Source of the DNA: Fistulifera solaris
Taxonomy: Eukaryota
NCBI GenBank assembly: GCA_030295235.1
Contig: AP026131.1
Span: 372,001 to 436,000 of the forward strand
Length of the DNA: 64,000 bases
Direction of reading: 5' to 3'
Shown: positions 1 to 64,000 of the stretch, one piece after another
How the letters are laid out: every line of letters begins with the position of its first letter
Position numbering within the stretch: the first letter of the stretch is position 1
Notes under the pieces: generated by a model
Seen by the model: the letters and a program-made list of their open reading frames with translations, nothing else
Databases searched by the model: none
What the model was told of the DNA's origin: nothing
Made by a program: the position numbers and the translations under genes

Positions 1-136
1 GTACACTTAAAGCTTATATGACATGATTTTTACCGATAACGTTGAACTCCTACAGAACTGTATCAACAAACATCCGGTTTTTAATCACGTTTTATCTCCT
101 AAATATAAATTTGGTTCATTCCTATGTAATTATCCT

Positions 137-1293
137 TGTTGGCGTAGAGAGAAATTTCTCACTGTAGAGAGAAATTTCTCACTATAGAGAAAGAAATTGC
201 TATCTCAAAAGTGCATTTTCTCCCTATAGAAAGAAATTGCTCTCTATAAAGAGAAATATCTCTCTAGCTCGATTGAGTAAGTAACGAAACTCAACAGCAA
301 TAACACGCTTTTCAATTAAGGTTTTTGCGTTTCAACGGAATCCGACGCAAACTCTCATCGCTCATCGCTCATCGCGTTCACATAATTCACAACACTCGCA
401 AATCTCACTCGTTCAATCTTTTATTTAGAAAAAGGCCCATTTAGACTATCCAAACAAGATAATCTTGAAAAATATCTATTGGGAATTCATAGGCAAATGC
501 TGGTTCATGAAATCAGTGCGAAATGAAGATTGGGTTCTTTGACGGGCTCTCACACCGACGGCTCGTGGATGCGACCGTGAGTTTTCTATCGACCCAGCAT
601 CCAAAGCCAACAGGATAGACCTCTTGTTGGTCCTTTCCTTTCTTCTTTGCAGCAGCGTAACGTTCTTTCTCCCACTCCTTCGGTCAAAGAATCTTCTGGC
701 TCTAAAGCTGCAATTTTTTCGAGTAAGAATCAAGTATTGCTGCTGATAAACGAAGCAGCCCCGGACCGCGTAAATTTGCCAGACTTCAGTCAGCATGGAA
801 ACAACACGCTTTGTTCAAGATGAGCCTCGGATCAAAAGTGCGCTTGTCACAATAAAACAATGGTGGTGGTGAAATTGGCTCGTCGTAACCAGCACATGAA
901 GCCAAGAATGGCACTCGGCCTGCAAACGCGCCATCCTTCTTTCCAGAGCTAAGCCCCAACAATCCTGTTGAAGGAGGTTGATTGATAATAAGTAATTAGA
1001 AGTGTTTGTGTAACTCCGAAGCCTTGTTTTTGTGTTGCGGTCGATTGCGGTCGCGATGAGAATTTTCGGTGATGCTTCATTTTTGGAAAAATCATAACCT
1101 TAATTGAAACCACAAGTAAGACACGGTTAAAATTTTGAAAAGAGAGATTTTTCTCACTATAGAGAGAAATTTCTCACTATAGAGATTTTTCTCTCTAAAG
1201 AGAGCAAATTCTCTCTATAGAGAAAATGCTCTCTTGAGGGAGCATTTTCTCTCTATAGAGAGAAATTTTTCTGTGGCTAATAAAGTACCAACA
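137..1293. mobile_element. Decayed inverted-repeat element (non-autonomous DNA transposon-like) with an internal pseudogene
   Basis: Blocks 145-266 and 1141-1272 are built from ~20-bp near-palindromic TAGAGAGAAATTTCTC(A/T)CTA units and align as inverted repeats. The interior minus strand has a long frame broken by TGA/TAG stops. No TSD found. Confidence 0.55.
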
Positions 1294-1599
1294 CGTTTTA
1301 AGGGCTAAGTAATTTAACCGTTTCGAACGCTCAAAGTAAACATTTATCGCCGATAGCTATTTTTACTGTTACAATAAATTATATCAATACGACATGAATG
1401 CCCTCTATTCTGAAACCGGTCGGACGTAGCAGTTTCCGCCAAGCTCCCTGGTACTGGTACATTTCCTACGGATTCCTTTCACTGGACTACGAAATAAGAA
1501 GAAACAAGAAACCCGCAAGCGTTTCTTGGCTTTCGACATCTTTTTGGACCGCGCTCTTCTCATACTTCTCCAAAAATCCTCCGATCGGCCGAGAACAAC

Positions 1600-2250
1600 A
1601 TGAACTGTTCTATTGTTTGCAATGCCATCGGATGTCGGACCAGAGCGAAATACCGCTGCAGCGATTGTCAAAAAGTATGGTATTGTTCACAGGTCTGTCA
1701 AGAGAAGGACTGGAAGCTACACCACAAAGACCTCTGTCCGATTTACAAGATATCGGATGATGAGGGGCCCGCTGGGCTCCTCATGTTAACCGAGATGCTA
1801 TTCGGAAAAGTTCCGTGGCATTGCATTTTTAGTGACGAGGCAAGACTGCGGCGCTTTGCCAAAGGATCCCTTGATATGGGAATCATCGTTGAAGACAGCG
1901 ATGGACGTCCTCTCACGATGGATATCTACGACAACGAACTGTCTCCAGAAGAACGTCACGCAGCTATGGTTGGCCTTGTCATGTCTCGCATGACTGACCT
2001 CCTTCCCGACTCTAGTCTTATCGAACAGATGCTGGGCAAAATCCCCCTCAATTGTCATCAATGCCGCTACCGCGGACCCAATCAAAACCTTCGCCCCGAC
2101 GCAAATCTAGGAGGAACCAGGTTCCTCTGCCTTCCTTGTGATTCCAAAAACGAAGTATTGTATGACTTCAACTGCTTAAATTGGAACCAGGTCGCTCCAG
2201 AGGATCCAGAGAAGTTTCCCGATTGGCTCAACGATGTCCTTTTTTCTTGA
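1600..2250 (+). CDS. MYND zinc-finger protein
   Basis: CSDCQKVWYCSQVCQEKDWKLHHKDLC is a canonical zf-MYND signature. Confidence 0.8.
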   Translation: MNCSIVCNAIGCRTRAKYRCSDCQKVWYCSQVCQEKDWKLHHKDLCPIYKISDDEGPAGLLMLTEMLFGKVPWHCIFSDEARLRRFAKGSLDMGIIVEDSDGRPLTMDIYDNELSPEERHAAMVGLVMSRMTDLLPDSSLIEQMLGKIPLNCHQCRYRGPNQNLRPDANLGGTRFLCLPCDSKNEVLYDFNCLNWNQVAPEDPEKFPDWLNDVLFS

Positions 2251-2569
2251 AAGACACGAGTACTCCCGCTAAAAAAGTTCTGCTAGTCTAATAATCAAAG
2301 AACACATAGTATAATTAAACAGCCCAACTCCTGGCGTTATAAGTTAGGCGAAAGGAATAAGCAGCTTAAATCCTAAAAAAGGGGGCCACCGGGTTGTCGA
2401 CGTTGACACATTTTTCAAAGATCGTCATGAGGTTGTGGTCTGTTTTGTCAATTCCCACCACCTTTTTCTCAGAACGAATAACCACGCAGCGAGTACCGCT
2501 GAGAGGGCACCACGCACCACGGCCATTTTATTGAAAAGCCATGCATTTTCTTTGACGCGATGCAATAAG

Positions 2570-3394
2570 ATGGCAGCGAGAATTCAATTAATCAAAAATC
2601 TCACTCGTTTTCCTCTCTGTCAAACATTTCCTCGAATTCGCCGCCAAATTATGACGACAGCTTACACACATCCGGTCCCAGAAGTCACGGCCATTCCGAT
2701 TGTTGACCAGCCGTCGTTGTACTTTCCCATCCGGCGTATCTATTGCGTGGGTCGTAATTTTGCGGAGCACGCACGTGAGATGGGAAGTGATCCCGATCGG
2801 GACCCTCCTTTCTTCTTCTCCAAGCCACGAGACGCGGCTGTTCACTGTCCTGTTCAGATTCCGTACCCTCTGGCCACACATAATCTTCATTATGAAATTG
2901 AGCTTGTCGTCGCGATCGGTCAATCGGCTCAGTGCATCAATATCCGTGACGCTCCGTCCTGTGTTTACGGGCTAGCTGTCGGTGTCGATCTGACTCGGCG
3001 TGACTTACAAGCCATGGCCAAAGAAAAATCAAGGCCTTGGGATTGCAGCAAGGGCTTTGACTGGTCCGCGCCGATGAGCTCTGTACAGCCTCTGGATCAA
3101 TGCTCAGTTGAGTTAAAAAAGATCGTGCAGGGAAATACGGCAAACAAAGATACCAGTATATGGCTTGACGTGAATGGGGAACGCAAGCAATTCGGAAAGC
3201 TGAGTGACATGACTTGGTCGATACCAGAGATTATTTCGATTTTATCGCAGCAGATTCGTCTAGAACCTGGAGACGTTATATTTACGGGTACGCCAAGTGG
3301 TGTGGGACCTTTACAAATAGGCGATGTGATAGAAGGCGGTGTCGACGGCTTGACATCTCGAATCCAGGTATCGATTATCGAGGCGTCTAGTTGA
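2570..3394 (+). CDS. FAHD1: Fumarylacetoacetate hydrolase-domain protein (FAHD1-like), probably mitochondrial
   Basis: IYCVGRNFAEH, FFFSKP, HYEIEL, DLTRRDLQ, KGFD and GDVIFTGTPSGVG motifs; Arg-rich N-terminus. Confidence 0.9.
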   Translation: MAARIQLIKNLTRFPLCQTFPRIRRQIMTTAYTHPVPEVTAIPIVDQPSLYFPIRRIYCVGRNFAEHAREMGSDPDRDPPFFFSKPRDAAVHCPVQIPYPLATHNLHYEIELVVAIGQSAQCINIRDAPSCVYGLAVGVDLTRRDLQAMAKEKSRPWDCSKGFDWSAPMSSVQPLDQCSVELKKIVQGNTANKDTSIWLDVNGERKQFGKLSDMTWSIPEIISILSQQIRLEPGDVIFTGTPSGVGPLQIGDVIEGGVDGLTSRIQVSIIEASS

Positions 3395-3633
3395 AAATGT
3401 TGAAAACGGAAGTGCGATCCGAATATTATAAAGGCGACTTTGTAAGAATTTATAGCTAATAGCCTAGTATTTCAAGATTACAACTTCCCAGGGATTTTTA
3501 AAATTAAAAAGAAACTGAAACGTAAAGAACTAGACCGTCGAATGACATAGGTATAGTGATGATAAGTTAGAGAAGCAGTGTGTTTTGACTGCAATACTGT
3601 CTATCCCTTCATTCGTTCTTCGAATGCAATTGT

Positions 3634-4426
3634 TATCTTTCTACTTATATTTTCACTTCTGTGCAGAAGTTTCTGTCGTAAACGGTCCCTCGGACGTGGT
3701 TGGAATTCATTGCAACAGCTTCGTCTCGGGACTGTAAAGAATCAAGTCGCGTTTGCCGTTAACCAACAGTCCATGTCATAGTACATTTCAGGAGACTCAT
3801 TTCATGATAAATCACCAGAAACATCAACACCGCTATCTTTCTACTTATATTTTTACTTTTGTGCAGAAGTTTCTGTCGTAAACGGTCCCTAGGACGTGGT
3901 TGGAAATCATTGCAACAGTGTAAAGAATGGAGTCGCGTTTGCCGTAAACCAACAGTCCATGTCATAGTAAATTTTGAAATCTTCGAAGAAAGACATTTCA
4001 CGAGACTCATTTCATGATAAATCACCAGAAACATCAACACCGCTATCTTTCTACTTATAATTTTACTTTTGTGCAGAAGTTTCTGTCGTCAACGGTCCCT
4101 AGGACGTGGTTGGAAATCATTGCAACAGTTTCGTCTCGGGACTGTAAAGAATGGAGTCGCGTTTGCCGTAAACCAACAGTCCATGTCATAGTAAATTTTG
4201 AAATCTTCGAAGAAAGACATTTCACGAGACTCAATTCATGATAAATCACCAGAAACATCAACACCGCTATCTTTCTACTTATATTTTCACTTTTGTGCAG
4301 AAGTTTCTGTCGTCAACGGTCCCTAGGACGTGGTTGGAAATCATTGCAACAGTTTCGTCTCGGGACTGTAAAGAATGGAGTCGCGTTTGCCGTAAACCAG
4401 CAGTGGATTTTGAAATCTTCGAAGAA
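3634..4426. repeat. Tandem array A, ~3.7 copies of a 200-224 bp unit
   Basis: TATCTTTCTACTTATA recurs at ~3634, 3834, 4044 and 4268; units are near-identical apart from internal deletions. Confidence 0.95.
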
Positions 4427-4784
4427 TAAAGGGGAATATCATTGTATCTCTTTTTTATCACCACTGCTTTTCTCGTCTATTATTAGTCTATATTACCATT
4501 TGTTGTTATTTACATTTTTATTCCACACCCTAGAAAAAATACATCCGTTTTTTTAGCCATACCGATGACTTCGGGTGTGTCCGTAGTCCTTTGCCAAGAC
4601 TGACGGTTGATTTTAATCACGAGGTATGCATGACATTTTTTTATTACTTTATTGCGCGTTATTTGACCTCACATAAAAACGGGCGGCGTTGCCCTCGATC
4701 TCGCTTTCTGACAATGACCCTCTACAAATAATGTCAACCTTTGCACAAATTCCTTAAACAACAAATTAGATTCCTTCTTTCATC

Positions 4785-6200
4785 ATGTCGGACTTGACTG
4801 TCTACGCCGAAAAGCTTATCGCCACAGTGGCCCGCGCGTTTTACGACGACGATGTGGTGTGTCTGGTGGACGTACTCATACGCGACAAATACTTACGCGA
4901 CGACGATATGGCTCCGCGACTTCAAATACCGGTCAAAGACTTGCGAAAAACATTGCAGTTTCTGGAAGAGGAGCATTTGGTGGGATCAGAAACAGTCGAC
5001 GATTTGAATCAGGGAGGAAGTCAGTCTTCAAAATTTTATTATCTCGATTATTGCCGCGCCGTTCATTCGATTCGATTGCGACTGCATTTACTCAAAAAGA
5101 AGCTACAGGAAGATGAGCTCAAAGCACGGTCGTCTTCATTCTATTTATGTCCTGGTTATAAAGTAAAACGATGCAATGGTCAGTACACGGAAGAGGAAGC
5201 CCAGCAGGTGGTGGATGCACAAACGGGTCTGTTTCTATGTCATGAGTGCTTTCGACTGTACGAAAATGATCCGGGTGCTCCTTCGATGGACACGTATACA
5301 TTGAAATTGGTGGACAATCGGACGGCTCTAAGGGAAGCTGTGGATAATTTACGACGTTTGAACGTTCAGTTGTCGGCGAAATTCATTGGCAATACGCAAC
5401 TGCGCAGCGGAATCTATGATCTTTTGCAAAAAGTGCGAGGTTCGGGGAAGTCTCCTATCACCAGTAATTTACCTTCGGAAAACTTTGCCCTCGGTATCGG
5501 CTCAAAGCGTTTGGCCGGAACCGGACGAACGGCTGGGATTAAAGCCAAGAAACTCGAACAACAGGGCGTAGCCACAAGCGCCGCGCAAGCTAAAAATTAT
5601 CTTGTCGGTTCAGGAGGATCCAAACAGTCAGGAGATGAAGATTTGATGTTTTTAAAGAATGCAATGGGTCATGAAATTCAATTCACTGTAGAACGGGGCG
5701 GCGGTATTCGGGCACAGCTCTTGGCTACGAAGAAGCAGCGCACGAGGAAGCTTCTGGATGCTGCCGCCAGTCGGGTTGGAGTAAGTCTTCCACTTTATAT
5801 GGTACTGCAAGAGACGTCCAGAACTCGCAAGCGGAAAGAAGAGGAAGCAGAGAAGGACGGAGCGTCAAAAAAGAAACAAAAAGTCGCAATCCAGACACTA
5901 GAGTTTCTCCGTGACAATATAGGTCGCTACGAAGAGGATCTCGCTCACGAAGAGTTGCGAGAAGCAGAAAGAGAAGAGGAAAGCGAAGACATGTTTGCGG
6001 TAGAAGTTGTTGGCGAAGAGCTAGTTTTGTGCGATGAAACTGCTGAACTCAAACAATTAGAAGACGAAGAGAGACTCATTGCCTTTCAAGAACAGTACAA
6101 AATGGAAGTGGCACGCCAGGAGGATCTTTTAAAATCAATAGGCACGGGCTCCTGTATAGACGAAGAGCTTTCTATTGCCTGGGAAGAAGGTGGTTTCTGA
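4785..6200 (+). CDS. GTF2E1: General transcription factor TFIIE alpha subunit
   Basis: N-terminal winged helix (LIATVARAFY...YYLDY), CP..C / CHEC zinc ribbon and acidic C-terminus. Confidence 0.85.
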   Translation: MSDLTVYAEKLIATVARAFYDDDVVCLVDVLIRDKYLRDDDMAPRLQIPVKDLRKTLQFLEEEHLVGSETVDDLNQGGSQSSKFYYLDYCRAVHSIRLRLHLLKKKLQEDELKARSSSFYLCPGYKVKRCNGQYTEEEAQQVVDAQTGLFLCHECFRLYENDPGAPSMDTYTLKLVDNRTALREAVDNLRRLNVQLSAKFIGNTQLRSGIYDLLQKVRGSGKSPITSNLPSENFALGIGSKRLAGTGRTAGIKAKKLEQQGVATSAAQAKNYLVGSGGSKQSGDEDLMFLKNAMGHEIQFTVERGGGIRAQLLATKKQRTRKLLDAAASRVGVSLPLYMVLQETSRTRKRKEEEAEKDGASKKKQKVAIQTLEFLRDNIGRYEEDLAHEELREAEREEESEDMFAVEVVGEELVLCDETAELKQLEDEERLIAFQEQYKMEVARQEDLLKSIGTGSCIDEELSIAWEEGGF

Positions 6201-6560
6201 CCTGGATGTTGATTTTAGACAATAATATTGCCAGCTTTGTTAAAACTGCTGTTTTTGTACGTCGACAGTAACGTACATTCAATGTCGTCTACTATTGCTC
6301 TATGATCACATAAATTTCACATGAAAAAAGTGAGCTAAAGCATTGGCTCGTCTAGCAGTGTTTTTGTACGTTGCATTCGTGACTAAGTAGCAGTTCTTTT
6401 TCCGGGACCGTGACGGTGCACGAACGAAAGAACGAACAAAAATATACGGAGTAACAACCTGCGTTGAAAGCGGAAACGCAAGAACTTGGACGACGAGATG
6501 TTCGAAGACATTCATTCCAGTTCTTTGCAAATCTCATCATTACAACACAGCAATCACAAT

Positions 6561-7739
6561 ATGTTTCGAAAGCTTACCGATCGCATAACTTCTGCTGCCT
6601 CATCCGTTCTGGGTAGAGAGGACAGCAACGTGCAACAGTTAGTCGAATTGGGCTTCGACGCAAACCGCGCCCGAGCAGCCTTGCATTCCACCAACGGAAA
6701 CGTCGAGCAAGCCGCCGAGCTACTACTTGCCGGAGATATATCTCAGCAGCATATACATCAACACACCAGCAACGAAGAAGAAGACGACGCCATGTTACAA
6801 CGAGCATTACAAGAAAGTTTACAGCCACCGAAACCGACACGGACTGCGGCTATGAGAGCTGCGGCAAGGGCTGCCGAGGAACGCTTCGAATCACAGAAAC
6901 TACCTTATCAGAAGAAAACCTCTAGTCGCTCTAGCTCTACAGATTCTCGTCAGTCCAACATTTCCTTGCCATCCGCTGGAGGGCTGTCAGTAATGCACCC
7001 CGACGTAAAGGTCATTCCCAAGTTACAGGACAAGACGAAAGAAGAACAAGTTCTACGATGTGCCGATCGACTGAAATCGTATCCAAATGCGGTTGATACT
7101 TTGTTACGAGCACTGACGTCAGTTCAAAAAGATCCCAACAATATGAAATTTCGATCTATTGAAACGAATACACCGGTCTTTCAACGAACTTTACAAAGCG
7201 CCCCTGGTGCTGTGGACTTACTGCGCGCGATGAATTACTATCCTGTCGGAGAAAAACTCATTTTAGACCGATCGAATGTTGATGCGGCCTTGTTGTATTT
7301 AGGGACTTCAGCGCTGGAGCAAACCAAGCTAACAGCTGAGTATCGATCGGAAAAGGCCAAACTAGTCTTTGCGAAAACAATAGAGCAAATTCGTCAATCG
7401 GCCGACTCGAGTGAGTCGGAGGCCATTCAGCGTGCGGCATTCATGGCGAAATGCCCGTCAGAGCCTGCGGCGGGACGTGGGACTTTGGTACAAGTGCAAA
7501 TGGCGGATTCGACGGTATTGCGGAGGTTCGATGGCGACGACACGTTGGAGGACATTTTGAACTGGATTGCCGGTCACGGCATTGCCATTCGCGACAAGCT
7601 TTTGTCACAAGAATGGCAACTCGTGGATTTAAACAAGTATCCGTCCACTCCACTGGATTGTCGAGCCAATCAGCACCATACTTTACAATACATAGGCTTA
7701 TTTCCTAGTGGTAAGCTTGAAATCGTTCCTACCGTATAA
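6561..7739 (+). CDS. UBA-UIM-PUB-UBX domain p97/Cdc48 cofactor
   Basis: UBA (LVELGF..ARAALHSTNGNVEQAAELL), UIM (LQRALQESL), PUB (DPNNMKFRSI...GAVDLL) and UBX (RRF...TLQYIGLFPSG). Confidence 0.85.
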   Translation: MFRKLTDRITSAASSVLGREDSNVQQLVELGFDANRARAALHSTNGNVEQAAELLLAGDISQQHIHQHTSNEEEDDAMLQRALQESLQPPKPTRTAAMRAAARAAEERFESQKLPYQKKTSSRSSSTDSRQSNISLPSAGGLSVMHPDVKVIPKLQDKTKEEQVLRCADRLKSYPNAVDTLLRALTSVQKDPNNMKFRSIETNTPVFQRTLQSAPGAVDLLRAMNYYPVGEKLILDRSNVDAALLYLGTSALEQTKLTAEYRSEKAKLVFAKTIEQIRQSADSSESEAIQRAAFMAKCPSEPAAGRGTLVQVQMADSTVLRRFDGDDTLEDILNWIAGHGIAIRDKLLSQEWQLVDLNKYPSTPLDCRANQHHTLQYIGLFPSGKLEIVPTV

Positions 7740-7807
7740 TATATTGGAAGTAACAAAAATGTTTGACTGAGTAAATGTGGCATATATATAATTGACAAAG
7801 AGGGCTC

Positions 7808-9488
7808 TCAGCGAGCCGCCAGCCAGCTGATGGGAAAGGAGCCAACGCTGCCACTAAGTAGCCCAAAGGCTAACGCAAACATCAAAATTTCGGACATGAT
7901 CTTGACCGACGAGTCATTCTTGTTTTTGGGAAGCAACGTAGGTGCATATACGAAAGAAGTCGCTAGAAGAAGTCCATGCGAGCAACCAAAAGAAAGTTGA
8001 ATCAAAAATGAAAAGGCATCGCTTCGAATCTGAAGCCACGGATAATCCTTCGCCGTGGGACAGGTGAAGAGCAACAGCACTAGCAAAACTCTTCCAAGTG
8101 AAAGAACCAAAAGACGTGTTGAAAACCAGTTGTAAACCATTGCGTTTGCTGCCAGAACACGCCCCGCGAAGTCACCAACATTATAAAGAACAAACGTCAA
8201 CGGCGTGTAGAGATCATTGGCCCATCGTTCTGTAGTTGAACACTGTTGTATACTGACCAAGAACGAAGTCCAAACCGGAAACATGGTTATCGATATCAAA
8301 AGGTGATGTAAATACAAGCTACCGGACTGTGTATCACTCGTAGCACCTCCATCACATTCGCTTGTGGTAATAATCTGTTTGCTCTCTCCACTTCACGACA
8401 TTCTATCGAAGACGAGAAGGGTGCAAGAGAAGAATCGGACCATTCATATGCTTTGTCAGGGAGCAGTCGTGTTCTTTGAGACGGTGAGCCAGAGAGATTG
8501 ACTGGCTTGACGGTTGACGAAGGTGACTCCAGTGGGCTTTGTAATAGCTCCACACCGTCAGCAGAATAAATCAGTTCATCAGTTTCGGAGCACTTCCGCT
8601 CCAGTTCATCCTTGAGAAAAGTAATACAGGAAATACCAAGCATACATGCTAGAAGCACCAAGAACCCGAGAAAAAAGAATCCAAAAACGCTCCAATCGAT
8701 GCGAGTTTAACCAGTACAATCACCATCACGAAGAAGAGAATGAGAGGTACTTGTCGCTTTTTCCTCACATGATGTTTTGATAAAGAATTCGGGAGATCGA
8801 AACGAAGCAGCTATCAAGTGGACGAGTGACACGACTACTCCAGCAGCGCCTTGACCCTACAAGAAACTAAGGGTTGAGACTTGGTGATAGCAGACCGTAT
8901 GGCGACTCATATAAACCTACCATCAAATGCGGGTTCATAGCAACATTAGAAGAGAACCAACCAGCGCAAGCTAAGCATCCTGCGGACATTAATGAATTTG
9001 CAAGTCCACATAGAATCAGAGGCCCGGGCAACCAGTCGGATCCCAGAAACATCTGTAAACAGAACCGCCAAAGATTGTGAGCCCATTACGAAGGCTGTGA
9101 TAGAAAAAGGTACCCAAATGAACATGACGGATACATTGTTGGTATTCTCCCCGTTGCTAAATTGCTTAGGAGATACAACCCACTGAAAGGCGAGAACTGC
9201 TCCCATGGAAAGCACCATAGAGAAGGTGTAAAGAAAGACAAGTTCTTCGATGTTGTGACAAGTTCTTGTTTCGAAGTAGTCCGTTGCATTCGTGAAAGCA
9301 TTCCAGGAAACTAAATTTCCGATTCCAAGTAGAGCGAAAATGCACTGTAAAGCAAAACGCGGATTTCGCTTAAAAAGAGGTGATAGTATGTGACGACGCC
9401 ATGGTCGTTGACGGCGAGGAGTTGCGTGATTGCTCTGTAAACTCATTTCGACAAATATCCGGGCGTCATCTTTGGCTTGTCCGATCAT
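7808..9488 (-). CDS. Equilibrative nucleoside transporter (ENT/SLC29), split by frameshifts and a probable intron
   Basis: LLGIGNLVSWNAFTNATDYF and LYNVGDFAGR motifs; multiple TM helices across ORFs 8946-9488, 8867-9052, 8296-8661 and 7808-8317. Confidence 0.8.
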
Positions 9489-9593
9489 ACACTTTTAGTA
9501 AATGAACTTTGCTTTTGTAAGTCGCTGCCGCTTTCGACTTTCTTATTTCAACAATGAATAGTGCAACAGCAAAAGCGCTTCAAAGACTTGGGA

Positions 9594-9870
9594 TTTTTCA
9601 CGTGCCCAGAAAACGTGGGCAAGTGCTGTTTTCACATGTCCCGAAAATCTGGGAGAGTGCTGTTTTCACGTGTCCCGAAAATCTGGGCGAGTGCTGTTTT
9701 CACGTCTCCCGAAAATCTGGGCGAGTGCTGTTTTCACGTATCCCGAAAATCTGGGCGAGTGCTGTTTTCACGTCTCCCGAAAATCTGGGAGAGTGCTGTT
9801 TTCACGTGTCCCGAAAATCTGGGAGAGTGCTGTTTTCACGTGTCCCGAAAATCTGGGGGTGTGGTATTTT
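9594..9870. repeat. Tandem array B, ~8 copies of a 34-bp unit (CCCGAAAATCTGGGAGAGTGCTGTTTTCACGTGT)
   Basis: Directly visible 34-bp periodicity between the divergent ENT and DGAT2 starts. Confidence 0.95.
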
Positions 9871-9970
9871 CGATGACGACGAGCACCGAGCTGCGCACCG
9901 CATCGAACTCGCTCGAACACTTTTTTCGACACATTCATACTTTTATATTGCCGGTTTTAATTAACTCATC

Positions 9971-11140
9971 ATGGCACCAAATAGTTTTACATTAAAGCAG
10001 CCGAGCAAGCAGCGTCAAGTGGGCTCATTGCGATGGTTCGTGGGCATGCTCATGGCGTCCACGTTCTCCATGGTCTATTTCGTGGCGCCATTTTACATGT
10101 TGACCGCGGCTGCTCTACTTCTTGCTGCTCCAACAAGTGCATTCACATGGGTTTATATAATGCCTATACTGGTATCTGCTTTAGTGAAGCCCCTGCCGAT
10201 GCCGTTTGTCCTGCGCTGGTTGCGACCGATGGTCGACTATTTCGATTACGAAGAAATCGTGGAATCGTCGCCTATCAATGTTCGCGAAGAAATTTTGTTG
10301 AAGGGAAAGAACTATTTATGTGTATTTCAGCCACATGGAGCTTTGTCGTTCACCGGAATTGTTTCTGCAGTGACCGCGGAACCGGCCTTTCAAGGTACGA
10401 TCGTGTGTGACTACAGACTAAAATAATAGTCTGACGACCTGCTGCTGCTGCTTTTATTACAAGTTTTCACGTTAAGGCTCTCATACTGTTGCTCAAACTC
10501 ATTCAGGAACTATGCCCACTGCGGTGGCCGATGCGGTTTTGTTGACACCGATTGTGAAACATGTGCTAGGGATTTTTGGAATTATTTCGGCGTCGAAACG
10601 AAGCATGCAACGCGCTTTGAAAAGGCCGGGACCCGAGGGCTGCGTTGTGCTCTACGTGGGAGGTATGGCGGAGCTGTTCTTGAGCTGCGAGAATAACGAA
10701 AAGCTTTATTTGATGAAACGAAAAGGATTCATCAAGCTTGCCTTGCAAGAAGGTGTCGACGTTGTTCCAATTTACTTGTTTGGTAACACCACAGTACTTT
10801 CCGTGCTCAAGAAGGGGGCTCTGGCTATGATATCTCGAAAGCTTCAGGTGTCGTTAACTTACATTTGGGGAAAGTGGGGACTACCCATTCCACGCGACTG
10901 CAAGGTGAGTTTTTTTTATAGTGGTGTTTGAAAATCTCTTACAGATCACGGCTCATGATATTGTTATTCCAGCTTTTGTACGTCAGTGGACAACCTTTGG
11001 GAATGCCAAAGATTGAAAACCCAACCCAACAAGATATTGATAAATGGCATGCGAAATATTGTAGCGAGGTCAAGCGGTTGTTCGACACGTACAAAGATCG
11101 TGTGCCCGAATACAAAGACAAACAACTTGAGATTGTGTGA
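9971..11140 (+). CDS. DGAT2: Diacylglycerol acyltransferase type 2; introns 10395-10506 and 10905-10972
   Basis: YF, FQPHG, VGGMAE, RKGFIKLAL, VPIYLFG and GQPL motifs; GT-AG splicing joins the three ORFs. Confidence 0.9.
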
Positions 11141-11488
11141 TTTCTTACAATAAAGATACTTTTTAACGTTTTAACTCTTACCCATTATCTCACATTAGTT
11201 ACATTCTTGTAAGTGCGAAAGCATTCATCTTTTATCGTGCATACCAGTAATAGCAGTGCCCTAGTTTCACGGAACTGTCTTCGATCGTACCGGTACCGGT
11301 ACCTGTTTCCACATTGAGGAATTGAGAACGCCGCGGACGAGAAAAAAAAGATCGCGACAGAGCGACAGAGCACTTCATCCATTCATCGTCCCTTTCCTTC
11401 ACAAGAGACGGATTCTGATACGAGCTTGACTTAAGAGTAGCTCTTTGCATATTGTCCTGTATATCAGCAATACCAGGTACTCATAACC

Positions 11489-12333
11489 ATGACTACGCTG
11501 CTCATTATTGATGCGCAAAAGACTTTCATCCCGGAGGAAACTTGGCCATTCCTACAGCAAATCAAGACGCCGTTCGTATTGCTCGATTGATTCGTGAGCG
11601 CGGCGAGTCTATTGACCGAATCGTAGCGACATTGGATACTCACCAAAAACTTCACATCGCTCATCAGTGGTTCTGGGAAGAGCGCCCCGCACCCTTTACG
11701 ATTATTTCGGCTCAAGATATTGCTGACGGCAAATACAATCCACGCGCATCGATTCGATTATCGAAATCTTTGTTGGACCCGGCTGTTTTTGAAGAAAGCA
11801 GTAAAGTCTTCGATGAAAAAGGTGAAATTGATGCTCGAAAGTATGCCCTGGAATATACGAGACGTCTGGAAGAACGAGGAAGGTTTCAACTTTGTATTTG
11901 GCCCGAACATTGTTTGATCGGCTCTCCGGGCCATGGTCTTGTGGACGTAATATCAGAAGCATTACACGGATGGTCAGAGCAGACCGGTCGGTCTGTCGAA
12001 TGGATTCTCAAAGGTCAAAACTTACTTACCGAAATGTATTCCGCGCTCGAGGCCGATGTGCCCGTCTCGGTGGATTCTTCATTTAACCACAACTTTCACC
12101 AAAAGTTACTCGAGTCCGAGAAGTTGGTTGTTTGCGGGCAAGCAATGAGTCACTGCGTTAACTATACGGTCCGAGATATTGTTTTACATTGGCCTGTGGA
12201 TGAAATGTCGAAGATCATCGTCCTCACGGATTGTGCTTCCGCGGTGCCAGGTTTTGAAGAGGCTGCTCTGAGTTTCCAAAAGGATATGGAGAGTATAGGA
12301 GTTCAGTTAAAGATGTCAACGGATGAATTTTGA
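11489..12333 (+). CDS. Nicotinamidase / isochorismatase-family hydrolase; 1-nt frameshift near 11520
   Basis: MTTLLIIDAQ(N)DFHPGG, TLDTH, WPEHC, KG and GQAMSHCV catalytic motifs. Confidence 0.85.
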
Positions 12334-12544
12334 GGCTTAGGTGCTTCCATTTCGCGATCTGAATACTGTGGAAAGGGTTTTGTTTTTTCATGCACAACAG
12401 AGGCTCTTTATCGACCTTATGCGCACATGGATCTGGTACTGTATAGAGGGATGTCTGCTAAAAATAAAAGCCACTTGCCACCTTTGAAAAGTATGTCGGC
12501 TGTCTATCTGTTTATAAATACGTTACTTCTTGAAGTGTCGATAC

Positions 12545-13195
12545 ACAGAATTTCTGGCTGACACAAAAGCACGGATCTAACATGTTGTAATTCTAACGTT
12601 CACAGCATTCTGACAAGATCCAAAACACCGATTCCAGAATATCTGGAACGCCCACGAAATGTCTGTTTGGACTCAAAACAACTGGTCCAGAATTTCTGGA
12701 CCAGACCCACAGAATTTCTGGCTGACACAAAAACTGGATTCCAGAATTTCTGGAATTTGCACTAACTTGTTGTACTTTCTAAAAACACTAGTTTCCGATT
12801 ATCAGGAATGTTCACAGCATTTCTACATGACACAAAACAACGATTCCAGAATATCTGGAATGTGCACGAAATGTCTGTTTGACTCGAAACAACCGGTCCA
12901 GAATTTCTGGCTGAAACAAAAGCACGCATTCCAGATTTTCTGGAATTTGCACTAACTTGTTGTAATTCGCAAAATACTAATTCCCGAATATCAGGAACGT
13001 TCACAGCATTTTTACAAGATCCAAAACACCGATTCCAGAATATCTGGAATGTCTACCAAATGTCTGTTTTTTACTCGAAACAACTGGTCCAGAATTTCTG
13101 GACCAGACACACAGAATTTCTGGATGACACAAAAGCACGGATTCCAGAATTTCTGGAATTTGCACAAACTTGTTGTAATTTCTCAAAACACTAGT
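12545..13195. repeat. Tandem array D, ~3 units of ~190-212 bp rich in TCCAGAATTTCTGGA dyads
   Basis: GA(T/C)(C/A)CAAAACA(C/A)CGATTCCAGAATATCTGGAA recurs at ~12617, 12829 and 13018; homologous to array F in the opposite orientation. Confidence 0.9.
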
Positions 13196-13324
13196 CTAGT
13201 TTCTAGGTCTCTAGTCTACTAGACTATTTTTCTAGACCTTATTTCGCACTGCGACGCGACGCGCACGCGCGCGACACCAGACGACCGTACGTCAGCCGTC
13301 GTCGCCCTACCATGATGGCGATGC

Positions 13325-13374
13325 CATGAATCTAAACGGTACCGGTACGGTACCTTGTACCTGGTAAACCCATG
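13325..13374. mobile_element. Tiny MITE-like insert (CATGAATCTAAACG left end) flanked by GGCGATGC direct repeats
   Basis: Same left end as the 14189 element; GGCGATGC at 13317-13324 and 13374-13381. Confidence 0.5.
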
Positions 13375-13475
13375 GCGATGCGATAGAGCTCGCGATCGTC
13401 GTCATCTCACAATTGAAAGACTATACTCGTTACTCGTTACACTTGCTGTTCCTTTTATTTCCTTTACAATTCTCA

Positions 13476-13931
13476 ATGTTTTCTATATTTAGGCCTCTTG
13501 CTCGAAATTTGAAAGGTTTTGTAAAGCCTATGGCTTGCACCGCAGGCAACGTAGCAATAACGCCGACCATCTCCCCGGTAGTGGATTTGCAACAGCGCTT
13601 CCGCAGCAATCGCTCTCGACGTGGACTGTACGACGGTAAAGATATTCGTTCCGGAAACAGCGTATCATTTAGTATGAAATCGACCAAGCGAAAATTCAAA
13701 CCAAACGTTTTCCTCAAGCGCGTCTATTCTGAAATATTGGACGAGATGGTTCAATTCCATTTGACGACTTCCGCCCTCCGTTCGATTGACAAAGCAGGCG
13801 GATTGGATAACTACCTTATGAAGAACGAGTTCACTGAGGGAGAAGGATTTGAAGTGAAGAGGAAAATCATGAAAAGACTCAAGAATCAAGCCCGATACGA
13901 GCGCAAGGCAGAAGAGAGATCGGCTGCGTAA
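13476..13931 (+). CDS. MRPL28: Mitochondrial ribosomal protein bL28m
   Basis: RSRRGLYDGKDIRSGNSVSFS..TKRKFKPNV...ALRSIDKAGGLDNYL after a mitochondrial-type presequence. Confidence 0.9.
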   Translation: MFSIFRPLARNLKGFVKPMACTAGNVAITPTISPVVDLQQRFRSNRSRRGLYDGKDIRSGNSVSFSMKSTKRKFKPNVFLKRVYSEILDEMVQFHLTTSALRSIDKAGGLDNYLMKNEFTEGEGFEVKRKIMKRLKNQARYERKAEERSAA

Positions 13932-14188
13932 AATTATCAAAGATATCTAGGCGGCCATTGCAGTTTCTTTCAGTTCAGTTGCTCTTCTTAGACTGTCTTA
14001 ACATGCCAGCTACCGTAGTTTCCGTGTAGACTGAGTGCTTGTCTCGAATTCACTGATTCACAGACTGTGGATTCAGATGTCTTCTATTTTGAAACCCAGG
14101 CACACAGTCACCGTTTGATAGACCTCTCGAAATAGTTTAATTATCTTCATGTTTGTCCTGTCGTTATTGATGTTGTTGTCGGAAGTTA

Positions 14189-14221
14189 CATGAATCTAAA
14201 CGGTAAACGTTTAGATTCATG
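14189..14221. mobile_element. 33-bp MITE-like insert with perfect 14-bp TIRs and a 7-8 bp TSD
   Basis: CATGAATCTAAACG-GTAAA-CGTTTAGATTCATG flanked by (G)GAAGTTA on both sides. Confidence 0.7.
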
Positions 14222-14244
14222 GAAGTTATTTCAAGACACTGATC

Positions 14245-14410
14245 GCACGGAATTTCTGTTTCTCAAAAGCATCAGCCAGACTTTCTGGTAACGCAAATAC
14301 ATCTCCTACAGAGTTTCTCTGTGTCACAAAATGCACTTCCAGATTTTCTGGTCAGACAGACACATTTCAAACAGAATATTTCTGTCTTAATCACCCAGAT
14401 TTTCTGTTAA
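14245..14410. repeat. Degenerate relic of the CCAGAAWWTCTGG repeat family
   Basis: GGAATTTCTG, CCAGACTTTCTGG, CCAGATTTTCTGG and CCAGATTTTCTG dyads. Confidence 0.6.
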
Positions 14411-14559
14411 CCCTACAGACCAAAGTTAATGATAACCTTACTGCAGACTGAAAGGTGCGTCGAAGATTCATTTCATCCACTTCGTCATTCATCTTTCATG
14501 TTGGAATATATATAAATGTCAACGTGATGCTCTGTTGTATCTAAAAGAAAGTCAACAAT

Positions 14560-16017
14560 ATGCCTTCTGAAGAGGACCCGCTTTTACCCACCCAAGGAAC
14601 GGAGGCGCCGGATGAGCTACGTAGCAACAGCAAGTACGCCATCTTTCGTTCTGTCGGCATTGCACTTGTCTTCGGATCGCTTCTTGTTCTAGGATTCTTT
14701 GCCATTCGAAAGGAATTTGTACCCAAAATCTGGCAAAGAACAAAGAATAGTTATTATGAAAATGACGCTCTAGAGATGGAAGATGACGAATACAAAGGTC
14801 GCTACACTGCAACGCAATTCATCAGTTTCACCATCAACACAATGGGCGGTTCGGCCGAACATGGCGAATGCGAAGGCCTGGATGTTGACCCTAAATCAGG
14901 GCTCTGTTACTTGGGAAACAAGAACATCACCAAAGACGTACTTCATCGCTTTAGAATCATTGAAGAGTCGTTACGGAAGCTCGTCGATCATTCACGGACG
15001 AAGAACAGTAAAATCGACCCAAGTCCCAAAGTTTTGAAGATATTCATGGTGCCCGAGTTCTTCTTTCGCGGTCCCAACGGAGCCTACTCTGTCGAGGATA
15101 TGAGAGATGATCAGGTCGATGACTCCAAGGATGGCGTTCTTATTCAAGCATCCGATCGGATGCGGGCTTTTATCGCGGACGATGCCTTCCAAGATTTTCT
15201 GTTTGTCTTTGGCACAACAATCATTGCCCAGTCACTCGACAACAACCCCGAAGATAATATCGACTCAGAGAAACCATGGATGACCAACAACACGAAAGGG
15301 GATCAGGTTCTGTATTACAATTTCGCTCCCGTTGCAAAGGGTGGCAGAGGGCACAATCACCACTATTTGTTTCAGAAGAAGTACATTAGTGGAGTTGACT
15401 TTTTGTCGCGAACCAAGCTACCCAATCCACGCGATTCGCATGTCAGTCGATACGCTGATCCTTGGGAAGAGCTGGAAAAGACATTAGCACTTCGGGGAAC
15501 GACGATTGTCGACAAGAACATTATTGAATTGGATGGTATTCGGATCGGTTTGGAGATATGCCTCGATCACCGGATCGGGGTACTCTGGAATACCATCACG
15601 AGTGAGCGGCATCCTCATTTGGTTGATGTTCAACTCATTACTAGTGCCGGAATGTCGATTCAACGAGGGCCCAATCCGATTGTGCCCGGTGGGGTTGTTT
15701 ATCTTACCGATGGTGGTGCATCCTCTGCTGCCTGTGTCCGAACAAGCAGTGCTCCCTTTGATCCTGAAATAATTTGTCGACAGAAACCTGACGGGCTGAA
15801 ACATGTTCCGGTGGGAGGTCCAGGTTATAGTAATTTCATCGAACTCGCTGGCTGCCTCGACCTGGAGAACACCACTCTTCTACACTATTACTACAGCATC
15901 TATCAAGACCAAGGGTGTGCTTACACGTTAAAAACCTACGGAATTGACGTGATAGATGATTTGAAATTCTATCCTCCGAGCCTAGAGATCTATCCTACGG
16001 TTGATCTTCCCCTTTGA
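14560..16017 (+). CDS. Type II membrane protein with a nitrilase-like (carbon-nitrogen hydrolase) domain
   Basis: One N-terminal TM helix; VPEFFF (Glu), QKKYIS (Lys) and LEICLDH (Cys) fit the E-K-C triad. Confidence 0.6.
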   Translation: MPSEEDPLLPTQGTEAPDELRSNSKYAIFRSVGIALVFGSLLVLGFFAIRKEFVPKIWQRTKNSYYENDALEMEDDEYKGRYTATQFISFTINTMGGSAEHGECEGLDVDPKSGLCYLGNKNITKDVLHRFRIIEESLRKLVDHSRTKNSKIDPSPKVLKIFMVPEFFFRGPNGAYSVEDMRDDQVDDSKDGVLIQASDRMRAFIADDAFQDFLFVFGTTIIAQSLDNNPEDNIDSEKPWMTNNTKGDQVLYYNFAPVAKGGRGHNHHYLFQKKYISGVDFLSRTKLPNPRDSHVSRYADPWEELEKTLALRGTTIVDKNIIELDGIRIGLEICLDHRIGVLWNTITSERHPHLVDVQLITSAGMSIQRGPNPIVPGGVVYLTDGGASSAACVRTSSAPFDPEIICRQKPDGLKHVPVGGPGYSNFIELAGCLDLENTTLLHYYYSIYQDQGCAYTLKTYGIDVIDDLKFYPPSLEIYPTVDLPL

Positions 16018-16183
16018 GTTTGTTCTTACAGGATCCTATCGAATGAATATTGATCAGTGCACTACAAATGCCGCCATAGACCATAAAGTTGCGTAAGAAG
16101 CAGAGTAGGTTGAGAATCTCGCGGGACGAAGGAAGCTTAGGTCTGAGGTTGCAGTGCATAATGTCGCCTCACGAACCATGAAT

Positions 16184-16235
16184 TCATGACTGAAATGCAG
16201 TCGTGGAAAAAGTCGTCTTCACTTTGCGTTATAGT
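16184..16235 (-). promoter_or_regulatory. Bipartite ACTAT/CAAAGTG plus hairpin motif, copy 1
   Basis: Reverse complement reads ACTATAACGCAAAGTG..CCACGACTGCATTTCAGTCATGA; ~200 bp upstream of the ATG at 16437. Regulatory role inferred from position only. Confidence 0.55.
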
Positions 16236-16436
16236 AAACGAACGTAACCTTATTTATATTGTACCTGCTAGAAAACGATATTGATGCAGTATGTTCTTGT
16301 TTTATTACAAGTATACGGAGTACCGGTAAGGTCTTACATATTTTTGCGATGCGCGATGAGCTGGTTTATTTTCATTCTCATTATACATTTTGGTCACTTG
16401 TTGCTGTTGTACTGTGCCCGATTCTTGAAATCTGAA

Positions 16437-17183
16437 ATGAGATTTGCATTACCCTTGTTGGCTACGCTCTCCTCGGTTGCTGCTAGACCTTACAACGTTT
16501 CTGCCTTTGCGGTCTCGGGCAACGGATCTGCTCGACAAGTATACAATTTATCCAACAACAAAATGATGATCGATCCGGATTACCCAGGAACGGCTGTAGA
16601 ACGAATGACGAATGTGCGTGAACGAGTAGCATCGTTGAGTGCGGACGATTTGAACGCCAGTTGGCCGAATGTGCGTCGAAAGATTTTGTGGGCCGGTGGT
16701 TTGCGTGATTTACCCGATGCTGTTCCTGGTCAAGGCTATACAGGCCATTCCTTCAATGATTTCAATCATGTTGATTTGACTTGTATGATCGATCAAGCCT
16801 CGGATAATGAGAATGACGGATCGGTCAAAGGTATTGCGATTGGCAACCGACTCGGGAATGGCATCCGTGTTGCTTCCTTGCCGGAATTGGGTCCAGGTGG
16901 TTCCTGGTCGACTTGCGCTCTCGGTTGCAACAAAGATCCTCCACAAGATGTTGCACACATTCAATTTCAAGCACGAATAGCCTTCAAGTTGGTGTGGGTA
17001 CCGAACGAAAACTTTGATACATTTGTTCTCGTCGATGACGATGGAAATCTGTTAGCACAAGGCAAGCCCAGTGGAGGCGAATTACCATCCTTGCGCGAAC
17101 GACAAATGAATTATCGCATTGTGGCTGGTTCGAAATACGCCAAGGCGGCCGATCTAATTGCCAGTAAAGCAGCATCTGAATAG
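16437..17183 (+). CDS. Hypothetical protein with N-terminal targeting peptide
   Basis: Clean ORF with a signal-peptide-like start; GHSFNDFNHVDLTCM and DVAH motifs; family not recognised. Confidence 0.7.
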   Translation: MRFALPLLATLSSVAARPYNVSAFAVSGNGSARQVYNLSNNKMMIDPDYPGTAVERMTNVRERVASLSADDLNASWPNVRRKILWAGGLRDLPDAVPGQGYTGHSFNDFNHVDLTCMIDQASDNENDGSVKGIAIGNRLGNGIRVASLPELGPGGSWSTCALGCNKDPPQDVAHIQFQARIAFKLVWVPNENFDTFVLVDDDGNLLAQGKPSGGELPSLRERQMNYRIVAGSKYAKAADLIASKAASE

Positions 17184-17271
17184 GTAAACATTTCAATTAC
17201 AACCTTATTCACAAATTGATCATTAGCCTTTCAACGATATTATGAAGACGCAGCTGCAGATGTAAAACCCA

Positions 17272-18892
17272 TTAACGGTAATGAAGAAACGCGTTGCCAG
17301 TGCTAGTTGACTGACCGTTAGCAACAACTTTCATCTTGAGCGGCGGTTCCGATGAACCGCCCGTCACCATGATGCGCAGCAAGGATTCGACTCCCTGGAA
17401 GGCTGGGTCGTAAGACCATTCGTGCTTATCACCGTTCAAGTACAGAACGGGCATTTGATTGTTCAATTCTTGCGAAAGGAATGTATCGAGGGGACCGAAG
17501 AAGTGGAAATGTGCCGAAGTAGGATTGGCGTGACCAAATATGACGACACGACCGGTTTCACCAATCGTGGCACTGTATTGACGGATCAGCGCTTTGGTCC
17601 ACTCCACTTCTTCCGTCAAGCGCACTTCCCACTCCAAAGCGTCGTGAACGGGTAGGCCCACAATGTTCAGGCCAACAAAGAGCGTCTTCTTGTTGACAAA
17701 AGCAAAGTTATACGCTCGCCCCGGCTGTCGCACCACATCAAAGGTGTGATTCCAGTACCGTTTATCAAACTCGAGAAAATGCTTCTTCCAAAAGCCCAGC
17801 CCTTCTTCGGGATTGGAGCAATCGATCCACTCGTTGTCACCAATAATCACAAAGACGGGTACGGGCGATTGCTTGAAAATATCGGCCGCCAAGATAAACT
17901 CCTCTTCGAGACACAACGGGTTGTTCACGTCGTAGTTGCGAAGATCACCCACGTGAATGACAAATTCCGCATCCGAGGGAATGTTTCTAATTTGCACTTC
18001 AATTTCTTCCGCTTGTTGTGTCGAATACGGAACATCACCAATCGCATAAAAGGTGGTGACATGATCCGTAACTCCCAAATCAATTTTTGGGAATACAGGG
18101 TCCGACAAAGTCGGTAATGAAGGAGCCGTAGTCGCGAGAAATGTCGGTAAGCTCGACGCCGCTATTGATGGAGACAAAGACTCTTGAAGCGGAGGCTTGG
18201 ATGTTAATTCTGTCGCCAAAGAAGGAGCTTTGGAAGGTAATGTGGGAAATATTGTGGGGCGTGGACTGGATCTCGAGTCCACCGGAGCCACGGGGAGTTT
18301 TTCCGGTTCCGTCTCGGCTTGTTTCGGTGCTGGAGCTGGCGTTGCCACCAAACTCGCCGAGTTTTCTTCGCTTTTCGAATACACCATAAAGTAATAGACG
18401 GCGCCTCCGCCACCCGCAAGAAGAAGAAGAGCCAGTAATGCAATAACGGTCCGTTGTAAACAGAAACAACCACCTGATTTTGTTCGTTCCTGTGGGTTGA
18501 TGTCCGTTGCGGAGGAATTATCCGATGATGTCTCTAGTGTGCTATCACGTTGCTGCAAAGTACTCTTTTGACTAGCCACTGCTAAAGTAGCTGGTCGGTA
18601 TTCTGTTGCTCCGAGTCGATTACTCGACATGGCCGTTTGTGATGTAGAGAGCTGTTGCCGTTGCGGACCTCGTGTTACAACGTCGAGTTGATGCATATCA
18701 TTGAGGATCTGTCGCTGTGAGGTTGTAGACCGAACTGCCGTTCGATTGAGTGCTTCTGTAACTATTCGTGTCTGTAGAGCTGATTGCGTTTTCCATTCCG
18801 CCGGCGTTGAGCGCTTCCATGGTCGTCCACGGCTTTCGCGCAGTTGTCTCTGTTCGAGGAGCTGTTCGACCTTGCTGTGTATCGTTTTTCAT
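17272..18892 (-). CDS. Membrane-anchored calcineurin-like metallophosphoesterase; frameshift near 18700
   Basis: TM helix and Pro/Ser/Thr stalk, then GDVPY, HVGD, GDNE, GH and GDKH metal-binding motifs. Confidence 0.8.
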
Positions 18893-19623
18893 TGTCGTAT
18901 TGTCTCGGTTTCTCTGTTAATTTACAGTATCAAACACAATTTCTGAGTTCCGTGACCGTGATCCTATCACAATGATGATGATTATTTATGCAAGATAGCT
19001 CCTCCAAGGACGTTCGTTGGTTTTCAACGAAAGGAGCACGCGGGAGTGTGACGAGAGTGAATCTCCGTGCTCCGCAAAACGGATCGGATTGCGGTCGTTG
19101 GTCGAGCTGGCAGGGGAGAAAAAAACGCCCATGTCGTGCCAAAATTCAAACTTTAACAAGGAATTCATAGTGGAAAGTAGCCTATCTTGTTTTGTTAGAA
19201 AAATTCTGTTTCTATTTCCTATGTAAGGAACACGAAAGTCGAGCCAGCCAGGTAGGTGTAATCGTTTTAAACCGACCAACGGTACTGGGTTGATACAAAA
19301 CTGTACACACCAAAATTCATGTTTTGTCGAGTTTGGAGGAGTTTCGGGAAAGGATGCAGGATGCTCTTGCACGAATGCCGCGCACCTCCAGTACAGTACT
19401 GTAAGGTTACTCCGAGTCGTCCGGCGCGTGGACGAGCGAAAACCTTGTCTTTATAATCCTTAGTTTTCGTGACTCCAGCTAGGTTGTTGCACACTCTCAT
19501 GGCAAGCCACAGTATTATCAAAGCGTGTACAACGACGGCTCGCACGAGCACCTACGATTGAATCAATGGATACTTGCGAAGCCCGTCAACTAAATTTTGC
19601 AATTACCTGGTACTCCGTATATT

Positions 19624-21408
19624 TCAACAACGCTGATGACAAGACTCCAATCGAATGTCAGTCCCCAGATATTTTGTCCAAGTTAATGTTTCGTCATCGT
19701 CCTGTAATAACGATAGACCTTTGCGGATACCGTTGAAGATCGCTTCTAAATCTTGGGCTGCATGCAAAGCTTTACGGTAGAACGGATCCTTGTGATGAAT
19801 TTCGGACGACGTCGTAGCTTTTTGAAAAAAGGATCGTCCTTTGACCATTTGAACCAGTTTTAAAACTAGAGCACCTTCTGAAACTTTCTCCCCAATATAT
19901 TCATCGCTCGTTGTAATGCGATCAACTAACCCAATACTCAGCGCATCATACCCAAGCCAGATATCTCCAGTAGCGATATCTTCAATGGCGGAAGCGACCA
20001 TTGGCCGACAGGCACTGACATGTAGTTTGAAGGCAACGTGCGTCTTATCTATCATCTGTTGAACTTTCGCCATACCATCCCGCGTAACATCACCAATCAA
20101 TCCGACGGGGCTTTGTCTTTGCCGCCTTTGAAAACCAGTGGACGTATTCCCCATCCTTCCAAAGTCTTTTGAATGTTAATAGTTTGACCGAGAACACCAA
20201 TGCTCCCCAACACAGCGAATGGAGCTGCCAATAAACACCCTGGACTTGACGCGCATGCTATCATGTAGCCACCTGCAAGTGAAGGTGTGAGATCAGGTTT
20301 CGCTCGCGACAAAACTAAGTACTCCCAGCAATGTACTTACCAGATGCCGCAACTTTGTCCACGCATATAGTAACTTTCAAACCCTTTCTTCTCAACCGAA
20401 GAATTTGTTGTGATGCAGAGAATAGTCGGCAGCGCTGCCTCCTTGTGATTCGAGTAAGACAACAACTTCCTGAAACCGTGGAGAATCATTTGAATAAGTT
20501 TGTGTCTCGTAGCTTTTGATCAAAAATGACACTTCATCTCGCATAACATCCATTCTACTGACAGAGGAATCCAAGCTTGTCCAATCCATTACAACAATTG
20601 CTTCGCTGAAAGGGGTCTGGCTTCCATTTAGTGCAGGCTGCATCACATTGGGCATGGCGGCTGTCACATTTGAGCCAGCCTGACTCGGCAAGGTGTTCGC
20701 ACGCGTGGCCTTCCTATACGCAGCCAAGTCTTTACGATATCGCTCATTAATGTTTTCAAATGTAAAATGCTGTTTGATGGACGGTAAATAAGCGGAGCTC
20801 TCGGGTGACAGGTATTTCGACAGAAAAAATGCCAGCACCGGGTTCGAATACCGCCCCATCAACAGAGCAGCTGTCACAGGAGAAACAGAGTTTCCATTCT
20901 CATTGGGTTGCTGCAAGCGACGAGCTAGTGCGACCACAAAAACAAACTGCAGAATACGCATAGGAGAGAATGCAAGAACGCGCCGTGTCGATCCAGTGTC
21001 AGGATTCGTCATCGGCTTGGATATCAGACGCCAAGATAATCGAAGAATATCTTTGCGGAACAATGCCACGGCAATGAGAATTGTTAATTGGATCTTGTTT
21101 GTGCGTACGAATCGTGTGATATTATTCAGTTTGAATTTTTGAAGACAGCTGTACGGCTTCAAAGCATTCGAAATAACACGTTCGTTTTCACTCTTCTCTG
21201 CTGGGGTCTTGGATAGCTTTGAGGTCTTCTTGAGAGACTTTTTGGATTTCTTTGTTGATGTAGCGGCAGTTTTATTCTGGCTTTCGCTATAAGACGAAGG
21301 CAGAGAGTCGACCGCGTCGCCGCTTTTGTCTGAGGCGCTTAGCACCGGCGTAGTACTTCCAACAATTGTTATCCCCAAAATGATCCATAATTTTCTGAGA
21401 TGCTTCAT
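19624..21408 (-). CDS. Peptidase S49 (SohB/SppA-like); intron ~20272-20340 and frameshifts
   Basis: LLESQGG, spliced VAASG|GYMIA, GSIGV, ATGDIWLG and GLVDRI motifs. Confidence 0.8.
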
Positions 21409-21565
21409 GTTCGCAATGTGTATGAGTGAGAAAACGACTTTCAGATCTATACAATGACGGAATAACAATGATAGCGAAAGCGGCGACGATGATAATGGAT
21501 AATGCGGAGAAAAAAACGAGAGCAAAAATGTTAACATAGAGACGCAAAAAATACCAGGTACCGGT

Positions 21566-22277
21566 ACTATGGCTCAAAGTGTTGCTAAACTTTACCATGA
21601 CTGCACTTCAGTCATGAGTCGTCAAGATACTTCCGAGACTCCGAGATTTCCTAGACAAGCTGCTGCCATATTTTCGATCGTTCTGCTAGCTTATTGTCTT
21701 TCTGAGAATAGTTTCACTGCCAGCATTGTTTCTAGTGCAGGAAAATATAATTTGCGTTGAAGAGCTTTTCAAGATCGTTGTCTTCCGTTTTTACTATGGC
21801 CCAAAGTGATGGTTCAACGAATCCACGACTGCATTTCTGTCATGAGACACGATATTATTTTCCTCGACAAGCTGCTGCCATATTTTCGATCGTTCTGCTA
21901 GCTTATTGTCTTTCTGAGAATAGTTTCACCGCCAGCATTGTTTCTAGTGCAGGAAAGTATAATTTGCGTTGAAGAGCTTTCGAATTCTATGTCTTCCGTT
22001 TTTACTATTGCCCAAAGTGATGGTTCAACGAATCCACGACTGCTTTTTTTCTGTCATGAGACACGATATTTTCGAGACAGACGGCTGCCTTATTTTCGAT
22101 CGTTCTGCTAGCCTAATAAACTACAATTGTCTTTCTGGGAATAGTTTCACTGCCAGCATTGTTTCTAGTGCAGAAAATATTTTGCGTTGAAGAGCTTTCG
22201 AATTCGTTGTCTTCCGTTTTTACTATGGCCCAAAGTGATGGTTCAACGAATATCCACGACTGCATTTCTGTCATGAG
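21566..22277 (+). repeat. Tandem array C, ~3.3 units of 211-227 bp, beginning with bipartite motif copy 2 (21566-21617)
   Basis: ACTAT(G/T)GC(C/T)CAAAGTG recurs at ~21566, 21793, 22004 and 22223. Confidence 0.9.
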
Positions 22278-22712
22278 TAAAATATGTTCATGCTTCATGC
22301 GAGACGCGCAGCAACGTCGTCTTTCAACTGTTCACCTAGAAAGACTTAATCCACGACACAGACCCCCTTCATGGTTGCATTTAGACTCTAGAACCGAAAC
22401 AGCAACATCTATATCTTGGACAATGGAGAGTCGCATCCTCAAACTGTCTTGTTGTGAAGAGTCATCTAGGTTCAGCAATAATCAGTTTGCAGGGAGAGAT
22501 GTGGATGGCAAAAGGGAAAGACCAAGACGGGCACTGGTAATATTTTATTGATATCATAAATGGATTTTCTAGAGCCATTTATGGCGTAATTCACATTAAG
22601 ACAAACCTTATGAGAATATACTATTAGCGTGATAAACTCCGGTCCGGCCTCAACTGATGCAAAGCAAACTTTGTCGTTGTCTAGCACAGTAATGGTTCCA
22701 ATGTTTGAATAG

Positions 22713-23699
22713 TTATTGGTAAAAGTAAGCATCCAGATCTGGTATGCCACAGCTGTCTTGTAAATAACCTGCGGATCGCGTGGGGTGAAGATCGATTAGA
22801 TACATGTAAGAATACACTGTTGGTTCTCTTCTCCACATAGACGTACCGCTGACCATAAGTTGGCCCCATGCTTGTGAGAGGGTAGGACCTCCACGGTTCT
22901 GGCAAAGCTTCACCTTCTTCTTCAAATCCAAATAACGACGTTCGCTTCTGCCGTACTCTTTCTTCTGATTCGGCCCGTATGGCGGGATCCCACGCATTTC
23001 TTTTAAGCCTGTTGAATTGTTCAATATAACGAAGAAAGAATTGAGGGCCACTCGACCTTCTTCCCATCCTTCTAAAGCAGTCGGAACGAGACTTTTGTCC
23101 AGTTCGACGGGAAGGTCACGTCTTACGCCGGCCGTCGCCTTTGAGATCTTGCCCATGGCGCGTTCGAATGCAAATTGTGCGTCTCGCATTTCCTCAGCAT
23201 ACTCCGGCGGCATACTTAATCCTAGGATACGAAAGACGTTGGTAAATTCACGCTCGATACGAGAAGGATTTCCTTGCCCGCGGTTGTTGTTCGCCTGAAA
23301 GAGTTCACCGACTTCGCCCCAAGAATTGATATCTTCCAGCAACTCTCGCAGCTCGAATATGTAAAAATCAGAAGAAGTCTGGAGAAAATCAGAAAGGCGA
23401 GTACGCGTTAGAAGTTGAAACGAACAAACGAGAATCGCGGCTTCGCTCAAAGATCGTAACCTTACCTGCAACGGAATACGATACTGCAGGTAGGAACGGA
23501 CTGCCTCGGGTGGCAGCTCGGGCAAATTTCCATCCGTCGGACCTGTGGCTGCAGATGCTATGGAGGTGGTTGCGATAAAGGGAGTCAACGCGACGCCCTT
23601 GATCCAATCGCGACGAGAACTGTGCAATTGTGTATTGTAAGAGTGCACGGTTTGTCTGCCGATGACTAGCAGCAATGTCCAGACCGAAATACGAGCCAT
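22713..23699 (-). CDS. Probable plastid thylakoid-lumen protein (two introns)
   Basis: Signal peptide, twin-Arg SRRDWI, hydrophobic stretch and ASA cleavage site; GT-AG introns at ~23380-23465 and ~22771-22845. Confidence 0.65.
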   Translation of the reverse strand: MARISVWTLLLVIGRQTVHSYNTQLHSSRRDWIKGVALTPFIATTSIASAATGPTDGNLPELPPEAVRSYLQYRIPLQVRLRSLSEAAILVCSFQLLTRTRLSDFLQTSSDFYIFELRELLEDINSWGEVGELFQANNNRGQGNPSRIEREFTNVFRILGLSMPPEYAEEMRDAQFAFERAMGKISKATAGVRRDLPVELDKSLVPTALEGWEEGRVALNSFFVILNNSTGLKEMRGIPPYGPNQKKEYGRSERRYLDLKKKVKLCQNRGGPTLSQAWGQLMVSGTSMWRREPTVYSYMYLIDLHPTRSAGYLQDSCGIPDLDAYFYQ

Positions 23700-24217
23700 A
23701 CTGCAAACAAGGTGTATTATCAGATGTTCTAACGAGAGGCGGATCGATTTTGAATGCGATGAAAAATCCTTACAGCAATGTGTCAGGAAATATGGCATCT
23801 TCAAACGGTTCGGATATTTTTTGCGTCTGCAAAAAATGGAAACTACGTCATCATTCGACGGACTGGGACATCTGCTCGTTCGAAAAACTAAGGTGAAGAT
23901 TCAACTAAGATTACCATGGTAACGGATAACGAATGATTCATCCTCTCACTAGTTGTGGTAGATCAAAATGACCATTGATTGCTTGCGCAAGCATGTGATC
24001 AAATAGCTGAGCTGAAAATATTAACATAAAGAACTTAACCATTAATGTAGAGAACCTTGTTGTGTTGCGGACCTTCGCCAACGCCTTGCCAATCAAGACT
24101 TTAATAAACACAACTTGTAGCATTGCCTTGGCGTTTCATGATATAAAGCAACTTGTAGAACTAGGTCTGGTATTCGTATCGTTGGAACCCTGTATCGCAC
24201 CCAAGCAACTTGAACCT

Positions 24218-27200
24218 TCACATTCTTTCCAGACTATGGCGAAGGTAATCGGCAGCTAGACCCCCACTAGTATCCATCAACATTGCCAACGATTGACCTG
24301 AAATAGGTGATTCCGTCAACGTATCTTGCAAATCGTTGGTAGCGACGTGGTTCGGGACAAACCTAGCGATGAGAGTCAAGTAGTATCCATGACACTCGGT
24401 CAAAACATATTTGAATCCCTCAATAAGATCAACCTGCTCTGGCGATAGCTTCTTGGATTTTTCGTTTTTGTAATAATTGAGTAATTGACAGACGCGCTGG
24501 ATCATATGCGAAAGTAGCGGATCAAGGTAGCCCAGTATACTCGATTTCACCAAGCGCAGTTTGTCATACAATTCATCACCGTCACTCATTGCATCAGATT
24601 TTGAGCTTAGCACTTCTCCGATGTGCAGAGAAAGGCCGGTCTTCAGCGTCTCTCCAGCCATATGCCACCACCGGAGCACCAGCGACTTCGTCGATCCGTC
24701 AGAAGCTGCCCCGAGACACCACTTCAACACATTCTCCACCGACACATGCCTGAGACGTAGACAATGCATGACACATCCTTCCATGATACTTCTTGAATAT
24801 GAGGTAGAGTCCATGATCAATTTAAGTATTAACAAATCTCTTGACTCGACAGGGTCAGCCCCATGGGCAGTCGTCTCTTCAGCAACTACTTTTTCCAAGA
24901 CACCGGCGATCGCATGTTTCAGCTTGTCCATCTTCTCCAAAATCAAAGAAAGAGGATCGGGGTCATCGTCTCTAGCAACCATCTCCACTTCAGAGTCTTC
25001 GCGGTCTATTGCCTTGTTGATTCGATTCTTAGTTATTTTCCATGATCTCTTTGCTGGAGACAAAGTGCACCATACAACACTTTGACTTTCCCAAATTTGT
25101 TGTCCGGTGAACTGGCAAGTGACTCCGAGAATTCTTCCGATAACATGTGGTTCAGCAACATATCGGAATCTAGACTTCCTCCCCAGATCCGTTTTGCCAA
25201 CTCCTCGGCAAGGGAGGAAATCGCATCGATAATAAGTTCGGGTGGCACGATCAACTGACCTGCAATTGCGCTCTTTGTAGGCTGGCAAACCGTCACGATG
25301 GAATCAACGTTGCTTACATTCTCCATCATCAGTGCCAACGCGCTCTTGACAAATGATCCGCGGCTATTCGACCATCCATATAAAACAAATGGCTCCCAGT
25401 GTTTCCAGTACGCACTTGGCCATTGGTAATCTGTGTTCGTTAGATGGAAAGCAAACCATTTGCTCAGGTTGTAAATCGCCACGGGGACTAAAGCTGGCAT
25501 GTAATCTTCGACGAGTGTTGATACCCCTAGGGCAATAGCAGGGGAGAAAGCTGTTGGCTCTAATCTCGTCAGCTCCAACAACACACGTGACAAATACATA
25601 ACTCGTAAACTTGATCCACGGTCTCCTTGCGTTATAAGTGACAGAATTACTTCAAGAATGCAGTATTCGATGCCCATTGCTTTTTCTCCAGTAAGAAGGT
25701 GGCGGAGCGCCCATATCTGCTCGGCGACTCCTTTTGGTGAGCCATGTTCCACTCCGGTCGGTGTCACGGTGCTTTCGTGGCACAATAAACAATTTCGTAC
25801 TGCTTCCCCTATGAAAAAGCGATCGACCATTCCAAACTTTTCGCGATAGCACTGCAGACGCTCACTTACGGGAGTATCGTCTTCCATTTCTTCATCGTCT
25901 TCATCTTTTGCCTCGGGTGGAGGCCCGAAAATGGGAAGACGGCCGACAACTATTGCATCCAAGGATGTTCTCGCTAACTTCGTTTCCGGGGCGACGTCAC
26001 CTCCAAGCAGCATAGTAAGCACACGACAAGTCGGAAAGAGCTGTAAGAGCATGGCTTGGCCGCTGAATGTCAGAGGACTTATAGACGCAGATTCTTCCGC
26101 GCTTTGCTCTGCTCCTTCAGCGCCGTCATTGTTCTGTGTACCTGGAGCTGACATTGCTTGCCACGGAGCGTCAGTAAACAAGGCGAAGCGAGGCTCAATG
26201 CCACCATCGTTCAATGAATGCTTAAGCGTACGTAATAGGTCCTGGAAGCTATCACAAACTGCACCAGAGTCTTCTCCTTCGTCTTCGTCTTCCTCCTCGT
26301 CTTCTTCGTCCCCAGCTTCTCCTACATCCTCGTAACGCTCCGCTTTCAAAAGTATGGACGAGCTCCCAATTCCCGGCGCAAAAGCTGATTGGTAGGCTTC
26401 CATTGTTTCCTGAAGTGGATCCACAAGGTTCTCTGATATCCAGTCGGATGAAACCATGTCTCGGATGTAAGGAATCGTGTCCCAAACCAAATGAGCCAGA
26501 ATACAAGCCACCGATTTATTCGTAGAGTATCGTTCACTGCCAGCTTGTATGGCGGCTTGTACCATGGCGTCCAAAAGACCCATTAACGTGACCGGACGCT
26601 GATTGGTAGCCGCCAATACAGCAGACTGATCGTTGATGTCGTTTGCTGCAACAATACCCATTTTTGCCAAGTTCGCCAAATAGCGCAACGTTAATCTCAT
26701 CCGAACTACGGCTCGCGGTCGGTCTTGGTGAATCGCCACTGCTGCTGTGTTACTGCCCAAACACGCTGGATCCAACAAGGTATGATCCAAATCCCTTGCC
26801 AAGAAGCGGAGCGCGTATTCGACACAACGATTACTCACACCCGCAAACGCCGAAGCGCGAAGAGCTGTGTGTTCGTGTACCGACAAAGTCAGCGCCGCGT
26901 AACAGGGCGTTTGCAGCGGTAAAACCGACTGACAGTGTATCAAGCTGGAAACGAAAGGACCAGCTAGTTTGTCGGCTTGCACAACGGAAGCATCGCGTTC
27001 GTACTCGAGAAACATTTCCGCTTGCGGGCCACAGAGAAAGTCGGTGAGTGCCTTAATTTTCTCCGTTTGAGAGATTACCACCGGTCGTTGATTCGTTTCT
27101 TCGCTAACAGATGACGGTACTTCAAGCTCTCCCACTTTGTTGATCAACTGTTGCAGTTGACGCAGAGCGGCCCGTTTGGGATCCTGCTCGTGCACATCGG

Positions 27201-27459
27201 CTTGAAATCGATTGCCGGCCTCCCGGCGCGGCGGCGGACCTCTGCCTCCGCCTTGGAAGCCTCCTCGACGATAAGGATGATGTTGTTGTTGATGATGGTG
27301 GTGGGAAGAATAATTGCGTCCTCGTCCACGATAAGTGCCTCGTCCTCGATAGTTGTTATGATGACGCCCTCGGCCACCGTGTCCGTAATGATTGCTGTGT
27401 CGATCCGATGAGAAGTCTCGGCGCTCATCGCGTCGGTCGGATGATAATGGACGATCCAT
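24218..27459 (-). CDS. NCBP1: Nuclear cap-binding protein subunit 1 (CBP80); frameshift near 25070
   Basis: Arg/Gly-rich N-terminus, LPLQTPCYAAL, and KWFAFHLTNTDYQWP..W MIF4G-like motif. Confidence 0.8.
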
Positions 27460-27589
27460 GTCTTTTCAAATAATCAAATGATAATGCTAAAATCTTCGCT
27501 ATGTGAGCATTCGACGGCTCTCATCATCGTCGCTCGTCGCTCCTGCTGGCATCTGGCACCGCAAGAAACGAACGTCGAACGGACAGCAA

Positions 27590-28680
27590 ACGAAAGGAAA
27601 TGGAAATTCCAGAAATTCTGGAGGTCTTATTTATGATCATACAGAAATTCTGGAGGTCTTATTTATGTTCATACAGAAATTCTGTGGTGATCCAGAAATT
27701 CTGGACCAGTTGTTTCGATACGAACGAAAAGCTGTGCTCGTTCCAGAACTTCTGGCAATGGTGTTTTAAATCATAACGAATGCAAATGCGCGTTCCAGAA
27801 TATCTGGAAATGTTAATTTGGATCATAACGAAAGGAAGTGGAAATTCCAGAAATTCTGGAAATCTTATTTCTGTTGATACAGAAATTCTGTGTTGGTCCA
27901 GAAATTCTGGACCAGTTTTTTCGATCCTTACGATAAGCTGTGCATGTTCCAGAACTTCTGGCAATGGTGTTTTGGATCATAACGAAAGCAAATGCGCATT
28001 CCAAAATTTCTGGATATTGTTATTTGGATCATAACGAAAGGAAATGGAAATTCCAGAAATTCTGGAAATCTTTTTCTGTTGATACAGAAATTCTGTGGTG
28101 GTCCAGAAATTTTGGACCAGTTGTTTCGATCCTCACGAGAAGCTGTGCTCGTTCCAGAACTTCTGACAATGGTGTTTTGGATCATAACGAATGCAAATGC
28201 GCGTTCCAGAATCTCTGGAAATTGTTATTTGGATCATAATGAAAGGAAGTGGAAATTCCAGAAATTCTGGAAATCTTATTTCTGTTGATACAGAAATTCT
28301 GTGTTGGTCCAGAAATTCTGGACCAGTTTTTTCGATCCTTACGATAAGCTGTGCATGTTCCAGAACTTCTGGACAGGGTTGTTTGGATCGTAACGAAAGC
28401 ACATGCGCGTTCCAGAATTTTTGAGAATTTCTGGAAAAATGTGTTTTGGATCATAACGAAAGGAAGCGGAAAATCCAGAAATTCTGGAAATCTTATTTCT
28501 GTTCATACAGAAATTCTGTGGTTGTCCAGAAATTTTGGACCAGTTTTTTCGATTCTAACGAAAAGCTGTGCTCGCTCCATCACTCGCCCACATTTTCTGG
28601 ACACGTCAAAACATCACCCGCCCACATTTTCTGGACAATTGAAAATACCACGTGCCTGGATTTTTCTGGCCAAGTTGAAA
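27590..28680. repeat. Tandem array F, ~4.7 units of ~205 bp with about five CCAGAAATTCTGG dyads each
   Basis: A(A/C)ATGCGC(G/A)TTCCA recurs at ~27784, 27990, 28195 and 28400; lies between divergent genes. Confidence 0.95.
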
Positions 28681-28866
28681 CATACCACATGCCCAAGTGA
28701 AAGATGGAAACAATATAAATACGTTATTATATCTTGTTCATTATTCAATTCAACTCTTTTCTTACAAACCGAATCAAGCAAGTCAAGTCGGAAAGCACGC
28801 GACAACCGTTTCGCTTTTGAAGAGATCGGCCTATTTCGCTCACGTACTGTTTCTAGACACAAGAAA

Positions 28867-29376
28867 ATGTTTTTCCCAATCCAATTATATCACTGCGTCA
28901 TCCTTCTTGCAACAAACTTGTTTGTTGTACAAGCATGGCAGAGTTCGTTTACCGGTGTCGCCATGTCGCGCAAAAAGTATTGGGCGTCAAGTTGGACCAT
29001 GCGTGACAGATCCGCAAGTATGGCGTTTCGCGTCGGAGATCGTGTCCAAGTGACGGAAGATCTGGTCTATCGCGACATGAAGTTGAAACACCGTCAAGGG
29101 ATTGTCGTGGAAACGTGGGAAAAATGTGAAGTCGATCCGACGTGTTGTTGTGCCGAGCAAGTGGACGTCAATATGGCCGTGCGTGTGGATTTTCAGCAAG
29201 AGGGTGGTGTCGTATTTACTCACTACTTTGGGGAAGATGAACTAGCTTTAGTTGCAAAGAAGAATGAAGCATTTGACGGCATAACTTGCACAGCATTCAA
29301 GCTAGAGCAGCTCGAACGCAATCAAAAACCGAGATCGATCGCATCCTTTAATCCGAATCAAACGGAGGACGATTGA
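28867..29376 (+). CDS. Plastid-targeted protein resembling the ferredoxin-thioredoxin reductase variable (SH3-like) subunit, with a Cys-rich insert
   Basis: Signal peptide ending VQA-W, then FRVGDRVQV...G.V...VRVDF...HYFGEDEL; CEVDPTCCCAE insert. Confidence 0.5.
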   Translation: MFFPIQLYHCVILLATNLFVVQAWQSSFTGVAMSRKKYWASSWTMRDRSASMAFRVGDRVQVTEDLVYRDMKLKHRQGIVVETWEKCEVDPTCCCAEQVDVNMAVRVDFQQEGGVVFTHYFGEDELALVAKKNEAFDGITCTAFKLEQLERNQKPRSIASFNPNQTEDD

Positions 29377-29454
29377 TATTCTACAAACTCCATAATTTAT
29401 AAAACAATAACACCGCGTACTTATCTTTTCGTCGAATGCTACTCGAGTAAATAT

Positions 29455-30300
29455 TCAGTCTGCTTGCGAAACTCTATCCCTCAAAACCGGCACTTCGTAA
29501 ATAAAATCACCACCTTTCTCGGGACGTTGTGTGACTCGGTGCAAATTGCACAAGAGCAATAACATTGCTCGTGCGGTAGCTTCTCCATAACGAAAGAACG
29601 AACAATATTGTCGAATCTCTTGTTCCGTGACCCAGGAATCACCCGTTTGTTCCAGTAACTGCTCCAAATCCGAAAGAGCGTCATTGAGCATGGCAACGGA
29701 AATACCACTCCGCATGGTCCGAGGAATCGATAATTCCAATTCGTCCTTCGTGATGCGCTCAAATTGAATCGGCCAGGATTCCAGCGAAGTAGTATCGACA
29801 ACGACCGGAGGTGTTTTTGGTCTTGTTGTTAAAAATTGTTGTCGTCGCTCGAAACTCTGTCGAATATCACTATTCTTTCTCGGCGGGTCGTTGGACAATG
29901 GCAATTGAGTTGCGGAAGAAGGGAACCTTGTCGAATTAGAGGATTGTTGTTGTAAAATACTGGATGATAGTGAAGTGCTTTCACCGCGATGTGCTTGGTC
30001 CAACATTAATATTAAAGCGTGTCGTCGTTCAATGGCCCGTTTTTCGAGGAGCTCCATTTCGTGGATTACCGCCGCTTCTTCTTCAAGTCTTTTCTGCGTG
30101 ATTTCAACGGAACGCTCCAAAGCAGCAACGCGATCACACAATTGCAACAAGCGCTTCCGTATCGCAGGTGAATGTTGCTGTTCTTTCCGTAACAGCATCG
30201 ACGCTAGTTGTTGCGACTCGTGCAGCAGAGCTGTCAGCCCCGCGGCTATATCATGACTCAAGTCATCGGTGAATGGCGGCTCATGGGCTTGATCGGACAT
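29455..30300 (-). CDS. SKA1: Spindle and kinetochore-associated protein 1
   Basis: N-terminal coiled coil, linker, and C-terminal ITKDEL..IPRTMR...LNDAL...VTEQEI...ARAMLLLLCNLHRV microtubule-binding pattern. Confidence 0.7.
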   Translation of the reverse strand: MSDQAHEPPFTDDLSHDIAAGLTALLHESQQLASMLLRKEQQHSPAIRKRLLQLCDRVAALERSVEITQKRLEEEAAVIHEMELLEKRAIERRHALILMLDQAHRGESTSLSSSILQQQSSNSTRFPSSATQLPLSNDPPRKNSDIRQSFERRQQFLTTRPKTPPVVVDTTSLESWPIQFERITKDELELSIPRTMRSGISVAMLNDALSDLEQLLEQTGDSWVTEQEIRQYCSFFRYGEATARAMLLLLCNLHRVTQRPEKGGDFIYEVPVLRDRVSQAD

Positions 30301-30684
30301 ATTGATGCATTTTTCTTTATATTGTTCTTGCGAGTGTTGGAAAGAAGGATGCAGTCATCGGCCATTTAGGTACGATGTTGAGATTAATGCGAATGAATGC
30401 GATGCGCGCAGTGCGAGCTGTCATTTTTTTTGACGGCAGAAAAGTGAGAGGCCGTCGAGGGTTGGGGGTAAACGCAAACACGAAGACAAACGTTTCTTTA
30501 TTCATTATTCATTACCTAACAGAGTAGGGTCTAGTTTAATCGACGTTGCGAACTGATCCGTGCACTGCGAATGATGATGATGAGATAATAGGGTCGTATT
30601 TGAAGCACATACATTCGACAAGCTTGTAGGACGGATGAAGGTAACATGTAAGGTAGCAGTCTGGCTTGAAAGACTATAGACGAC

Positions 30685-30738
30685 TCATGACTTAAATGCA
30701 GTCGTGTTGAAATATGAACGACACTTTGGGCATATAGT
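30685..30738 (-). promoter_or_regulatory. Bipartite motif copy 3
   Basis: Reverse complement reads ACTATATGCCCAAAGTGT..CACGACTGCATTTAAGTCATGA; immediately beside array E. Confidence 0.55.
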
Positions 30739-30801
30739 GAATACGGAAAACGACGTTTCATCTATACGTTCCAAGTCAGTGTGAGTTTTTTGGAAAAATT
30801 C

Positions 30802-32206
30802 CAATGAGAACTCATAAAAGTCTTAAACCGATTATTCATTTTGTTCTATCCGAGCTTGTGCCGTTCCATTATTTGTTTTCAGTAGTGGGAGCGTTACTGC
30901 AATCTGGTCGCGGTCTCGTACAACCAACACACTGATCCTATAGTGACAATAGCAGTCAACGATCCGGACGCTCTTCGAAGGTGTAAATCAAGACATTGCG
31001 TGTCAAATGAGAATTCGTAAAAGTCTTTAAATTGATTATTCATTTTGTTCTATCATTTATGGCCGAGCTTGTCGCCGTTCCATTCGTTTTCTTTAGTTGG
31101 AAATTGGAGCATGACTGAAATCCAGTCGCGGTCTCGTACAACCAACACACTGATCCTATAGTGACAATAGCAGTCAACGATCCGGACGCTCTTCGAAGGT
31201 GTAAATCAAGACGTTGCGTTTCAAATGAGAATTCGTAAAAGTCTTTAAATTGATTATTCATTTTGCTCTATCATTGGTGGCCGAGGTTGTCGCCGTTCCA
31301 TTCGTTTTCTTTAGTTGGAAATTGGAGCATGACTGAAATCCAGTCGCGGTCTCGTACAACCAACACACTGATCCTATAGTGATAATAGCAGTCAACGATC
31401 CGGACGCTCTTCGAAGGTGTAAATCAAGACGTTGCGTGTCAAATGAGAATTCGTAAAAGTCTTTAAATTGATTATTCATTTTGCTCTATCATTGGTGGCC
31501 GAGGTTGTCGCCGTTCCATTCGTTTTCTTTAGTTGGAAATTGGAGCATGACTGAAATCCAGTCGCGGTCTCGTACAACCAACACACTGATCCTATAGTGA
31601 TAATAGCAGTCAACGATCCGGACGCTCTTCGAAGGTGTAAATCAAGACGTTGCGTTTCAAATGAGAATTCGTAAAAGTCTTTAAATTGATTATTCATTTT
31701 GTTCTATCATTTATGGCCGAGCTTGTCGCCGTTCCATTCGTTTTCTTTAGTTGGAAATTGGAGCATGACTGAAATCCAGTCGCGGTCTCGTACAACCAAC
31801 ACACTGATCCTATAGTGATAATAGCAGTCAACGATCCGGACGCTCTTCGAAGGTGTAAATCAAGACGTTGCGTTTCAAATGAGAATTCGTAAAAGTCTTT
31901 AAATTGATTATTCATTTTGTTCTATCATTTATGGCCGAGCTTGTCGCCGTTCCATTCGTTTTCTTTAGTTGGAAATGGGAGCATGACTGAAATCCAGTCG
32001 CGGTCTCGTACAACCAACACACTGATCCTATAGTGATAATAGCAGTCAACGATCCGGACGCTCTTCGAAGGTGTAAATCAAGACGTTGCGTTTCAAATGA
32101 GAATTCGTAAAAGTCTTTAAATTGATTATTCATTTTGTTCTATCATTTGTGGCCGAGCTTGTCGCCGTTCCATTCGTTTTCTGTAGTTAGGTTGGAGCAT
32201 GACTGA
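30802..32206. repeat. Tandem array E, ~6.4 copies of a 218-bp unit
   Basis: Exact 218-bp period (31040, 31258, 31476, 31694, 31912); inner units differ by a few SNPs. Confidence 0.97.
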
Positions 32207-32224
32207 GTACAAATAGCACAGGGT

Positions 32225-32713
32225 TTCATCCATTGTCCATTGGGTCAGTTGTGTTTCTCTAACTTGTATTAGGGATTCGGGAAAGGACGTTAAAATTCTG
32301 CCTCTCAGTACAAGTTTCTCACGTGAGAGCCTACCGCAATGCAGAATTTTAACGTCGCTTCCGGTTCTCTTGTAGGGATAGGACGTAAGCATAGTAAATT
32401 CTAGCCATTTTTTAGCACAGTTGGTTACTCTCCGGTTCACGAAACCGGAGGGGCGAGGTTCGACACGGTGGTTGATCTTGGCGCCCAGCAGAGTCCTGAG
32501 ATGAGCGAGGACCCCCGGTCGTGTCTGAATCAGACAGGAGCCCCTCTGTTCGCATGATTCACATGTTTGACCTGGCAGCGGTTCGGTGTTCGGTGGAATT
32601 CATCCATTGTCCATAGGGTCAGTTGTGTTTCTCTGACTTGTATAAGGGATTTGGTCCTCTTGTAGGGAAAGGACGTAAGACGTAAGCATAGTAAATTCTA
32701 GAGAGCCATTTTT
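32225..32713 (+). mobile_element. tRNA-headed SINE-like (Pol III) element with a duplicated 3' segment
   Basis: Box A TAGCACAGTTGG (32413-24), stem CTCCGGTT/AACCGGAG, box B GGTTCGACACG (32457-67); direct repeats 32225-32412 and 32599-32713 both end in GCCATTTTT. Confidence 0.55.
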
Positions 32714-33004
32714 GTAGGAGGGTCGTCGTTCCCAGCTCTAACCTTAGCAGCTGCTAATTACTATGGAATAGAGAGCAGTGTCCTTGTTGTCTCAGCCGGA
32801 TAACAATTTCCTAAGTAGTATTTTTCCAGCGGGTGCCGGTTAAAAATAGCGGAAACAAAAAGATGGGAGATGCGGCGGGAGACGACGATGGGAACCCTCG
32901 GCGCTATTATCGTCGCGACAGCATCATGCAGGCATTGCCCTGTCGCAAGATTTGTCATTGCGATCGACTTCCCTGCTTCTTATAAAGTATTTTACAAAGT
33001 CAAA

Positions 33005-34575
33005 ATGGAGACGCAAGCAAAGATACTGAAAGATGAACCTTCTTTGGAGATCGTTTCAAACGATGAGCTGTCGTTGATATTGCAGGCATTCCCATCGTCT
33101 CGGTTTTATCCCAGCTTTGTATTTGGTAAGGGTGAACGCTTCATGTATAAACTAAAAACGAGAGCTGGAGACTTTCGACGATGTTGTTGGTTGGGAAAAA
33201 TATCGATTACGAACTTGCCACATGGTTTGAAAATGAAACTATCCTCTCTATGAGTAAGGGAACACTCTGGGAATTCGCGGGACGCCCGTTTATGTTTCGC
33301 ACTTGGCGATAGTGGGGAAACACGTAACGCAGAACTTTTGTTAATTGCGCAATCTTTGGGAAAACGGACGCCGCAATAGCCCGAGGCAACGTTTTTGTTG
33401 TCTTTGAAACATTTCTCAGGATTTGGCGCATCGCCGTGGTCGAATACTATGACGATCATACTCCTACTGAACACGATGAGTTTAGCTTCGATGTCGCCTC
33501 CCTCTCGCCACAGCAGTTGACGCATATACCGACGAATCCCCATCGCATGATCGAGTTAGAGACAGGTGTCTGGACTCCAGAACAATCCGTCATCCTCGCT
33601 TCAAGGCCGTACACTATGACTTTGAAGTTAACGAATCGTTCTTGGGGATGGGGCGGCATTAATAATTTCGAATTTCAGGACAAAGGCGCTGCATTTGTAG
33701 CCGCACTTGAAAAACGGCAACGCTCTTTTGGCTCTCTTCGATTGCCATGGACCCGGAAGACATGTTTATCAGCAGTGACAATCTCAAAAAAAATGTTGAA
33801 ACTGGATGTCTTCCACACCTTTTCTTCCGATGGACTGAACAAGGAATACCTGCTCCTTCCCTTCTCCACCAAGGTGCACACTCTCCACTGCGTGATCGAC
33901 GCAGAGCGTTATAAGCCAAAACATTTCGACAACCTCGACATCGTTGCAAGCGAGCTTCATTTGAAAATGTGTAATTTTTGTTACGCGAGAGAATCTTCTG
34001 CATTCTCTCTTTCATCGACTCTCTGTATTGGGCCACTTCGAGAAGTTCGGGGATTCAATCGGATGTTGAGGATAATTCATGGATGGATGCCGATGATTTT
34101 GACGACGAAACTTCTGAAGGCATTGAACGTCTTGTACAGACATTGATCCATGCAATCAATGCCAATCCGAACTTGTCATGTTTGGATTTAGGCTCTGCTG
34201 AATATCTTTTTAATTTGTCTCCCAAACTACTTGACAATCTTTTGCTCGCTTTTGAGCAGCATGAAGGATTCGCGCACGGTATTTATAGACTGCCGGCGAA
34301 ATTTCAACTATCCCGCATTGGAGACGTTGCTCTCACGTAATCTTGACATCACAGTGCGCGACGGTTCAGGAAAAAGGATCTCAAACGGCAAAACCATCGA
34401 ATGGCTGTATCTGAAGAATGGATCAGCAAGACTTGTGACAAAGTCTGTTCCAGTGCGACCACAATTGCTTGCGACTGCGCTACTCGAAATCGCGTCCAGA
34501 AACTTTCATTACTCTGCATTCTTATTGTCAGAACATTCTGATGTTCTATGCGAATTGATTGAAGGTATATTTTAG
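33005..34575 (+). pseudogene. Disrupted RNI/LRR-like hypothetical gene
   Basis: Several overlapping frames with stops or frameshifts; LIHAINANPNLSCLDL and ALLEIASRNFHYSAFLLSEHSDVLCELI segments. Confidence 0.55.
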
Positions 34576-35044
34576 ACGAGCAGAGCTGACAAGGGTCGTG
34601 CAAAGCACCGATAGACATCCTCGTGAATGTCAGCTAAAGTGTTACATTCTACACCGAAAAATTCACCGTAACACTAACGCCTTACACTCGTAATACATTA
34701 GTTCTGACTATTGTGAGCAATTCTTTTAAGTCAAAAATGCAGAGCGGACAGATGAAGCTGGGGGTGAGTTAGCAGTCTGGCTCTACCGAATATGTAAAAC
34801 AGACGGAAATTCTGTTTGATGTACCTTTCCATAATTTTTCCACGACGACGACGACGACGACGCTGCAAACGATCGTCATTTTATTGAAAGTCTATTCTTT
34901 TGATAAATCACAACTCTTGGTCATTTTATATCATTTAGTAACATATCTCATATGCGTTGAGACTGAAATAGACGAAAAACTTGTGCTCAAGACAATCATC
35001 AGAATAATAAGTTCGAAAAGGCGCGCCGTGCTCAGCAGTCAAAC

Positions 35045-36730
35045 ATGGCGGATTGGTACAAGTCATCCGATTCGTCTTCCGGTCCTACGAACGACAACGA
35101 TCTGCCGTTCCATTCGCGTCGCTCGCCTGTTTTATGTCAAAAGTTTTGTGTCGCCAGCAGTCAACCTTTAGCGAGCAGTATCGGCTTTCAATTCCTGCAC
35201 GAAGGAGCGAATGCCGCCGAAGCCGCCATTGCCGTCGCGGCGGCCTTGGCCGTCACCGAACCGTGTTCCACGGGTTTGGGCGGTGACATGTTTTGTTTGT
35301 ATTATAGTCAAAATAAAGTCACGGCCATCAATGGGAGTGGCTGTAGTCCGGTCCTGCTGACGTTGGATCGCGTTCTTAACCATCATTCGACGGAAGAAAC
35401 CTTTCGAGATTCGGCTCTCAGTGTGACGGTTCCGGGTGCGGCACGGGGATGGGAAGATTTATTACAACGGCATGGCTCAGGAAACTACTCGCTGGCTCAA
35501 CTATTAGAGCCCGCTGCTCAGTTGGCGGAAAATGGCTTTCCCGTGAGTCCGATTACTTCGCATCACTGGAGATCGGGCATTTCGCAAATAGCCAAATGGG
35601 TTCCAGATGGAGAAGCGGTGCCTCTGACTGTTGATGGTGTCCGGGGACCGCAACCAGGGGAAATCATACGCAATCTGGACTTGGCCCGGGTTCTCCGAGA
35701 TTTAGGTGAAAAAGGTTCTCAGAATGGTTTTTATGCGGGTGAAACGGGCTCCGCTATAGTGGATGCAGTAAATCAACATGGGGGTTGCTTTACTCTGGAG
35801 GATTTAGCGGATCATGCTTCACTCTTTCCGGATCCTATCTGCGCCGAATATCGTAACATTCGTTTATGGCAAGTACCACCCAACGGGCAAGGTGTAGCTG
35901 GGTTGATTGCTTTGGCGGGTCTTCAGCATTTGGAGCAAGGAGGACACATTGCCCCCTTGTCTAATCCAGGATCGGAGGATTGGTATCATGCTCTGATTGA
36001 AATGATGCGTCTGGGTTTTGCGGATGCCCGAGCTCACATTGCCTGTCCATCAAAATGCAATTCATTTTCGTTGCTTGACTCGGAGCGGATTGGAAATCGA
36101 GCACAAAAACTTTTTGATCCTTCCAAGGCAAATATTGCGGGATTGCCGGACACTAGCAGTTGCACGGTTAGTTTTCAAGTAGTCGACGCGTACGGTGACG
36201 CCATTTCGTTTGTTCAGAGCAATTACATGGGCTTTGGAACGGGAATCGTTCCGAAGGGGTGTGGATTTACATTGCAGAATCGCGGTTTCGGGTTCTCACT
36301 CGATGCCGATCATCCCAACGTTATTGCTCCCCGTAAACGACCTTACCACACCATCATCCCCGGAATATTGACGCACGCCGACTCGAATGAGCTATATGCC
36401 ACTTTGTCGAATATGGGAGGTTACATGCAACCTCAAGGACACTTGCAGCTCACTCTGAATATGGTAGCTGGTGGATTGGATCCGCAAGCTGCCATTGATA
36501 TGCCACGTTTTTGTATAGCGGATGGAACTCAATACGGCGTAGTGCAGATGGAGACGGGTATAGATTCCGAGGTGCTCAAGAAACTAAAAGCAAAGGGCCA
36601 CCAAATAAAGGAGAACGTGGTGGGACATGATCGCAGTGTATTCGGTCGGGCTCAAATCATTCAGAAGCGCTCTGGAGTACTTTGGGCGGGTTCGGACGGT
36701 CGCGCCGATGGGTGTGCGATGGGATTCTAA
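35045..36730 (+). CDS. GGT: Gamma-glutamyltranspeptidase family protein
   Basis: EPCSTGLGGD, VTVPG, PPNGQG, nucleophilic Thr in CTVSF, LQNRG, KRPYHTIIP, GGYMQPQGH and SDGRADG. Confidence 0.95.
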   Translation: MADWYKSSDSSSGPTNDNDLPFHSRRSPVLCQKFCVASSQPLASSIGFQFLHEGANAAEAAIAVAAALAVTEPCSTGLGGDMFCLYYSQNKVTAINGSGCSPVLLTLDRVLNHHSTEETFRDSALSVTVPGAARGWEDLLQRHGSGNYSLAQLLEPAAQLAENGFPVSPITSHHWRSGISQIAKWVPDGEAVPLTVDGVRGPQPGEIIRNLDLARVLRDLGEKGSQNGFYAGETGSAIVDAVNQHGGCFTLEDLADHASLFPDPICAEYRNIRLWQVPPNGQGVAGLIALAGLQHLEQGGHIAPLSNPGSEDWYHALIEMMRLGFADARAHIACPSKCNSFSLLDSERIGNRAQKLFDPSKANIAGLPDTSSCTVSFQVVDAYGDAISFVQSNYMGFGTGIVPKGCGFTLQNRGFGFSLDADHPNVIAPRKRPYHTIIPGILTHADSNELYATLSNMGGYMQPQGHLQLTLNMVAGGLDPQAAIDMPRFCIADGTQYGVVQMETGIDSEVLKKLKAKGHQIKENVVGHDRSVFGRAQIIQKRSGVLWAGSDGRADGCAMGF

Positions 36731-37519
36731 AAAGTCGGCTCGATGTAAGAGCAGAGCATTCATGTCTTTTGCTGAATGGCGACAATGTTATCCCTTTCAA
36801 GCGCACAGTGCAGTAAAGACTTATCATCGATCGACATGTATTTCGTGCAAGTTTATCAGTTGTACGTGCTGATACGTTTGAACGTGATATATTCGCCAAG
36901 GATTTTGGATTTTTCAAACGGTCTAGGTTAGGACGATGTCTATGTCTGTGGGTGTGGGTGTTTCTTCTCAAATGTGTTTCCCAATTCTGGTAGACTGTCT
37001 ATTTTTTAACAAGTTGGGATTAGGATCAGGAGCTTCCATGTAAGATGCCTTTACTTGATTATACTTGGAGCGTGGAGCCTTATGAATTTTGCACCTTTTC
37101 GCTACGGACTACGGAACCTCTTGTTTCAGTTGCTAAGGCTACCGACAACGGACGGGCCTATAGCGTAGAAACTCTACTTTGATGATGAAACGAAAGACGA
37201 ACCAGGAGGAACCAAGAACAAGCAAGATTTCGTATTGGATTTCGTGGGATCGACGGTGATTGTACATAAAGTCCGAGTGTCATAAGTGTTAACCGGACTA
37301 GCTGTACTCTCCAAAGTTACAGTCAGCTCTTTTCCTTCAGTTCACACCGAGAAAAGATGTAGGACGTAGAATTTCACGTGGTTTATGTACCACAAACCAA
37401 AAACTGCACAGGCGACCGATAATCTGCATTTCATTTCATTCGATCGGCAACACCACTAACTGAGCTATTGCTCTTGTGTTAACGTTACTTGTCTTCTTTC
37501 TCCTTAAGAACTTTGTTCA

Positions 37520-39602
37520 ATGATTCTTTCAACTCTTTTAGTTGTTTTCTGCGCCGTGGCTGCGGACGCCTCCAAGGTTTCGGCGTTTCATCCTCTCCAT
37601 TTGTCATTGAGGCAGCTGGTGAATCAGCAGGAGTTCGAGCTCATTCGCGAAGATTTCCTTCAAGCTCTTACTCAAGATGGTATGCTAACGATTCGTGGCA
37701 TTCCCGACCTCTACAAGCAAGATGTTCTTCAAGCAATGCAGCCGTGCATCAACAAGGCCAAGGCAACTCAAGAGGCTACTCTTCGCGATGGTACGCGTCG
37801 TCGTACTTTGGCAACGCACACCTCGCCGGATGACAGCAGTGCCGAAGGACTAAGAAAGGCCAGCGTTCTTCCTGGAGACGAAGTCCATTGTCAAGATTTT
37901 GTTGACGCCTCGGAGCGATTCCGCGCTGCAGCCGGCATCGCAACGAACGCGTTCGCTTCCCGGCTTGCGTCTGTACTTCGTGAGGGACAGGATGAGGCTG
38001 GTGATCGCCCTCTTCTTGTTGCTTGCAATGGACATGCCTTTCATGATTTTTTTGGATGTTGTGAAGAATGGCAATCACCTTGAACACTTTCATTCGTATC
38101 ATACTCCAGTTAGTCCTTCATCTCCATCTAACTTTGGGAAGACTACAGATGAAACAATTGAATGGCACGTGGATCAAGGTCTCTTTATCGTGTTCACCCC
38201 TGGTACTCTCGTTCGTGACGATCCATCTTCGGCAGCAGGCAGTACCATTCAGGGATTGACGGATGGCTTTTACGTTCGATTGAGCGATGGAAGCACGGCC
38301 GAAGTCGAGTTCTCTAATGAGGATGATTTGGTCATCCTGTTGGGTGATGGTTTTAACCAATACATTAATCCTCACTATCAGGACAAAAATGCTCCCTTAC
38401 TCCGTGCTGCCCCTCATGCACTCTCCATGATCCCTCATCAAGCCGATGAGTCTCGCGTTTGGTACGGTCGCATGGTCCTTCCGCCTACAAACGCAGTTCA
38501 CCCTGTCCATGATGAGACGTTTGGACGCCTGAGGGATATGTTGGTTGACAAGAGCATGCCGGAAGATGAGGTCGTTGCTCTTGCTTGTTCTTCTTCGGCA
38601 CAAGCCCGTGAGCTGCAAACTACTACTTGTGAAGAAGGAACTTTGTTGTGCTGGCATGAATGCATGAGTCTTGAAGAACATGGAGTCAGCGAAGACATAT
38701 GTGCTCAACAGGGACTGGACCTTTGGTGCATTAATCCTCGGGGTCAACTATGGGATTTCAAGCACGGGGACTTCTTTCCAGGTTGCATTGATGCCGCCAA
38801 TGCTGAGAATGCGACGGAATTTCCCCGCCTTCCAAATTATCCTCGTGATAACGTAACAACATGTACTGCCGAGACGTTTCAAAGTTTCCTTCAAGACAAT
38901 CAGGAATCCGCCTATGAACACTCCGTAGATCTTGATGGCGTAGCCGTATTTGAGTGGACAGTCATGGAGAACAACATCATCCGTGGCCGTTTGGCATACA
39001 ATGGCTTGTTCGGTTATTTGGCTTTAGGCTATCCCTCTGTTGGAGGCGACAAGAATGGAATGCACGGAGCCGAGATCATCATGGCAATCCCAGGTGGAAA
39101 CTATGATGCCGCTATCGGTTTCGATCTCAACATGCAGCCTAGTATCAATGAATATGTCATCGATCCGGAAAAATCCGCGTTCCGCTTCTGGGATACGCCC
39201 GTTTCTATGACTGATAATAATGTCAGTGAATCTTCGGCTAGAAATAATGGTTTGGGCGAGGGTTACGCGGTTGCCTACGACGATTGTTTTACTGCAATCA
39301 CCTTTGAAACAACGGGCTTCCATGGCAAGCCTTTTAACGTAAGTGGAAGTGATCATTTCATTTGGTCCGCTAATGGAGAGGATTATTTCGCTGCGTACCA
39401 TACCCACCGGGGACATCTTTATGTGAACTGGCTCGCTGGTGAAGCAAGTGATCATGACCATGCTGATGATGGTGGTCATGATGACGAACCGTCTCCGGCC
39501 GTGCCACCTGCTTCAACACCTGTCGCTTCTAGCGCTTCCATCGCAAATCTTGCCAGGGCAACATCGTTCGCTATCGGGGCGATGGTCTTCTTGTTCAATT
39601 AG
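37520..39602 (+). CDS. Secreted/GPI-anchored 2OG-Fe(II) oxygenase-like plus Cys-rich plus DOMON fusion protein; +1 T at ~38047-38053
   Basis: Signal peptide; WHVDQG...APHAL (HxD..H); LCWHECM module; DOMON-like FEW..LALG..GMHGAEI..YHTHRG; His/Asp linker; hydrophobic GPI-type tail. Confidence 0.7.
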
Positions 39603-39841
39603 ACGAAATCGGCGGTTGTTGACTAAGATGGACCCATAACTTAGTTAATGAACTAGTTCTAAAGAAATGTGGAACAGTGGAATGTTGTTGATTCTAAGCC
39701 TATGGTCATGATTTTATTGTTACTAGTAGCACGAGATGCAGGAAAATCAATCGTACGAGCATTACTCTGCAAGTATCGACCGGTATACTAGCTTAAACTT
39801 ATAACGAATGTTTTTCCTCTGATAACTTCCGAAACAGATTT

Positions 39842-42233
39842 TTATCCTTGTTCTGAAGGATTCGCTAATGCCTCTCCGTCCTTCGTCAAATCTTGCAGCT
39901 TAATTAGCCCAATAACTGTCTCCGGATTGATACCCACCGAATGAACCTGTTTTACAAACGCCTGACAATCAAGATAGAGTTGCAGTTTAACCTTTTCACC
40001 ATCACTCATCCCCCCAGCAGTGGTCAATCGGGAAGCTCGACGATTACGCTGCAAAGCAACCTCCGTGCGAGCTACCGTGGTTAGAAGCTCATCAACAGCC
40101 GTTGCATAACGATCCGCCACTTGTACCACAATTTGTTGTTTCCACCTGAATCCAACCGTGGACGGCGTGCGATTTGCCTCTGAGAATTCTTGTAGCGGGC
40201 GTAGTATTTGGTCGCAAAAATGGGAAGGCTGCGTAGGCGGGGGTCGATTTGTCATGCGATATGTAGCTGCAACTCCCTTGACAAGAGCAAGAGGGGTGCA
40301 GCATTTTTCAGTCAGAATCTTGACGATGACTGCATTCCATGCGGTATCAAGAAGCGGCAAAATCTGATCAGCGGCTTCACTTAAAACATCCTTCACCAGC
40401 TCAGACAGTTCAGGAGAAGCGTCAAGAGATTTACAGATGATCGATGAGTATTCATCGCGTAGAAAGCCTTCCAGAACCGACAGCTCCCACGTAACAGCCG
40501 CTACATTTTCTTCACTGTCTGCCCAGCAATAAGTATGGCTGCCTACTTCCTCGATGGCGTCAGGAGTCTCGTTTCCTTCTATCTCGCGTGAAGGCTCCTG
40601 CCCAAATCGGACTTTGCCGTCCATCCCCTCTTGAATGAAATGCGTCATACGTCCGACAAGTTGCAGAGCTCCACGTAAAAATCGGTTTGTCAACGGTGGC
40701 AGTAAGACATCAGGACGCCAAAGGAATAGCAAGATATCGTTGAGCTCCTGAAAGAGGGATAATTCAAACTTTGAAAGCGCTTCGGTCTCTCCGCTGTACA
40801 CTTGCGCGACCCAACCATCTTTTGTCGTCGTCTCTATGGCGATGTTAAGCCTTTTGAACATTCGCCGAAACGCAGCTGATAGTAAATAGGCAAATTCCAC
40901 TTCTTGGAAAATTCGGCCGTTTTAGGATGCTCGAAAATCCGTTGCTGGGCTGACGTGACAATTTCTGGTTTTGTTTCTCTCAGTAAATTGACCGCTAGAC
41001 TATTTAAAAACGTATCCAACGCCAAATAGTTTGTCTGTAAAATCTTCGCAATCCCTGGAGAAAAGATCGCCATTCGGATAGCGGAATCGGTCATTAACGT
41101 TGTCGCCAAAGGCACCCAAATGCCTCGGGTGAGTAAATCGATACCAGCGGTCAAAAGATAATCCATTTGAAGAAAGTCGCCAAATCGTTGTGCTAACGTG
41201 TTGGAAAGGTCGTGAAGCAATGAAGTCAATCCAGCACATTCTCCTCGAGCACCACCCTGATCCAGACGTCCCATCGATATATGCTCTCGAATCAAAGGCA
41301 TGATGCTGGTACGTGCAAAGACAGATTCCGCATCCGTCGCACGTCCTACGAGAGACAGGCCACGAACAGCATGGCCAAATCGAAGCAAAAGTATTTCCTT
41401 CTCATTTGCTCCGAGGTTTTGTTGAGTCCACTGTAGTAGAAGTCTCTCAAGTTCTGCGGCCAGACACTGGGATACATCAGCCTCGAGACGACGGATGCGG
41501 GGCGCAAGCTGTAGAAAGAACTGCGCCCGTTCGGTGTCTGGTGGTAAGGATGCATTGATGTTGTTCAAAGCCGTTTCATCTGCAATGTCGGTGATGTCAT
41601 CTTGAGACTGCTGTAGTTCCATGGTAAGACTTTGAGCAATATGAGCGGCTCGTTCGAGTGATAAGGCATGATCCAAGGCGTCTGAAAGAATAATAAACGG
41701 TTGTAAGACACAATTTCAAATATTCGGGTTTGAAGGGGAGATAAATGGCGACTTACCATCCAACGCGTTGTTGTCGGCATCGTTGGCGCTACCTTCTTCG
41801 TCATCACCTGACGCTCTGCTCTCGGCTACAGGTACGCTTCCGTGCTTTCTCTTTGCAAATCCAGTTGCACAATTTTCTCTGCCGCCAGTAAATCTTCGTA
41901 CGAATCAGCGCACTCTTGAGCGTGGATCACGCGTCTCTGATGCTTCTTAATCACCAAGGCACGTTCACAAATACTATTCAGCTTGGACGACAAGTTTCCT
42001 TCTGCTTGCTCCACACCTTGAAGCAATGGGTGCAGTTGCGTCAACAGAAAGTGCAGATCAGTGGGAAGAGTGCTCAAACTGCTTCCCATGTGCAGTAGAT
42101 TCTGTCCAGACTGCGAGCTGGCGAGCTTTTGCGTCAAAATTTGGCCATGCTGGTCCGCTTGATCTTTCAGTTGTTGATATTTGTGCTGCAGCGCCGCCGT
42201 CGACAAATTGGAAGGGATATCAATTGTAGCCAT
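39842..42233 (-). CDS. COG2: Conserved oligomeric Golgi complex subunit 2; intron ~41683-41756 and frameshifts
   Basis: IFSPG, KWNLPIYYQLRF, YRMTNRPPPTQPS and MSDGEKVKLQLYLD are COG2 motifs. Confidence 0.85.
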
Positions 42234-42448
42234 GTTATTGTTATTTATATCAGATTATTAGAATGATAATGACAAATGACTATACAAGTAGGCTATAAAT
42301 ACGTCGCGTCGTTGCGATCGTCTTCGTATAAAGCGCGTTGTAATAATAACTGCGGACGCACAATGAGCACGGTCTCCTGAACACACTAACCTTACTGTAA
42401 TTTGTGTTGAATATTTCTTACTTTTTCTTGTTTCTTCCAAATAGCTAG

Positions 42449-42503
42449 ACTATGATCCAAAGTGTAGATTACTTTTTTTCGCGTGACTGCCTTTCAGTCA
42501 TGA
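42449..42503 (+). promoter_or_regulatory. Bipartite motif copy 4
   Basis: ACTATGATCCAAAGTGT..CGTGACTGCCTTTCAGTCATGA between the divergent COG2 and IPK genes. Confidence 0.55.
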
Positions 42504-42988
42504 GCCACGATGCCTGATCTGATCGCGCTGTTCGTTCCTTTCCGCTTTCCGCTTGAACTCACCTTTGCGCTGTCGTTTCTCGCAAGAATGACTTTCTCTG
42601 CCTGTTTATCCGCCTTCAAAGTTTCAGTAACAGCCATTTATCGATGTATCGTGGTTGATGGTCGCACAGCTCGTACTTTGTGTACGAGCTCTGTCTGTGC
42701 ATCATCCGTAACCGTAACTAGTTTCCCTTTGGTACGTACAGTACTACGTTGCGGCACCCAAGACTACAGAATGAAGCATACTTCGTCCTCCCATGAAAAA
42801 GTCGCATGACGATGCGCATGTTTTTTTACTCGAAGCCTTTCATGGCGATGCAACTAATTGCGTTTGTGAAAGAGAAAACAATAGTAAAGCGTGTTGCTGG
42901 CTGCTCTTCCGCTAGTCGATCAAGTCAACTCTTCTGTAGCGAAATATTGCGCTGCTTTTTGATAGCTGACTCGAGTACTTTCCTTATA

Positions 42989-44444
42989 ATGCGAGTTCAA
43001 CGCACCGCAACGATTGTTGTCGTTGCGTCATCGGGCGCATACCTTACTTGGAGGCTACTGCAATGGCGTGCTCGCAAGCGGACCCGGAAAAGTGTGGAGC
43101 GAGTAAAAAGCTTGTTGAGAGAAGGACCACTGGTACGTTTTGAGTTTTACTTTTGTTGGCATGAAAGTTGAAATGCCGACGCTCATTTGTTGCATATGCT
43201 ATTCACCTCCTCTATGCTTTTAATATAGCTGGATATCGATGATCCCAATGTGCAGAGTAGGGTTATAAATACGGCTATTAAACGCGCGTCAAAATGGATG
43301 CAGTTACGGGAATCGGCGCAGCAGATGACTGGTCAAGTCGGAGGAATAAGTGCCAACAAGAAGCCTCTTCTGAGTTTGAAGCCAGATTACGTGCTCAAAC
43401 CACTTTACACCGACCACCGCGGGCTCCGCGAACTGATCTTCTACGAGGCAATGGTAGCCGCCTCTCGCACTACACAGCACTATGCTGCATTTTTACGACC
43501 GAAAACCGAAGAAACAAGCAGGATGGCCTGGATCGATACCCTAGCCGTTGCCTTGAGTATCTTATGGCAAGATCCTGTTGTGATGGAACAAGAAGCTAAA
43601 CTAAAAGAAGCTTGGAGGAAGGTCAAAAAAGAAGCGGATGCACTAGATAAGTTATCCAAGTTTACTGCTTCCTATTACGGCGTAATTGGACAAAAGAGGT
43701 TCGATTCAAAATTCGAGTTTGGTATTCACGAAGATGCCCACCTTTTGTTGCAAGATATCACAAGCAATTTCGTCAAGCCATGCGTTATTGATTTGAAAAT
43801 GGGCTCGCAGTCTTACGAACCCGATGCGACGGTTGAGAAGAGAACCCGTGAGTATTCCAAGTATCCTCAGCAGGCTTTGTTCGGCTTCCGGATAGTTGGC
43901 ATGAGGTATCATGAACCATCGCACCCGGACGCCGATGAATTTGGCTTTGTGCTTGTGGGTAAAGAGTATGGTCGAACGTTAACAACAAGAGATCAACTAC
44001 TCGAAGCTTTTCGAATATTTTTCACAGCTGGGATGAGATCAAGGCCAAATCCGCACGACTCATCTGCTAACCTTCTGGAATTGGCCGAATCCCCTGTTGA
44101 GGATCGCAAAATTCGCACCAAAACGATAGCGAATCTGCTGCAATTATTGCGCGGCTTACGACGCTGGTTTGACGAGAATGAATCGACTTTTCGATTTTTT
44201 TGCTAGTTCCGTGTTGCTTGTCTTTGAGGGAGATCTCACGAAGACGAAAGGGAGCGATCTCGGCCGAGCGTCATTAAAAATGATCGACTTTGGCCGGGTC
44301 CGTCGTGCTGACGCTGCCACTGACGAATCGAAATCGGACGAAGGCTATCGAAAAGGTTTACGAACGCTGCATGGTCTGTTACTAGATTTACTCGACGAGG
44401 ACAAAGAGAAAAGCGGGCCAACACTAGAATCTAACGGAAGATAG
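42989..44444 (+). CDS. Inositol polyphosphate kinase (IPK/IPMK family); intron ~43133-43229, frameshift ~44200
   Basis: QVGG, PCVIDLKMG, GFRIVGM, SSVL and MIDFG motifs. Confidence 0.9.
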
Positions 44445-44503
44445 CATAGATTTGTTAAAGATCGCTCACATTGGACTGTCTACAATTCGTCTGAACAACC
44501 GGG

Positions 44504-46251
<1,748 letters not shown>

Positions 46252-46794
46252 GATTCTAATAATGTAAAAGAGAGAGAAAATGAACAGTATGTCGTTTCAA
46301 ATCACCTCACGAAAAGATGTTTTTGCCAACAATGCACGCAACCTTTCTTCTCGAAGCAAATGAAGTCGAACGTATTCTTCGCTTCCAGGCCTGCAACGCG
46401 GTGCGATAAGGATGTGGATAGTGTATCCCACCGCGATACAGTACACTTTGGCTTATAGATAAATATTATGATGACGTGGAAATCGTTCTCGAGAGAGGAT
46501 AGTGAATCGTATTCCTTCAATCGACGCTCTCTAGAGAGACTCTCTTCAAGACTAGACCCTAGATCGTAACATTCATCTTCGTTTTTAGTTAATTTCTCAT
46601 TTTAACAAGGAATTGATTCGGGAAACGTACTAAAGTAGGCCACTTTTTTAATCTGCAGTAGTAAACTTGCAAACATTACGAGGACTGAATGAAGATCTTT
46701 TGAAAGAGCAATCGTATGTTGTGGGCAGTGCAATAAGTATTCTCTACAGTAGTTTTTCTTTCCTAAGCAGCAATTGATTTGTTGAACGCCGATC

Positions 46795-47249
46795 TTACAC
46801 GTTGAAAGATTCACCGCAACCACAAGAACCCTTCGAATTTGGATTGTTGAACGTAAACTCGCTACTCATTTCCGTATCCTCCCAATCCATTGTGGTGCCT
46901 ACCACATTAAACAGAGCCATGGGTTCAATAAAGACGTTAAGACCGTGCGATTCAACTTTGAGATCTTTGGGATTTTCTTCGAAAGCATAATTCAAAGTAT
47001 ACGACAGACCATTACATCCTCGTCGTTTTACGCCGAGTCGGATTCCAATGGCTCCTTTGGCATTATCACCATTTAAAAGTTCTCGAATACGGTCTGCAGC
47101 AGAGTCTGTCAAAATAATGGGGTCTTTATCACGTATTTGTCGGCGGCGCGGGGGCTGTTAACAGTAGCGGCTGAACTGGAAAAACGACAGCTTGCTGCTA
47201 TGGGACTTGCTCGCGTCAGGTGGCGAGCAGTACGAACGAGCGACAGCAT
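46795..47249 (-). CDS. ISCA1: Mitochondrial A-type Fe-S assembly protein IscA1; frameshift near 47140
   Basis: RRGCNGLSY and NPNSKGSCGCGESF motifs plus a presequence. Confidence 0.92.
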
Positions 47250-47917
47250 TAGTAAATTGCTTCTTTTTCTTGCAAAGAGTGAATCAATGATAAAGAGAAA
47301 AGTATCGTTTGTACTTGTATTATTTGTAACTGCGATAATAATGCGCTCGTGTTTTCGAGAGTGTTCCGCCGTTCCGCCTTTGGTCGTCGCTTTCGTCATC
47401 CTCGTGACATGCTATCAAAAAGACGTTTGCCAGTGCGACCTACAGAGTCATAATTGGAAACGTACTATACTCCAAACAGTAGCGGAAGATGGCACCATTC
47501 ATTGCAGAATTTGGAAGAAACGTCTTTGTCTAACGGTACTGCCTTAATAGTAAAAGAGTAGTCTTGACAGAAATTGGACATTGGGCTGCTCCGCGCTCCG
47601 CCACAGCATGTTTTCCCCTTTGTTGTTGTTATTGTTGCCTCAGGTGGAGGCCATGACCTGCAGTCTATCGATTGATAAAGTGAAGCAGCAACCTCAATCA
47701 TCCAATTATTTTCTAGCTTAGTAGCCGTTTCAGCAGCTTTTGAAGTCGTCAAGCGAGCTTTCCCTGTCACGCGACCAGAGATAGACAACAAACTATCGCA
47801 ACACTCCGAGCCCCAGAACCGTCGCTCGACTATCATTATCTCCTCAGTAGCTATCTGTAAGACACGCCGTCTCCGATTCTAGCTTTCGCTGATTTTTGAC
47901 GAGAAGGTCTGCATATC

Positions 47918-50900
47918 ATGTCGTTTTTAAGCTCTGGAATGGCAGGAGACATTTGGTCTACCGGTGCGTTCTCATTCGAATCCCCGCTCAAGGATTTACT
48001 TGACTCTGGCGACTACACGACCGAACAGCTTTTAGCAGAAGATGAATTACTTCAAGAAATAAGAGGGCTTCATCCTCAGCTTATCAGCTTTTTCTCTACA
48101 CCAGAAGCTGTAACGAAACTCGTTCGTTACGTTATACTTCCGTCGGAAGAGTCTCAAACAAACGATGGAAATGGGAAAAGACAAACCGAAAGGACCCTGG
48201 AGATTGGCTGAAAGAGCATTTGGATAAGAACGAAAACGATTCCAAAATGCCTGAAAATGATCCGGAGATCAAGCATGTACGCTTCCCCTACATGGCATGT
48301 GAAATTATCTGTTGCGAAATAGATTCCATCATAGACGTCCTCGTGGACGGCAAAGTGGCAACGGAAGAACAAAAGCTGATAGAAAATCAGCCATCGAAGG
48401 TCAACGACGAAACGAGCACTGATGATGCATCTAGCGACATGCGTATATTAGACTTGCTGTTCTCTTTACTTTATGACACCAAATCGGGAGAGCTTGATGA
48501 TTATCGAGCGGGGTATTTTGACAAGATTCTGACCGTACTCTTTCGTAAGCGGCCGGAAGATCTTGTAAACTTCATCAACGAGGGAGGAGCATCGGGTACC
48601 CACGCACTTATGGAATCTGTATTTTCTCATCTATATTCTCATTCGATCATGCAAATTGCTCAAAGGCTTATGCTACCAAAAGGCCGACGCCCCCACAGCC
48701 CCCCTCCCGAAGATAATGGAGCGGAAATTATTGCGGAAGAACACCAGCTAGAAGATGATTTGGCCGTCTACTGCAACTGGTCACAGTCGAATGATGCGTT
48801 AAACATGTTGCTAAATATACTGACTGATCCAAAGCCACCGTCAGCTCCAATGAGCAAAGAAGAAAATGATGAGTTCAAATTGGATATGTCTTTGAACGCG
48901 TCAGAAGTGCTCATCACGGTTATTCAGAATTCCATGCTTAGCTCTGAAACTATGCTCTCGTTAACGAAATCCGAAACTATCAAGAGACTGGTCCTTGCGG
49001 CGACCACAATTCGGTGTGAAGATGGGGAAGAGTCATTCTTTAGCCCCCATGAATCCCTCTTGACATCAGCAATGAATGTATTAGAAAGTCTGATATTACA
49101 GCTCGGTGGTTACGGAGCCGTGGGAACTATGTTCCTGCTTCCGGAAGAAGAAGGAGGGCAGCTGATGGAAGGTGCGGTTTCTGAAGATCATCAGCATTTG
49201 ATTGCTGACCTGGAATCCGTTCTTGAACACCTCCCTCTTTGCTATCAGAAATGTCTAATCTTCTACGGCATCCGTCGACTAAGAAATGGCGATCGTTCAT
49301 GCAATTTTCTCGGTCTGAACCGCAACCTTTACTTGGCAACTCTCGTCTTCGGATTGTAAGAGTGCTCGAGTCGCTTGTCCTTCTTGGAGACGCCGAGGTC
49401 GACGCGATGTTAGTTCAGTCGGATTGCTTAGAAATATGTCTAAATCTCTTCTGGGATTTCCAATGGTGTTCAATGCTGCACCAATCGGTCGCCAACTTAT
49501 TGGTTCACGTTTTCGAAGGTCACAACGCACGTTTTGCTATGCAAGAATACTTTTGATTAAATGCAATCTACTCGGTAGGTTGATGGAGTCGTTCATGGAA
49601 CTGCAAGAGGAAGACAAGGTTTCAGAGGTGGTATCGAATTTGGAAAACATCAATGTTGCGGGGACTGCGGGGAGAGTGACAAGAGCATCACGAATGATCC
49701 ACTGCTGGTGTCAGAAGATGATGTCGAAGCAGCAATCGAGAAACAAGAGCTGGAAGACGAATCTTCTTCCTCTACTAAACAAATCCTTTTTTCGAATGTG
49801 GAAGAACTATCTACAAATGCTGTCCAGCTAGAACGTCGCGATACATCAACTATTGGTGCAGCTGCCCCGTCACAGTCGTTCCGTTTTGGCTATATGGGCC
49901 ACGTAATTATCATTTGTCAAGCTCTGGTTCATGCATGTGCCACCGAAGTAGAATCAGAGGAGCAGATGCTTATGCAAAATGGTGGCTCGCCGGAAAGCCC
50001 ACCACCTGAAGAGACCGAGCCCCTCCTGTTGGCGGAGCTCGTTGCGAACCATGCTTTATCTGAAAGATGGACTGAGTTCATATCAACAACCTTAGCTTCA
50101 GAAACAGTGATACAGTCGACCCCACTTGGTGGCTATGGTTCAGGACAGGATCCTTTGCACGCGCATCGTCCAGGTCTAGCAGATGATGATGACATCGATG
50201 ACGATAATATGGGACCGCCGGTGCCGCCAAGAGGGATTGGGGGATTTGATATGGATGAAAATGATTTGGACATAGCGGCGAGTATAATGTCTGGCTTTTC
50301 CTTATCACAACATCGCAGGGACGGTGATGCCGGGTCGAACGACGCTGGTTCATTGGGGTCGGGCGATTCGGAAAGGTCATACAATTCGGGAGAAACGGCT
50401 AGCGAACGAAGTGGCTATGCGTTCGATGATCCGTTAGGAAAGGCTGGGTCACTTGGCATCGAACTGGGGAAGCTAACGAAATACAAGGAGAGCTCCGGTC
50501 AAACGTCGAAAGATTCAGGAAGTGGCTATGCGTTCGATGATCCGTTGGGAAAGGCTGGGTCACTTGGCATCGAACTAGGGAAGCTAACGAAATACAAGGA
50601 GAGCTCCGGTCAAACGTCGAAAGATTCAGGCGATGTAGAGGACGACGACACGTCGTCTGGTTCGTCGTCTGACGATGAACAGATTTCTGGAGAAGGCTCT
50701 GATGAAGTTCCTGTCATGGATCTTTTGCTGGGAACTTTGACTACAACCAGACCGATGAAGATGTAGCAAAGCAACCGCAAGTTGCTGAGTTTACTGATTT
50801 CGCCAAATTTGATGAAGTTGACGAAGATTTTGGTGAATTTGTTGAGGCAGCCCCACCAACATCTCAAGAAACAGAAAGTTCATCATCAAGTCCAGAAGAT

Positions 50901-51044
50901 ATCTTTGACAAGGGCGACCATGCAGAATTGCTTGAGACTGAAATCGTCGAGGATAACGTTGACAAAATGAGTAGTGAAAGCGATGAATTAGGCCATGCTT
51001 CAGGTGAAACGACGCACGTGGAAATCAAGGGAACGGACAACTAA
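47918..51044 (+). CDS. SIT4/PP6-associated (SAPS) regulatory subunit; several frameshifts
   Basis: LLAEDELLQE, RFPYMACEI, LLGNSRLRIV, FWDFQWCSMLH and GYMGHV motifs; acidic tail. Confidence 0.85.
50410..50631 (+). repeat. In-frame 111-bp tandem duplication within the SAPS gene
   Basis: SGYAFDDPLGKAGSLGIELGKLTKYKESSGQTSKDSG occurs twice (50410 and 50521) with two synonymous differences. Confidence 0.95.
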
Positions 51045-51308
51045 GATACGATAAAGTCTTTCACTTTATTTCGTAACGACCTTTTACTTGTTCTATTATC
51101 ATCGTCGACCAGCATCGCTGAGTTTGCGCCATCTTAGTTATTTCACTGACACCCGCTGTTCTACTACATCTTCAATGCAAGTATTTGGTAGCGGCAAAAG
51201 CAAAGTTTTCTTACATACATTATTCATATATGTTTTCTATAGGAGCGTACTCCGTTTCAAAAGTGGAGTCTTGCAAGGTCACGCGGTGGTAGACTTCTGA
51301 CCCCAAAA

Positions 51309-52880
51309 TTAGCAAGATGAGACAAAGAGATTGAGACCGTCGATGACTGGTCCATAGTTAAAATCCGGTATATTCATATCGTAAAAGTGCATACAGAGAA
51401 CGGAGACAATAATTCCAGCGCTCACCCCGCGGTACATTACTTTGGTTGCGCCGGCGTTGACAATCTTGTCGACCGCCACTCCCACCAAAACGACCGAAGT
51501 CACGTGAATGATAACCAGAAGCAAAGAATAGTCACAAAAGCACTCTCCGGATATTTGGATTCTTGATCTGTTTCAGAAAGACGACCAACGAAGCATCGTA
51601 CACCATCCGAATAATTCTCGCTAAATTGCGTCGAAGGATATTGCTCCGTCCAGTCGCCGTGCGCACCTAGCCCCTGCAATACAAATAAAAGAGGTGACAT
51701 GACAGATGCTACAATGAACTGAAATGTCGCCAGCAGCAGATTCAAGTAGTTCATATTGACCGGTTGCTTGTATTGTAAAAAATACGTGTTCTTTATAAAG
51801 CTGTGTGAAGACGGGGATGAGCACATAAATGTAATAATACTATGACACAAAACAAAGTCGAACATACCGTTACGATAGCAGCAGGGACGCAGCTCGAGAC
51901 ATATAACAAGGTGTTAATAGCGGTCCTTGTTGGAATCGAATCGGCGTACATGAATTCGTTGGGGTCAATCAGCGTAACAAAAGCCGGAAGGAGAGCAAAC
52001 ATGACGGCGAAAAATAAAATGAGTGATCCCCACACGTGTTCTTTGGCCAGACCTCCATAACCCGACACGGCTGTCCTCGGGGGTAAATCCGAATCTGCGG
52101 TACACGTCTCGTTGACGAGACTCGACAAGGCGCTGGTTGTTGGACTTCGCTCCGTCGACGATGTATGGCGTCCATCTGCCCCGTTACTTGTATTGCGAGC
52201 TCTACGGGTATCTTGATCGGACTTACGATTAAGTGAACACAGTCCATCCGGATGACCGAACTGAGTGAGAAAAGCTGTCAAGGGCAGTGTGAATTGTACC
52301 AAAATGACGGTCAAAGTGGGAGGAACACGGTAACCGGAAACAAAAACTAGTAGTATGCAAAGCGTGTCGAGGAGTGCCATGATACCCACATCAATCAAAG
52401 GTATTCCCAACTTGATTTTCGAACTGGGTGTTTTCAAAAGTATCCTGTCATGACGATAATTCCCAACAAGAGAGCGTGGGCGCCTGTGACGGCTTCTACG
52501 GTGAGAAGACGAAAGGGAGCGGTTCGGTCGACTAACAGCTTGAAAGTCGATCGTTCCCCAGCATACGAGAGGGCCAAAATGACGAACCAAAATAAGACAA
52601 CAAGATGATTGCGTCGTCTTTGATCGATAGAAAGCTCCATATCGGAATCCCAGAGGTTTTCAACATTTGCAATGATCCGTAACGAACTTTTCAGTCGATT
52701 CCAGACCCAATAAATGAAAGAAGATTGATTGCTTTGACTTTGATTGTCATGATCAATGTCGGATTCGTCTTGCCATTGATCATCTAACGTCTCATCGTAG
52801 GATTGCGTATCATAGCCATCCGTCTCGGAAGTAGCCCCGTAATTGCGTATTCGGGTGTCCAGTTGAGAATGTTCGTTCAT
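51309..52880 (-). CDS. CRT-like (CLT) drug/metabolite transporter; intron and frameshifts
   Basis: Multi-TM; VPPTLTVILVQFTLP, LYKE..F, LNLLLATFQF and DGVRCF fit the CRT-like family. The 3' end is approximate. Confidence 0.7.
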
Positions 52881-53566
52881 TCTCAAAAGAATTTGTTGCA
52901 GTAGCGGTAATTCTCACAACCCAGTAACTAGCAGAAAGACTATCGATTATCTCTTCGAGATTCGTATTACAGCTTGCTGTACTTCAGCATAGTCTGTTTG
53001 AGTTCTAAATTGTAGACGACACAAGGAAAATAATATGTTTTTCTCATTCCTTGTCAACACTCGTGGGTGCGTTTTATTGTTGTTGTTCTTCTTGCGGCGA
53101 TAAAACGAGCGACGTGTTCGCGAGACCGCGATTGGATAAAGATGTAGACGGTACTTTACAAGCGATACATAACCCAATACTCTTAACCAGGAAGTAAGTG
53201 TTGTAAACCGTTACGACATGTTTTGATGTGAGAAATTCTGGTTCGATAAAGATCTTCCTCCGCACCGCATTTTCTCGCTTTTACTGTACTGTATACGAAA
53301 AGGACGTGGCAAAGATCCAGTGTCACACCTACCACGGTATTTCTTTTAATTTTCGGTTGTACGTTACCCTTTACAAAGCTTAATAAGACGATGAGAGGAG
53401 CTGTTTGTTGAGGGGGAGAAAAGAAGAAGAAAGAAAGGTCGACAACACGGAATACTTGACTGAGAACATCGACGTTTTCGCCATGGATACAGGTGCGACG
53501 TTCGAGTATTAAAAGCCTTTTTTCTCTACAACATCTTACAAGATTTTCCTAACAGAATTCGGCTGG

Positions 53567-55186
53567 ATGCATGCTGTTATCAGTGTCGGGTTTCTTTTGC
53601 TCGTCGGTGTGCAACAATTTCATCTCCTAGTCCCTCCCGATCAATCATTACATCCACAATCACACGATCCCTGCCGCGAGAATTGCGGTTCCTTTCTCGG
53701 CCTCTTTCCCAAATACAAATTATGTCACGACAGTACATCTCAATCTTATTGTACAGCGTTTCCTCGCTGGCATCAAAGAGATCCTTTTGTATCTTGCGGT
53801 GACTGTCAGCTTGTCGAGGAGTCATCCACCGAATTATCATTGAATGGAGACCAGGATGAAAAAGGCATTCTCGTCGATTTTCACTGGGAAGATGCTTGTT
53901 CGGATTCGCCTTATGATTATGTGGGAACCTTAGTTTTTTGCGAGCAGGAAAACGGGACGTTTGGCTATCGATCCTGGAATGATGCGCTCCCTTGCGGCTC
54001 GTCATCACCGCTTCTACGATTGCGACCCGGTTTTGCGTATCAGTTGCGACTCATCAATGAGGCCAGCGAACCCACCAATTTACATCCGCACGGACTCTAT
54101 GTCTCGGGAGATGGGAATGCCGATGACATTACTCGCTACGCTGGACCCGGAGAATGTTTACTCTTCAATTGGACCCTCTCCGAGGATCACATGGATGGAA
54201 CCTTTCTATATCACGCGCATCGACACAACATTACCAATCATCAAGTCAGTGGAGGAGCCATCGGAATGCTGTTTGTCGATACGGCTACTCCGCAAACCCG
54301 ACCTTCATGGGTCGACCGTGAAAAGCTTTTATTTATAAAATCGTCCAAGGACGAAGATTTTGTCAACGGCATGCCCAAGCTGCATGTACCCTTGATAGCC
54401 AATACCTGGTATCGTTTCCGCATAGCCGTCGGAGATGCTCGGGGTAAATTGCGCAGCCTCCGTTTCGATCCAGAACAATGTGAGGTTCGTCTCGTGGCCG
54501 CCGATGGAGTTTGGCGCAGTCGCGGCGCGGCGGCCCCCGCGTTTCACTATGAGGTGACCGGATCGACTCGCATGGATTTGGCCGTGGCTTGTCAATCGTC
54601 CAGTGGTATCTGGTATCGTGTGAATTCGACGGACGATGCAGAACCTATCGTTGTATTGGACGTATCCGAAGGTCCTGCGGAACTCAATGCGCTAGAAGAA
54701 TGGATCCCCCCTCGACCTTCTCATTTGCAAAGTATAGCAAACTTGGACATGGACGATACTTGGAACATTACCATTTCGAAGGAAACTGGAATCAATGGCT
54801 ATCTATACGATCACGAACGACCCATTGAGACTTTTGAATTTGGTCAGTACCATCAATGGCGATTGTACAACACGGACCGCCATCCGTTCCATCTACACAT
54901 CTATCATATGCAAATTGTAACCCCGGGCGGATGCGGCAACATTTTTGAAGAGGGTGAATGGTACGACACAATCAGTGCCGATGCAGCTGTTACCGATCAC
55001 TGTACCGTCCGATTTCGTATGAACGCCTTTTCGGGACGAACCGTTTTGCACTGTCATCAGTTGAGCCACGAAGACTTGGGTGTGATGGTGTGGACGGACG
55101 TGATTGGGGGCCCCGACAATAGTTTTTTGCAGGTGGGGAGTCGAGAAACAGTGTTTTGCGAAATCTGTGCGCTGCTTTTAATTTAA
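53567..55186 (+). CDS. Multicopper oxidase with N-terminal signal/anchor
   Basis: All four copper motifs: TNLHPHG, FLYHAH, HPFHLH and HCHQLSHEDLGV. Confidence 0.92.
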   Translation: MHAVISVGFLLLVGVQQFHLLVPPDQSLHPQSHDPCRENCGSFLGLFPKYKLCHDSTSQSYCTAFPRWHQRDPFVSCGDCQLVEESSTELSLNGDQDEKGILVDFHWEDACSDSPYDYVGTLVFCEQENGTFGYRSWNDALPCGSSSPLLRLRPGFAYQLRLINEASEPTNLHPHGLYVSGDGNADDITRYAGPGECLLFNWTLSEDHMDGTFLYHAHRHNITNHQVSGGAIGMLFVDTATPQTRPSWVDREKLLFIKSSKDEDFVNGMPKLHVPLIANTWYRFRIAVGDARGKLRSLRFDPEQCEVRLVAADGVWRSRGAAAPAFHYEVTGSTRMDLAVACQSSSGIWYRVNSTDDAEPIVVLDVSEGPAELNALEEWIPPRPSHLQSIANLDMDDTWNITISKETGINGYLYDHERPIETFEFGQYHQWRLYNTDRHPFHLHIYHMQIVTPGGCGNIFEEGEWYDTISADAAVTDHCTVRFRMNAFSGRTVLHCHQLSHEDLGVMVWTDVIGGPDNSFLQVGSRETVFCEICALLLI

Positions 55187-55510
55187 CTTATTCATAAAGT
55201 TTTATTTTTGAAGTGTAACTTAACAAAAGGCGAGTATTGTTGGTGCAGTATTTTCGTTTAGATGATTAACGAGCATTATAGATCTATTCACGTTTCACGT
55301 TAGCCAGAGTTTAGTTCACGACTGGGCAGCGCACGACCTTCGCCCGTCCTTGTACGGCGATACGATGCGATGAACCTCGATGAAAAGCATGAAAAAAAAC
55401 ATCGCGCCACAAAACGCAATGAACACTTAGTCAAGATAAACATAGACTACTTGTAACTCCTCTCGCAATCAATTGTACTTTAAAGTTCATTCCTTTGTTC
55501 TCCTTTTAAA

Positions 55511-55916
55511 ATGAATGCGATTTTCCAGCAACTGAATTATACAATTCGACAGCGCGCAACGGATACAATCTGTTGGCTGCAGCAACAACGTCACATGTCC
55601 AAGTATTTGAGCAAGGCGGCTAAGAAGCGATTAGTGCTGACAACCAAACGTGCCCACAAAGGCTTCTACAAAGGAAATGGAGCAACTAAAGAAGGAAGAC
55701 TGACAAGCAAAGGGAAATTTATTGTCGACCCTTTAAGACGATTGGAGTTAGTAATTCCGGATTTGACAGGTTTCAAAGTACGTCCCAACGCATACATTAT
55801 TTTGTGATTCGTATATACTCTAATCGCTCATCTTCACTTCTCAGCTAAAGCCATACATTGCCCGAAGTGTCCCGAAAGTACCTCCTGAGCAGCAGCGAAA
55901 CCCCATCAGTCGCTAG
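55511..55916 (+). CDS. MRPL41: Mitochondrial ribosomal protein mL41; intron 55778-55845
   Basis: LTTKRAHKGFYKGNG...G.F...PDLTGFK|LKPY. Confidence 0.9.
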
Positions 55917-56234
55917 GCCTCGTGTCGAAACCAGGGTGAATAATGGTATATATGAAGCGTCTTAGGGAACCCGTTGGACAATGAAACAATTAAACACCAC
56001 CCATTATTCTAAAAAAATCCGAATTTGTGTTTAGAATTTACTTTTAGGTATGATGCTATTCAATGAATTGAAACCGACACTGTTGAGGCTTTAGTGATGG
56101 TCAAGTGCGATTGCAACAAGAGCAATTACAGTGATAACAATGCCATAAACAACAACTTCGGAAGCATCAAGAGCATTAAGCATATCATGAGACGAATTTG
56201 AAACAGAATTGCCCCTTTTAGGACTTGTTGTAGA

Positions 56235-56783
56235 TTTACGTTCCCAGAAAATCTGGGAGATTGGTATTTACACTGGTCCAGAAAATCTGGACGAAATGCC
56301 CTTTCACATTATCAGAAAATCTGGAAGATTGGTATTTACACTTGTCCAGAAATTCTGGACAAGTTGCATTATCAGATTCTCAGAAAATCTGGGAGAGTGG
56401 TATTTACCTGGTCCAGAAAATCTGGACCATATGTATTTTCACGTTCCCAGAAAATCTGGTTGATTGATATTTACACTGGTCCAGAAAATCTGGACCTTAT
56501 GTATTTTCACGCTCCCGGAAAATCTGGTTGATTGATATTTACTTTGGTCCAGAAAATCTGGACCATATGTATTTTCACGCTCCCAGAAAATCTGGTTGAT
56601 TGGTATTTACTCAGGTCCAGAAAATCTGGACCTTATGAATTGTCACGTTGACAGAAAAGCTGATAGACTGATATTTACTCTGGTCCAGAAAATCTGGACC
56701 GTATGTATTGTCACAATCCCAGAAAATCTGGTTGATTGATATTTAAACTGGTCCAGAAAATCTGGAGATGTTGCATTTTCACA
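56235..56783. repeat. Tandem array G, ~16 copies of a 34-bp CCAGAAAATCTGG unit with an alternating 68-bp dimer
   Basis: Dyad at 56244, 56278, 56312 and onward; linkers alternate TTGATTGATATTTACACTGGT and ACCATATGTATTTTCACGCTC. Confidence 0.95.
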
Positions 56784-56955
56784 GTTAACTACAATGCTGT
56801 CTGGTCGTCGCTCGTCATCGGCATCCTCGGCGCTCGGCGGCGCATCTTTTACGTCGCGTCGTTAAAAGACACAAAAATGGAGACGAGCTGTACGCTGTAC
56901 ACAACCTTTCATTTGAAGGTGCTCATTGACGATACACTTGCAAAACGTTTACACC

Positions 56956-57405
56956 ATGCTCGAGAAAGTCAAAGCAACTATAGGGAAGGCCTTGTCCGTA
57001 AATTCAAAACCCACGGAGGAGACGTTTTCTGAACTACCCGATGTTCTCATCTGGTTTCGTGCTGTTTTGGGTCTCACTTATGGCATATTCATGGGATTGA
57101 AGGGGATCCGCAGCGGACCAGCTTTGGTACAAGCTGTGAACCTTATTGTTTTTATCCCTTTCATGTACTCCCGTTTCTATCTTGGTGTTGAAATGGATCA
57201 TTTTGCGTCGCAAATTTATTTTTCGGGCACATTCAATGCCCTCGCGCTGTTCTTACTGATATGGATCTGTCTGTACACGGCGGAGCACGAAGAAGACGAA
57301 AATCAATTGGCGGCTTTATTAGTATCATCGAGCAAGGTCGGAGATTTAAGACCAGATGCCGCCGTCCCATTGATGGAGGCAGTTGCCGAAGAGTCCGAAT
57401 TTTAG
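56956..57405 (+). CDS. Rab5ip-family (RAB5IF/OPTI-like) membrane protein
   Basis: DVLIWFRAVLGL..G..G, and FNALALFLLIWICLYT. Confidence 0.75.
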   Translation: MLEKVKATIGKALSVNSKPTEETFSELPDVLIWFRAVLGLTYGIFMGLKGIRSGPALVQAVNLIVFIPFMYSRFYLGVEMDHFASQIYFSGTFNALALFLLIWICLYTAEHEEDENQLAALLVSSSKVGDLRPDAAVPLMEAVAEESEF

Positions 57406-57924
57406 AGAAGCACCGCGTCACTGATGAATAGATTATTATGGTGTCGTGGGTTAGCGCAGAAGATTGAGAATTTTTTAGAATATGCATGTGGCATCTTTAA
57501 TTTTGATAAACATGAGAGTAAACGTCTGTTCTCTACACACCACGTCACTTTGTAATGCTAGAAGAAATACAGGTACATTCCCCGTGATCATCATCTTCAG
57601 GAAAGAGGAAGTGGATGGTGAAGGTTAACTAGTGTATTCTCTTCAAGCCTTAGCAATTGTTCTAGCCTAAAGTAGCATTCTCTAGTATGCGACCATAACG
57701 GAGGACGGACAGACACAAGATACCGATTGCCATCCAACATCAATATTTATTCCTAATTTTCCAACAAAAATTCTTTATCGCTATTTGGCTATTATCCTGT
57801 TAATGGCAATAAATCGATATCAATAGTATCGATTACTCTCCTTTTTTCGAAATAACAGAACAATCTAAGTAGCAGAAGAAAATCCGAGCGGATTGTGCAG
57901 TTTGTCCGAGGAAAGTGTTAGAAA

Positions 57925-58757
57925 ATGCCGATCGAAGTTAACAAGAGTGCGTTTGCGGCGGTAGACGCTCTCTTCGGCAGCGAAGAACGATCCGAAACAA
58001 AGAAACAGCAGCAAAAGCCAGTCATTGAAACGTCACAAAGATTGGGAGTCGGAGCGAAGGCTACATCAAAGAATCCTGACCCTGTCTCGAGTACAATTCT
58101 TCAGGTCGGTCGCAAAAGGCAGCGGGAGAACGAAGGCCATGTAGAAGAAAGCTTGCTTGAAAGTGTAGCTCGTGATGATAGTGACGAAGAGGATTTAGGA
58201 AGAACAGCCATCGATTCAAACAATAAAGTTGTCGCTACTTCTTCGGCTGTAATTGTAGATTCGTCAACGAAGAAGCGAAAGAAGGGAAAGAAGGAGCGAG
58301 CATTGAGCAAGGCGAACGGAGAGCAAGGAGTAAAATCTGACAGCGCACAGCCAGACAACAATCTATCACAAGAGAATAGTTTGAAGCAGAACGAAGACGC
58401 GGAACAAGAATTGAAGGGCGGTAAAGCGTCGACAAAAGAAAGCGACGAAAAATTCGCAGTAAGCAAAAGAACATCTACAAAGATCAGCGTGAAAAGAAAC
58501 CGGAGCACCTTATCGTTGGTAGCAAGAACTACAAAGGTAGACCTCTGACAGCCGAGACACGCGCTAAATTGAACTTGCCAGCGACCAAATCCTCTTCGAA
58601 TCTAAGCTTTTCCGGGACGTGGACTGGAGAAGGTGCGAAAGCAAGCGAAGGCAAAACCGAAGAATCTCTTATCGTCGAAAAGAAAGAAGCTCGCCCGTCG
58701 AAAGAATCTTTGAAGAAAAAACCGTCCAAAAAGCCCAAATTTAAGAACTTGAAATGA
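57925..58757 (+). CDS. Lys-rich low-complexity hypothetical protein; frameshift near 58430
   Basis: RLGVGA motif; continues in the second frame ([16 protein letters not shown]...[14 protein letters not shown]) to TGA at 58757. Confidence 0.6.
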
Positions 58758-58784
58758 AGACCGGTAGTAAATAGAAATAGCTTT

Positions 58785-59207
58785 TTAGTCGAGTCCTGCA
58801 TCCGCTTCTCGTTCGAGCCGCTCTCGTAGTAATGCCACAATTGCTTTGTGTGTGCGGCGCTCGAGTTTCTGTAGTTTCGGAAGTATTTCTCGTTTCAGAT
58901 CAGCATTGATCTTCTTGGGTGCAGCGGCAACAACGTCCTCGTCTCCGCGAATTTCCGGTAGTTCTGCTTTCGCCATTTCTAATGCTTTTTCTAGGACGCT
59001 CTTTTCCTGACTGGTTGCTTTGATCCTCTTAGACGCAGGTTCGTCCGAAGTGATATCTAGGGTGGGATCGGATGGTGTGTAGTTGCGAAACTGTACAACG
59101 TTTCTTTCTTGATTGCTGTCATAGTTATTGGTCACCGATGGTTGTTTGTTTCGTCCAGCTTTTGCTGACAGAGCAGCCAGTCGCGCCTTCCGTTCGTCCA
59201 TGGTCAA
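58785..59207 (-). CDS. CCDC12: Cwf18/CCDC12 spliceosomal protein
   Basis: ERKARLAAL, FRNYTP and APKKINADLKR...KLERRT..AI..L.RERL. Confidence 0.88.
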   Translation of the reverse strand: MTMDERKARLAALSAKAGRNKQPSVTNNYDSNQERNVVQFRNYTPSDPTLDITSDEPASKRIKATSQEKSVLEKALEMAKAELPEIRGDEDVVAAAPKKINADLKREILPKLQKLERRTHKAIVALLRERLEREADAGLD

Positions 59208-59522
59208 GGTTGTCGTAAATTGTTTTTGTATGATTAACAGCCTAACGGTACTTGTAAAAGGAAGGAAATGATGTCAAAATGATTAGAGACGGTTTATAGT
59301 TGCGATTTGCGATGTGTGTGTGCGGTTTTTGCGATGCGGTTTTCGCACTGCATGCGATGCGCGGCCGCAATAAGTTTCTTTTGACAGACGCACCGGTTCT
59401 CATTCGCTTCATTTTTTCGATTATTTATTTTCGCATTGGCAGCAACAAAATATAGTCTAGTCATCATCTGCATGACAACACATGCTTCTTGCTGCAGACT
59501 CTTTTAATCATACATCAACCCG

Positions 59523-60380
59523 ATGAATATAATAACGTGGATAGCTCATGCCGAAGCGAATCATCCGAAGCATTTGAGCTGGAGGCATCCTTCCGCTGTC
59601 CTCATCGTGCACTATGGTGTTGTGTTTTCCGTCACTTTTTCACTTCATGATTGGATCTTCAATTCAAACCACGACGTCCCTGTTGAAGATTCAGCCGTCG
59701 CATGGAATGTGATACGGTTTGTTCTTGCTTATGCGACTTGGTTACTTGTCTGGAGACTACTCTTTTGCGAGCCAAGGGTCTTCCGTTCCTCTATACTTTA
59801 CGAGTACTGTTGGCTTTGTAACGTGACTCTCGTTCTCGGTGCCGTATCGCTCGCGTTACAGAGGCCCGCCATAACAGCAGCCTGCTGTGTCACTGTGGGT
59901 ATTGATCAGTTGCTCTGGTACGTCGACTTGCTGGTGTACTTTCTCTCCGGAAAATTCCCGATTGGCGTGGCCGGTTACTTGTTCTGGGAAAATACTTCCT
60001 GGTCGACTCGCATTACGTGCACGCATCATCTGTGGACCATTCCTCTCTTTTTATACGCTATTCGACGACTACCGACCGTCGCTTTGCCTCTGTCGGCTGT
60101 GATCATGGTGCTAAACGTCACGCTGAGTCGCTGCATGACGCCCGCGGCTATTGAAGTGGAATATAGGGAGAAAGGCACGGCGAAGTTGCTTCACAAATAT
60201 TTGAATGTGAATCTTTCTCATGCTCTCTGGAAGGATATCAAAATATCATGGCTGCAAATCAACTACGACAATCCTCCAGCGCTACTCTATTTGTGGCGGT
60301 TGTTGTGGCGATGGGAGGCATTCAACGTACTCGTTTTTGGAGTATTGCGTCTAATTTGCTACTTAGTATTTGGCAAATAA
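59523..60380 (+). CDS. Multi-pass membrane hypothetical protein
   Basis: Clean 285-aa ORF with ~7 hydrophobic segments; WLCN, DQLLW, HHLW and NVN motifs. Confidence 0.7.
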   Translation: MNIITWIAHAEANHPKHLSWRHPSAVLIVHYGVVFSVTFSLHDWIFNSNHDVPVEDSAVAWNVIRFVLAYATWLLVWRLLFCEPRVFRSSILYEYCWLCNVTLVLGAVSLALQRPAITAACCVTVGIDQLLWYVDLLVYFLSGKFPIGVAGYLFWENTSWSTRITCTHHLWTIPLFLYAIRRLPTVALPLSAVIMVLNVTLSRCMTPAAIEVEYREKGTAKLLHKYLNVNLSHALWKDIKISWLQINYDNPPALLYLWRLLWRWEAFNVLVFGVLRLICYLVFGK

Positions 60381-60498
60381 TGATAAATCAATAAAATCTA
60401 TTTATAAGCAGGAACACAAGCTGCCATAGTGGACCAACTCAATAACGACAACATCGATGCATCGACGTTACAACAAACAGTCGCAAATCGGTATGCAA

Positions 60499-61306
60499 TT
60501 AACAACAATTAGGCGCCTTAGGAAGACCCGCCCCCGTGGATAGGTCGATGCCTTTCTTTTCGTCTTTGTCACTGCCGCTCGCAACTCTTTGCCGAATCAG
60601 CTCTCCTGCCATGGTCAAGAACGCTTCCTCGACATTCTTTGCCGATTTCGCCGACGTTTCTATGTATGGAATGCCCAGCTCCGCGGCGAATTCCTGAGCC
60701 TGTTCTGTCGTCACTACTCGATCCGCTGTTCGATCGGATTTGTTTCCGACCAGCAATTTGACTGTACCTTCCGCAGCATAACGATTGACTTCTTTCAGCC
60801 AGTCATTGACATGGTCAAACGATTCGGTGCTTGTAACATCGAACACCATAATGATGCCATCTGCTCCGCGATAATAAGCAGAAGTAATGGTACGGAAGCG
60901 CTCTTGTCCAGCCGTGTCCCAAATCTGGAGTTTCACTGTCTTCTTGTCGAGTTTTACCGTGCGAAACCGGAAGTCAACGCCAATTGTACTAATATACGAT
61001 TCCGTGAACGCATCGTCCTACAATCAGAAGAGAAAACGAGTTGAGAAGGAGCGCGAAAAATTGCTAGCCCGCGCCCAGCGATGATGTAACGATCATAGAA
61101 TTCTATTTTCTATTTCGCAAGAATTAAAACAGGCCGCCGCGAACCAGGTAACAAACGAAAGGGTCGTCATTGTTCATTGTTGCGTAATGTCTACTCACCG
61201 CAAAGCGAAGTAACAGGCACGACTTTCCCACACCGCTGTCACCGATCAAAACAAGCTTGAAAAGATAGTCATAATCTCGTTGTTTGGAAGTGGATCCAGG
61301 AGCCAT
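60499..61306 (-). CDS. RAB1: Rab1/Ypt1 GTPase; intron ~61018-61198
   Basis: [53 protein letters not shown] and C-terminal CC. Confidence 0.97.
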
Positions 61307-61643
61307 GATGATAGATTTTGCTTTAAGTAGATCTGTTTTTCTCGTGCATTTGGAAAGGAGGTCGTCGAATAATAGCATACAAGTACCTGTACCAGGTACT
61401 GTAGCGGCGCGTTTGCCTTTGCGTTTGCGTTTGCGCGCACCGCTCTCGTACTGGTAATAAGGTTACAACAGGGAAGGGAACGTCCAACGGAAACTGAAGC
61501 TGGTTTTTTCTTAGTGATACTAAAGTTATATGCTCTGTAATGTTAGTTTAAGAAAGTTTGGAAACCATTCCGACGTGTAATTGTTTAAGTGTGAAGAGTC
61601 TTTAGTTCTACTGTATGAGCCATGTGTGATGTGTGGTACCGGT

Positions 61644-61697
61644 GTATAGCCCAAAGTGTATGCCACCTTCGCCACGACTGCTTTTCATCAGTCATGA
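61644..61697 (+). promoter_or_regulatory. Bipartite motif copy 5
   Basis: GGTACCGGT-GTATAGCCCAAAGTGT..CCACGACTGCTTTTCATCAGTCATGA, ~340 bp upstream of Rab1. Confidence 0.5.
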
Positions 61698-62147
61698 ATC
61701 ATTTTTCGAGCCGAATAGCTAACTGCCACCTGTTCGTAGGATGCATTGGTAGACTAATTAGATTCTAGTACTTACCTCTATAACCAACATTCGCGTTATA
61801 AATTTCAGTACCACCGTCGACAACTGAACCACATCCGTTTGAGAACGGTCTAATCAAGTTCCTTAAGCTTTGCGTCGAGATCGAATTTTCCGCCATCACG
61901 GTCAATTCTAAAGTAAAGATTGCAGATCGCAGATGCATAATTAATTGTCCGTCGCCGCACATATTGTTGCCTAAAAGCGAAAAATGCTTGGGCGCACGAA
62001 AATTTTTATTCAGCTGCAAATTAGAAGCAAACGGACGAGGGCCGGCAACGTCCAACATAATATAACTTCATCTACGATGAAATAGTTCTTGAAAACATAT
62101 TGTTCGAAACTAGCTAAATTTGACCATGGAATCAATAGATTTTTCGC

Positions 62148-64000
62148 TTATTTCGGTTGAGGCGGCGTCCATACAAATGTTTCTGGAGGTACTGTCTCAC
62201 CTTCGGGCTCGTCAGCTGGACTTCTCAAAGTTTCAAGCTCGTCATCTTCTTGAGTGGACGTATCTTTCAAAATAATCACACCCATCGGTGTTGCCGTCGG
62301 GCGGACAGGCTGGTAGCGTTGTTCAAGATCGTACTGGCAAACTAGGGATTGTGAAGCAGTGATGCGTGAAGGATTGCTCACTCGGAACTCTGATGGCTGG
62401 GGTACCTTGCGCTCAGCTTCCGCTTTGTTTTCGACAACTTCTTCTTTTGCATCGTCTTCCTTGATTTCTTCTTCTTTGGGAGCGTCGACGTCCATTTCCT
62501 CGCCATAGATCCCCAACTTAACTCTTTTCCTAGCCAAACGAGCCTTTTCTTTCGCGGTGGTGGACAGAGTAACTGTCTCAACTCGTTTCTTTTTTCTCCT
62601 CTTTCTTCTCTTCCATTTTCTTCGGATAAGCGAATGCACTAGGTTTCGACTTGCACACAATGCTAAATTTCTTAGGATATTGAAAGTTGGAATTCAAACC
62701 GATCGTGTAAGTCGGAGTGAGCGCTAAACTCCAAAAGTGCATCATAGGAAACCAGTGCCAGTGCTGCAACCATAAACAAAGCCCCACCGCACTCGTCATT
62801 TTGTTAAATCCCAGGCGAGAACCGAGTTTCAAAGCACAATTTCTTCCGCCGGTGTCGATGATACCAATCGACATGATCGCACCCATTTTGGTCATCGTGC
62901 TTTGATGCTTTTCTCCCACAATCGAGAACAGCTTCTCCCTGAAAGCACGAGTTTTCTTCGAGTCGCTGCACTGCATGTAAATCATCGCAGTGCCCATCAG
63001 CGCTCCTTGACGCACATAGTCTGTCATGTCATCTAACATGGGTTCGAGTAGTGCGATGCTCTCTGGATTTCCAGTACCAGCCATAGCTATACCAACGGCC
63101 ATACAACTCGCATATCGAACGTGAGGATTGAATGACTCCAAAAGTAGTTTCACAAGCTCTGGTACTCGACCAGGCGTCTTGTATAAAACGAAAGAAAGAC
63201 CTAAGACAGCAGCCATGCGCACATCGTCACTGACGTCGCTGACGGCAGTGTGCAATAGAATTCGGACGGCCTTGTTGCTTCCAGTCCCACAATATGCCAT
63301 CGCCAATGCATACTGAGCACCATATCGCATGATGGGATCGCGGTCACTGCGCATCTCTTCGATACATGCGTCAGCATTCTCTTCCTGACCGAAATTGATA
63401 AGCGCAAGCCCCATGGCAATTCCACGAATGATCTTTTCGTGCTGTGTTTCTCGCGCGTAATTTTTGAGTTCCGCAACCAACTCCGAAAATTCTTCCGAAA
63501 GCTTGCTGTTAGGATTTCCAGCTCCAGTGCCGACTAGCACGAGTCCCAAACTAATTCCAGCAGCTTCACCGGAAACGGCAGAGTCCGTGTCGAGCAACTC
63601 CTTGAGTTCTTTGCAGATGACAAGGTCAGCAGAGCCCATCGCAGTTAAACCGACGCCCAACGCAGCTCCATGACTTTGAACCTCGTTTGCGTGAGAAGTT
63701 CTAAGATGCCCCCGGATGTATTGTAAGGACTCGTGGCGCTTAGCGGCAGATGTTCCTGGCTGGGCGTGAATTAGACCCAGTGCATACAAACTACCACCCT
63801 CAGCGAATCCCCCGGCAGTGCTTACTTCTCCTTGTCCTTCTTCGGGAAGATAAGGCTGAAGCAAATGCATGGCTTCGGTGATATGACCAGAATGCACAAC
63901 TCCCAGGGACGCAGTTGCCGAAAATTTCGCCCTAGCAAAGGCATGAGCGATCAGAAATTTGATCAACGTCCAAAGAACATACTTTCATGAGCACTTACCA
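62148..64000 (-). CDS. PSMD1: 26S proteasome regulatory subunit RPN2/PSMD1 (3' part; runs off the window); frameshift near 62600
   Basis: AKFSATASLGVVH, PC repeats, TQHEKIIRG, VSDVSDDVR, FNPHVRY and GGRN; intron ~63931-63997. Confidence 0.95.

What the first reader, a model, noticed from the sequence alone, without database searches (positions are those of the whole stretch)
16184..61697. Fixed-spacing bipartite motif (ACTAT..CAAAGTG plus CAYGACTG-N5-CAGTCATGA hairpin) in five intergenic regions
Seen at 16184-16235(-), 21566-21617(+), 30685-30738(-), 42449-42503(+) and 61644-61697(+). Every copy is 52-55 bp, with the two boxes conserved and the spacer free to vary; a half site lies at ~46443-46459. 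In four of five copies the ACTAT end faces a gene start ~160-340 bp away (16437 gene, S49, COG2, Rab1), and array A has the same polarity towards TFIIE. The copy near SKA1 is the exception. Copies 2 and 5 are both preceded by GGTACCGGT. Conserved boxes with a variable fixed-length spacer are typical of a protein-recognised DNA site. Inference: a promoter element, origin or mobile-element end that I do not recognise, and which seeds the arrays above. This is my best candidate for an undescribed system in the window.
Basis: partly seen in the sequence, partly recalled or inferred. Interest (0 to 1): 0.8.

Follow-up and report, generated by a model that had tools for sequence, protein, structure and literature searches.

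The report
Diatom repeat with conserved two-box core
A 55-base, two-part DNA motif found between genes throughout a diatom-like genome is the long-lived core of an old repeat family; it probably marks a protein-binding site, but it is not a directional promoter and no function has been shown.

Summary
The motif is real: 5 window copies, 255 strict matches genome-wide, 0 in the control. It is the core of a ~220-bp repeat unit. A younger master form reads head-core-spacer-core-spacer-core (~570 bp); local arrays arise from it. It has no terminal or subterminal inverted repeats and no target-site duplication above chance, and no mobilising enzyme was found. The palindrome is conserved as sequence, not as a paired stem. 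New here: in 19 of 76 loci a second well-kept core sits ~220 bp away across a spacer decayed almost to noise; 5 of 5 such spacers were private to their locus; and a tRNA-derived SINE lands beside cores in 14 of 24 events (background 13%). Best reading: a repeat-derived, orientation-independent protein-binding module kept by selection at many loci (0.5); rival, a purely selfish repeat (0.3). The scan found this family before on other pieces of this genome (e1-7529157, e1-7527745).

The parts
16184..16235 (-). single core (box I, linker, palindrome)
   Evidence: palindrome arms 18/18 identical in the homoeologous C10 site, box I decayed there
21566..22278 (+). four-core array, period 211-227 bp (cores start 21566, 21793, 22004, 22222), spacers weakly related to the family consensus
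   Evidence: spacer found only at this locus; C10 has a two-core version
30685..30738 (-). single core next to the 218-bp array, palindrome side facing the SKA1-like gene
   Evidence: present in C10
30888..32206 (-). young 218-bp x 6.1 array (97% matches) of a variant unit, five intact cores and one decayed; absent from C10
32197..32716 (+). two tandem pieces of a tRNA-derived SINE-like repeat abutting the array's palindrome; one piece interrupted by a ~70-bp inverted-repeat element (32286-32356). Not part of the family but inserted at it
   Evidence: tRNA-Arg-like head called at relaxed threshold in 2 of 3 copies tested, not in the window copy
34799..34814 (-). 'head' motif, the fixed left end of the master element, here separated from the cores by a ~4-kb C9-only block
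42449..42503 (+). single core in a divergent gene gap
   Evidence: decayed copy at the C10 site
46440..46459 (-). box I only (half site), 9.7 bits; membership uncertain
61644..61697 (+). single core upstream of the Rab/Ras-family gene
   Evidence: palindrome arms 16/18 identical in C10

Best explanation
The motif is the core of an old, self-spreading non-coding repeat, and it works as a double-stranded DNA binding platform. Shown: the family is built of ~220-bp units; a younger master (head + three cores with position-specific linkers, ~570 bp) was copied to many gene gaps, and single units or unit pairs were then amplified locally into arrays. Shown: the most invariant bases are GACTG-N5-CAGTC, with box I held 13-14 bp away. 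Inferred: a homodimeric protein binds the inverted half-sites and a second contact is made at box I. Inferred: at many loci the cores and their ~220-bp spacing have been kept by selection long after the spacer decayed, so the host uses them as an orientation-independent chromatin or regulatory mark (about one nucleosome plus linker per unit; that equivalence is my inference, the repeat length of this organism's nucleosomes is unknown to me). Inferred: bound or open DNA at these sites attracts SINE insertion. The copying mechanism is unknown; lack of TIRs and TSDs and a fixed left end are most like rolling-circle copying.
For: Partner cores with box score >=21 of 30 across spacers with z<=7 in 19 of 76 strict loci; uniform decay to that spacer level gave at most 20.4 in 40 simulations, shuffles at most 19. 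5 of 5 such spacers matched only their own locus, plus one homoeologue at 73-74% in two cases. In those two homoeologues, fetched through the spacer alone, both cores survive: 68 of 72 palindrome-arm bases identical (p=0.035 against an ascertainment-adjusted 0.87). 124 of 149 successive core distances under 1 kb fall at 185-260 bp, 4 in the shoulders 100-185 and 260-400; spread is 11 bp in 30 pairs with unrecognisable spacers and 10 bp in 29 young pairs. The commonest state of one stem pair is a C-A mismatch and changes are almost all one-sided. SINE events within ~210 bp of a core or head: 14 of 24, against 13.4% of non-coding bases within 300 bp; 12 of the 14 in the same orientation.
Against: No binding, footprint, expression or knockout data. 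All cores were found by their sequence, so their conservation is partly built in. The direct C9/C10 comparison is inconclusive: boxes 76-89% identical, linkers 66-75%, flanks 76-81%, which one-sided ascertainment could produce; several sites are decayed or missing in one subgenome (14 of 22 C9 cores had no aligned counterpart, 7 of them extra array units). About 6 of the 30 'old' pairs belong to a separate ~236-bp subfamily found at several loci, so replaced spacers can also come from other masters. The private-spacer search missed a known homoeologue, so its reach ends near 70-75% identity. The second, independent SINE set alone gives only 4 of 11 events (p=0.049). Neutral indel control gives a similar 12-bp spread at lower divergence, so the spacing argument is only suggestive.
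Confidence: 0.5

Rival explanations
1. A purely selfish non-autonomous element (rolling-circle-like). Cores are conserved only because a mobilising enzyme needed them in each of many low-copy masters, helped by gene conversion among the many cores; the host does not use them.
For: Defined master with fixed left end: 24 of 30 head loci have a core within 160 bp on the same strand; 24 of 37 canonical elements end at or within a core; presence/absence and array turnover between subgenomes; a second multi-locus subfamily; linkers swapped between homoeologues at two sites, as conversion would give.
Against: 5 of 5 old spacers are locus-private; no multi-copy Rep/helicase, tyrosine recombinase or Replitron domain found (several of these searches had blank controls); no subTIR, TIR or TSD above null in 28 head-bearing elements.
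Confidence: 0.3
2. The cores are sequence-defined replication origins (ARS-like), spread by the repeat.
For: Intergenic only, no polarity to genes; about one element per 16-18 kb over 594 kb (35 elements); bipartite fixed spacing. A preprint proposes motif-defined ARSs in a diatom (10.1101/2021.11.10.468027, passages).
Against: The published motifs match a different, young repeat; no core hit at 8 bits or more at the motif position in 20 of 20 loci. No replication data. Sites are often lost in one subgenome.
Confidence: 0.1
3. A directional core promoter, or an snRNA-type promoter driving a short RNA from the head.
For: Only 1 of 98 elements lies in a convergent gap, against 10.8% of gap bases; median distance to a coding start 350-390 bp.
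Against: No polarity (25 vs 27, p=0.89); no core within 500 bp upstream of 2 U6 and 2 U2 genes; convergent gaps are short and largely 3' UTR, so any insertion is depleted there (inference).
Confidence: 0.05
4. A small structured RNA gene family.
For: An 8-bp stem can form.
Against: Stem is weak (-2.9 to -8.8 kcal/mol for the whole core as DNA); consensus mismatch and almost no compensatory change; no Rfam match.
Confidence: 0.03

Closest known systems
CERP2/CELE2 m1m2 motif pairs bound by HIM-17 in Caenorhabditis (PMC9757741, passages seen)
   Same: Fixed-spacing motif pair seeded in thousands of copies by a non-coding repeat; motifs better conserved than neighbouring sequence; turnover between lineages.
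   Different: Those are MITEs with the motifs in inverted repeats and proven promoter activity and a known binder; here no TIRs, direct ~220-bp units, no binder or activity known.
HINE/DINE-1, non-autonomous Helentrons (PMC4067079, passages seen)
   Same: Non-coding, dispersed, internal tandem repeats, palindrome near one end, no target-site duplication detected.
   Different: No 12-15-bp subterminal inverted repeats, no TT flanks, palindrome repeated in every unit, no autonomous partner found.
Dispersed satellite monomers with a conserved box, such as the CENP-B box (recalled, not from a call)
   Same: Short box outlasting the rest of a ~200-bp unit; local arrays.
   Different: Mostly 1-3 units in gene gaps across all contigs listed; defined master with head and ordered linker types; no centromere link shown.
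Proposed centromere/ARS motifs of Fistulifera solaris (10.1101/2021.11.10.468027, passages seen)
   Same: Short dispersed motifs in an allopolyploid diatom; loose resemblance in the AAAGT...CGACTG stretch.
   Different: A pattern adapted from them hits a different, young, near-identical repeat (28 matches) that does not score with the core model.

Membership tests
HINE/Helentron | 12-15-bp subterminal inverted repeats | tested here: not met
   no inverted match between ends above 5-11-bp low-complexity chance in 28 elements; none in the consensus
HINE/Helentron | palindrome 8-35 bp from the 3' end | tested here: inconclusive
   palindrome lies at the right end in 19 of 37 canonical elements but also in every internal unit
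HINE/Helentron | insertion into TT, flanked by Ts | tested here: not met
   flanks at both ends vary; no T run at the right end; true left boundary uncertain by ~50 bp
HINE/Helentron | autonomous Rep/helicase partner | tested here: inconclusive
   PF14214 0 (blank control), PF05970 0, PF21530 one hit
Helitron (canonical; features recalled) | 5' TC, 3' CTRR after a hairpin, A|T target | tested here: not met
   no constant terminus of this kind in either orientation
MITE | terminal inverted repeats and target-site duplication | tested here: not met
   direct-repeat lengths match the null; no TIR; copies are 20-25% diverged, which limits TSD detection
Crypton (features recalled) | tyrosine-recombinase partner | tested here: inconclusive
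   PF00589 0 (control rang), PF16787 and PF12550 0 with blank controls
Replitron | Replitron HUH partner; short terminal direct repeats | tested here: inconclusive
   PF21859 0 with blank control; paper reports none in diatoms (PMC10288648); no terminal direct repeat above null
snRNA-type promoter | same elements upstream of U6/U2 | tested here: not met
   0 of 4 genes
Directional core promoter | fixed polarity and distance to gene start | tested here: not met
   using coding starts from a codon model (108 of 130 calls agreed with the training set, 2 opposite), not mapped TSSs
Co-opted repeat motif pair (m1m2-like) | motifs conserved above flanks | tested here: inconclusive
   supported; not resolved
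Co-opted repeat motif pair (m1m2-like) | bound by a host factor, with activity | not testable with these tools
   needs footprint, pull-down, reporter
ARS/replication origin | supports episome replication; nascent-strand peak | not testable with these tools
   no data

The most novel reading that the evidence does not exclude
A diatom has domesticated a repeat into some thousands of sequence-defined, ~220-bp-phased chromatin landmarks (origins or nucleosome-positioning/insulator sites) read by a dedicated DNA-binding protein, which a retrotransposon machinery also uses as an insertion beacon.
Probability: 0.22. Interest if true: 0.8.

Novelty: new variant of a known kind. Interest (0 to 1): 0.52.

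Why it matters
Sequence-defined cis-elements for chromatin organisation or replication are barely known in diatoms (own knowledge; the preprint says consensus motifs had not been found before). A common 55-bp core with a simple architecture is directly testable by episome and footprint assays and could serve artificial-chromosome design. If it is only a selfish repeat, it is still an unclassified element type, and the work shows that motif searches in this genome readily return repeats, which bears on earlier ARS motif claims.

Tried and rejected
No tRNA or Rfam hit in the window or in L091/L096. Pattern scans found nothing in metagenome contigs or viral contigs and one isolated bacterial match without box I context; records of near relatives may be left out, so range across diatoms is untested. 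RNA: no listed holder is on record as RNA; three guessed-RNA contig sets covered only 6-8 of 30 bins and none of the cores, which is no evidence either way. Exact protein look-up gave nothing. The first homoeologue search was swamped by another satellite. ORF clustering near elements showed no shared transposase-like protein (1,484 ORFs); the two ORFs in the C9-only block have no Pfam hit. The 'X' segment seen on both sides of three elements is a separate repeat, not an LTR. The extra 190 kb of C9 could not be paired with C10, so homoeologue tests rest on ~200 kb plus a few loci. Papers: searches listed no description of this element; the library lacks most subscription journals, and the preprint's supplements were not seen.
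Full report
Setting. The window is G000:C9:372001-436000 of a 51.7-Mb assembly. It has a collinear partner on C10 at 81-92% identity per block, so the genome has two subgenomes. Genes are eukaryotic housekeeping types. That it is a diatom is inference: earlier scan notes say so, and a pattern adapted from motifs published for an allopolyploid diatom occurs in it.

Observation. The window has 5 hits against 0 in 60 simulated windows. The genome has 255 strict matches and 1,035 strand-matches to the palindrome alone, with 0 in the reversed controls. A profile found 35 elements of 20 bits or more in 594 kb of contiguous C9/C10 sequence; extrapolated, about 3,000 in the genome, from two contigs only.

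Anatomy. The motif is the core of a ~220-bp unit. In 754,506 bp sampled there were 273 cores in 147 elements, half of them multi-core; 124 of 149 successive distances under 1 kb are 185-260 bp. A 16-bp head occurs 51 times exactly, and 24 of the 30 fetched have a core just downstream on the same strand. Seven such elements give a ~570-bp consensus, head-core A-spacer-core B-spacer-core C, with linker types that tend to follow position. Right ends fall at a complete core in 19, within a core in 5, at box I in 6 and mid-spacer in 7 of 37 canonical elements. In 28 head-bearing elements I found no TIR, subTIR or TSD above the null. Across 296 cores the most invariant bases are GACTG (277-294) and AGTC (275-284); gap 1 is 4-5 bp in 268, the linker 13-14 bp in 242, the loop 5 bp in 229. 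The third stem position is most often a C-A mismatch and changes are nearly all one-sided, which points to sequence reading on double-stranded DNA and not to a selected hairpin.

Relation to genes. Using a codon model trained on homoeologue-supported exons, 0 of 131 elements lie inside coding sequence. The ACTAT side faces a start in 78 of 113 cases and the hairpin side in 84 of 115; in tandem gaps the split is 25 to 27. One of 98 is in a convergent gap. So the element prefers gaps that contain a gene start but has no polarity. No core lies upstream of two U6 and two U2 genes.

Are cores kept by selection? Among 68 adjacent pairs, spacer identity to consensus runs continuously from 0.83 to 0.37 while cores stay at about 0.5-0.87. 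In 19 of 76 strict loci the partner core scores 21 or more of 30 across a spacer with z of 7 or less; uniform decay to that level never reached 21 in 40 simulations. All 5 old spacers searched were private to their locus or homoeologous pair. In the two homoeologues found through the spacer alone both cores survive, 68 of 72 arm bases identical against 73-74% in the spacer. Against this: the C9/C10 comparison cannot separate selection from ascertainment, includes some misaligned rows, and shows decay or loss at several sites; about 6 of the 30 'old' pairs belong to another multi-locus subfamily and some are young local arrays; linkers in old pairs also keep their type (0.69), which conversion among cores could explain; and the neutral indel control has a similar spread.

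Insertion hot spot. A ~300-bp repeat beside the window's 218-bp array has its own target-site duplications, 5' truncations and a tRNA-Arg-like head. Of 13 top-scoring copies, 10 lie within ~210 bp of a core. Of 12 further loci, 3 are at an element by profile; four of the 12 share one flank and were counted as one event; two more were classed from coordinates (one near, one in another satellite). Total 14 of 24 events against a background of 13.4% (p=3e-7), but 4 of 11 in the second set alone (p=0.049). Eight sit in or within about 20 bp of a core, with no common target sequence, which fits a position cue such as bound protein, open chromatin or frequent nicks (inference).

Mobilising enzyme. 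None found: Helitron, Pif1, tyrosine-recombinase, Crypton-type and Replitron domain searches gave nothing multi-copy, several with blank controls, so absence is not shown.

Comparison. It works most like repeat-seeded motif pairs later used by the host (PMC9757741, passages), and its dispersal resembles HINE/DINE-1 (PMC4067079, passages), but it fails the terminal tests of MITEs and HINEs. It is not the published centromere/ARS motif set. Replitrons were not detected in diatoms (PMC10288648, passages). Eight literature searches (other papers seen as listings only) gave no description of it. Earlier scan notes report the same family on other pieces of this genome; one leaned to a mobile element, one to a promoter-like module. 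My tests reject the directional promoter and add the master structure, the private-spacer result and the SINE association.

Verdict. Real, abundant, unclassified repeat whose core probably is a protein-binding site. Host use is more likely than not excluded but is unproven: 0.5 kept by selection as an orientation-independent module, 0.3 selfish only, 0.1 origin, under 0.1 promoter or RNA. Interest 0.52.

Noticed in passing
L167:958-1500, L169, L179, L183 (loci): The repeat matched by a pattern adapted from the published diatom centromere/ARS motifs is young and near-identical (19 of 20 loci) and in 4 of 20 lies directly behind ORFs that look like the end of an RLE-type non-LTR retrotransposon (my reading; no Pfam hit). 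The published motifs may be retrotransposon 3' ends.
   Followed up: partly
window 32197-32716; L096-L106, L192-L203: tRNA-Arg-like SINE family ending in a T run on the sense strand, with target-site duplications and 5' truncations.
   Followed up: partly
window 9595-9871, 12540-13180, 27602-28664, 56207-56850: 34-, 52-, 68- and 206-bp arrays built on a CCAGAAWWTCTGG-type palindrome; the head motif and the 70-bp inverted-repeat element share its CAGAAWT start, and 34-bp ladders flank some head-core elements (L079, L081, L086, L090).
   Followed up: no
window 30764-34748: About 4 kb present on C9 and absent on C10: array, SINE pieces and an ORF pair (33328-34575) with no Pfam hit.
   Followed up: partly
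window 3634-4404: 224-bp array before TFIIE with no core hit, while the matching C10 gap holds two cores with a SINE between them.
   Followed up: partly
window 46397-46459: The half site is followed by a different GC-rich inverted repeat, largely kept in C10, upstream of a gene that looks like dihydrolipoamide dehydrogenase.
   Followed up: no
window 145-266 and 1143-1272: 20-bp TAGAGAGAAATT-type arrays in inverted arrangement about 900 bp apart.
   Followed up: no
L107:3713-6417: 672-bp x 4 array whose unit carries a two-core pair with an old spacer.
   Followed up: partly
L171, L185, L105, L127: A further ~200-bp dispersed repeat ('X') with a (GT)n tract, often next to these elements.
   Followed up: partly
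window 18721, 19119, 20106, 20416, 21509, 21546: Single-base indels between the assembly and short-read contigs, probably assembly errors that break reading frames.
   Followed up: no
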